Assembly (NCBI GenBank): GCA_003144275.1
Contig: NJBF01000004.1
Span: 1 to 32,000 of the forward strand
Length of the DNA stretch: 32,000 nucleotides
Direction of reading: 5' to 3'
Source of the DNA: Candidatus Heimdallarchaeota archaeon B3_Heim
Lineage (GTDB): Archaea; Asgardarchaeota; Heimdallarchaeia; Hodarchaeales; Hodarchaeaceae
Shown: in pieces, positions 1 to 32,000 of the stretch
Numbering within the stretch: position 1 is the stretch's first letter
How the letters are laid out: every line of letters starts with the position of its first letter
The notes under the pieces: generated by a model
What the model was told of the DNA's origin: nothing
The model's input: the letters and a program-made list of their open reading frames with translations, nothing else
Database searches by the model: none
Program-made: the position numbers and the translations under genes

Positions 1-7
1 TTATTCG

Positions 8-173
8 CCTTTAAGTGGTAACTAGCAGCATCCTAGTGGGATGTCGATTTTTCCACACGTCCTCCAAGAATTGGGGTACACCAGTTAAAACGACTGCTAG
101 AACAGACCAGTTTTCTTTGGAGACTCGGGGTCTAAAAAAAGAGACGGTCTTTTCTGCTAGTTAACCACTAAGG
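8..173. ncRNA. Putative structured RNA or small non-autonomous (MITE-like) element closed by a ~20-bp imperfect inverted repeat
   Basis: 8-28 (cctttaagtggtaactagcag) pairs with 154-173 (ctgctagttaaccactaagg). Internal hairpins at 29-43, 62-76, 82-96 and 104-133. No ORF. Family not recognised. Confidence 0.35.
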
Positions 174-352
174 TAACTTATTAGATTAAAAATCTTTGTC
201 TCCCTCCCTTCTGTTGCTTGAAAACAAAGCATTCCAGTTGAAAAAATTGAGAATCAATTTTCAGCTAGTTTTCTTTTTTTTTTATTAATTCATTCGTTAT
301 TCTTGTTTTTACGTTGATACTCGCTTTCTGACTTTTCCCTGTCCTCAAGCGG

Positions 353-366
353 GATATAATTATATC
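353..366 (+). promoter_or_regulatory. Perfect 14-bp palindrome GATATAATTATATC overlapping a probable TATA box
   Basis: Self-complementary sequence with a TATA-like core, ~40-50 nt upstream of the ATG at 406. Confidence 0.45.
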
Positions 367-369
367 GAG

Positions 370-1662
370 ATGTATCCTATTTCAGATAACGTTGGGTGCA
401 TAAAGATGGCTGATACACGTCTCTCTACTCTCCAAAATAAGATAGCCTTGTATAAAACGGAATTATTTGTTATTCTGTTTGCGGCCATCCCGACCAGCCT
501 ATTTATTGTATTCGCATGGATTAAAAGTGACTTTCTAGTTCTGGATCATAGTTATTGGATAGGAATAGTTGCTTACAATCTTGTATTATTTTATGGTATC
601 TGGCTTGCAAAATCTAAGAAAACAATCAAGTTATCTGAAGGAATACTTTACGTAGGGATAGCTATCACCCTTATTCTTTATACTGCCTTTAGGGGAATCA
701 TTTTTTCGGGGGATATAACCCAAGGTGTTATAACTGGTGCACGTATGTTGTGGGAGGGAAAAAATCCCTATGTTGTAGCTGAGGTGCCTCATGCTCAACC
801 GTATCCTCTCCCTTTAAGGTATGATGCGACTTATGCATACTTACCTGTCGATTTATTATCATATGCGTTATTTCTTGGAGGATTGAACTTTTTTTCCTCA
901 TTTATTGCTGGAACTGATATTCCTGTCTTTCTTCCTGGGTTTAATGAGATGGGAATTCTTGTCACTAATCTTGCTTTGATGTGTGTTTCAATTTATCTAC
1001 TAAAAGAAATCCTTGAAATTCGATGGAAGCAAGCAACAGTACTTGGGACATTTTTGTTTTTGATACTCATTTGGAACAATGTGTGTCTAGCACAGACATT
1101 TTTTATTGCAGGTTGGTATTTCCATAAGCGAGATCAAACAAATTTGGTAATATTCTTCTGGTCGTTGAGTATGCTTTCAAAATACTTTGCGGGTATCTTT
1201 ATAGTCGCATATATTGTTGAATATCTCAGAAAGCAAGAATATGTGGAAGTACTTATCAAAAGTGCTATCGCTGGTGTACTAAGCATAATTGTAAGTCTCC
1301 CCTTTGGTATTCTAGATGTTTTAAACTCAACAGTCTTTTTTTACAATACAGAAGAACGATTATTAGATGGATCTTTTGGTGGGTCAATATTTTCTGAACT
1401 AATATTATTCCTTAAGTTACAGGATATAATATGGCTATTCACTTTGATAGGATTCTGTATTATCTTAATTATTGCAATATCTTTGAAGGATCTCTATCAA
1501 AGACTAGTTATTACCAGCTGTTTAGCACTATTCGTCATCACAGGTATTTCTGCACAATTTCTCTCCTTTATTATGTTGATACTGATAATAGCAGGCCAGA
1601 TTCGTCTATTTGAAGGACAGAAACAATACTCAAGTTCCGAAATAACTAATCCTGCCGTCTAA
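370..1662 (+). CDS. Polytopic membrane glycosyltransferase, GT-C fold (GT87/DUF2029-like)
   Basis: About 10 hydrophobic segments; luminal-loop motifs D..(GARMLWE)GKNPY and YAYLP; mid-protein LSMLSKYF, as in GT87/PIG-M-like enzymes. The true start may be ATG 406 (MADTRL), which fits the TATA position. Confidence 0.65.
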   Translation: MYPISDNVGCIKMADTRLSTLQNKIALYKTELFVILFAAIPTSLFIVFAWIKSDFLVLDHSYWIGIVAYNLVLFYGIWLAKSKKTIKLSEGILYVGIAITLILYTAFRGIIFSGDITQGVITGARMLWEGKNPYVVAEVPHAQPYPLPLRYDATYAYLPVDLLSYALFLGGLNFFSSFIAGTDIPVFLPGFNEMGILVTNLALMCVSIYLLKEILEIRWKQATVLGTFLFLILIWNNVCLAQTFFIAGWYFHKRDQTNLVIFFWSLSMLSKYFAGIFIVAYIVEYLRKQEYVEVLIKSAIAGVLSIIVSLPFGILDVLNSTVFFYNTEERLLDGSFGGSIFSELILFLKLQDIIWLFTLIGFCIILIIAISLKDLYQRLVITSCLALFVITGISAQFLSFIMLILIIAGQIRLFEGQKQYSSSEITNPAV

Positions 1663-1674
1663 TGAGGAAAAAGA

Positions 1675-2952
1675 TCATAATTCTGGGATAATCTTCTGTA
1701 AGTATTCAACCAATTCATTGACTGGTAGATCAGAAATACTCACCTTACCTGTTCTTCCAAGCGATTTTCCCTTTTTGTGCCGATTAATTACCTCTAGCTT
1801 TATTAATCCGATTTTATGTAATTCTTGTAGATAAACCCAAAATTGGGTCTGTTTTCTAGGACTTACTCCTGTATTCTGACAAGTTTTTTCATATTTTCGC
1901 TTAACATCCCCAGTAAAAGCATACATTGTGTCATTTTGTCGTTTTAGGATGCTAGTAATCGAAAATAAAACAATTTTTTGATGCAAGGGGAGATCGGTAA
2001 TCAGACTCTGCTTGATAGGAAAACTACTTACTTGCGCTTTCCTAACGTGTTCAAAAAGAATTTCTTTAGAATGTTCACTATCAGCAACCTTAGCAGCTCT
2101 CCATAAAAGTTCAAGTGCATACCGTGCATCTCCAGAAGTGTGTGCAATGATAGCTATTTCTTTTAATATCTCATTTGAGTAGGTAGACAAATTTAATCCA
2201 TTTTTTGCTCTAGCAAGCAGAATATCGTAAAGCTGTGTTGCATTATATGGATGAAATATTATCATTCGCTTACTCAGAGAGGAGTAGAGGGCAGAATCAA
2301 GATAAGTGTACAGCTGACGACTCCGAGTGATGAGAATTAATGAGAGAGGGGAATTGTTCTCGTGCAAATATCCTTCATTATTTCGTATCAGCGCATAGAG
2401 GATATCTTGACCTTGTGCTTTAGAAACTAAATAGTCAATTTCATCAAGACAGAGAAGGAGTTTTTGGTTCCGTTCCTTCATGATTGAACACATATAAGTA
2501 AGAAGTTCTGCCGCGCTAAATCCTCGTACGGGGAATGCTGGTACTAATTGACGAAGAATTGTGGTGAAAAGAATACTCCAAGATCTCTGTCGACGACAAT
2601 TAAGATAAAAAAATAGGATTTGAGCAATATCTTCCCCTTGTTTTTCACGACAATACTGTTCTAGAGTACTCCCAAATTGCTTGACAATCGTGGTTTTTCC
2701 CAGCCCAACAGATCCCTGAATTATAACATGTGTTCCCAAAGCGGTTGGTTTTCTATTAATTATTGGTTTAAAGTGTTGTACAAGAGTTTTGAGCTCAGTT
2801 TCCCTATGTAGAAGACATTCAGGAATAAAAGATGGTTCAAAGACTTCCTCATTTTGAAAAATTTGAGAAGAATGTTTTAAACTTTCAAACAATTTATAAT
2901 TTGAGTCAGTCACTGAAAATTGTTCCTGTAAAATGAAAGTGAATCGATACAA
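1675..2952 (-). CDS. cdc6: Orc1/Cdc6 replication initiator (AAA+ ATPase with winged helix)
   Basis: IFQNEEVFEPSFIPE..LLHRETE; Walker A GSVGLGKT; YLNC; PVRG; Walker B LCLDEID; FHPYNATQLYDIL; sensor GDARYAL; WH TQFWVYLQEL..GLI..GRT. The ORF-track start is TTG (2952); GTG at 2913 is an equally plausible start. Confidence 0.95.
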   Translation of the reverse strand: MYRFTFILQEQFSVTDSNYKLFESLKHSSQIFQNEEVFEPSFIPECLLHRETELKTLVQHFKPIINRKPTALGTHVIIQGSVGLGKTTIVKQFGSTLEQYCREKQGEDIAQILFFYLNCRRQRSWSILFTTILRQLVPAFPVRGFSAAELLTYMCSIMKERNQKLLLCLDEIDYLVSKAQGQDILYALIRNNEGYLHENNSPLSLILITRSRQLYTYLDSALYSSLSKRMIIFHPYNATQLYDILLARAKNGLNLSTYSNEILKEIAIIAHTSGDARYALELLWRAAKVADSEHSKEILFEHVRKAQVSSFPIKQSLITDLPLHQKIVLFSITSILKRQNDTMYAFTGDVKRKYEKTCQNTGVSPRKQTQFWVYLQELHKIGLIKLEVINRHKKGKSLGRTGKVSISDLPVNELVEYLQKIIPEL

Positions 2953-3244
2953 ACCGAAATATTACATTTGATATTCGAGACCTTAATCTAATTACTGAGG
3001 AAGCTGAAAAATTGGGACTTAATATACCTCCTAAGTGTTCTATCAAATTCAGCTCGTCTATTTTTCTTAATAAAACATTACAAATCGCTTTAAACAGATT
3101 TCTCGTTCTGTAGAGGTAATGTGATTAAAAAAAGGGCAGAATTTTAAAATATCTCGTCATTAAAAGGCATAATTTTGTCAGAAATCCTGTGATATCAGAG
3201 GAAAAACTCATAGTAAAAATATAACTAGCAGACAGATGCTATCT

Positions 3245-3260
3245 TGAGGTATCAACCTCA
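3245..3260. promoter_or_regulatory. Spaced inverted repeat TGAGGT-N4-ACCTCA (candidate operator) in the divergent cdc6 intergenic region
   Basis: Perfect 6-bp arms with a 4-nt spacer. Confidence 0.25.
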
Positions 3261-3279
3261 TTTACAGAGATAGGTGAAT

Positions 3280-3417
3280 ATGACCCCCGATAATATAAAA
3301 GCTAAGATCTACTCCATTCAATCAAGTTCGGATACATTGAATTTTATTATGCTAGCCCTGCCAAAAATATCAGGTGATATAGCCAATCTTTGTTTTGAAG
3401 ATTACAAACATTCTTAA
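3280..3417 (+). CDS. Possible small 45-aa ORF (MTPDNIKAKIYSIQSSSDTLNFIMLALPKISGDIANLCFEDYKHS)
   Basis: ATG preceded by AGGTGA (archaeal SD-like, short spacing); TAA at 3415-3417. Not in the ORF track; no family recognised. Confidence 0.2.
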   Translation: MTPDNIKAKIYSIQSSSDTLNFIMLALPKISGDIANLCFEDYKHS

Positions 3418-3465
3418 GAGGCTAAAAGATACTCTCTCCTCAATTCTATAAAGGAGATAATCTTA

Positions 3466-4167
3466 ATGGCAGAGGTTACAGAAAAAAATAAAACAAAAAA
3501 GAAAAAAGAAAAACAGTATTTAATCGTTCGATCTTATCCTGAAACTCTCTTTTTTTATCCATCAATGATTGTAGGAATAATAATCTTTATTCTTCAATTT
3601 CTTGGTGATGTAGCACCTGGTTCAGAAGTAGCCAACCAATTTGGAACATTTTTCTTCGCAGTTTTTGCGTTTAACTTCCTTATTGTTGCTTTCGACTTTG
3701 GTATTGGGAAAACAGCTCTCATTGCGGCAGGTTTCATCATCTTAATCTTAGCTGTGGTTTTATTGAAGGAGCAACTAGGAGAATTGTTAGAAATTTCTTT
3801 AGCAACTCCAAATATCCATATGTCAACCGATTTCTACCTGTTCTTCGACCTACTGATGATTGCGCACTTCATATTGCTATATATCTATTCGAGGATTGAT
3901 TACTGGCTAATTTCTCCAACAGAAATTTACCATCATCGGGGTATCCTTGGAGATGAGCGACGATTCGGAAATGCTCAACATGCCCATATTGAGAAAACAA
4001 CTCCAGACATTTTCGAGAAAATGTTATTCTTAAGTGGTGATTTATTTATTAAGCCAGAAACTGATCCGCATATCTATCGAGTATCTAATGTCTTCCGTAT
4101 TGACAAAAAGGAAAAAGCCATTCGTGGAATATTGTCCTATGTTCCAGACCAACGTATAGATGTGTAA
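3466..4167 (+). CDS. Membrane protein with a C-terminal bacterial-PH-like (bPH) domain
   Basis: AGGAGA SD; Lys-rich N-terminus; 4-5 TM segments; then DYWLISPTEIYHHRGILG...EKMLFLSGDLFI...VSNV, the pattern of bPH/DUF304-type domains. Confidence 0.6.
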   Translation: MAEVTEKNKTKKKKEKQYLIVRSYPETLFFYPSMIVGIIIFILQFLGDVAPGSEVANQFGTFFFAVFAFNFLIVAFDFGIGKTALIAAGFIILILAVVLLKEQLGELLEISLATPNIHMSTDFYLFFDLLMIAHFILLYIYSRIDYWLISPTEIYHHRGILGDERRFGNAQHAHIEKTTPDIFEKMLFLSGDLFIKPETDPHIYRVSNVFRIDKKEKAIRGILSYVPDQRIDV

Positions 4168-4177
4168 TTAAAACTCC

Positions 4178-4199
4178 TTTTTCCCCTTTTTTTTTCTTT
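4178..4199 (+). terminator. Archaeal oligo-T terminator between convergent genes
   Basis: T5, T9 and further T run immediately after the 4167 stop codon. Confidence 0.55.
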
Positions 4200-5426
4200 T
4201 CATGAATCCTTTTTTGGTATATTCGCTTTTATTACGGTTCCATCGGGAATGACTTGGTCTGCATCTATTATAACATAGGGTTTTATGACGGAATTTGAGC
4301 CTATCACAGAGTTAGGTCCAATGATAGCTCCAAGTTTGTGATACTTTCTACCCTTAATTTCCTGAGTTGACTCATGCATTTCATCATCCCGTAAAACGTT
4401 CATTGTCGTTACACCTGAGCCGATTGTGACATTTTCTCCTAGTATACTATCCCCTACAAATGATAATCGACCAATTTTCACGTTTGATTGGATTACTGAA
4501 TTTTTCACTTCAACAGAATATCCAATATTAGAGTTCATACCAATACAGCTAAATTCACGGATGAGACTATTGGTACCAATATACACATTTTTCCCTATGA
4601 AACACGGCCCGACGATTTCTGCATTGTGATCAATGGTTACACCCTCTTCAATAAGGGCTAACCCCGAAATATGTGCCGAAGGAGAAATTTTAGCTGATTT
4701 ATGAATACGAGCATAGTCCAGTCCTTTGAATATGTCCTGATTTGCGGCAAGTAAATCCCATCCATAGCCTACATCAATCCATTCATCCTGCCAGACAGAA
4801 GCACAAATACGTCTTTGTTCTTTCAACACACGAGCGAGTGCTTTGGTTAATTTCACTTCTTCGCTTAAGATTTCGAAAAATTCTCCGGGTAGAATAGATG
4901 CTCCCGCAAAAATGTAATTAGTATCATTATCACCTGTAGAAGGATCAGGAGATATCGTTTTAATGAAACCTCGATCATCAATGTTTGCGATCCCAAATTC
5001 TTGTGACTTACCTATGAGTGTGACAGAGATTGCCCCATCAGCCGCGGTATTAATGTAAGAATTGAGTAAATGATGATAAAACTTGGGAGGAGCGACAATA
5101 TCTCCATATGCCAAAAGAAAAGGTTTATCTTTACCAAAATGAGTGGCCGCAGACAGAATCGCACCCTCGATTCCTTGTAAATTTCCCTGGTTAACCGTTT
5201 GGATATTGACTCCTCGGGAGCGATAAGCTTCAATTAGAACGTGCAGTTTTTCTCCTTGGTGCCCAGTAACTACAATGAATTCTTCCACCCCAGTTTCAAT
5301 TAGTCCATCTAAGACATACTCTATCACATGTTTACCATGAAGAAGTAGCATGGTTTTAGGGCAATATTTCGAAAGGGGTAACATTTCCCTTCCACTACCA
5401 CCAGTAAGCACTAATGCCTTCATCAT
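4200..5426 (-). CDS. GlmU-like sugar-phosphate nucleotidyltransferase with left-handed beta-helix (hexapeptide) domain
   Basis: N-terminal KALVLTGGSG..PL....PK; AYGD; EFGI; WIDVG..WDLL; hexapeptide repeats; EVKNSVI; VGDSILG; KLGAIIG. Canonical GxGTR and HLSYVGD appear as GSGRE and RLSFVGD. Confidence 0.85.
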   Translation of the reverse strand: MMKALVLTGGSGREMLPLSKYCPKTMLLLHGKHVIEYVLDGLIETGVEEFIVVTGHQGEKLHVLIEAYRSRGVNIQTVNQGNLQGIEGAILSAATHFGKDKPFLLAYGDIVAPPKFYHHLLNSYINTAADGAISVTLIGKSQEFGIANIDDRGFIKTISPDPSTGDNDTNYIFAGASILPGEFFEILSEEVKLTKALARVLKEQRRICASVWQDEWIDVGYGWDLLAANQDIFKGLDYARIHKSAKISPSAHISGLALIEEGVTIDHNAEIVGPCFIGKNVYIGTNSLIREFSCIGMNSNIGYSVEVKNSVIQSNVKIGRLSFVGDSILGENVTIGSGVTTMNVLRDDEMHESTQEIKGRKYHKLGAIIGPNSVIGSNSVIKPYVIIDADQVIPDGTVIKANIPKKDS

Positions 5427-5431
5427 TTAAT

Positions 5432-5457
5432 TTCACAAATCCTTCACAAATTTATAA
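5432..5457 (-). promoter_or_regulatory. TATA box (TTATAAA, 5457-5451) with a tandem 9-bp direct repeat between it and the start codon
   Basis: TATA lies ~25 nt upstream of ATG 5426, with a purine-rich BRE-like tract further upstream. ttcacaaat occurs at 5432-5440 and 5443-5451 (11-bp period). Confidence 0.45.
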
Positions 5458-5699
5458 TCAAATTTTTTCTTTTCCAAGCATAAACTCAGACTTTTCAGGA
5501 GTAAATACTTATTCATTTTGAGTGGCGACAGTTCGTTGAATTTAACTAGTATTCCAAATCACTAGGAGCGATGATGTCTTTTACATTTAGATAAATAATT
5601 GTTAAATTAATGTAGTTCCGATTGATAATTAAGATTGTTCTTTTTAAACTCTTCTCCATCTTCCTCTTTGACTAAAATAGCGAGATGTGGAAGCAATAA

Positions 5700-7349
5700 A
5701 TGAGTGGCCATCCAAAACCAATAATGTTACACTGGGTAGACAAGCTAACAGAAGATTTAATTGCTCATTGGCCAGATAAAAAGGAATTTCACTGCAATTG
5801 TGGTATTTCAGTCTCTGGAAGACAGCATGTCGGACGGTTACGAGGGGAAATCGTACTCACGAATGCGGTTGTAGAAGAGTTGAAGCGCAAAGGAGTTTCT
5901 GCGACACATTATTTGATTTTATATACATCTGATCCGTGGAAAGGAAAAGAAGCGCAATTAAACGCATTTTCAGATCCAAAGGATGCAGAAAAATATATTA
6001 ATTGGCGCTTAGTAGATGTTCCTGATCCCACAGGTAAACATTCTTCGTGGATTGACTATTACTGGAAAGATTTTGGTAACCCATTGCCTAAATTCGGTAA
6101 AGACATTAAAATCATCCGAACACATGAATTCTATCAAACAGAAGAAATGAAAAAAACTATTGTTGCATTAATTCAACAGAAAGAAAAAGTACGAGGAATT
6201 CTTAACAAATATCGAGCAGAAAATCCTTTTCCTGAAAACTGGATTCCTTTTAATCCAATATGTGATAATTGCCACCGAATAGGCACGACTAAAGCGTTAG
6301 AGGTTGATTTGAAAACCTTCAAAGTTCGCTATTCGTGTTCTGAATGTGAGGATGAAGGATGGTCGGATATGAAATTAGGCAAACTAACATGGCGATTGGA
6401 ATGGCTAGCCATATGGTACACCCTGAATATCCATTTTGAACCATATGGAAAGGATCATGCAACACCAGGTGGGTCACGAGATAGTTGTATTGAAGTATTA
6501 GAAACTGTTCTTGAACATCCTGGCCCTTATGGATTTTGGAACGAATGGGTAGGATATTCGGAAGGAAGAACTGACTTTGGTGATATGACGAGTTCAGGAT
6601 TCATAGGGTTTACCCCAACTACATGGTTACAATATGCAGAATCGCATGTATTGCGGTATTTATACTTGAAACCCCCTCCAAAACGTAGAATAGTCCTAGG
6701 ATTGGATAAGCTACCATCTTACATTGCAGAATATGATAAAGCTCAACGAATTTATCATAATATTGAACCGTTTGATGATCCTTCAGAATTACAAACAATT
6801 CTGCGAAGCTATGAGATCGCTCACTTCAATAAGGTTCCAGAGTATATTGGTTTTCAGTTGGATTATAATCAAGCTATCATTTTAGGGCAACTTGTCGAAG
6901 AAGGGGAAAAGGGAACTGAGAAAGCAATTATTAAACTGATTGCTACAGGTATATTAGAAACGAAACCATCACCAGAAGTAAGAGCTCACATTCACTTCCG
7001 TTTAAATCTTGCTCGAAAATGGATAAAAGACTGTGCTCCTCCCCACCTTCAAATAAATATCCCAAGCGAAATACCTAAGGAAATAATAAAGAATATTGAT
7101 CCTGAAACGCGAAAAATTGTCTTAGCATTAGCTAAAACGTTGGAAACGACTTCTTGGACTCAAGAAGAAATAAAAAAGTGTATGATAGAGTTAAAAACTA
7201 AATTCAAACTATCACGCAAACAAATGGCTATATTTTTCGGAATCTTGTATCAGATATTTTTGGGTACCTCCCGAGGGCCAAGATTTGCCCCTTTTATTGC
7301 CGCATTAGAGCAGGAATGGGTCATTGGGCGTCTAACACAGATAAAATAA
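5700..7349 (+). CDS. lysS: Lysyl-tRNA synthetase, class I
   Basis: HW.DKL N-terminus; HIGH-like SGRQHVGRLRGE; CxxC..CxxC Zn insert; GKLTWRLEW; EPYGKDH; KMSKS-like DMTSSG; C-terminal LYQIFLG...GPRFAPFI anticodon-binding domain. Confidence 0.96.
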   Translation: MSGHPKPIMLHWVDKLTEDLIAHWPDKKEFHCNCGISVSGRQHVGRLRGEIVLTNAVVEELKRKGVSATHYLILYTSDPWKGKEAQLNAFSDPKDAEKYINWRLVDVPDPTGKHSSWIDYYWKDFGNPLPKFGKDIKIIRTHEFYQTEEMKKTIVALIQQKEKVRGILNKYRAENPFPENWIPFNPICDNCHRIGTTKALEVDLKTFKVRYSCSECEDEGWSDMKLGKLTWRLEWLAIWYTLNIHFEPYGKDHATPGGSRDSCIEVLETVLEHPGPYGFWNEWVGYSEGRTDFGDMTSSGFIGFTPTTWLQYAESHVLRYLYLKPPPKRRIVLGLDKLPSYIAEYDKAQRIYHNIEPFDDPSELQTILRSYEIAHFNKVPEYIGFQLDYNQAIILGQLVEEGEKGTEKAIIKLIATGILETKPSPEVRAHIHFRLNLARKWIKDCAPPHLQINIPSEIPKEIIKNIDPETRKIVLALAKTLETTSWTQEEIKKCMIELKTKFKLSRKQMAIFFGILYQIFLGTSRGPRFAPFIAALEQEWVIGRLTQIK

Positions 7350-7369
7350 TAATCAAAAGAGGCTAATAC

Positions 7370-7909
7370 ATGACAGAAGATAACCAGGTTGACATGTCCA
7401 AGTATCAGTTAACCTATCAACCGATAAATGTGCTAAATGTAATCATAGCTCTTCTCATTCCCGCAGTTGTGGGATACTTCACAGTGCTTCTCATAACGAG
7501 TGTTTTTACATTTATATCCAGAGAGTTATGGTCGATACCTGTAGTTTGGCCAGGAATATTATACTATGGAGGACTAATAGGAGGAGTATTCGGAGGAATC
7601 ATAGCTATAGTTGAAGTAGCATTATTTCACCATAAAAACCGTCAAATATCATCTGGAAAAATAATACCTTCTGATCTATATTACATTGGTGTCTTAGCAT
7701 TATTCACCTATGTGCTAGAATTCTTTTCAGAAAGCTTATTACTACAAGTAGTACTTTTTATTTTGGAACTAGGGTTTTTTCTGGTTCTAGGCTGGAACAT
7801 AAGTAAATTATCTCTGGAATCACGTATTAGCGTGAATAAAGAAAACCAGCTTACGACTGGCATAATTCCAGCGAACAAAGCTTCAACGGAGAATACAGAA
7901 ACAGAATAA
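7370..7909 (+). CDS. Hypothetical membrane protein (about 4 TM)
   Basis: Four hydrophobic segments; AGAGG SD; 20 nt after lysS, so probably co-transcribed. Confidence 0.75.
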   Translation: MTEDNQVDMSKYQLTYQPINVLNVIIALLIPAVVGYFTVLLITSVFTFISRELWSIPVVWPGILYYGGLIGGVFGGIIAIVEVALFHHKNRQISSGKIIPSDLYYIGVLALFTYVLEFFSESLLLQVVLFILELGFFLVLGWNISKLSLESRISVNKENQLTTGIIPANKASTENTETE

Positions 7910-7961
7910 TCACATTCTAAAGAAAAAATGTAGATAAGGAAACGGTGAAGACAACGAAAGG

Positions 7962-7968
7962 TTTTTTT
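7962..7968 (+). terminator. Possible oligo-T terminator
   Basis: T7 run ~50 nt after the 7909 stop codon. Confidence 0.3.
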
Positions 7969-8070
7969 CCTAGAAGTACCATTGAATGTAGATTGAATTA
8001 CAGAATTTCGAAGAGGAAAGTTCTTTGATCTTCCTTTATATTATGTAGATGAAGAATGGTTTGAACCTTT

Positions 8071-8475
8071 ATGCAATTTAGAACATTTGGTTGGATCGCA
8101 CGGCAAAATCCACACATTCGCTTGACCGAAAGTGAAACTATTGATGATAATCGGTTTATTTTTAGTGGCCTTAAAGGAAAATCGGTTGAGACACCCGTTA
8201 AAGAACGAAAAGACTGGTTTAAGAAAGGGGAGCTGTGGCCGACGTTAATTTTGGTTGAAAAAGCATGGGATGAGGAAACAGGTGCACGGACAGAACATTC
8301 GTTTGTTCGCATTTTCCGGCATGAAGACGGCGCCATATTGGATATTCTTGTAGCTTTAAGCATGGACACCGCTACACTTCTTGCCCACGACTTTAAAGTA
8401 CCATTATTTAGTGTGACCTGTTCACGAAAAGGAACTCGGGGAACTGCTCAGCGCATACACATGGATATCTTATAA
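8071..8475 (+). CDS. Hypothetical soluble protein (134 aa)
   Basis: Protein-like composition; fills the gap before the convergent operon; preferred over the antisense ORF 7998-8369. No family recognised. Confidence 0.6.
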   Translation: MQFRTFGWIARQNPHIRLTESETIDDNRFIFSGLKGKSVETPVKERKDWFKKGELWPTLILVEKAWDEETGARTEHSFVRIFRHEDGAILDILVALSMDTATLLAHDFKVPLFSVTCSRKGTRGTAQRIHMDIL

Positions 8476-8504
8476 ATCCAATTCATCCAGTGAATCTTGG
8501 TAGC

Positions 8505-8750
8505 TTATTCTTCACGCAATAAGGTAGTATATTTTGTAACGGTATTGATTGAGCGGACAAACCCCTCAGCATCAATGAAGAGAATTCGTACATGGGAGGG
8601 ATCCATATCGATTCCGTGTGTATCCACGAAGATGTCTAGACCAGTGAGATCAGGTTGTAATTCAGAGACAGGTACAGACAACGCAAATGTCTTATTACAT
8701 GCAGTACAGGGTTCTGTTCGCAGGCGTAGATTATCTGACATAGATTTCAT
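8505..8750 (-). CDS. Small putative Zn-binding protein (C15-x2-C18...H45...H53), last gene of the receptor operon
   Basis: CTAC, DTH and HVRILFIDAEGFVRS. ATGA overlap with the stop of the 993-aa gene; AAGGA upstream. Confidence 0.75.
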   Translation of the reverse strand: MKSMSDNLRLRTEPCTACNKTFALSVPVSELQPDLTGLDIFVDTHGIDMDPSHVRILFIDAEGFVRSINTVTKYTTLLREE

Positions 8751-11728
8751 TCCTTATCACTATCATCAAGAAATTCGGATTCAAAATCACCCATTATACT
8801 ATCGGTTACATCATCCATATCTGTTTCAATTTCCTCTAAAATCTCCACAGTTCCAGAGATAAACAGACGGAATTCTTGAATCTTTTGATTGATGATTTCT
8901 TTGTCTTCACCAGCAATAATATAGTTCTTAATATCTTGCATGCCTTCTTTGATTTCTTCTTGGAAGTTATGTGAGACTTCAGTCCACTTTTCACGCATCA
9001 GAAGCATCATAAACAAGACTCCCTGCCGAGGGGTTTCAGGAGTATGTTCTAACGATAATGTAGACACCCACTTTTGAGGTAAACTCGCAACAGGATAGGC
9101 AAAAGTAATTGCTGAACAGCTAATTTCTTCAATGGTAAAGTCAACATAGGTGACCATATCTTCAGCCCGAGTTTGCATGACGAAATCCACAGTATTATTG
9201 GCTCTATCAACTAGTTCTTTCAAATATTGATAGAAATGCCCAATCAGGGAAGGCTCCCAAAGGAGGGTACTGGTGATTCCTTCACCTTGACCATAGGCTG
9301 CCACAAAACCAAACATAGCCTCTTCCCCGAGGTACGCTAGACGTTCGCCACCTCTTAATGCAACGTCGAAGCGTCTTCTACGTACAGTTCGCAATCTCCG
9401 TCTTTGAGTAATTTTAATTGCAGCAAATAATGAAATTATGATGGTAGTGATTATAGTTTCTGTTATAAACAGGCCTATTGCTGTGCTGACAAAAATACGA
9501 GTAATATGAGCATCTATAGGTCGGTTTTCTGAACTAATACTGTTACCATCATTATCTATGGCATTAATTCGAAATTCAATTCGTTCACCCCCAATTACAC
9601 TAGTTGAAAGACGGATGAAGTAAATTCCACCATCTTCATCAAGATCAAGAGTAATCGGTTCACCCCAGCCAGATCCCTTTCTCTTTTCTAATGTAACTTC
9701 AGCTATCCCGCTACCTCCATCGACCGCTTGAACCCAAATATTCAATTGACCTGGGATAGAATATTTAGATTCCCTGATCTGTACTTTGGGAGCAACAGTG
9801 TCCTCAAGCACAATAATTTGGGTTGCACTATTCGTATTTCCTTGTTTATCAAGGACAGTTACATTGATGGAATAAGTGTTTAGATCTCCATAGGTATAGG
9901 GTAATTTTAACGCTCCACCTGGGGTGGAAGGGGTTGATCGAACTTCAAATAACCCAGTTAAACTATTTCGACTTAATTGAACGCTTGAATAATCAATCAA
10001 TCCTGATCCATCAGGATCATTTGTTATAACAAGAGATCCGTTAGCAAATCTAGCAGCCAGAAAAACTCTATCTATATCCCCAAAAGGGTCTGTGGCAGAA
10101 GTAGTAACAAAAACATGGCCTTCCTCAATGGTACTGGGGATAATTTGATTGATCTGTATTTCTGGTATCACAATATCCATTGATGAAATAGTGGAAAACC
10201 CTGAATAGGATTTCGAATTTCCCTGGGTATCACTAAGGAGGATATTAAATTGAAGATTACTTTCATATCCTACCTCTAATTTCACCTGAAATAGCGTCAC
10301 ATTTCCCATTGTAGATTTGTTAGTCATAGGTACTGATTGAGATTGTAAACCATTAAGAGTGTAGTTTAATATTGCTTCCTCAACACCAAAACCCCAATCA
10401 CTAGCATTAATGCTTAATATGACAGTACCATTGCCAAAAAAGTGAACAAAATCAGCATTAGTAGGATCTAATTCACTGATGATTACGGGAGGAGTATAAT
10501 CCCCTATTGTCTCCGAATATACCCCTGTGGTGAAAGAATTCCCTGTACCATCGAAGATGACAAATTTGTAGGATAATATATCACTGACATTAACACCAAC
10601 ACTTTTTTGCCAATAAGTCTGATTATATCCCGCGGAGGTAATATTGGTATTTATTTGATATTCCAAACTTGTATTTGTTTGAATATTGACTGAACCAGAA
10701 CGATTATAGAAAACTGTAACGTTTTTTATTGAACTTTCCCACGTACCCTCACTGAAATGAGCCCAGAAATTATACATGGAAACATCAGCGGTTCTTTGCA
10801 ACCCCACGTCTGTAGGTTCAGGTGGACTGTTGTCTGTGACATCAGTTATCCCTATGATTTCAATATCATCAAACCACACATCAAAATACTCATTCCAGTA
10901 TTCACGAGTGTTTAAATAAGTCCCTAATTCTAATGTATAATTTGCAAGATCATTTCTAGGGACATGAAAACTCCCTGTAAAACTAAACCATTGTTCGTCA
11001 TAAATAACAGATGGACCTACACGGTAAAATACGGACCCATTCGGATTATGGAGAGTACTGGGATTTCCCAACCAGAAATAAGTTTGATCGTCAGGAAAAG
11101 CAATATTACAGCGAATTTCTTGATAATCAGGTGAACCTTCTATAACAACTCCCGGTACCAATTCTGAGAAATTATCAAACGCAGGGGGATCATAAACATC
11201 AAATCGCCATTTGAAACTTATATTTATTTGATCATAGTCTTGTGAAACAGGAAAATCAAGTTGCCAACCAGCTGAAATTCCTTCAGAAATATTTTCATTA
11301 AGTGTATCATTTAAATAACCCCCATTACCAATTCTAACAAACAATGATTCAGAATCAAAATCCTCATCAGTAGGATAGATCGTCCCATTTTCATAAAGAG
11401 TTGGATCTGATAAGACTAAGGGATCTGATCCAAGTGAATCATTCCAGATATTGTTGACAAAAGTGAAGGCCTCATTATCATTATCTATATTTTTTGATAA
11501 TATGTTTGTAACGTTATCTTGCTGAATAGAAAAACGAGAAACTTGATCTGATTGAGTGAAGAACGTATCTTCGGATACTGGTACATTTTTACCTATAGAT
11601 TCATCTGTTATTTCATGTACAAGGTGAGTCTGTAATGTAGGAGAGGTGTTCATGTGCATTGTCAAGATAATAACGTTAGTATTGAATAATAGTAGTAGTA
11701 AAACAATATTTAGTCTATATTTAGTCAT
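8747..11728 (-). CDS. Single-pass membrane protein: CBM-like domain, Ig-like stalk, TM, degenerate longin/uDENN-like cytoplasmic domain
   Basis: Signal-like IVLLLLLFN; VWFDDIEI-terminated beta domain; DxxGN/DTVAP Ig-like motifs; TM at ~9410-9485; poly-Arg; cytoplasmic domain aligns by eye with the two upstream paralogues (WEP, LVDRANNTVDFV, CSA, LLMREKW, FQEE). Confidence 0.85.
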   Translation of the reverse strand: MTKYRLNIVLLLLLFNTNVIILTMHMNTSPTLQTHLVHEITDESIGKNVPVSEDTFFTQSDQVSRFSIQQDNVTNILSKNIDNDNEAFTFVNNIWNDSLGSDPLVLSDPTLYENGTIYPTDEDFDSESLFVRIGNGGYLNDTLNENISEGISAGWQLDFPVSQDYDQINISFKWRFDVYDPPAFDNFSELVPGVVIEGSPDYQEIRCNIAFPDDQTYFWLGNPSTLHNPNGSVFYRVGPSVIYDEQWFSFTGSFHVPRNDLANYTLELGTYLNTREYWNEYFDVWFDDIEIIGITDVTDNSPPEPTDVGLQRTADVSMYNFWAHFSEGTWESSIKNVTVFYNRSGSVNIQTNTSLEYQINTNITSAGYNQTYWQKSVGVNVSDILSYKFVIFDGTGNSFTTGVYSETIGDYTPPVIISELDPTNADFVHFFGNGTVILSINASDWGFGVEEAILNYTLNGLQSQSVPMTNKSTMGNVTLFQVKLEVGYESNLQFNILLSDTQGNSKSYSGFSTISSMDIVIPEIQINQIIPSTIEEGHVFVTTSATDPFGDIDRVFLAARFANGSLVITNDPDGSGLIDYSSVQLSRNSLTGLFEVRSTPSTPGGALKLPYTYGDLNTYSINVTVLDKQGNTNSATQIIVLEDTVAPKVQIRESKYSIPGQLNIWVQAVDGGSGIAEVTLEKRKGSGWGEPITLDLDEDGGIYFIRLSTSVIGGERIEFRINAIDNDGNSISSENRPIDAHITRIFVSTAIGLFITETIITTIIISLFAAIKITQRRRLRTVRRRRFDVALRGGERLAYLGEEAMFGFVAAYGQGEGITSTLLWEPSLIGHFYQYLKELVDRANNTVDFVMQTRAEDMVTYVDFTIEEISCSAITFAYPVASLPQKWVSTLSLEHTPETPRQGVLFMMLLMREKWTEVSHNFQEEIKEGMQDIKNYIIAGEDKEIINQKIQEFRLFISGTVEILEEIETDMDDVTDSIMGDFESEFLDDSDKE

Positions 11729-14700
11729 TAGAATTCCTCCTGCATAACTTCGTCATAATTAATTCCAGCATATAATTTGTTGAAAGAGAGCATTAATCGT
11801 GATACATATTCACGTAATTCTCGTGCTTTTTTCCCTATCTCAATAGGATCTTTTTGTGTTTCAATCATGTCACGTATCTCCCGAAGCTTTTCAGTTAATT
11901 CGTCTTGGAAGACTAAGAGATTATCTCCCCATTCTTTCCTAAGTAAAAGGACAATTGTTAAATTTTCTTTTCCGCCACGAGCTTGTGGATTATCTATTGC
12001 AAATGAATAGCCTAAAGCCGTACACTCATAACTCCCAGTTGAGAAATCAAAAGTCCCAGTTCTTTCGGTTTCATCTATCCCAATAAATTCCAAAGTTGAA
12101 AACGCCTTGTCAGAAAGATCTAGCATAACTTGTTCTTGATCTTCAAGTAAGGCGGGTTCCCAAATCACAGGGACAGGTCCTTGAATCTGATCAAAGAAAT
12201 TAACAGTAACCCCAAGAGCGTATTCATCCATTTGAGTGAGAATGACTTCACGAGAAATCTTCTCACCCTCATCGAAGATTTTCTTCAAATCATATCCTTC
12301 GGTTCTAGAAGTAATTCTAATCCCTATAATGATTGCAGAAATTAAAATAATGGCTCCAAACAGTAAGACGTAGGGATGAAAAACAAGAGGGGGTAAGCTA
12401 CCGTCAACAGGTAGATTTAGTGACTCTAAATCACCTTGATCATAGATTTTCCAATTGCCCGTCTTATCAGCAAGTTTTATCTGAATACTATAAGACTTTG
12501 AGGAGACGAGATCGAAGAGGTCGAGCGGTAAGGTTGTAGTAGCATAATAGTAAATACTTTGATCTTGATCTACCCTACTTCCTTTACCAACTTGCTTAGT
12601 AAGATTTACCCATTGAAAAACTTGTGTACCTTCTAGATTAAAAATTCCTACTTGAACATACTCAACACCGAAGCCTAATTCATTTACTGTTACATTAATT
12701 GAGAGGATTCGATCAGTGTTTTGGGTTATTTTTATTGATTTAATTCGAGGAGCAACATGATCTTCTATAGTAACTTCAATAGTGCTATTCACATTATTCC
12801 CTGCATTATCAGCTATCAAAACTGTGAGCCTGTAAGTTTTCCCTACGGTCAACGTCCCGTTCCAATCAAATCGTAGCTCTGCTCTCTTATTCAGAAATTG
12901 TGGTGAGGCAGCTATTGTCATTAATGACGTAGTAGTAACATTCATTTCTATATCTGTTATTAAAATCCTAACATAACTCGTATTAATGCCAGACCAGATT
13001 TCATCTTGAATAAAAACAGAAATTACGACGTCTCCATCCGTTATGTTACTTAAATCGTCAATTTCATCAAGATTTAAGTAGAAAACTGAGATTTCAGTAC
13101 CAGCTTTCAAATTGAATTTGGGATCATATGGGTCATAATCTGCTCTGACAGTGAAAATTTCGGTAATTGTATTGGTCTTAAGTAGATCCCCAACAATATC
13201 TGGATACTGGTCTGGTTTCACCTGATCAGAAATCTCAAGAGAAAATGTAAGAGGGTCATCTTCATCGAAATCAAACTGAAAATAACTTAAACTCAACCCT
13301 TCGCTATTATTTATTTCTTGATTATACGTATATCTGATATAATAGCGATAGACACCCGATGGAAGAATGATGTATTCAATATCTCCAAGAAAATTGTAAA
13401 ATACATCAGGACGTTTATCAAACAGTACGACAGTATCCACACCACTTCCATTCCAAGCTTCCGTGTCATCAGATATATCTACGACAATTAAAATAGTTCC
13501 ATTTCCAAAGTCATATGTATAAAGCTCCACAACTTGTGGTGCTTTGTCGTCAATCCAATAAACAACTAGATCGCCTACTTTAGGATCCATGTCAATGTCT
13601 AACCATTGATACTGAATCTGTGCTTCTGAAAGGCTAGTATTAGTATCAATTATACTAGTTATAAGATAAGTATGATTATCGGGACCGAAGCTAAAATCTC
13701 TAAAGTGTGTCCACGATACGTTTTCCCTTAAAGTGCCATTATTTAGAAGAAGGGTGTAAGAAATAGAGCTAGGATTGACAATCTCATCACTAATTAAATA
13801 ATTATAAGTAACGTAAATATCTGACCATGTCCCATGTGAAGCTGTTATATTTGCTTTTAAGGTAAGTACAATCTTATCCCAAGATATTATTATACTATAG
13901 ACCTCGGTTGACACATAGAGGACATCAAAATCAATTTCCGTAGTAATTTCCATTACAGCGAAGTCCACCGTACCTCCATAATCTGTTAAATCACCATTCC
14001 AGACTGCAAATCCATTCACAAAACTAACAGAATAATTTTGCGCGGTTTGAAAAGCAAATACGAGTGCAGTTCCATTGAATGGAGATTGATCAAAGGAATG
14101 TCGGCCATAAATATATAAGGTTCCTTCTTCTCCGTAATTTACAAAGAATTTATCTACACCTATATTATCCCAATCTGATAAATTAGAATATTGAATATTT
14201 GAATAAACAAACTTTATTTCCTCCCAGATTAAATCAACTGAAACACTAGGATTTTCGATATCGATCACAGAGGAATTAGTAAACTTTGTAATTCCATAGG
14301 TGGAATCATCAATCTCTTTAATTCTATACCCGTAAATTCCAGTATCAAATTGAATCAAACCTGAATAAACACCAAAACCAGCCGTCATTGGTACTTCTGA
14401 CGCAATAAACCAAACATCATCTTCTACTACAATAATCTCATCAAAAGTAAGGTTTTCATCATGAGCCCAGGATGCACTCAAGAACACAGAAGTCTGATTT
14501 ACCGTGGATAGCCTTCTATCTAATTCCTCGGGAAACATATCGATTATCAGATACGTCCAAGTAATGATGAGGGTAAAATTCGCATCGCCAGCAGTTTTAT
14601 CCACAAATAGAGTCCCCTGAGGATCAAAAGCCGATCCACTTGTAATGATACAGTGAAAGGGGACAATGCTGGCATTCAGATGTGTATAATTTATGGTAAA

Positions 14701-16341
14701 TATTCCGTCTAAATCATCCCCGTTTGTACCATCAGTTAAATTGTACCAACTTTCGGTTCCGAACTTGTAAGAAACATTCCCTCCCATTGCAGAAGAACCA
14801 TCAGAGGCATAGAATACACCTAATTCTAAATTCCAAGATTCATTAACATCTACCCATAGAGCCTTTTGGCTAGGTAAAATATTACTCCCAGAATTTTCAT
14901 TATTATCAGTGTAAATATAATCAAAAACTAAGAGGTCCCAAAATATAGTCATATTAGAGGGTTTATTAATTTCTTGCGATGTTCTATGTCCACGGACGAA
15001 GAAAAGTAGGCTATAACCACTTGTAGGCGTGAGATCTGTTGCGGATAGTGCAATACTTCCGATTCCAAAGTCATTAGTTTCCTGATATAATAATGCTGTA
15101 GGATCTTCAGGCCTATTTGGATTCTGATATCCAATTGAATGTCTACGTGGTGAATTAGTACCTTGTTCAGAGTCAAAAACATGAAAAGTGACATTTAAGG
15201 TATCATTGACATTTAAACGGAATTTTATATTCTCTTGGGTTCCAGACACTAAGTCGTCATAGCTGATAGGAGGATAAGATTCAACAGTCAATTCTTCAAG
15301 GATAACATAATAGATAGTTCCCTTTGCAGTAAACTGAACGGTGGTATTATCTGTTATTCCTTCAACAGTAGTGACTGATACGATTAATTCATGATCACCC
15401 TCATTAAATTCTTGGGATACACTAACAGGCAGACTATAATTTAAGGTATATCTCCCCTCGGCAGTAGTGTTGGAAATAAATCCAGCAAAGGTAAGTTCAC
15501 CACTAGTTGTTGTTGATTTAACTATAGCTTTTGGATTCGAATTTGTGATATTAGGTAAAAAGTCTACAAAATAGAAGTTAGAATTAGTTGTATAGTTTTT
15601 AACCTGTATTTCAATAGTAAAAGGTTGCTCATTATCAAGCTTATTGTTAAATTCGGCAGCAGGTGAAACACTTAAAATATCAACCCTTACATCTCGCATG
15701 GGAAGAGATATTGAATCACTTGAAAGATGTCCCGAAACATTTGTGTACATGATAAGATCGTAAGAGCCTAGTTCCAGTGTTGTTAAGAATGAATTATTTA
15801 GAGTAAAAGTGAGGGAATATTGATCTATAAATGTACCATTCTCATCTTGCAGTTCAACCCAACCTCCAGACCAATCTGTGATCTTAAAATTACTACCATT
15901 GGTTATAATTAGGTTCTCAATATCCTCTGAACCGTTCACACCTATTGCACCTTCTATTGTGCAATTAAGTATAAATGTCATTGAGGTTGCATTCTTTTCC
16001 ATTGCCTCTGGAGATATTTTCGTAATGGTAAGGTCATCACTCGCACTAATTCCAAATCTTGGAGAGAAAAAGGGATTAGTATGAAACGCGTTTAAAGAAG
16101 AAAGATCAGATTCGTGATTATCAGTAATTTCAGAAGATGAAACGGATTCTTCGAGTTGAACAGAATTACTTGACATTAAACGGGGGAGAATTTTTGAGAC
16201 TGGATTTTCGTTCCGAAGTGAGGAATTTTCTGAAATACCCTGTTGGGGAGATATCACAGCAAAAACATTGAAAAGCAGAAGTAGCACTATTCCCAATGAG
16301 TACTCTCTCTTTTTTACCCTAGGCACAGCAAGTAACATCAT
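11728..16341 (-). CDS. Single-pass membrane protein: beta-rich ectodomain, TM, FLCN/SMCR8-like longin (uDENN) domain with ARG motif
   Basis: Signal-like IVLLLLFN; many N-x-S/T sequons; TM at ~12310-12375; cytoplasmic GVTVNFFDQIQGPVPVIWEP ... GYSFAIDNPQARGGKENLTIVLLL. Confidence 0.88.
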   Translation of the reverse strand: MMLLAVPRVKKREYSLGIVLLLLFNVFAVISPQQGISENSSLRNENPVSKILPRLMSSNSVQLEESVSSSEITDNHESDLSSLNAFHTNPFFSPRFGISASDDLTITKISPEAMEKNATSMTFILNCTIEGAIGVNGSEDIENLIITNGSNFKITDWSGGWVELQDENGTFIDQYSLTFTLNNSFLTTLELGSYDLIMYTNVSGHLSSDSISLPMRDVRVDILSVSPAAEFNNKLDNEQPFTIEIQVKNYTTNSNFYFVDFLPNITNSNPKAIVKSTTTSGELTFAGFISNTTAEGRYTLNYSLPVSVSQEFNEGDHELIVSVTTVEGITDNTTVQFTAKGTIYYVILEELTVESYPPISYDDLVSGTQENIKFRLNVNDTLNVTFHVFDSEQGTNSPRRHSIGYQNPNRPEDPTALLYQETNDFGIGSIALSATDLTPTSGYSLLFFVRGHRTSQEINKPSNMTIFWDLLVFDYIYTDNNENSGSNILPSQKALWVDVNESWNLELGVFYASDGSSAMGGNVSYKFGTESWYNLTDGTNGDDLDGIFTINYTHLNASIVPFHCIITSGSAFDPQGTLFVDKTAGDANFTLIITWTYLIIDMFPEELDRRLSTVNQTSVFLSASWAHDENLTFDEIIVVEDDVWFIASEVPMTAGFGVYSGLIQFDTGIYGYRIKEIDDSTYGITKFTNSSVIDIENPSVSVDLIWEEIKFVYSNIQYSNLSDWDNIGVDKFFVNYGEEGTLYIYGRHSFDQSPFNGTALVFAFQTAQNYSVSFVNGFAVWNGDLTDYGGTVDFAVMEITTEIDFDVLYVSTEVYSIIISWDKIVLTLKANITASHGTWSDIYVTYNYLISDEIVNPSSISYTLLLNNGTLRENVSWTHFRDFSFGPDNHTYLITSIIDTNTSLSEAQIQYQWLDIDMDPKVGDLVVYWIDDKAPQVVELYTYDFGNGTILIVVDISDDTEAWNGSGVDTVVLFDKRPDVFYNFLGDIEYIILPSGVYRYYIRYTYNQEINNSEGLSLSYFQFDFDEDDPLTFSLEISDQVKPDQYPDIVGDLLKTNTITEIFTVRADYDPYDPKFNLKAGTEISVFYLNLDEIDDLSNITDGDVVISVFIQDEIWSGINTSYVRILITDIEMNVTTTSLMTIAASPQFLNKRAELRFDWNGTLTVGKTYRLTVLIADNAGNNVNSTIEVTIEDHVAPRIKSIKITQNTDRILSINVTVNELGFGVEYVQVGIFNLEGTQVFQWVNLTKQVGKGSRVDQDQSIYYYATTTLPLDLFDLVSSKSYSIQIKLADKTGNWKIYDQGDLESLNLPVDGSLPPLVFHPYVLLFGAIILISAIIIGIRITSRTEGYDLKKIFDEGEKISREVILTQMDEYALGVTVNFFDQIQGPVPVIWEPALLEDQEQVMLDLSDKAFSTLEFIGIDETERTGTFDFSTGSYECTALGYSFAIDNPQARGGKENLTIVLLLRKEWGDNLLVFQDELTEKLREIRDMIETQKDPIEIGKKARELREYVSRLMLSFNKLYAGINYDEVMQEEF

Positions 16342-19300
16342 TCTATGAACTCCTTTTTATACTTCTTTCTGAAAACGATCATTGCTCTAGTTAAGAAATT
16401 ACGAGTAATTTCCATTTCTTTTTGTACCAGTTTTGAATCAGCATTTTCCTTCATAAGATGATGTATATGTTGTAAACGTTCAACTAATTCATTCATGAAT
16501 CTATTTATATTTTCCAGATTACCCCAAGGAGGCCTAACAACAAAACTAAGGGATAAATTTTCCTGACCTCCACGAGCTTCAGGATTGGCAACAGCAAACG
16601 CATATCCAAATACCGTACATTTATCAGCACCAACTTGGAACCGGAACGTAGCATGTTTATCATCCTCAGGATTAGATACAAATCCTAGAGTCGAAAATGA
16701 TCTGTCTGAAAGGCTAGCGAGCATTTTTTCAGATGAACGAAGCTTTTCGGGATAAACAATTATAGGTACAGGCCCTTTCGTTTGATCAAAGAAGCTAGCA
16801 ACTATACCGATTGAAACACTATCATTTTCTTCCCAAACTTCATTGTCTGATATATTCACCATTTCTGTCAAAACTTTTTTCTTATCAAATCCACTGATTG
16901 TCCTAAAGCGTTGAACCGTAATAAAACCAATACTGAACAGTATGGTAAAAATTAGGAGAATTACGATAGGATTATTAAGTAACTCCTCTGCACTTGACGG
17001 AATATTATATCCATCATCACTCAGTGATAATGAAGATAATTTCAATGTAGAATTTATTTCGCTATTGCTAATAATTCGAGTGTTTCCCTCTGAGTCAGAG
17101 AGAGATAACGAGAATAGAACAGATGTATCATCAATGAAGTTGGTAGGTATTGAAAAATCACCTAGAAATTTGGCATTATATCTAGAAGTTGTTTTTTGTA
17201 GAGAAGAACCACTTCCAACAGACAAGACTTTCGTTAAATCAATATATTTCCACTCCCCTCCAACATAATATCCTAATACTGCCTTGGAGATTTCTGATCC
17301 ATCATCTGCGGTTGCGATATTAATAGAGAATGAACCAAAACCTAGATAAGCGAAAGTACCACCTACTAATTTGGGACCAGCTCTATCAAGAATTTCAATA
17401 TCGTCAGTAATTATCTGAACATTTCCGACTATGTCGGAAATTCGAATTTCATACTCTAAGAGAGTTCCAACATCAAACACTGAACTAAAAGAATATTCAC
17501 GTCCCCTATCTACATTTCTATAACTCATCGAATAGAATTCAGACCAGTTTCCTGTAGATGGATCTTTAAAAGCTATAACTGCACCAGATAATCCAGACCA
17601 GATATCTGTTGAATTTACTGATACTGTAATTCTTCCATCTTGTGAACTAGAGAAATTTATGAACACAGGGTCATGAATAGGGGTAGCACTATCAGAATCA
17701 AGAAATTTTTCAAACACATGGCTAATTTCATTCCCTTGATTATCTTTCAGAGAAATCGTATAGGTAACGCTCTCATTAAACTTGAAATTATTTCTTGGGG
17801 TACTACTATCTGTAGTTAAACTACCATAGAACATTGGACCGGAGCTAGTATTATATTCTGTCAGGTATAGAGGATCTCCTGGTGGAAAACCAAAAAGAGT
17901 CAATTGAACAGTAATATTAGCTATGTCGCTACCGAAATAACTTTCTGGAGAGTCATCACTTGCGATAACAAGGAAACCTATGGATCCATTTCCCCAATCT
18001 AATAGCTCATGATAAACTAAAAGTGGATCAATATTATCTATCCATTCGATAGTAATTTTAGCCTTAGGTTGTTTCACAAGACCGCTAGAGAATGTACCTC
18101 TCAGATTTGTCTTGTAATCAACTGACCAATCAATATGATAAGTATGATTTAAAGCATGTATCTCGAAGTCGGTGAAGTAAAATTGAGTTCTATTTGACAA
18201 GAAAATCTGCCCATCTCGATACAAAGAATATTCAAAATGAGAGGAGTCAAGAGATTTACCATCTTTCTCATAGAAAATAGAGAGAGAGACATTCAATGAT
18301 TCACCAGGATAATAATCTAATTGATCAGGGATAAAATCAACAAGAATTCTATCCCATCTAATAATCAACCATCGACTACCAGATTCACTTAATACTAGAT
18401 ATCCTTGACGTTCTTTTGTACCATTCAGTCCATGCAAGTCCTCAAGAATTCCATTAACTAAAAATAAGGTATCTCCAGGTCTTGTTGTATATTCAGGAGC
18501 AATAGGAACGCTAACACTATCATTCCAATTCCTTGGATTGTAAAAAAGGGACGAAGAATTTGAAAAACTTCCATGTTGCATTTTAATTATTCCGTTGAAA
18601 GGGGTGTCGTCATAATCATAGTAAGCTACAATTTCAACAAATGCTGTTTCATTAACATTAAATCGTATATTGGATCCCCATGGTTGTGCAAATCCAATTT
18701 GGAAAATAACTTGATCCCAAATAATTTCGACTTGTATTTTGCCATCATCTGCTTCAAAGCTAGAGATTCCAAATCTAGGATCAATAAATTGGCTAATACT
18801 ATAAAATGCATTTTCAACAAGTCCATTAGAGATTAGATTAGGGAAGGAAACTTGATAGCCATCCCATTGGGAACTGGGGTAAGCTGTAGATATATTCTCA
18901 TTCAGAATAAATACTCTAACACCAGTCAAATCTAAGGTTGAATCGTGTGCATATCTTACAGATACATTAATAGTTGCTCCTGTTAAACGTGGAATTCTAT
19001 AATCTTCAGCCCATATATCAACTATAAATTTCGTCCAAATAGATGTATTTTGCGAGTAAGTTGCACTAGTCTGGTTAACAAACGAGAAAACCTCACCAGG
19101 ATAGTCAGGATAAGTAGAGTAATATCTATAATCGTACCCATCAGAAGTTGCTTCCTCTGTTGCTCTCACGGTTACTGTTGCTTTTACAACCTCACTAAAC
19201 TGAAACTGGAAATCGAGTTTTCCATCGGCAAAATTAGGAGCGGAAGGAGTATCAATTACAAATAGATTGCCAATAGTCGCTGTTCCATTGCTAAAGAAAA

Positions 19301-22300
19301 TGGGGAGTAAACTACCATCGCCATCTGTATGAACAAAATTAGTCTGATTAAATTGAATCCAATCTTGACCATCATACTGCCATAATGTTATATTAACCTG
19401 GAAAACACTCCCAGCAGCATTTATTCCAGAGCTAGCAAATTGAGTATTGTAGGTTAAGGTGTAATTACCATCAACATTAAGAACAGAGTTATTAATGTCA
19501 GTTGGATCATCGTCTACATCAGATGTTGCTGCTTCCATTTCATCCCACTCTAAGTAGAAACGCCATGTACTATCACTGAAACCAAGTTGTTTTTCTTTGT
19601 TATCTTCGACATAAGCAATAAAAAGCTGACGTATTACCTGATTAGAAGTAACATTAATTGTAATAAACGAGGTTTGATTTAGGGCGCTTTTTTCCTGTTC
19701 TGCACTATCCCAAGGAGTTTTCCAGTATATATTCTGCGGATCTGTACTTTCTACAGTAGGATTATCGAATGCATATATCCGATATCTAATGGTAATTGTC
19801 GAACCAACTGAGACTCTAAACGTCCAATCCAGTACTTCAGTAGAATTTTCATAACCAAATGTGAATAAACCATCTGAACCAAAATCTGGAATGTAAACCC
19901 ATTCTAGTCCCAGTAGAAGTGCGAGATCTTTACTTGTAAGTATGACGCTATTTTCCTCACTAGACACTGTTACTTGATGACCATCAATGTCGCTTATTGT
20001 TAAGCTTAGTGCGATCTTTCCAATACCTAATTGTGTTGCATCTTCAACCTCTAATACAAACCTGAGATAGTACTTCCCTTGAACTTGATTGATATAACCC
20101 CACTCTAGGAATGAATTTATTGTTGCATTGAGATTGATAACTTCAATATTCTCTAAGAATATAGTAATGAAATTATCTGTGAGATTAATATTTGTAACGG
20201 GTTCATTTCCAAATCCGATATCATCTAAAACAGTGAAATTCAGAGTAAAAGGTGTCTGTTCATCAGGATCGAAGAAATCTAGACCACCAGGCCAAGTTCG
20301 TATAGAATCAATAATCATTTTAAGGTCATGGCCTTTAATAGTCACTACTCCCCATTCCCAGAGATTGGACACAGTAGATTGTACTTTGAAGCGAATGGAT
20401 TGATTGCCTAACCATTGGATTGTTGTATTAGCGGCAAATAAGTCAAAACTAAAACCATAACTCCCATTAAGGGAGTTGAAAAAACTGCCAATATCAATTT
20501 GGTTGGTGTAATCAGAACCTTTGATAGACAGTTCTTCTAGAGATGTACTTAGAACATAATCCAATGATTGGTCCCCTTCATCTTCGCGAACATCGTAATT
20601 GACTGATATAGAGAAATCACCATCTATTTCAAACAATTGCATACTAGAGGGAACAATGGCATCAATTACAATGTCATAATATGTTACTCGACCTAAACTA
20701 ATATTTGAGTCAACCACATGATAGTACAATCCAGAGGAAAACAGCCAATTAAACTCAATATCTTTTAATCCAGTTGTTAAACCCTCTGGAAGCTGAAATG
20801 TTAGATTATGATTGCCATTCGCTAGATGAACAGATTGGATAAAGGTAGCATCAGCTCCATCAATTGTAAGATTTACATTAAAATCAACTAAGTCTGTAGT
20901 ATAAGGACTATCATCGTTCTCGAAATAAAGAATCACATTCATTAACGAATATTCTGGATTGTTAGTTTCAACTATATCAAGATCATCAGATACATATGAG
21001 ATTTCTAAATCGTGATATGTAACTACATTGGGTTTTGTAAAACTAAAAGCGAGAGAAATGTCCGCAGGAAGATCACTGACAAACCAGTTGATTTGGATGG
21101 AATATGTTGAACCTACAGAAACAGAAGTTAAACTATCTGGTAAATCAACAATTAAAATAAGAATATCATCTGACCAGCTAATACCACCTAAAATAGGAAC
21201 ATTTATACCGTCGATTGCTACATTAAACTGTGAAATATTAAGAAGACGATCGATTATTGCTTGAGTCTCATTAATTTGTAATCCGTCAAACTCAAAGTTA
21301 AATGTAATATTCCATGTGCCAGGATCATCAATTTCTACATGACGAGGAATAGTAGTGACTAAATTTACAAAGTTAAATAAGTGATAGGTAATATCTGCTG
21401 TATAACTATATTCATTGTTAACATTATCATAAACAATAATAGATACAGTTTCATTTTGTCCAGGAGTAATGACAGAATCGAAATTTGAGTCATTTGAAAG
21501 GCTCCAAGCGGTGAATCCAGTAGATACAATATCCTCAAACAGTGTAGAAATAATAGTAATATTTTGGATTCCTGATCCTAAACCATCATCAGTTTGACCA
21601 GAGAGGATAAGCTCCTTTCCATTCTGGTGAAGAATAGTCGTATCAATAACGTAACCCGCTTCAAATGGATTTGAATTATCCAGTCGAATAAGAAGGTATG
21701 CCTGCGCTTGATTATTTACTTGGTCGTAAACCGTTAAAGTAATATTAACTACACCATCATTATCATCTGAAATATTTATACCTAAATCAGAAAGAAGATT
21801 ACCATCTCCATCAGCACCAAGGTTTTGTGAAAAATAGGAATCACCACTGGTACTATCCCAAGACATATATACACTGAAAACTCCACTTAGGGAATCACTG
21901 GGAATTGAGAAAATATCATACCCACCTGTTAATTCTCCCTGATCGTACCAATTATCCAGATTATCTAGTTCATTACTCGATGGATCATAAACAGGATTAG
22001 AAACATCATTAAATGCAACAGTAGGATTTAAAAGGTCTCGAATAACCTGTAAGGGAATCTGATAGGTGTTCCCCACTTTATCATAGATCAAGAAAAAGAC
22101 TGTGGCGTTTGTATCATCAGTAGAAGTTAATTGATAAATTCTCGACCCAGAAGTGAGATTAATTTCTGGATCATTACCAATTAGTGGATAAGTAGTAGTA
22201 GCAACTCCAGCATCATTTACGTCACTATCAGATGTTGAAATCGTAATTGTAACTGACTGAGGAGAGGAATCCATCAAATCGGAATACCAAATCTTATCAA

Positions 22301-25300
22301 GATCAGCAGAATGAACATAAATTGAACCTCCATCATCAATAGATACTATACTTCCTGAAGGAGCTTGTGTATCACGTCTCACTTCCAAAGAAACAGAATC
22401 AATATTACCACAGTTATCGATACTAGTGAAGATCATGTTCCCAATATCAGTAGATGTGTTGGAAATAGTATAGGTCCAAGCATAGGGAGTAGTAGAATCA
22501 TTTAATGCTAGACCTCTGTTAAAAAAGGAGGGAAAGAGAACAAATTGTATACCAGAATCATCAATCTGTGCTCCATCATCTGTAACAACTGAAAAATCAA
22601 CAATAATATCGCTAGGCATTTGATTACCATACCATATAACCTGAGTCCCATTAGCAGGATAATAAGCAAAATCGGAGATTTCAGAAACAATAACTGGATT
22701 AACCGTTGGAACAGTATTATCCTCATAACAATTAATTGCTAAAATTCTAGTATTTCCTACCCAATCGATAATTATTAATGTAATCTGATCATCAAGACCA
22801 GCATCATCAGTGAATCCAACGAAATAAGTTAATTCATACATGCTATCATATGTCGTGTCTTCAGGAGATTCACCACCAAAATCAGAGCTGCCGCTAACTT
22901 TTTGCAGATCTGATATACCATCTGAAGTAGTTAATTGGATGGTAAAGGAGTCATTCATACTCTGATCATTTGAATAGAAAATACTTGAACCATCATAATA
23001 TAGATGTTCTGAGTCCTCAATAACATCCACAATGGATGGAACAGTCGGAGCTGTATTATCAAAGGTACATGGAAGGTTTACGGTATTATTGTTCCCAACA
23101 TTGTCCACAACAGTTATTATTATTTGATTATCTCCACCAGCGTTATCATTTTGATTCACAGTATATACCATCTCGTACATTCCACTATAAACGGTATCTT
23201 CAGGAGTTCCTCCAAAATCTAAACTTCCTATAGCTTTTTGTAATCCCGAAAGAGAATCAGTCGAAGTTAGTTGGATTGTAAAGCTTTCTGCCATAACCTG
23301 ATCATTGGAGTAAAACAGATTGGTTGTCGTTAGATTATATAAGTAGTCAGATGTCTCAATAATGCTTACTATTACAGGTTGTGTAGGTTCAACATTATCA
23401 ACAGAGATCGTAAGACTAACGCTGGTGGGATTGCCTACGTTGTCCCATACGGTAATACTAAAGGCAGGTTCTAATTCTCCTTGGTTAACTATGAACGATA
23501 ATTCATAACCGCTTCCACCATAAGTACTGTTTGTAACAGTATCCCCAAATTCACTAGCATTGGCTTTTAAGAGATCACTCCCAGTATCGATAGCCGTAAC
23601 TTGAACAGTAAAACGTTCATTCATAATTTGATCATTGGAATAGTAAAAGGTTTCACTACCTGATTCATAGAAAAGATATTGGGATCCAACTTCAACAAGA
23701 ACATCCACAATATCTAAACTTGTAGGACCAGTATTATCAAGGACGCAAGAAAGAGAAGTGGCAATTGAATTGCCAACTCGGTCATAAACCGTTATAATAA
23801 TTTGATTATCCCCACCTGCGGTTTCACCATCGCTTAAAGTATAATAAAGTGAATATTCGGATGAATAGGAAAGATTAAATGGAGATTCTCCTCCAAAATC
23901 AATACTTCCAGTAGCATTAAGAAGATCTGCTCCGCTATCGCTCGTAGTAAAGTGAATCGTAATGACTTCACTCATTTGATAATTATTGGAATAGTAAAAG
24001 GTAGGGGCATTGTAATATAAATACTCTGAATATTCATCAACTGAGGTAATCACTGGAACAGAAGGATTGTCATTATCCAACTGAAGATCAACACTAAGAG
24101 AGTTATTAACGTTTCCTACTAGATCATATACATTAAAGGTGATGAGAGCGCCACCTGTCTCACTTTGACTCACGGTATAATTAATTTGATATCCACTATC
24201 ATAAGTAAAATCACTTGGAACCTCACCGAATGCGCCAGTACCTGTTAAATTGTATAATCCGGCTCCACCTACGTTATCTTGAGCAAGAATGGTAATAATG
24301 AAAGTATCGGACATTGGTTGATCATTTGAGAAGAATAAACGAGTTGAAGAGTTATCATAATAGAGGTATTCACCATTTTCTACAAAGCTAACAATGGACA
24401 GATTTTCGGGACTTGAGGTATCACGAACCACTTGTATAACCATATAGGTTTCACTTCGTCCACTAGCATCATAAGCCGTCGCATTAATCCAATAACCATT
24501 AGGTGTTGCATTCGTAACATTGAAGGTACCAACAAGGGTCTCATTTTGTAAAAGAATTGATAAGAAAGGTTCAAACCGTGTGTATCCTCCTATCATTCCA
24601 CTCCCACTGTCAAGAGCGGTAATCGTCACATTAAAGTTAGCTGGATTCGATCCCATTAAGGTGCTGTAATACAATTTGTTATTGGGTGTATCAGCGAAGA
24701 TAGTCCATTTATATGGAATAAATTCACTCAGAGATTGAAGTGAGACAATGGGATCTTCTTCGTCTACGAATAGATTTACTTGTATCCAGCTACTATTGAT
24801 TCCAGCTAAATTCCGTGCTCTAACGAGGATACTACGATTTCCTGTGTTTCCAATATCATAATTAATCAAGGAATTGGTGGCATTGTAATAATCAGTGTTG
24901 ATAATATTATACCATCTCAGCAATTCTGTTGAATTATCATAGTTTTGCTCTGTACTGTTTTGATCGCTTTTTATATAGATATCAGTGATTTTTGAGCTCG
25001 ATTCAAAGATAAAGGTTAGATTAAAATCAGACCCATCCCAATCATATAAGAACGGATTAGGAATCCCTGGTTCATTTCCGAGGACATCAATGCTAAAAAT
25101 GATTGGTCCCAAAGTATCTAAACGAAGGTTAAAACCATAGAGACCTGAACTAAAAATGTGTGTCTGAATATTCCCCGCCTCATCTTGGACACGAATATCA
25201 ATTGTGTTTTCTCCATTAAATAGAGTATCATTCCATGAAGAGATAGTCCAGTTTGTGACATAATCGCCAGCTTGGGTTGAGTCAAATATAACATACCAAC

Positions 25301-28300
25301 CTTGGCCGTCATCTGTTTGATATTCCGCTTTAGTCAATCTACTAGCTAACGAATGAGTCTCGTTGTTCCTCAGAAAATCTACATCAAATGTCGTTAGATA
25401 ATCCGCGAGATTGTAATAAGGAGTTAATCCACCTGCGGTTGGATCATTATATTCTATTTCTGGGGGAGTATCATCGTGCCAAATCTGAACACTAGCTGAT
25501 TGAGTGTTGTTGACGTGATCCCAACAATAGACTGTAAGAGTAATATTAGCGTTATTTATGATATTAATTTCATTTTCATCATTCCAAGTTGACCCTACTA
25601 GGGAATCGACTGTAAATACTTGTTGTGTTGCAACGTAAGAGGTTAATACTTCATCATATTGCGAAAATGCAAAGCTTGTAGTAGTAATCCCACTATTATA
25701 AGTTCCTAAATTATCAATCGCTGTTCCACCATATGATGCAATTCCTCCAACAGAATTGTTCCAACCTGAAGTGGGGAAATCAATAGTTAATGAAGGAGCT
25801 GTATTATCCTTCCTACAGGTTAAACCAATCGAATTTCTATTGCCAACTAGATCATATAACCAGATTGTAAGAGTACCATCCGAAACATCGTCATTTTGGA
25901 CAATATTGTATTCCAGTTGATAATATGTACTGTAAGTTGAATTTCCAATTCCTGTATCACCAAATTCGTCATCTCCCGTTGCATTCTTTCTTCCTACTCC
26001 AGAGTCTGTCCCAGAAATATGAATTTTGAATGTGGCACTCATAGGTTGGTCATTGGAGAAAAATAAATTAATTCCATCATAATAAAGAAAATCTGATTCG
26101 GGAGACTCAAGAAGAGCAACAATAGCTAAACTTTGAGGCGGTGTATTATCAAGGTTGGTTGTTAAAGCCACACTTGCAGGATTACCAACATTGTCCCAAA
26201 CTGTTATACTAAATGCTGGTTCTGAATCTCCTTCATTAACAACGAAGGATAATTCGTAACCACTGGGTCCGTAGAAGCTCTCTGAAACACTGTCCCCAAA
26301 TTCAGTAGCATTAGCTTTTTGTAAATCACTTCCCGTGTCGATAGCCGTCACTTGAACTGTGAGGCTTTCTGCCATTGTTTGATCATTAGAATAATAGAAA
26401 GTCTCTCCACTACTGTCATAATATAAAAATTGTGCTCCGACTTCTTCTATTACATCATCTATTGAAACACTTGTTGGACCGGCATTATCTACTACACAAC
26501 TTAAAGAATAAGTTCGTGAATTGCCCACTTGATCATAAGCTGTAATATTTATCCAATTATCAGCACCTGCAGTTTCACCATTACTTACGGAATATGTAAG
26601 GATGTACTGAGAATCGTATGTAGAATCCTCAGGTGTTTCTCCTCCAAAATCAGTACTACCGTTTGCTTTAAGTAATCCCGATATTGCATCGGTAGTGGTA
26701 AATTGAATGGTTAAGCTATCACTCATCGGTTGATCATTGGAATAGTAAAATGTAGGCGCATCATAATAAAGATATGCTGAAGACTCAATAACAGCAGTTA
26801 CAATGGGTAGAGAAGGATTACTATTATCTAGAATGCAACTGATGGATGTTGAATTGGCATTTCCTACTCGATCAAAGACCTCTATCACTATCTGATTATC
26901 TCCACCTGCATGTTCGGTCTCCCCGACAGTATATACAAGATCATATTGCCCAAGATAGCTAATATCTTCAGGTGTTCCACCAAAATCAGTGCTACCATTT
27001 GCTTTCAGGAGCCCCGCACTTAAGTCGTCAGTCGTTAATTGAATAGTAAAAGGATCATCCATTGGTTGGTCATTAGAATAATAGAAAGTCTGTCCACTAA
27101 TGTTGTAATATAAGTACTCAGACGACTCAATTATTCCTATAATGGTAGGTTCTGTAGGTGATTGATTATCAAGCACTAGAGTCAGACTAACAGAAGAATT
27201 AACATTTCCTACACGATCAAAGACCGAAAATAATATTGCTCCACCACCAGTTTCCCCTATACTTACAGTGTAGGAAATAAAATATTCACCTACGTAATCA
27301 GAATCTGATGGTTGTTCGCTAAACGCAAGGCTACTAGTAAGATTTTTCAACCCTGCACCTCCTCCATTGTCCGCAGATAGTAAGGAAACATCGAATAAAG
27401 CATTCATTATTTGATCATTTGAATAATAAAGAGTTGTGATGGAACTATCATAGTAAAGATATTCACTTGAATAACTCACACTCTGAATCGTTATCCCAGA
27501 TGGAGGTGTATTGTCTTTGACTAAGTTTAATGTTACAGAATCAATATTATGTACCCTATCATAAACTGTAAATGTTATTTGATCTCCTGATGCTTCTTCA
27601 TCGTAACCGACTGAATAATTTACAAGATAATATCCTTGATACGAGGTATCTGAAGGGGTGTCAGTAAAATCTGTGCTTCCTTCAACTTTTAATAATCCAC
27701 TTCCCACACCATCTTGACTTGTGATATTAACACTGAATAATTCATTTTGTCCAAAGTGCTGATTTGCATAATAGAGAATGGTAGCTGAATAGTCAAGAAA
27801 TTCACTGTTTTCGATGATTTCATTTATAGGATCAATTATGGGAGCAGTATTATCTAAAGTAACTGGAAGAAGAATACTACTATTTACATTGCCCACTTTA
27901 TCATATACAAAGACTTGAACCACTCCACCGCCAACAGTTTCTGATTGAGAAACAGTATATTGGAGGTCAAATGTCCCTGATGCATTTGTTGTTATAACAG
28001 GCGATTCTCCAAAGGCTAATGAGCCCGAGACATTTTCAACACCACTCAATAATTCAAGAACATCAATATGGAGCGATAGGCTTTCACTCATTGCTTGATC
28101 GTTGGAGTAAAATAAGACTGTTCCACTATAGTAAAGGAGATCGCTGACATCAGGGCCAGTTAATGAATCGAGTGTTACGAAATCTGGGGCATCGTTATCT
28201 AGGATACAATCTAAATTGAGAGAATTACTATTACCAACGTTATCAAATATCGTTAAGATAATATAGTTGTCAGATGCATATTCATTTGTGTTGAGAGTAT

Positions 28301-31300
28301 AAGGAAGTTCATAATAGGAACTATAAACCAAATCACCCACGATTGATCCACCAAAATCTGCTTCACCTGTAGCATTCAATCGTCCCGCTCCTCCCACATC
28401 ACTTCCTGTTAAACGAATTGTAAATGGTTCATCTAATGATGCAGTCTTGTTAGAGTAGTATAGAATATCATTTGATAAGTCATAATGGAGATAGTATGAG
28501 GACTCAATAATATCGGAGATTGAAATACTCGGAGCGGAGTTATCTTTGATACAACTCAAATCAATTGAATTTACATTACCTACCCTGTCGAACATCGAAA
28601 TTGTAACCAGTTCATCAGAAGCATTGTCATTCTGAACTATATTATACGTAAGTTCATAAAATGTAGAATAACTAGAACTTCCTACCCCTACATCATTGAA
28701 TTCTGCTTCACCTGTAGCATTCTTTCTTCCCGCTCCAGAATCGGTTCCATTTATACGGATCACAAAAGTAGCTGTCATTACTTGATCGTTGGAGTAGTAG
28801 AGTGTGGATCCATCAAAATACAGGTAATCTGAATCTGGAGTTTCTAGTACTGTTATGATATTCAAGTTTTGGGGAGCTGTATTATCAACCTGTGTCACTA
28901 AGGTAAATAATTCTGAGTTATCTACATTATCCCATACGAGAATAGTAAATGTTGGTTCCGATTCTCCTTGATTAATAGTAAAACTTAATTCAAATCCGCT
29001 ACCTCCGTATATACTTGTCGATACGCTATCTCCGAATTCGCTTGCATTTGCTCTTTGTCTTCCACTTTCAAGATCATCTGCAGTTACCTGAACTGTAAAG
29101 CTTTCAGCCATCAACTGATCATTAGAATAATAAAATACTTCAGAACCAGAATTGTAGAATAAATACTCACTCGATTCTAAAATATCAGTCAATGCAACAT
29201 TTATTGGAGGAGAGTTGTCGTGGTACAAATCAAAGGATATTGTCTGGTTATTTCCGACAAAATCTAAAACAGATATTGTAACAGAACCATTGTAGCTCGC
29301 AACTGCAGGTCCGTCTATCTGATAGCTAAACTCCCATAATCCTCCTACATGACTAGTGTCAGATCCTCCAAGAGTAAAACCTGATCCAATATCAGGAAAA
29401 ACAGCATAACGTAAACCAGCTCCTCCTGTATCCGAAGAATTAACTCTTACTGTGAAATTACGGGATCCACGATCTGGACGAACATTTGAATAATATAAAG
29501 TCGTTGTAAGGTTGACATAATGGAGATATTCAGCTAGTAGTTCTTCAATGATATCATCAATAGCCAGGTTAGATGGAGCTTCATTATCAACAACAAAGAA
29601 AACCAAGAATGTGTAATTGTTATTTACGTGATCAGTGATAGTAATCGATATGTTACCTGTTGTTGTATCGTTTTCATCATCTGTTGAATCTATCCCATAA
29701 TCAGCTGACCATGATGCTCCTAAGTCAGTAGAGGGAGTACTCCCAAAAACTGTTTGAAAACTAACTCTATCGACTCCTGATCCTCCTAAACCATCAAATC
29801 CAGTCCCATAAACTGTTAAAGTTTGTGTACTGGACATTTCATCGCTGAAGAAGAAGTGAGATGTATTATAATGGAGAAAATCACTGCCATGGTCATCAAA
29901 ATAGTACTCATCATTTAACAAAGAGGGATTAGTCAAATCACCATATACCGTTAATGCAACACTATTGCTATTATTCACTTGATCATATATCCAAAATGTT
30001 AATGTACCATTTTCCACATTATCAGTGGTATTTAGGATGTAGGTAGCAAAATTAGAAATATCTGCGTAGCTTTCTCCTAGATAGGATCCTCCAATCATTA
30101 ATTTGTAACCACTTTCATTCGCAGGTTCATTATAATCAACAACTACGGTAAATGTATGGTCTACGGTAGATTTATTGCTGAGATATAATGTTAAAGTCCC
30201 TGTATCATTATAAAGGTAAATGAAATTCGATCCATAGTCATTTATAAGACTAATTTTTACATCACGAGGACCAGAGTTATCAATTCGCGTAACTAAATCA
30301 ACGCTATCCGAATTACCACACATATCAAAGATAGTAATTGTTACTAGATTATCAGAAGCATTTTCCGATTGTAAAATGTCATATGATAATTCAAAGTACC
30401 CTGAATACGCACTTGTACCTATTCCAGTTTCCTCGAATTCATCCTCACCTGTAGCATTCTTTAAACCCGCACCAAAGTCTGTAGCATTTACACGTATTGT
30501 GAAAGATTCAGCCATTACTTGATCATTACTATAGAAGAGAATCTCTTTTGGTGAATCATAATAAAGAAAATCACTCAACTCATCGCCAATAATATCTAAT
30601 ATAACAAGACTCACTGGGGCATTATTATCTAGAAACGTGGGTAAAGAGGTTGAATTAATATTACCACAGTTATCATAGAAGAATATAGCTATTTGATCCC
30701 CTGTTACAGGGTCACCAGAATTCACTGTATAATTTAATTCATAAAATCCTGCATAGGTGGTATCAAACACATTTGTTTCACCAAGATCATCCTCACCTGT
30801 GGCATTTAATATTCCAGAACCACTATCACTTCCAAAAACTCGTATAGTAAATTGCTCATTTAATGCTGGATTAGTATTGGAGAAGTACAGATTTCCACCT
30901 GTATAGTGGAGATATTCACTGTTGGCATGACCATTAACAGCTTCAATTGACAATTCTGTTGGACCATCATTATCAATAGTTAGCGTAATATTATCTGTTG
31001 CACTATTCCCGACCATATCATAACCAGAAACTATTAAGTTACCTGTTTCATTTTCATTTTCATTGATGTAATAACCAAGATTATAGTAAGAATCACTTAC
31101 GTAGATTGTCCCTATAGGAGAATCTCCGAAAGCCGTTGCCCCTGTCGCTCTATCACGTCCACTTTGTCCGATACCATCATCAACTGTAACATTCAAAGTG
31201 AATGACGAATTCATACTTTGATCGTTTGAGTAAAACAGCGTTCCACCACTATAGTGAAGAAGCCAAGAATTTTCTGTTAACGTAGTGATGTTAACTATTG

Positions 31301-32000
31301 GTGCACTATCATCTCGGTATATTTCAAAGATAGTGCTTCCGTTGTTACCTACAAGATCTGATATTGTTACTGTATACGAACCATTTGCCGTAGCTGTGGG
31401 AGAGAATGAGTACTGATGATCCCAGATTAATTGATGACTATCCCCAGCTCCTGCAGTAGTATTATACCCTCCATCTGTACTGAAAATATCTGGGAAAAAG
31501 CTAACATTTAGACCTGCATCAAGATTTGCATGAGTTTCTTGACCATCTATTTTAACAGTAAACGCACGGGTTCCTGATCCAACATTAGAGTAATAGATTA
31601 AAGTAGTTGATGCATTATACAGATATTCAGGTAATAAATCTTCTGCTAGACTAAGTATTGAGACTTCTGGATCATAATTATCTTTTAAAAACGTAACAGT
31701 AGCTGTTATTTGATTTCCGACATTATCCGTTGAAGTAATTACAATATCAGTTTCTGGGCCAGTCTGTTCAGAATCAGTTCCATGAATAAAGTATGAGGCA
31801 CTCCAGATAGTACCAGGAGTATTATTATTTGGAGAATCACCAAAATGAGATGTGAAATTAACAGTAAGTAACCCAGAGGGAAAATCATTTGATGTTCCGC
31901 TGATATTAATCTGGACAGGAACACCGCCCATATTATCACTAAAGAAAAAATAGTCTCCTGCAGGAGTAATGTAAACAAAAAGACTGTCGGAAATATCCTC
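16338..32000 (-). CDS. Giant adhesin-like single-pass membrane protein (>5220 aa, 5'-truncated) with tandem Ig-like repeats and a cytoplasmic FLCN/SMCR8-like longin domain
   Basis: The frame is open from 32000 (EDISDSLFVY...SDNMGG, a repeat unit), so ATG 31931 is internal. ~113-aa repeats; TM at ~16915-16975; cytoplasmic GIVASFFDQTKGPVPIIVYP ... GYAFAVANPEARGGQENLSLSFVV. Confidence 0.92.
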   Translation of the reverse strand, partial: EDISDSLFVYITPAGDYFFFSDNMGGVPVQINISGTSNDFPSGLLTVNFTSHFGDSPNNNTPGTIWSASYFIHGTDSEQTGPETDIVITSTDNVGNQITATVTFLKDNYDPEVSILSLAEDLLPEYLYNASTTLIYYSNVGSGTRAFTVKIDGQETHANLDAGLNVSFFPDIFSTDGGYNTTAGAGDSHQLIWDHQYSFSPTATANGSYTVTISDLVGNNGSTIFEIYRDDSAPIVNITTLTENSWLLHYSGGTLFYSNDQSMNSSFTLNVTVDDGIGQSGRDRATGATAFGDSPIGTIYVSDSYYNLGYYINENENETGNLIVSGYDMVGNSATDNITLTIDNDGPTELSIEAVNGHANSEYLHYTGGNLYFSNTNPALNEQFTIRVFGSDSGSGILNATGEDDLGETNVFDTTYAGFYELNYTVNSGDPVTGDQIAIFFYDNCGNINSTSLPTFLDNNAPVSLVILDIIGDELSDFLYYDSPKEILFYSNDQVMAESFTIRVNATDFGAGLKNATGEDEFEETGIGTSAYSGYFELSYDILQSENASDNLVTITIFDMCGNSDSVDLVTRIDNSGPRDVKISLINDYGSNFIYLYNDTGTLTLYLSNKSTVDHTFTVVVDYNEPANESGYKLMIGGSYLGESYADISNFATYILNTTDNVENGTLTFWIYDQVNNSNSVALTVYGDLTNPSLLNDEYYFDDHGSDFLHYNTSHFFFSDEMSSTQTLTVYGTGFDGLGGSGVDRVSFQTVFGSTPSTDLGASWSADYGIDSTDDENDTTTGNISITITDHVNNNYTFLVFFVVDNEAPSNLAIDDIIEELLAEYLHYVNLTTTLYYSNVRPDRGSRNFTVRVNSSDTGGAGLRYAVFPDIGSGFTLGGSDTSHVGGLWEFSYQIDGPAVASYNGSVTISVLDFVGNNQTISFDLYHDNSPPINVALTDILESSEYLFYNSGSEVFYYSNDQLMAESFTVQVTADDLESGRQRANASEFGDSVSTSIYGGSGFELSFTINQGESEPTFTILVWDNVDNSELFTLVTQVDNTAPQNLNIITVLETPDSDYLYFDGSTLYYSNDQVMTATFVIRINGTDSGAGRKNATGEAEFNDVGVGSSSYSTFYELTYNIVQNDNASDELVTISMFDRVGNVNSIDLSCIKDNSAPSISISDIIESSYYLHYDLSNDILYYSNKTASLDEPFTIRLTGSDVGGAGRLNATGEADFGGSIVGDLVYSSYYELPYTLNTNEYASDNYIILTIFDNVGNSNSLNLDCILDNDAPDFVTLDSLTGPDVSDLLYYSGTVLFYSNDQAMSESLSLHIDVLELLSGVENVSGSLAFGESPVITTNASGTFDLQYTVSQSETVGGGVVQVFVYDKVGNVNSSILLPVTLDNTAPIIDPINEIIENSEFLDYSATILYYANQHFGQNELFSVNITSQDGVGSGLLKVEGSTDFTDTPSDTSYQGYYLVNYSVGYDEEASGDQITFTVYDRVHNIDSVTLNLVKDNTPPSGITIQSVSYSSEYLYYDSSITTLYYSNDQIMNALFDVSLLSADNGGGAGLKNLTSSLAFSEQPSDSDYVGEYFISYTVSIGETGGGAILFSVFDRVGNVNSSVSLTLVLDNQSPTEPTIIGIIESSEYLYYNISGQTFYYSNDQPMDDPFTIQLTTDDLSAGLLKANGSTDFGGTPEDISYLGQYDLVYTVGETEHAGGDNQIVIEVFDRVGNANSTSISCILDNSNPSLPIVTAVIESSAYLYYDAPTFYYSNDQPMSDSLTIQFTTTDAISGLLKANGSTDFGGETPEDSTYDSQYILTYSVSNGETAGADNWINITAYDQVGNSRTYSLSCVVDNAGPTSVSIDDVIEEVGAQFLYYDSSGETFYYSNDQTMAESLTVQVTAIDTGSDLQKANATEFGDSVSESFYGPSGYELSFVVNEGDSEPAFSITVWDNVGNPASVALTTNLDNTPPQSLAIVALLESPESDFLYYDGINLFFSNDQPMSATFKIHISGTDSGVGRKNATGDDEFGDTGIGNSTYSTYYQLEYNIVQNDDVSDGTLTIWLYDLVGNRNSIGLTCRKDNTAPSLTIDFPTSGWNNSVGGIASYGGTAIDNLGTYNSGITTTSFAFSQYDEVLTSYVATQQVFTVDSLVGSTWNDENEINIINNANITLTVYCWDHVNNTQSASVQIWHDDTPPEIEYNDPTAGGLTPYYNLADYLTTFDVDFLRNNETHSLASRLTKAEYQTDDGQGWYVIFDSTQAGDYVTNWTISSWNDTLFNGENTIDIRVQDEAGNIQTHIFSSGLYGFNLRLDTLGPIIFSIDVLGNEPGIPNPFLYDWDGSDFNLTFIFESSSKITDIYIKSDQNSTEQNYDNSTELLRWYNIINTDYYNATNSLINYDIGNTGNRSILVRARNLAGINSSWIQVNLFVDEEDPIVSLQSLSEFIPYKWTIFADTPNNKLYYSTLMGSNPANFNVTITALDSGSGMIGGYTRFEPFLSILLQNETLVGTFNVTNATPNGYWINATAYDASGRSETYMVIQVVRDTSSPENLSIVSFVENGEYLYYDNSSTRLFFSNDQPMSDTFIITILAQDNVGGAGLYNLTGTGAFGEVPSDFTYDSGYQINYTVSQSETGGALITFNVYDLVGNVNNSLSVDLQLDNDNPSVPVITSVDEYSEYLYYNAPTFYYSNNYQMSEVITIHFTTSDSGADLLNATGSIDFGGESPFNLSYSSEYSLYYTLSDGETAGGDNQIIITVYDRVGNSIATSLSCVLDNTGPTSLDIVDVLVEVGSQYLFYESGSETFYYSNDQIMNERFTVQVTAIDTGSDLLKANASEFGDTVTNSTYGGSGYELSFIVNQGELEPAFSITVWDNVGNPTSVSLTISVDNVEPTQPVIVSIIETSDYLYNLTTTNLFYSNDQVMAESFTIQLTSTDSLSGLQKAIGSLDFGGTPEDTVYSGMYEMVYTVNQNDNAGGDNQIIITVVDNVGNNNTVNLPCTFDNTAPTVPSIVDVIEDSEHLYYDGSSIFYSNDQSMNDSFTIQLTTSDGISDLQKVSGSSDFGGESPEDTTYDSMYELTYFVGFTDDAGLDDQITLIIIDWVGNTRILAINCYEDNTVPTVNPVIVSEISDFAYYPANGTQVIWYGNQMPSDIIVDFSVVTDDGAQIDDSGIQFVLFPSFFNRGLALNDSTTPYAWTYTISNTSTDIGNMIFTSIDNCGNIDSVSLEVRRDTQAPSGSIVSIDDGGSIYVHSADLDKIWYSDLMDSSPQSVTITISTSDSDVNDAGVATTTYPLIGNDPEINLTSGSRIYQLTSTDDTNATVFFLIYDKVGNTYQIPLQVIRDLLNPTVAFNDVSNPVYDPSSNELDNLDNWYDQGELTGGYDIFSIPSDSLSGVFSVYMSWDSTSGDSYFSQNLGADGDGNLLSDLGINISDDNDGVVNITLTVYDQVNNQAQAYLLIRLDNSNPFEAGYVIDTTILHQNGKELILSGQTDDGLGSGIQNITIISTLFEDIVSTGFTAWSLSNDSNFDSVITPGQNETVSIIVYDNVNNEYSYTADITYHLFNFVNLVTTIPRHVEIDDPGTWNITFNFEFDGLQINETQAIIDRLLNISQFNVAIDGINVPILGGISWSDDILILIVDLPDSLTSVSVGSTYSIQINWFVSDLPADISLAFSFTKPNVVTYHDLEISYVSDDLDIVETNNPEYSLMNVILYFENDDSPYTTDLVDFNVNLTIDGADATFIQSVHLANGNHNLTFQLPEGLTTGLKDIEFNWLFSSGLYYHVVDSNISLGRVTYYDIVIDAIVPSSMQLFEIDGDFSISVNYDVREDEGDQSLDYVLSTSLEELSIKGSDYTNQIDIGSFFNSLNGSYGFSFDLFAANTTIQWLGNQSIRFKVQSTVSNLWEWGVVTIKGHDLKMIIDSIRTWPGGLDFFDPDEQTPFTLNFTVLDDIGFGNEPVTNINLTDNFITIFLENIEVINLNATINSFLEWGYINQVQGKYYLRFVLEVEDATQLGIGKIALSLTISDIDGHQVTVSSEENSVILTSKDLALLLGLEWVYIPDFGSDGLFTFGYENSTEVLDWTFRVSVGSTITIRYRIYAFDNPTVESTDPQNIYWKTPWDSAEQEKSALNQTSFITINVTSNQVIRQLFIAYVEDNKEKQLGFSDSTWRFYLEWDEMEAATSDVDDDPTDINNSVLNVDGNYTLTYNTQFASSGINAAGSVFQVNITLWQYDGQDWIQFNQTNFVHTDGDGSLLPIFFSNGTATIGNLFVIDTPSAPNFADGKLDFQFQFSEVVKATVTVRATEEATSDGYDYRYYSTYPDYPGEVFSFVNQTSATYSQNTSIWTKFIVDIWAEDYRIPRLTGATINVSVRYAHDSTLDLTGVRVFILNENISTAYPSSQWDGYQVSFPNLISNGLVENAFYSISQFIDPRFGISSFEADDGKIQVEIIWDQVIFQIGFAQPWGSNIRFNVNETAFVEIVAYYDYDDTPFNGIIKMQHGSFSNSSSLFYNPRNWNDSVSVPIAPEYTTRPGDTLFLVNGILEDLHGLNGTKERQGYLVLSESGSRWLIIRWDRILVDFIPDQLDYYPGESLNVSLSIFYEKDGKSLDSSHFEYSLYRDGQIFLSNRTQFYFTDFEIHALNHTYHIDWSVDYKTNLRGTFSSGLVKQPKAKITIEWIDNIDPLLVYHELLDWGNGSIGFLVIASDDSPESYFGSDIANITVQLTLFGFPPGDPLYLTEYNTSSGPMFYGSLTTDSSTPRNNFKFNESVTYTISLKDNQGNEISHVFEKFLDSDSATPIHDPVFINFSSSQDGRITVSVNSTDIWSGLSGAVIAFKDPSTGNWSEFYSMSYRNVDRGREYSFSSVFDVGTLLEYEIRISDIVGNVQIITDDIEILDRAGPKLVGGTFAYLGFGSFSINIATADDGSEISKAVLGYYVGGEWKYIDLTKVLSVGSGSSLQKTTSRYNAKFLGDFSIPTNFIDDTSVLFSLSLSDSEGNTRIISNSEINSTLKLSSLSLSDDGYNIPSSAEELLNNPIVILLIFTILFSIGFITVQRFRTISGFDKKKVLTEMVNISDNEVWEENDSVSIGIVASFFDQTKGPVPIIVYPEKLRSSEKMLASLSDRSFSTLGFVSNPEDDKHATFRFQVGADKCTVFGYAFAVANPEARGGQENLSLSFVVRPPWGNLENINRFMNELVERLQHIHHLMKENADSKLVQKEMEITRNFLTRAMIVFRKKYKKEFIE
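21390..32000 (-). repeat. Tandem coding repeats of ~339 nt (113 aa), Ig-like units
   Basis: Linker Pro codons at 23724, 23385, 23046 and 22707 are exactly 339 nt apart. Consensus DNxxP..I.E.S.YLYY..FYYSNDQxM..FTI...D..SG...A.G..FG.....Y.L.Y.V..GE......I.V.D.VGN. About 26 such units plus ~5 divergent ones, counted by eye. Confidence 0.92.

Follow-up and report, generated by a model that had tools for sequence, protein, structure and literature searches.

Predicted folliculin-class longin tails on giant surface receptors of a Heimdall-group archaeon, candidate GAPs for Rag-like GTPases

The 32-kb window analyzed here, the first 32 kb of the 126.6-kb contig C87 in an archaeal genome of 3.95 Mb, carries an operon for three predicted single-pass surface receptors, and structural modeling supports their C-terminal tails as longin domains of the FLCN/SMCR8/NPRL2 class. 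On balance, receptors with such tails would more likely than not engage Rag-like GTPases, probably as GAPs. In the proposed mechanism, three type I surface glycoproteins would hold their longin tails directly under the membrane, the giant and 1,537-aa proteins with the GP motif and loop arginine typical of GAP-type longins and the 993-aa protein with a degenerate copy. The partner at the level of the family would be a pair of Rag-like (Gtr1/RagA-type) GTPases bound at the membrane, and the tails would probably stimulate Rag GTP hydrolysis, tying the Rag state to what the repeat ectodomains touch. We infer Rag binding by the operon tails, GAP catalysis, the pairing of active with degenerate tails, and the direction of signaling. 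Rag GTPases and longin GAPs (folliculin and GATOR1) are central to eukaryotic nutrient sensing, and Asgard archaea have many small GTPases and longins.

The operon consists of four consecutive minus-strand ORFs encoding the giant receptor and proteins of 1,537, 993, and 81 aa. Stop and start codons overlap between them (ATGA, TAATG, and ATGA), which bears out the four coupled genes described in the first-pass annotation of this DNA. Only the C-terminal 5,220 codons of the giant gene lie in the window (16338..32000, minus strand), and the full gene spans C87:16338-42788. Its frame comprises 8,821 codons without stops, extends to contig position 42788, and encodes 8,816 aa from the first ATG. 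Of the graded lengths given earlier (>5220, 1537, and 993 aa), the two smaller ones hold, while the giant extends well past the window. An assembly artefact is unlikely to account for this frame, since comparably long frames of 8,857, 10,069, and 10,431 aa occupy the same place in relatives. The 1,537-aa receptor (11728..16341, minus strand) has its transmembrane (TM) helix at 12313-12369 and its longin tail, with GP and ARGG intact, at 11731-12312. The 993-aa receptor (8747..11728, minus strand) has its TM helix at 9416-9472, followed by the degenerate longin tail at 8750-9415. The 81-aa protein is encoded at 8505..8750 on the same strand. The same closely spaced series of genes (giant, ~1,540 aa, ~1,000 aa with a degenerate tail, and ~80 aa) is found again in other members of the genus, for example in G208:C52, G127:C14, and GCA_016839515.1, and one partial genome has the degenerate-tail gene and an 81-aa-type gene without the other two operon genes. 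A look for sequencing runs containing this DNA yielded no RNA dataset and just two sediment DNA runs, with a 0.05 share of the sampled words.

The giant, 1,537-aa, and 993-aa proteins each possess an N-terminal hydrophobic signal and a single strong C-terminal TM helix located ~190-220 residues from the C terminus. In the giant, this helix (16914..16970, minus strand; P0004 residues 5011-5029) has a Kyte-Doolittle value of 2.68, with no Lys or Arg in the 15 residues before it and five in the 15 after; the corresponding helices are P0003 residues 1325-1343 in the 1,537-aa protein and P0002 residues 753-771 in the 993-aa protein. Across the three proteins, the 15 residues preceding the helix contain 0-1 Lys or Arg and the 15 following it contain 3-9. 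The ectodomains are acidic (pI about 4.1), contain almost no Cys, and are enriched in N-x-S/T sequons relative to shuffled sequence, with 213 observed vs. 136±11 in the giant and 43 vs. 17±4 and 23 vs. 11±3 in the two smaller ectodomains, while the tails hold 1-3 sequons each. Because of this positive-inside charge pattern and the enrichment of sequons outside the membrane and their rarity in the tails, all three proteins are predicted to be type I single-pass proteins with a signal peptide, N-out and C-in. The cytoplasmic placement of the tails claimed at first reading, for which a location outside the cell would have been fatal, is therefore upheld at the level of prediction. Two further hydrophobic segments occur at giant residues 198-240 (C87 about 42070-42200), a possible membrane hairpin ~200 residues after the signal peptide. 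If this hairpin inserts, the giant could be a three-TM protein with its final orientation unchanged.

The tail of the giant (16341..16913, minus strand) is 191 aa in length. Its AlphaFold2 model, built on a 130-sequence alignment, has a pLDDT of 93.5 and a pTM of 0.89. It shows a longin core (b-b-a-b-b-b-a-a), preceded by two juxtamembrane helices and built around a five-stranded antiparallel sheet (E34-43, E47-54, H62-76, E85-94, E97-109, E117-126, H140-155, and H160-190). In exhaustive structural alignment with VIA, the best match is an Asgard longin, the lokiarchaeal 8yqg (Z 14.3), for which no functional data were found. It is followed by chains of the FLCN complex (6nzd_H, Z 11.9), the C9orf72-SMCR8 complex (7o2w_A, Z 11.2), Lst4 (Z 10.5), the FLCN-FNIP2 complex (6ulg_N, Z 10.4), DENND1A (Z 10.1), and the GATOR1/SEA complex (8fw5_B and 8adl_S, Z 9.3 and 9.1), the last two of which we take to be NPRL2/Npr2. 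The generic longins of TRAPP, VAMP7, and Sec22 score about Z 8, and roadblock proteins score Z 5.7-7.1. Foldseek against the Swiss-Prot models likewise places SMCR8 (E 3e-6), Lst7, DENND6, and NPRL2 at the top. The tails had been put forward as longin domains to be compared with FLCN, SMCR8, C9orf72, and NPRL2, and in that comparison longin chains rank first, so that assignment to the FLCN/SMCR8/NPRL2 class is supported by the modeled fold. The claim had also named a uDENN fold, and this part does not hold: no DENN/uDENN module follows the longin core, and the tail ends ~5-30 residues past the last longin helix. Pfam Folliculin (PF11704) is the sole recurrent family in the tails, yet its matches (34 of 130 tails, best E 1.9e-4) are all sub-threshold, and the membership score of the tail is 15.1 bits against a 23.3-bit cut-off, below the gathering threshold. 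Searches of PDB sequences with the tail profiles returned only designed helical bundles and other noise.

The three tails (P0004 residues 5030-5220, P0003 residues 1344-1537, and P0002 residues 772-993) were described from the start as homologous segments of ~190-220 aa, and sequence comparison confirms this. The giant and 1,537-aa tails share 37% identity (E 1e-40), and the 1,537-aa and 993-aa tails share 27% (E 2e-13). Direct comparison of the giant and 993-aa tails is not significant (E 0.17), and their homology is therefore established through the 1,537-aa tail and the family profile. The earlier count of three tail proteins is right for the operon but not for the genome, which encodes a fourth tail-bearing paralog of 3,075 aa on contig C49, with a tail 32-33% identical to the operon tails.

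When 1.84 billion representative proteins were searched with a profile built from the four tails, 180 matched, 114 with E ≤ 1e-30. Nearly all full-length matches, which reach 5,809 aa, have the domain at their very C terminus, and nearly all have a strong TM helix directly upstream of it; about 14 of the 180 are soluble and roughly 180-590 aa long. The relatives with a named source belong to MAGs labeled Hodarchaeales, Kariarchaeaceae, or Heimdallarchaeota, and their annotation is almost always "hypothetical protein." Strong matches (E < 1e-30) occur only in the class of the window's own genome and in one more family of the phylum, while in other Asgard classes the matches are weak and fall in frames of 250-480 aa that encode soluble proteins. 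The fusion of a C-terminal longin to a TM-anchored receptor thus looks lineage-specific, as judged from the distribution of these sequences.

The first-pass annotation had noted that the window contains no GTPase gene, which is correct, the nearest Rag genes being ~38 kb off at C87:81-88 kb. It had also proposed coupling to small GTPases, with Rag, Arf, and Rab given as the targets of the known longin GAPs, and here gene neighborhoods point to Rag. The C49 paralog has two Gtr1/RagA-family genes within 3 kb, encoding proteins of 735 aa (C49:19295-21502; PF04670 E 1.4e-30) and 311 aa (C49:21781-22716; E 7.8e-37); two of the five strong PF04670 matches in the genome thus lie beside this paralog, and the other three lie at C87:81-88 kb. 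Synteny was surveyed in relatives of the genus and in five genomes from four other families. On at least 17 contigs of the genus, a tail-bearing gene has Rag genes as neighbors, in some cases just 87-170 bp away on the same strand, and several paralog classes are represented. Outside it, adjacency occurs in 5 of 5 genomes examined, bringing the number of Asgard families to five. Four loci in three of those genomes share a cassette comprising, in order, one or two receptors (1,440-1,608 aa), a long Rag in the same orientation (490-651 aa), and a convergent short Rag (406-409 aa). By a rough estimate, chance adjacency in one genome has a probability of about 1-4%; since the genomes are related, the recurrence is read as conserved linkage and not as a series of independent events.

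Because related receptor genes adjoin Gtr1/RagA-type genes in so many genomes, Rag is the likely partner rather than Arf or Rab. The window's own operon has no adjacent Rag gene, so its link to Rag proceeds through tail homology (the 32-33% identity to the C49 tail), whereas cassette membership is found for the C49 paralog and many relatives. The tail might instead target an Arf-related or Rab-like GTPase, or have no GTPase target and be, for example, a longin of the SNARE or SRP-receptor type; this is considered very improbable. In its favor, Arf is the target of SMCR8-C9orf72, about 15 additional small-GTPase matches of low score occur in the genome, and the operon lacks a Rag neighbor. However, the recurrent neighbors of the family are of the Gtr1/RagA type (E 1e-23 to 1e-42), SNARE and SRP elements are absent, and control partners score 0.00-0.04 in complex prediction.

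In that prediction, the C49 tail with its neighboring short Rag, GTP, and Mg scored 0.60, 0.50, and 0.47 (median 0.50), against 0.04 for the best control. The runs share at least 84% of contacts, and the partner pLDDT is at least 85. Of 80 solved complexes, 58 attained the mark set for this score, as did 2 of 110 mismatched pairs; among those that attained it, scores of 0.60 or under belonged to only 7 of the 80 solved complexes and to both mismatched pairs. The pass may reflect likeness, because like complexes have already been solved. The modeled complex lends the tail-Rag pairing weak support.

Several further observations concern the Rag loci. The cluster at C87:81056-88460 (L038) contains three strong and one weak Gtr1/RagA-type genes (310, 339, 314, and 315 aa) with unknown genes of 271 and 183 aa between them, and the same layout occurs about 30 kb from the operon in the relative G208:C52. 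At G062:C101:14866-15114 and G181:C41:26815-27036, tail fragments with internal stops lie beside intact Rag pairs, apparently the remnants of receptor genes in cassettes whose other members are conserved. The 339-aa protein encoded beside the C49 Rag pair (C49:22733-23752, minus strand; L004:13734-14753) has no Pfam match and a GP-containing N-terminal strand. It was considered as a GP-motif longin and rejected, as its hhalign probability against the tail profile is 0.3%.

The motifs of the tails bear on whether they would act catalytically. Among longins, the GP motif marks FLCN, NPRL2, SMCR8, and C9orf72 specifically and is absent from FNIP2, NPRL3, and non-GAP longins; its place is the loop or the start of strand 2, next to the arginine finger (2025, PMC12290439). 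GP together with the arginine finger has already been reported for soluble Asgard longins (PMC12290439). In the giant tail, G47-P48 (16770-16775) opens strand 2, and R114 (16572-16574), within A-R-G-G-x-E-N, lies in the loop between strands 4 and 5. R114 is a candidate arginine finger that would likely correspond to the catalytic arginine FLCN R164, SMCR8 R147, or NPRL2 R78. Of 130 family tails, 115 contain GP, and both GP and the ARGG arginine are invariant in the 76 TM-anchored "active-type" receptor tails. The giant and 1,537-aa tails, which keep GP together with the candidate arginine finger, fit the expectation of GAP-type tails. A juxtamembrane G-[FLY]-D also occurs just after the TM helix and ahead of the longin core (P0004 residues 5037-5042); its Gly and Asp each occur in 90% or more of the 76 active-type tails, and the degenerate 993-aa tail retains the Asp as well.

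Longin domains are more often GEFs or platforms than GAPs. The tails could serve as a tether that keeps Rag dimers at the membrane or at contact sites, similar to Ragulator/LAMTOR or other longin/roadblock platforms, with Arg and GP serving binding and no catalysis taking place. Rag adjacency fits tethering equally well as GAP action, a subclass of tails without the arginine is nevertheless conserved, and no lipid-anchor or TM signal was noticed on inspection of the C49 short Rag sequence. In addition, longin/roadblock dimers are generic GTPase platforms (PMC10933270). However, the restriction of GP to FLCN, NPRL2, SMCR8, and C9orf72 (PMC12290439), its invariance here together with the arginine, and the ranking of GAP-complex longins above TRAPP, SNARE, and roadblock platforms by fold all run against a purely structural role. 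Tethering without catalysis is therefore regarded as doubtful, though as the most serious competitor of the GAP reading.

The 993-aa tail lacks both GP and the arginine, and a 13-residue insert replaces the arginine loop. Eight TM-anchored representatives carry the same replacement of the GP region and the same 13-residue insert, and judged by its sequences the degenerate-tail subclass shows conservation rather than decay. The conserved operon thus encodes tails of both the active and the degenerate type. We read the degenerate tail as a non-catalytic partner, analogous to FNIP, NPRL3, and C9orf72.

The degenerate subclass is conserved together with the 81-aa gene. In relatives from the genus, at least 17 contigs have this small gene directly after the one for the degenerate tail (51-96% identity). 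Residues C15, C18, H45, and H53 are invariant in 21 orthologs and paralogs, including a paralog elsewhere in the genome, and by this CCHH pattern the protein may bind Zn. Its AF2 model (pLDDT 89) has five beta strands; it has no Pfam match and no fold match in the PDB (no Foldseek hit below E 0.7, best VIA Z 3.2). The protein is likely a cytoplasmic accessory co-encoded with the degenerate-tail gene. The paralog (C96:74979-75191, minus strand) is 36% identical and lies in an unrelated neighborhood. Since atlas look-alikes also form unnamed Asgard clusters of 71-75 aa, the small-protein family is wider than the operon.

Among the closest known systems is FLCN-FNIP (Lst7-Lst4 in yeast), a longin-DENN GAP complex for RagC/D (Gtr2). 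The likeness lies in the longin fold, GP before strand 2, the loop arginine, fold matches to both subunits, an implied Rag partner, and "active" and "degenerate" longins encoded together. The differences are that no DENN module is present here, that the domain forms the C-terminal tail of a single-pass surface protein and not the N terminus of a soluble one, and that the archaeal host lacks lysosomes and TOR. Moreover, the sequence match falls below the Pfam threshold, and GAP activity here is a prediction. GATOR1 (NPRL2-NPRL3) and C9orf72-SMCR8 belong to the same longin GAP class with GP and an arginine finger (PMC12290439), but they are soluble multi-subunit assemblies with extra domains (DEPDC5, WDR41, and DENN), in contrast to the bare longin and TM anchor of the receptors. 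The nearest structural relatives are soluble Asgard Folliculin/SMCR8 longin proteins (PMC12290439 section 2.6; AFDB A0A842RCD3 and A0A523THY3) and the Lokiarchaeota Roadblock-Longin protein (8yqg). These proteins differ in being 150-480 aa long; their sources mention no TM helix, and in the AFDB examples the longin is N-terminal. MglA-MglB and Ragulator use a related roadblock/longin superfold to bind small GTPases at a membrane or cell pole, but with lower Z (5.7-7.1), no TM fusion, and no GP/Arg pair.

Plexins are eukaryotic single-pass receptors with an intrinsic cytoplasmic GAP domain. They resemble the archaeal receptors in combining large extracellular repeats, one TM helix, and a cytoplasmic GAP for small GTPases, yet the plexin GAP fold is unrelated (RasGAP-like, acting on Rap). 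The two are not homologous, and the comparison is one of analogy only.

FLCN-like and NPRL2-like longins and their motifs are already published for Asgard archaea. The literature searched, the coverage of which is incomplete, yielded no account of FLCN-type longins anchored by a TM helix or of Rag genes beside them. To this the window adds the three-receptor operon with its 8,816-aa member, the degenerate-tail subclass, and the co-encoded 81-aa CCHH protein. A 2024 paper stated that genome layout does not allow regulators to be paired with GTPases in Asgard archaea (PMC10933270). The present family provides a concrete match, a GP/Arg longin fixed by its own TM helix with a Rag-like pair encoded beside it, and the operon together with the Rag genes of relatives makes a eukaryote-type pairing testable in an archaeon. 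Two active tails, one degenerate tail, and a CCHH protein resemble the logic of active and inactive subunits in FLCN-FNIP, NPRL2-NPRL3, and SMCR8-C9orf72. If GAP activity is true, the pairing of Rag with longin GAPs would predate eukaryotes, and a start at the cell surface and not at an organelle would be suggested. Going further, Heimdall-group archaea might possess a plasma-membrane forerunner of the eukaryotic Rag-folliculin/GATOR switch, in which giant contact-sensing receptors act as hetero-oligomers of active and pseudo-GAP subunits with a small CCHH cofactor and from whose cell-surface pathway the lysosomal nutrient-sensing GAPs of eukaryotes descend; this scenario is speculative and seems rather improbable.

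In the giant ectodomain, an array of a ~107-aa repeat occupies 21405..32000 (minus strand) within the window, with the consensus D-N-x-x-P ... Y-L-Y-Y ... Y-S-N-D-Q ... D-x-V-G-N. An iterated HMM search of the giant against itself found 51 matches covering 5,315 residues, or about 50 copies. The module profile has no PDB sequence match and no Pfam family, and the ectodomains as a whole have no Pfam family beyond sub-threshold Big_13 and Big_3_2; the module may be an Ig-like beta-sandwich. The label "adhesin-like" given at first reading fits the repeat architecture, but since the modules match no Pfam or PDB family, it is drawn from that architecture. Across the family, ectodomain length ranges from about 200 to >10,000 aa, while the tail remains constant.

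Information could also flow from the inside out, such that the proteins are giant adhesins or surface-layer fibers which cytoplasmic GTPases or the cytoskeleton position, cluster, or release, much as MglA/MglB governs adhesion complexes in Myxococcus, and not sensors with an output. The huge repeat-rod ectodomains have no recognizable ligand-binding or enzymatic domain and vary in length above a constant tail, and the upstream neighbor of the giant gene encodes a surface protein of the PGF-CTERM type, all of which would suit such fibers. This explanation is nonetheless compatible with the tail as a Rag GAP, from which it differs only in the direction of information flow, and as an account of the receptors it is judged unlikely. 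The neighbor in question, 320 bp upstream of the giant (C87:43124-52273, minus strand), is a secreted protein of 3,049 aa without a longin tail. Its C terminus contains P-G-F, a hydrophobic helix, and R-R-R-H, and it is probably an archaeosortase-processed surface protein.

The window also encodes Cdc6/Orc1 and class I LysRS. The Cdc6/Orc1 gene (1675-2952, minus strand) is followed by ~500 bp of non-coding sequence (2953-3465), in which a replication origin could lie. Two small plus-strand genes without Pfam matches, at 7370-7909 (179 aa) and 8071-8475 (134 aa), converge on the end of the operon, and two related contigs (L048 and L049) have genes of 173-190 and 115-117 aa in the same place and orientation.

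Follow-up and report, generated by a model that had tools for sequence, protein, structure and literature searches.

The surface protein P0001 of the Asgard archaeon Candidatus Heimdallarchaeota archaeon B3_Heim ends in a cytoplasmic tail consisting of a single, stand-alone longin domain that falls into the GAP class (folliculin/Lst7, SMCR8, NPRL2), and many sister genes encoding related tails adjoin genes for Rag-family GTPases. Because it combines the longin fold with both signature motifs of this class, a Gly-Pro (GP) pair and a loop arginine, the tail looks like a membrane-anchored regulator of the eukaryote-like GTPases found in these archaea, and we consider it probable, at roughly 55%, that, tethered to the membrane, it acts on Rag-like GTPases as a folliculin-like GAP or regulator. 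The gene lies in a window of 32,000 nucleotides (positions 1 to 32,000 of contig NJBF01000004.1, assembly GCA_003144275.1), where it is flanked by two paralogues.

Architecture of P0001 and its paralogues

P0001, which comes from a Hodarchaeales-type member of the Heimdallarchaeia, is a surface protein with type-I-like topology, a single membrane pass, and many potential N-glycosylation sites (Table 1). Sequons occur at 3.35 per 100 residues across the whole ectodomain and 0.5 in the tail, and full-length orthologues of 1,475-1,554 residues are present in Heimdall/Hodarchaeales MAGs. The tail is always at the extreme C terminus in this family, and in nearly all members it directly follows the membrane helix. 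A bacterial (Bacteroidota-type) adhesin, suggested by the 35% GC content and giant repeats, is ruled out by the archaeal Cdc6/Orc1 and class-I LysRS neighbors and by the Heimdallarchaeota relatives. Sequence words of the locus were found, at a small share, in just two sediment-metagenome DNA runs, and no RNA runs were among those listed.

Table 1. Features of the P0001 gene and its neighbors (window positions; residues are those of P0001 unless stated).
Feature	Positions	Strand	Basis
81-aa ORF, last gene of the cluster, overlapping the stop of the third gene (ATGA)	8505..8750	-	
Third paralogue, 993 aa; tail ~8750-9361	8747..11728	-	same longin fold family
P0001 gene (second paralogue), encoding a single-pass surface protein of 1,537 aa	11728..16341	-	ORF list and translation
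N-terminal hydrophobic signal/anchor segment (candidate), ~residues 14-32, after a basic stretch	16246..16302	-	read from translation
Distal ectodomain, residues ~36-594	14560..16236	-	no significant BLASTP match to giant
Membrane-proximal ectodomain, residues 595-1318	12388..14559	-	BLASTP homology to membrane-proximal part of giant
Single transmembrane helix, ~residues 1319-1343, then basic residues	12313..12387	-	hydrophobicity 2.3
Cytoplasmic tail, residues 1340-1537 and stop, folliculin/SMCR8/NPRL2-type longin	11728..12324	-	AF2 model, structural matches
FFDQIQGPVP, GP motif G1388-P1389 at strand 1 to strand 2 turn	12169..12198	-	conservation and AF2 model
LSDKAFS block in helix 1 (D1411, F1414, S1415)	12097..12117	-	third conserved block
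NPQARGGKEN loop, strands 4-5, candidate arginine finger R1455	11962..11991	-	conservation and AF2 model
R1510 (tail R171), last long helix	11812..11814	-	most conserved residue of the family
Homologous tail of the giant paralogue, NPEARGG, Arg codon 16572-16574	16338..16919	-	

The tail was originally predicted to match that of an adjacent giant paralogue, whose gene extends to contig position ~42803 with an open frame of ~8,821 residues, and this match is confirmed: the last 198 residues of P0001 and the last 193 of the giant are 38% identical with 61% positives (BLASTP, E 1e-48), a sequence similarity far beyond chance. Each of the motifs listed in that prediction is found in both tails, as GYDLKK in P0001 and GFDKKK in the giant, FFDQIQGPVP and FFDQTKGPVP, LSDKAFSTLEF and LSDRSFSTLGF, and the common CT..GY.FA..NP.ARGG.ENL and the Trp, and the arginine codon assigned to 11977-11979 is indeed CGT on the minus strand, encoding R1455 (tail R116). 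The distal ectodomain, which had been called unrelated, is so for the N-terminal ~590 residues, but residues 595-1300 are weakly yet significantly homologous to residues 4223-4877 of the window-visible part of the giant (22% identity, 756 columns, E 6e-13, BLASTP). Tail relatives comprise 160 cluster representatives in a library of 1.84 billion proteins. Those of P0001 and the giant are members of a single GAP-type longin family; in the tree they are placed in two distinct, old clades (SH-aLRT 97 and 98), with separate orthologues in each.

The third paralogue has a tail that is 27% identical to that of P0001 (BLASTP, E 2e-13) and contains neither the GP motif nor the arginine; GxGQG replaces ARGG in its 42 orthologues, of which the named ones are all of Hodarchaeales/Heimdall type. 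Eukaryotic GAP longins require a partner longin (10.1101/2020.04.16.045708), and a complex prediction for the tails of P0001 and the third paralogue, in which the partner was poorly folded, gave a score of 0.00 that carries no weight for or against pairing. The last ORF of the cluster, of 81 residues, is conserved at 51-56% identity in the same position in two relatives and matches no Pfam family.

In the case of the ectodomain, the AF2 model of residues 90-600 is all-beta (pLDDT 80.6), and its Foldseek matches are tandem Ig-like adhesin extenders, S-layer domains, and macroglobulin domains. The distal part appears from the model and these matches to be a simple succession of Ig-like beta-sandwiches in which no ligand-binding module is recognizable. 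Pfam scans of the ectodomain gave no family above the cut-offs, the membrane-proximal part showing weak matches to the Ig-like families Big_13, Big_5, and DUF7743.

Fold and conserved motifs of the tail

The AF2 model of the tail, built from 105 sequences (pLDDT 91.5), has the longin topology beta-beta-alpha-beta-beta-beta-alpha-alpha with a five-stranded sheet (E36-45, E49-56, H64-78, E87-95, E100-111, E119-129, H130-155, and H160-186). Its best solved match (VIA-align) is the longin of a Lokiarchaeota Roadblock-Longin protein, 8yqg (Z 14.5, rmsd 2.8 Å over 140 residues), and the best eukaryotic match is human FLCN (8dhb_J, Z 13.1, rmsd 2.6 Å over 134 residues), with further FLCN matches at Z 12.1 (6nzd_H) and 12.1. 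Next come Lst4 (Z 11.6), chains of the C9orf72/SMCR8 complex (11.4), and GATOR1 chains (11.4), the longin matches of SMCR8-C9orf72 and NPRL2-NPRL3 together spanning Z 9.8-11.4, while DENND1 (9.5) and the SNARE/TRAPP longins of VAMP7, Ykt6, Sec22, and TRAPP (8.7 or less) rank lower. As modeled, the tail is thus structurally closer to the GAP longins than to the GEF or SNARE longins, by differences in Z that are modest. Its neighbors in the structure atlas carry the Pfam families Folliculin, SMCR8_C, C9orf72-like, Avl9, and NPR2.

According to the accessible text of a 2025 report, GAP longins are set apart from other longins by a Gly-Pro pair, specific to this class and located either where strand 2 begins or at the close of the preceding loop, together with an arginine in the strand 4-5 loop (PMC12290439). 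In the model, the GP motif of the tail occupies residues 49-50, the first two of strand 2, and R1455 lies in the loop between strands E100-111 and E119-129. The arginine R147 of SMCR8 lies in the longin beta4-beta5 loop and aligns with R164 of FLCN (10.1101/2020.04.16.045708), with which R1455 appears to agree at the level of loop position only.

The Pfam Folliculin family (PF11704) matches the P0001 tail with 15.4 bits (E 0.017), below its gathering cut-off of 23.3. It was the only family to recur, with matches at E<0.1 in 23 of the 105 tails and a best E of 2.4e-4; where coordinates were given, for P0001, the giant, and a fourth paralogue of this genome on contig C49, the match covers the ARGG loop. 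Scanning the genome in all six frames returned just three Folliculin matches, all under the cut-off, and these are the three Arg-bearing tails, with no match to NPR2 in the genome at E<=1. Sequence searches of the PDB, with the single tail or with profiles of 105 and 122 tails, did not find the FLCN, SMCR8, or NPRL2 chains and gave only coiled-coil or chance matches, so the link to FLCN rests on structure, motifs, and the sub-threshold Pfam match.

It had been proposed that the motif is under selection, a claim that would fail if it were no more conserved than its flanks. In a conservation profile of 68 non-redundant tails (<60% identity, 198 columns), the arginine is kept in 90% of the tails and is the fifth best-conserved column, compared with a top-residue frequency of ~30% in the flanks of the loop, and therefore the motif stands well above its surroundings. 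The P-x-A-R-G-G-x-E-N block averages 2.68 bits, whereas the stretches on either side average 1.13 and 1.38. Also conserved are the GP motif (G49 97%, P50 84%) and the LSDKAFS block (mean 2.81 bits; D72 87%, F75 87%, and S76 78%). The top residue of the family, above the candidate finger, is R171 (99%), which is kept also in the Arg-finger-less family of the third paralogue and is probably structural. The GP motif, R116, and R171 occur together in 121 of 142 tails, and GP is absent from six of the seven Arg-less tails, i.e., the loss of both coincides. Constraint is much stronger on the tail than on the ectodomain: between P0001 orthologues the tail has a dN of 0.15-0.18 and an identity of 75-80%, compared with 0.45-0.78 and 32-51% for the ectodomain. 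The comparison of dN/dS between tails and ectodomains that had been suggested could be made only in part, since dS is saturated among these orthologues and only dN and identity are given, but the lower dN of the tail, like the conservation profile, bears out selection on the motif.

A different interpretation of the same fold is that the tail is a non-catalytic platform for a GTPase, anchoring or scaffolding Rags as Ragulator does, or a GEF-type longin (DENN, Mon1-Ccz1, or TRAPP), with the arginine and GP serving binding or folding. GAP activity is absent from most of the longin and roadblock platforms that bind GTPases (PMC10933270), Ragulator likewise tethers Rags permanently to a membrane, DENND1 and other GEF longins also match the tail structurally (Z 9.4-9.5), and the neighborhood of Rag genes would fit any kind of binding. 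The structural ranking of GAP-class longins above GEF and SNARE longins runs counter to it, as does the GP motif, which is missing from non-GAP longins such as FNIP2, NPRL3, adaptins, TRAPP, and DENND in the accessible part of the 2025 report (PMC12290439). In addition, GP and arginine were lost jointly in degenerate subfamilies that kept the fold, which is expected for a catalytic pair, and we regard the platform or GEF interpretation as a serious but distinctly minor possibility.

Rag-family GTPase genes beside the tail loci

In other assemblies, a gene for a Gtr1/RagA-type GTPase of 586-796 residues lies directly beyond the tail-coding end in all eight sampled family members, and a second such gene of ~300 residues is also nearby in five of the eight. 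The fourth paralogue of the B3_Heim genome, on contig C49, has both types beside it (735 and 311 residues), so that nine of nine sampled sister loci have a Rag-family neighbor. Five Rag-like GTPases are encoded in this genome, those of 311 and 735 residues on contig C49 and three of 303, 334, and 310 residues on contig C87. In the long Rag-like proteins, the C-terminal half matches no Pfam family. Universal adjacency in the family was rejected, since after the 8/8 sampled loci a survey of four genomes of the same genus found a Rag-like gene within ~8 kb at seven of 20 tail loci, against a background of 1.5%, leaving about two thirds of the same-genus paralogues without an adjacent Rag-like gene. 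The cluster formed by the giant, P0001, the third gene, and the 81-aa ORF has no adjoining GTPase gene, either here or in two relatives, and the nearest Rag-like cluster on the same contig is ~38 kb from the 5' end of the giant.

These findings also bear on whether the tail has anything to do with GTPases, because it might instead be an assembly, sorting, or cytoskeleton-coupling module of giant adhesin or surface-layer proteins that serves, for example, to dimerize the stalks or to connect them with structures inside the cell. The ectodomains do resemble adhesin and S-layer stalks, SNARE longin domains work without GTPases (PMC10933270), the P0001 cluster has no adjoining GTPase gene, and a GAP model does not account for the invariant R171 and LSDxxFS block. 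Such a module nevertheless seems unlikely to us given the enrichment of Rag-family genes at sister loci (9/9 sampled; 7/20 compared with 1.5%) and the persistence of GAP-longin motifs across deep clades. Finally, P0001 and the giant adjoin in one operon and turn glycines and prolines are often conserved for folding, yet recent shared descent or fold constraint without a functional site is a very improbable source of the common motifs, as the tails are just 38% identical and fall into separate, well-supported clades, the motif columns are conserved at 80-97% across the 68 non-redundant tails compared with ~30% in flanking loop columns, and the third paralogue retains the fold having lost exactly the GP and Arg motifs.

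Proposed mechanism and relation to known longin systems

Returning to the folliculin-like GAP, for P0001 we infer catalysis, target, and "sensor" role alike. The tail would sit on the cytoplasmic side of the cell membrane and would bind a Rag- or Arf-like small GTPase, with R1455 entering the nucleotide pocket to accelerate GTP hydrolysis. It would probably dimerize with another longin tail, from a further copy of P0001 or from one of the neighboring paralogues, including the Arg-less third, by analogy with FLCN-FNIP, NPRL2-NPRL3, and SMCR8-C9orf72, and the long Ig-like ectodomain might place or regulate the GAP activity according to surface contacts in the manner of plexins. Plexins are single-pass receptors in which a long Ig-like/IPT ectodomain is joined through one membrane helix to a cytoplasmic GAP that acts on a small GTPase with an arginine finger; the layout is alike, but the GAP fold is unrelated (RasGAP-like rather than longin), and the analogy is functional only, with no homology. 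The original prediction pictured P0001 and the giant as a pair of sensors that receive different inputs and converge on a single output. It is upheld only in part: the tails belong to one GAP-type longin family and the distal ectodomains differ, but the membrane-proximal ~700 residues are common to both and no common output GTPase was found for the cluster. The findings would fit an adhesin or surface-layer function, with the cytoplasmic domain serving for coupling, just as well as a sensor role.

FLCN/Lst7, the catalytic subunit of the FLCN-FNIP GAP for RagC/D, is similar to the tail in its longin fold, GP motif, and strand 4-5 arginine, and the linkage of sister genes, though not of the P0001 cluster, to Rag-family genes is a further likeness. 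The tail also stands alone without a DENN domain, as in yeast Lst7 (10.1101/2020.04.16.045708), P0001 ending ~10 residues past the last longin helix, whereas in metazoan FLCN and SMCR8 the longin is followed by uDENN-cDENN-dDENN. It further differs from FLCN, which is soluble, in being fused to a membrane helix and an extracellular stalk of 1,300 to >8,000 residues, in its presumed location at the cell membrane rather than the lysosome, and in a sequence similarity below the Pfam cut-off. In the case of SMCR8-C9orf72 and NPRL2-NPRL3, an Arg-bearing longin is paired with an Arg-less one, and the operon here encodes, as known from the genes alone, two Arg-bearing tails and one Arg-less tail; those complexes, however, are soluble and multi-domain and act on Arf/Rab or RagA/B.

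Among archaeal comparators, 8yqg is likewise an Asgard longin and is dimeric, but it is only 13% identical to the tail and is fused to a roadblock domain rather than a membrane protein. The Asgard FLCN/SMCR8-type GP-motif longins of the 2025 report come from the same phylum and longin class and, in its accessible text, have the GP and Arg in the same places (PMC12290439). The available portion of Liu et al. describes NPRL2-like Asgard longins fused to two-component domains and an FLCN-like operon whose GTPase is of a non-Rag family (bioRxiv 10.1101/2020.10.19.343400). Membrane anchoring, giant ectodomains, and a neighborhood of Rag genes are not mentioned in the accessible parts of these two sources (PMC12290439; 10.1101/2020.10.19.343400).

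A broader proposal, which we put forward tentatively and hold to be clearly less probable than the folliculin-like GAP or regulator itself, is a prokaryotic receptor-GAP in which a giant glycosylated ectodomain would relay surface contacts through its one helix in the membrane to a folliculin-like arginine-finger longin that switches Rag-family GTPases off, with two catalytic tails and one dead tail assembling like FLCN-FNIP or NPRL2-NPRL3, as a cell-membrane forerunner of the lysosomal Rag-FLCN/GATOR1 nutrient module of eukaryotes.

In the nutrient signaling and disease of eukaryotes, Rag and Arf GTPases are under the control of the longin GAPs folliculin, GATOR1, and C9orf72-SMCR8, and Asgard longins with a GP motif and arginine finger were reported in 2025, in the accessible text without indication of their target or place (PMC12290439). 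What is new here is the same catalytic signature at the cytoplasmic terminus of giant surface proteins, and the position of many members beside a pair of Rag-family genes suggests a concrete pairing of enzyme and substrate as well as a location at the cell membrane. Should the activity prove real, the link between Rag GTPases and longin GAPs would be older than eukaryotes and would have originated in a receptor-like transmembrane device, not at the lysosome.

The tail as a longin of the GAP class

The 1,537-aa surface protein opens with a hydrophobic segment and an ectodomain of ~1,280 residues, which is acidic and poor in cysteine and carries N-x-S/T sequons at a high density, 3.35 per 100 aa vs 0.5 in the tail, and this is followed by one hydrophobic helix, basic residues and the tail. 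In an AF2 model (pLDDT 80.6) residues 90-600 form a string of beta-sandwiches, which most resembles the Ig-like extender regions that giant adhesins carry in tandem, as well as an S-layer protein and macroglobulin domains; a search for enzymatic domains and for recognisable ligand-binding ones gave none, and the distal part of the ectodomain is, as modelled, a plain Ig-like stalk. Over its C-terminal 198 residues the protein is 38% identical (E 1e-48) to the C-terminal 193 of the giant, the first paralogue, and the alignment contains every tail motif that the original prediction had listed as shared. The same prediction held the distal ectodomain to be unrelated, and this applies to the N-terminal ~590 residues, to which nothing in the giant corresponds; residues 595-1300 share homology with its membrane-proximal part (22% identity, E 6e-13), so that "unrelated" is true of the distal part only. 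The C-terminal tail of the third gene is homologous but degenerate (27% identity, E 2e-13).

Among 1.84 billion cluster representatives searched, 160 proteins were found to carry the tail domain, ranging from 80 to 5,809 residues (the shortest being fragments), with the domain at the extreme C-terminus in all and a hydrophobic helix directly ahead of it in nearly all full-length members. In five proteins (P0111, P0114, P0130, P0129 and P0134) no membrane helix precedes the domain, the arginine is gone and so, mostly, is the Gly-Pro (GP) motif; these are perhaps gene fragments, or else soluble derivatives without catalytic activity.

The AF2 model of the tail, built from 105 tails (pLDDT 91.5), has longin topology. 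When solved structures were ranked with Foldseek and VIA-align, the longin domain of a Lokiarchaeota Roadblock-Longin protein came first (Z 14.5), followed by three entries of human folliculin (Z 13.1, 12.1 and 12.1), Lst4 (Z 11.6), chains of the C9orf72/SMCR8 complex and of GATOR1 (Z 11.4 each) and DENND1 (Z 9.5), with SNARE and TRAPP longins at 8.7 or less. The predicted-structure neighbours in the ESM Atlas belong to the Folliculin, SMCR8_C, C9orf72-like, Avl9 and NPR2 families. Pfam Folliculin was the sole recurrent family, matching 23 of the 105 tails, always below the curated cut-off (best E 2.4e-4), and in each of the three tails with match coordinates the ARGG region lies inside the match. 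A six-frame scan of the genome gave exactly three Folliculin matches, which are the three Arg-bearing tails; profiles of the tail family did not match FLCN, SMCR8 or NPRL2 chains by sequence. The tail is very probably a homologue of the GAP-class longins, held on the cytoplasmic side of the membrane.

According to a 2025 survey (PMC12290439), a Gly-Pro that opens strand 2, beside the arginine finger, is common to the GAP longins FLCN, NPRL2, SMCR8 and C9orf72, non-GAP longins are without it, and the pair also occurs in some Asgard longins. R147 of SMCR8 lies in the strand 4-5 loop of the longin and is aligned to R164 of FLCN (10.1101/2020.04.16.045708). In the tail model strand 2 begins at G1388-P1389, and the loop joining strands 4 and 5 contains R1455, an agreement at the level of loop position. 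Human FLCN presumably reads ...DSLARG... at R164.

Conservation and divergence of the tails

In a deep alignment of 68 tails, filtered to <60% identity, three blocks rise above the core mean of 1.89 bits: the GP block (tail residues 44-52, mean 2.93 bits), the LSDxxFS block (70-76, 2.81 bits) and the P-x-A-R-G-G-x-E-N block (113-121, 2.68 bits). The flanks of the last (95-105 and 128-138) average 1.13 and 1.38 bits, and therefore the arginine motif is better conserved than its surroundings, against the outcome that would have refuted the original prediction. By residue, conservation is 97% for G49, 94% for P52, 91% for G38, 90% each for R116 (R1455), F44 and F80, and 88% for E120. GP, R116 and R171 are kept together in 121 of 142 tails, and six of the seven Arg-less tails are also without GP (Fisher p 3.6e-7, with relatives that are not independent). 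The top-conserved residue of the family, at 99%, is R171 (R1510) in the last long helix, for which the GAP model gives no account; its equivalent is kept even in the third paralogue, which has no arginine finger.

In the tail tree, orthologues of the 1,537-aa protein and of the giant form separate clades (SH-aLRT 97 and 98), so that both lines descending from an old duplication have kept the motifs. As dS between orthologues is saturated, we used dN and identity: dN is 0.15-0.18 in the tail vs 0.45-0.78 in the ectodomain, and identity 75-80% vs 32-51%, a pattern repeated in both neighbouring genes. The third-paralogue family (42 orthologues at 58-94% identity, all labelled ones from Hodarchaeales/Heimdall-type MAGs) has kept the fold, with GxGQG replacing ARGG and GP absent. 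A conserved acidic sequence, IMGDFExEFLD, closes its tail; it resembles a short linear docking motif and is doubled in the orthologues P0161, P0170 and P0189.

The gene cluster and Rag-family neighbours

The window carries genes for Cdc6/Orc1 and a class-I lysyl-tRNA synthetase, both archaeal, and the DNA, of ~35% GC, is archaeal. The paralogues belong to a minus-strand run of four genes whose stop and start codons overlap (ATGA, TAATG, ATGA), and the same order, including the flanking LysRS, is found in two close relatives; close relatives are labelled as Heimdallarchaeota, Hodarchaeales or Kariarchaeaceae MAGs. The 81-aa ORF, which has no Pfam family, occupies the same position in two relatives at 51-56% identity, with C15, C18, H45 and H53 invariant, and is possibly a small protein that partners the tails in the cytoplasm. 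On the other strand a 134-aa ORF, also without a Pfam family, is 66-69% identical in relatives, its C-terminal stretch nearly invariant. Upstream of the giant, on the same strand, lies a large ORF, which as far as read has no tail of this longin family.

Features of the gene cluster and of related loci
Feature	Location	Strand	Remark
Giant ORF	runs off window edge	-	open frame ~8,821 aa on contig
1,537-aa protein	11728-16341	-	
R1455 codon	11979-11977	-	CGT; position as predicted
R1510 codon	11812-11814	-	
993-aa protein (third paralogue)	8747-11728	-	
Acidic motif of third paralogue	8750-8830	-	
81-aa ORF	8505-8750	-	ATGA overlap with third gene's stop codon
134-aa ORF	8071-8475	+	
ORF upstream of giant	L011 (G000:C87:32001-46000) 11124-14000	-	at least 958 aa, open at stretch end
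Rag-family pair beside fourth paralogue	L009 (G000:C49:8500-26500) 10796-13003 and 13282-14217	- and +	
Gtr1/RagA-type cluster	L010 (G000:C87:78000-92000)		~38 kb beyond giant's start

Strong Gtr1/RagA-family GTPase genes number about five in the genome, and two of these (735 aa and 311 aa) flank the end of the fourth paralogue that encodes the tail, on another contig. Three more lie on the window's contig, in a cluster of three to four Gtr1/RagA-type genes (303, 334, 314 and 310 aa), and comparable clusters in the same-genus genomes G208 and G256 are tens of kilobases from the giant (in G256, from a P1-like gene). The pair recurs beside sister genes: one partner, of ~300 aa, is a GTPase with a C-terminal domain, and the longer, of 586-796 aa, has a Pro/Ser/Thr-rich linker and a C-terminal half without an assigned family, a short and long pairing that is reminiscent of a RagA/RagC-type heterodimer. 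The 586-796-aa gene directly follows the tail-coding end in all eight family members looked up in other assemblies, with an additional ~300-aa gene nearby in five of them. When four genomes of the same genus were surveyed less selectively, 7 of the 20 tail loci had a Rag-like gene no more than ~8 kb away, against a random background of 1.5% in this genome, and no Rag-like gene is adjacent to the window's own cluster or its orthologues; on these counts the Rag link is strong, yet not universal. The GTPase of the Asgard FLCN-like operon described by Liu et al. (10.1101/2020.10.19.343400) is, by their account, not of the Rag family, and the searchable part of the literature on such longins makes no mention of membrane-anchored forms.

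The profile found the domain in 115 of the 301 genomes sampled from the phylum, including 19 of 20 in the same genus (1-10 copies each) and 20 of 29 and 8 of 11 in two further families of the class; elsewhere the matches were weak or absent. On the strength of the motifs, of their being lost together in degenerate copies and of the neighbourhoods of the sister genes, we favour, at somewhat better than even odds (about 0.55), a tail that would serve Rag-like GTPases as an arginine-finger GAP.

Follow-up and report, generated by a model that had tools for sequence, protein, structure and literature searches.

The cytoplasmic tail of a giant surface protein of Candidatus Heimdallarchaeota archaeon B3_Heim is, on balance, best read as a GAP-type longin of the FLCN/SMCR8/NPRL2 kind that acts on a Rag/Gtr1-family GTPase by way of an arginine finger, with the catalysis itself being inferred. 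The protein is the product of gene A, which lies partly within the stretch analysed here (32,000 nucleotides of contig NJBF01000004.1; hereafter, the window). What we show is the sequence of the tail, the signals of its membrane topology, its predicted fold and conservation and the genes that surround its paralogues, together with a docking model that outscores its controls.

Gene A and the motifs of its tail

The C-terminus of the gene A product is encoded by positions 16338-16830 of the minus strand, in a reading frame that is free of stops over 16338..31931. A plus-strand reading of 16338-16830 was rejected, its translation being crowded with stops. The ATG at 31931 is internal, and the frame stays open as far as contig position 42803. 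The product likely starts with MKRKVSKHLSYGLLALLFLLLSS, a signal peptide, for a total length of 8,816 aa. The window holds the 3' 15.6 kb of the gene (16338..32000, minus strand), which in full reaches about contig position 42788. The signal peptide is followed by an ectodomain rich in N-x-S/T sequons, a single C-terminal TM helix (NPIVILLIFTILFSIGFITV; 16914..16973, minus strand; residues 4987-5006 in window-frame numbering) and a tail of 175 aa. The helix is hydrophobic, with a positively charged stretch, QRFRT..KKK, directly after it; because both precede the tail, we regard the tail as cytoplasmic.

The longin domain of the tail, delimited by an AF2 model and fold searches, spans 16344..16814 (minus strand; window-frame residues 5040-5196). 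Within it, GIVASFFDQTKGPVPIIVYP (residues 5042-5061) contains FFDQTKGPVP (16764..16793, minus strand), whose GP (16770-16775) stands at the start of β2 and represents the 'GP motif' of GAP-type longins. The second segment, YAFAVANPEARGGQENLSLSFV (residues 5110-5131), contains ARGGQEN (16557..16577, minus strand), the candidate arginine finger, on the β4-β5 loop. Its Arg codon occupies 16572-16574 and specifies residue 5120 of the window frame, or R8739 in full-length (8,816 aa) numbering.

Both motifs are well retained among relatives. In 116 representative tails from database relatives, the motif Arg is present in 105 and missing from 11, and the positions of FFDQTKGPVP are conserved as follows: F in 107, D in 98, Q in 100, G in 112 and the two P in 106 and 114. 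Genomic tail loci from three family-level lineages have the Arg in 43/43 cases and the GP in 41/43. Another Arg, R5177 of helix α3 (16401..16403, minus strand), is invariant and probably structural, since it persists in the motif-less tails of gene C, described below. In nearly all family members the protein terminates 1-10 residues past helix α3, and there is no DENN domain C-terminal to the longin. The initial annotation had described a giant protein with a cytoplasmic domain, which held, with the size now extended past the window. Both motifs that it had quoted are present, its position for the Arg codon is exactly the one we find, and the check it named, conservation of the Arg in homologues, was passed.

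Predicted fold and kinship of the tail

The AF2 model of the gene A tail (pLDDT 94.9, pTM 0.90) has the topology β1-β2-α1-β3-β4-β5-α2-α3, that of a longin. G5053-P5054 are model residues 29-30, with β2 beginning at 29, and the motif Arg is model residue 96, in the loop between β4 (79-91) and β5 (99-108). In GAP-type longins the GP motif is defined at the end of the β1-β2 loop or the start of β2, the latter being the case for G68-P69 of SMCR8 (PMC12290439). SMCR8 R147 has been described as lying on the βL4-βL5 loop, equivalent to FLCN R164. Equivalence of the tail Arg to these two residues is an inference from loop position, without atom-level superposition.

In structural searches with VIA-align, the top match was a Loki longin (8yqg; Z 14.9, rmsd 3.1, 141 aa), followed by FLCN (6nzd_H; Z 12.6, rmsd 2.6, 134 aa), C9orf72-SMCR8 (Z 12.0), Lst4 (10.9) and GATOR1 (10.3 and 9.6). 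Generic longins (TRAPP, VAMP7, AP sigma) scored at most 8.8, below FLCN, SMCR8 and GATOR1. Among Swiss-Prot models searched with Foldseek, SMCR8 was best (E 3e-6 to 5e-5, ~18% identity), and DENND6, NPR2, LST7 and C9orf72 came next. Residues 19-138 of the query align to 58-185 of human SMCR8, which places GP 29-30 on 68-69, provided that the stretch is ungapped. The predicted fold thus lies closer to FLCN/SMCR8/NPRL2 than to generic longins.

A different possibility is that the tail senses small molecules through a domain of the PAS/LOV or GAF type, with a signalling helix after it. Foldseek does return sensor kinases and LOV proteins, with E values of 1e-4 to 1e-3, but these matches are poor (rmsd 11-33 Å, TM 0.3-0.37). 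In VIA-align, GAF, LOV and LuxR-type ligand-binding domains reach Z of only 6-6.8 versus 12-15 for longins, and neither the tail nor its family gives a Pfam PAS or GAF signal. We consider this alternative very unlikely and already disfavoured.

Evidence for a longin of the Folliculin kind is also found at the level of sequence. The top Pfam match of the tail is Folliculin (PF11704), at 14.8-15.5 bits (E 0.017-0.036), under the curated gathering cut-off of 23.3 bits. The same model matches 26/95 family members (best E 1.8e-4), while every other Pfam family is matched by five or fewer, and across the whole 3.95-Mb genome it gives signals at three ARGG tails only. Given the rank of this match, its recurrence in the family and the restriction of own-genome signals to ARGG tails, the likeness to Folliculin goes beyond chance. 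One caveat is that, at the threshold used for the own genome, Folliculin signals also arise in 8/14 control genomes. At the sequence level, neither the tail alone nor a family profile found a longin or FLCN match in the PDB, only coiled-coil noise.

The likeness to FLCN/SMCR8 longins that the initial annotation proposed is upheld by fold and by the sub-threshold Pfam match, rather than by a letter-for-letter comparison with the FLCN and SMCR8 strings that it quoted. Its named test, that the Arg should fall on the β4-β5 loop, is passed at the level of the loop, on the basis of the AF2 model and published descriptions of SMCR8 and FLCN, with no atom-level superposition. That this Arg is a catalytic finger is still an inference, supported by position, conservation and docking, with no GAP assay data.

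Operon context and Rag-family neighbours

Gene A is the first gene of a conserved four-gene operon, and genes A, B and C are paralogous across stalk, TM helix and tail. Gene B (11728..16341, minus strand; 1,537 aa), the start of which overlaps the gene A stop (ATGA), likewise encodes a signal peptide, a TM helix and a tail. This tail retains FFDQIQGPVP and ARGGKEN, with the Arg codon at 11977-11979. Gene C (8747..11728, minus strand; 993 aa) has a homologous tail (hhalign 97.4%, E 9e-12) from which GP and Arg have been lost, and both are missing from the C tails of 42/42 orthologues. The C tail has an acidic C-terminus and carries 13 additional residues as an insertion in the β4-β5 loop (nt 9020-9094). 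Its model is only moderately confident (pLDDT 67.5) and was left out of the fold searches. The C tail might serve as a non-catalytic partner, as FNIP, C9orf72 and NPRL3 do, but there are no pairing data. An 81-aa gene (8505..8750, minus strand) overlaps gene C (ATGA) and is translationally coupled to it; its position is conserved in four related genomes. Rfam and tRNA scans of the window gave no match.

The A-B-C operon has no GTPase gene in the 8.7 kb downstream of it or in the 8.5 kb upstream, and the link to Rag GTPases consequently rests on paralogues that we call D-type, whose tails are only ~36% identical to those of the operon. On contig 49 of the same genome, a pair of Gtr1_RagA genes comes after a paralogue (Pfam E 1.4e-30 and 7.8e-37), both with Gtr1/RagA as best PDB matches, and the same pair occurs beside tail genes at loci L018 and L019. 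A Rag/Gtr1-family gene pair follows the paralogous tail gene at 27/43 loci, compared to a chance expectation of ~0.01; these 27 include 16/19 tail loci of two other family-level lineages. An ESM Atlas look-up with the C-terminal 530 aa of a long Rag-like protein yielded no usable match. While the paralogue neighbourhood is shown, the GTPase partner of the A-B-C operon itself is inferred.

The absence of an adjacent GTPase leaves room for a second alternative, in which the tail serves to sort or assemble the giant protein (by dimerising the paralogues, or recruiting coat, ESCRT or cytoskeletal components) without any direct involvement with a GTPase in this operon. The shared ancestry of A, B and C through stalk, TM helix and tail would suit a hetero-oligomeric surface structure, and longins are known for sorting roles in SNAREs and in adaptor sigma/mu subunits. 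Against this, the A and B tails share three motifs with the D-type tails that stand beside Rag pairs, and the conserved residues cluster on the predicted GTPase-binding face (see below). We regard the sorting reading as unlikely.

Docking of D-type tails to a Rag G domain

Two D-type tails, assumed to form a homodimer, were docked with a Rag G domain, GTP and Mg; the docking score covers no small molecules. The model reached an ipSAE of 0.77, compared to 0.00 for the best of three controls. The mark applied here is met by 58/80 solved complexes and by 2/110 mismatched pairs. Runs share at least 94% of contacts, with a partner pLDDT of at least 88. The tail contributes FFDQxxGP (21-27) and R94-G95-G96 to the interface, and the GTPase contributes P-loop residues 24-25, switch I (46-58) and Q73. 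Of 21 invariant or nearly invariant tail residues, 13 fall within the 30-residue interface, where 3.6 would be expected (p 7e-7). The GP and Arg loops of the D-type tail are thus predicted to contact the P-loop, switch I and the catalytic Gln. As similar complexes have been solved (FLCN-RagC, GATOR1-RagA, C9orf72-SMCR8-ARF1), the pass may reflect memorised likeness to them.

Contact with a GTPase need not mean activation of hydrolysis. In a third alternative, which remains possible, the tail would bind a small GTPase, Rag-like or not, without GAP activity, as an anchor or platform (cf. Ragulator, TRAPP, Mon1-Ccz1), a GEF or an effector site, with the Arg serving binding or fold stability. Numerous longin domains are GEF platforms or adaptors rather than GAPs, and the majority of longin/roadblock modules are platforms or GEFs. 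Generic longins match the tail model too (Z 7-9), DENN-family GEFs (DENND1A/B, DENND6) are among its fold matches, and the tail lacks both a DENN domain and a proven partner subunit. On the other hand, the combination of GP and loop Arg is specific to GAP-type longins, being missing from FNIP2, NPRL3, adaptins, TRAPP and DENND proteins (PMC12290439), and the docked Arg and GP loops point to the P-loop and catalytic Gln, away from the nucleotide-exit side.

Discussion

We favour the GAP-type reading, with clear limits: the Pfam score is below its cut-off, there is no DENN domain and no adjacent GTPase, some tails (11/116) have no Arg, and GAP assay data are lacking. In the mechanism we envisage, two tails would pair, either the same tail twice or one tail joined to the B tail or to the motif-less C tail encoded in this operon. 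A Rag/Gtr1-family GTPase would be held by its G domain in the longin-dimer cup so formed. There, one of the two tails would bring its GP and ARGG loops to the nucleotide pocket (P-loop, switch I, catalytic Gln), with the Arg acting as a finger that speeds GTP hydrolysis. Since the longin is anchored to a very large glycosylated ectodomain, surface state may be coupled to the switch, such that clustering of the ectodomain, or its ligand or contact state, would set the on/off state of a Rag-like GTPase at the plasma membrane. The direction of signalling, like the catalysis, is inferred.

In the FLCN-FNIP GAP, which acts on RagC/D (Gtr2), FLCN is the subunit that carries out catalysis. The tail resembles FLCN/Lst7 in its longin fold, its GP, its Arg on the β4-β5 loop and the genomic linkage of its paralogues to Rag GTPases; Folliculin is the sole Pfam family matched repeatedly by the tail family, and yeast Lst7 likewise has no DENN domain. 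It differs in that the longin of gene A is the tail of a membrane-anchored giant, whereas FLCN is soluble and recruited to the lysosome. The tail also reads ARGGxEN where FLCN has ARGF, and its low Pfam score and unproven partner subunit set it further apart. SMCR8 provides the best Swiss-Prot structural matches, with the GP aligned to G68-P69 (if ungapped) and the Arg on the loop that bears R147, and the docked GTPase rests on two longins, as ARF1 does on C9orf72-SMCR8. Unlike C9orf72-SMCR8-WDR41, an ARF/RAB GAP, the tail has neither DENN nor WDR41, and the linked GTPases are of the Rag rather than the Arf type. With NPRL2-NPRL3 of GATOR1 (Npr2-Npr3; GAP for RagA/B, Gtr1), the tail shares the longin fold, and the linked archaeal GTPases are nearest Gtr1/RagA. 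In that pair one longin is catalytic (GP and Arg) and the other is not, which recalls the A/B versus C tails, although any such pairing is inferred here, and the tails lack DEPDC5 and the NPRL2-specific C-terminal domain.

Asgard longins of the FLCN/SMCR8 type with GP and Arg finger have already been published (Traffic 2025, PMC12290439; 15 Asgard longins), Asgard Rag or Arf GTPases being suggested there as their possible targets, and Liu et al. (2020) are reported to have described Heimdall FLCN-like longin+DENN proteins. The longins of PMC12290439 come from the same phylum and share the GAP-type fold, GP and Arg finger with ours. However, the named AFDB entries nearest to the tail model, at 231 and 412 aa, are small and soluble and have their longin at the N-terminus, whereas the present tails belong to proteins of ~1,000 to >10,000 aa. 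The word 'transmembrane' occurs 0 times in PMC12290439, which never mentions a transmembrane or giant-protein setting, and our literature search found no paper on a giant-receptor architecture or on a C-terminal or transmembrane Asgard longin. Nor did it find a paper on the Roadblock-Longin 8yqg, the top structural match, which is dimeric in the crystal but has no detectable sequence similarity to the tail and a soluble roadblock + longin architecture. What appears to be new, within the literature searched, is a GAP-type longin as the intracellular tail of giant surface proteins of the Hodarchaeales type (Heimdall group), with paralogues beside Rag pairs; the longin idea itself is published (PMC12290439). 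The published GP + Arg longins are soluble and come without partner or cellular context, and the present tails offer a cell-surface setting and, by way of their paralogues, candidate Rag-family partners.

FLCN-FNIP, GATOR1 and C9orf72-SMCR8 are central regulators of mTORC1/lysosome signalling, with ties to Birt-Hogg-Dubé syndrome, epilepsy and ALS/FTD. In some studies, Hodarchaeales-type Asgard archaea come out nearest to eukaryotes among the known archaea. The present tails bear on the evolutionary origin of these three complexes and yield concrete, clonable candidate GAP-GTPase pairs. From the FLCN/SMCR8-type fold, the conserved Arg and the Rag-adjoining sister genes, it follows that gene A may encode a surface receptor coupled to a GTPase switch of the eukaryotic type. 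A bolder and less likely reading is that the three paralogous giant glycoproteins form a plasma-membrane receptor complex of Hodarchaeales, in which the A and B tails would be catalytic and FLCN-like and the C tail a pseudo-GAP. Asymmetric longin dimers resembling FLCN-FNIP or NPRL2-NPRL3 would then switch off a Rag heterodimer upon ectodomain contact, and the lysosomal Rag nutrient switch of eukaryotes would descend from an archaeal surface receptor for contact or nutrients. The finding suggests that the Rag switch may have been wired first to the cell surface, not to the lysosome.

A giant surface protein with a putative cytoplasmic tail

Translated on the plus strand, 16338-16830 is full of stops, and only the minus strand makes sense. 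There, the frame 16338..31931 provides 5,197 open codons within the window. The initial annotation had quoted two strings from this region as resembling FLCN and SMCR8 longin segments and had placed an arginine codon at 16572-16574. Both strings are present in the minus-strand frame (GIVASFFDQTKGPVPIIVYP, residues 5042-5061, and YAFAVANPEARGGQENLSLSFV, residues 5110-5131), and the Arg (residue 5120) is encoded at 16572-16574, minus strand; the observation is confirmed. The gene, A, runs off the end of the window: the ATG at 31931 lies inside it, the frame in the genome is open for 8,821 codons, and A extends from 16338-32000 of the window on to ~42788 of the contig (minus strand). The 13 kb past the window hold a signal-peptide start, MKRKVSKHLSYGLLALLFLLLSS, which gives a product of 8,816 aa in which the Arg is R8739. 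Orthologous frames in related genomes reach lengths of 8,857, 10,069 and 10,431 aa.

The product carries a hydrophobic hairpin (~residues 197-240), an acidic ectodomain rich in Ser, Thr and Asn with 213 N-x-S/T sequons, and a single C-terminal transmembrane (TM) helix (nt 16914-16973), followed by a positively charged juxtamembrane stretch. Past the helix lies a tail of ~190 aa. Given the signal peptide, the one C-terminal TM helix and the positively charged stretch, we infer, from sequence alone, that this tail is cytoplasmic.

Predicted fold of the tail and position of the arginine

We modelled the tail with AlphaFold2 from a 95-sequence alignment (pLDDT 94.9, pTM 0.90). The predicted order of elements (helix, β1, β2, α1, β3, β4, β5, α2, α3) is that of a longin domain, with the GP of FFDQxxGPxP as the first residues of β2 and the Arg in the β4-β5 loop. 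In an exhaustive structural comparison against 48,161 PDB representatives, the top match was a Lokiarchaeal longin domain (8yqg, Z 14.9), followed by FLCN (6nzd_H, Z 12.6, rmsd 2.6 over 134 residues), C9orf72-SMCR8 (7o2w, Z 12.0), the FLCN-FNIP2 complex (6ulg_N, Z 11.0), Lst4 (4zy8, Z 10.9), DENND1A (6ekk, Z 10.4) and the GATOR1 and SEA longins (8fw5_B and 8adl_S, Z 10.3 and 9.6); various chains of TRAPP, VAMP7, AP sigma, Sec22 and Ykt6 scored at most 8.8. The best-matching Swiss-Prot models were those of SMCR8 (E 3e-6 to 5e-5), then DENND6, Npr2, Lst7, C9orf72 and Avl9. Foldseek matches to LOV and sensor-kinase proteins were rejected as spurious (rmsd 11-33 Å).

At the sequence level, the best match is Pfam Folliculin, which remains below threshold (E 0.017-0.025; its 15 bits fall short of the 23.3-bit cut-off). 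Folliculin is matched by 26 of 95 members of the tail family, and every other Pfam family by 5 or fewer. In a six-frame scan of the organism's own 3.95-Mb genome, the Folliculin model matches nowhere but at the three ARGG tails, and the matches always span the Arg-bearing stretch. At an equal threshold, the model also matches in 8 of 14 control genomes.

In the literature, R147 of SMCR8 lies on the βL4-βL5 loop and has FLCN R164 as its counterpart; in the complex with ARF1, R147 is directed at BeF3, and the GTPase rests on two longin domains. Next to the finger, where β2 begins, stands the GP motif (SMCR8 G68-P69). It is specific to GAP-type longins, and FNIP2, NPRL3, adaptins, TRAPP and DENND proteins lack it (PMC12290439). 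Comparing our model with these reports, the Arg and GP of the tail occupy topological positions equal to those of SMCR8 and FLCN. Foldseek aligns tail residues 19-138 with residues 58-185 of human SMCR8, and tail GP 29-30 falls on SMCR8 68-69, provided the stretch is ungapped. The claim of a finger positioned like FLCN R164 and SMCR8 R147 is supported at the level of topology, with the Arg in the β4-β5 loop; no atom-level superposition underlies it.

Spread and conservation of the tail family

Used as query in an exhaustive HMMER search (E 1e-3 or less), the tail retrieved 149 representative proteins of 69 to 5,809 aa, in all of which it lies at the extreme C-terminus. The named members that we looked up are annotated as 'hypothetical' or 'DUF2341' proteins and come from MAGs assigned to Heimdall, Hodarchaeales or Kariarchaeaceae, or labelled only 'Promethearchaeota'. 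Scanning 400 Asgard genomes, we found the tail in 106, including 20 of 21 in the window's genus-level group and 22/31 and 9/12 in two other families of the class; elsewhere in the phylum, matches were weaker.

Three blocks are conserved: FFDQxxGPxP, LSDRSFS and ARGGxEN. Of 116 full-length tails, 105 retain the Arg, the 11 exceptions being mostly short or degenerate proteins. At genomic loci from three family-level lineages, Arg is present in 43/43 tails and GP in 41/43. Loss of the Arg among homologues would have refuted the proposed finger; on both samples, its conservation held.

Some relatives occur in tandem. In another family of the class, tail proteins of ~1,600 aa are encoded as two or three tandem copies, with the Rag pair after the last copy; this is seen on G022:C160 (tails at 4789, 9758 and 14746) and also on G033:C13, G019:C97 and G040:C85. 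Within the organism's own genome, a 386-aa soluble ORF (1489-2646, plus strand, of locus L004 on contig G000:C88) weakly matches the tail profile at its N-terminus (E 2e-6; profile positions 19-76) and has no Pfam match; it is possibly a free longin protein.

Paralogous tails in the A-B-C operon

Downstream of A lie gene B (11728-16341; 1,537 aa), gene C (8747-11728; 993 aa) and an 81-aa gene (8505-8750), all on the minus strand. The successive junctions are ATGA, TAATG and ATGA overlaps, indicating translational coupling of all four genes. A and B are homologous over ~900 residues (E 2e-54) covering the membrane-proximal ectodomain, TM helix and tail, and B and C over ~400 residues (E 2e-16). 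The B tail is 39% identical to that of A and keeps FFDQIQGPVP and ARGGKEN. The C tail is also homologous (hhalign 97.4%, E 9e-12), and its model shows an equal topology at moderate confidence (pLDDT 67.5). It has GI, GV or GS where GP stands, lacks Arg at the finger position, and bears a 13-residue insertion in the β4-β5 loop and an acidic C-terminal end, peculiarities common to all 42 orthologues found. By analogy, two motif-bearing tails and one motif-less tail recall the catalytic/non-catalytic pairs FLCN-FNIP, NPRL2-NPRL3 and SMCR8-C9orf72, although pairing of the tails is only inferred. Five to six other MAGs share the A-B-C gene order, and four of them also have the 81-aa gene.

The 81-aa protein has no Pfam match. 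It contains a CxxC. Homologues with 52-57% identity are encoded at the same position in loci L006-L009, and contig C96 carries a paralogue that is 36% identical. Between its gene and the next clear gene are ~500 nt (7998-8500) of higher G+C (~0.40) containing only overlapping ORFs on both strands; no Rfam family or tRNA was found there. Further along are what we take, by eye, to be an Orc1/Cdc6-type protein (1675-2952, minus strand) and a class I lysyl-tRNA synthetase (5700-7349, plus strand), neighbours that fit an archaeal chromosome.

Linkage of tail genes to Rag-like GTPase genes

A 3,075-aa protein encoded on contig 49 (locus L016, G000:C49:8000-24000; gene at 2040-11267, plus strand) terminates in the third ARGG tail of this genome. 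Directly after its gene come a 735-aa Gtr1/RagA-family gene (11296-13503, minus strand) and then a 311-aa one (13782-14717, plus strand), which match PF04670 with E 1.4e-30 and 7.8e-37; the best PDB matches of the pair are Gtr1 (1.5e-26) and RagA (7e-19). The C-terminal ~530 aa of the 735-aa GTPase contain no recognisable domain. By precomputed Pfam matches, an equal pair flanks distant relatives at two further loci (L018, L019).

To survey neighbours, we took the 8.5 kb that follow each of 43 tail genes and found Rag-like ORFs directly after the tail gene in 27. Among these are 16 of the 19 loci from two other family-level lineages, in which the tails share only ~30% identity with that of A. 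Strongly Rag-like ORFs number only four or five in the organism's own genome, which puts the probability of meeting one within 7.5 kb by chance at ~0.01. One caveat here is that the loci are related, and hence the 27 cases are not independent trials. Even so, the linkage has survived deep divergence.

The A-B-C operon itself has no GTPase nearby: none lies in the 8.7 kb downstream of it or in the 8.5 kb upstream. Four Rag-like genes are clustered on the same contig, ~38 kb beyond the start of A (locus L060, G000:C87:77001-93000; 3702-4613 on the minus strand and 8010-9014, 9025-9969 and 10822-11754 on the plus strand; 303, 334, 314 and 310 aa). A 271-aa gene of unknown function lies among them.

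Predicted docking of a tail on a Rag-like GTPase

We modelled two copies of the contig-49 tail with the G domain of the longer of the two neighbouring Rag-like proteins, together with GTP and Mg. Three runs gave ipSAE values of 0.77, 0.77 and 0.78, compared to 0.00 for the best of three controls, sharing at least 94% of contacts with partner pLDDT of at least 88. Of 80 solved complexes, 58 reached this mark, as did 2 of 110 mismatched pairs. The predicted interface involves residues 21-27 (FFDQxxGP), 94-97 and 99 (R-G-G-K, N) of one tail copy and the GP region and helix α1 of the other. On the GTPase side it comprises P-loop residues 24-25, switch I (46-58) and switch II, including the catalytic Gln73; G26-Q73 is among the lowest-error residue pairs. 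Thirteen of 21 invariant or nearly invariant tail residues fall within the 30-residue interface (3.6 expected; hypergeometric p 7e-7). Ligands were unscored, a tail homodimer was assumed, and the tail was a paralogue rather than that of A. Comparable complexes have already been solved, and we regard the docking as a predicted likeness, not proof.

Relation to known Asgard longins

A 2020 preprint (Liu et al.) described Heimdall proteins with the longin and DENN organisation of FLCN, along with NPRL2-like longins. More recently, the GP motif and Arg finger were reported to be retained in 'FLCN/SMCR8-type' longins of Asgard archaea (Traffic 2025, PMC12290439), and hence the core of the initial idea is already published; that paper also raised the question of Rag or Arf GTPases of Asgard archaea as clients of these longins. 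The named AFDB entries closest to our model are small, soluble proteins with an N-terminal longin, in contrast to the C-terminal tail of A, and the word 'transmembrane' does not occur in PMC12290439. In the literature searched, we found no description of longin tails on giant surface proteins, of the A-B-C operon, or of the conserved adjacency of tail genes to Rag pairs.

The initial interpretation is supported for fold, position and conservation, while catalysis and the client GTPase of the operon remain inferences. Within these limits, a GAP-type longin domain is likely to be the cytoplasmic output of these giant single-pass surface proteins.
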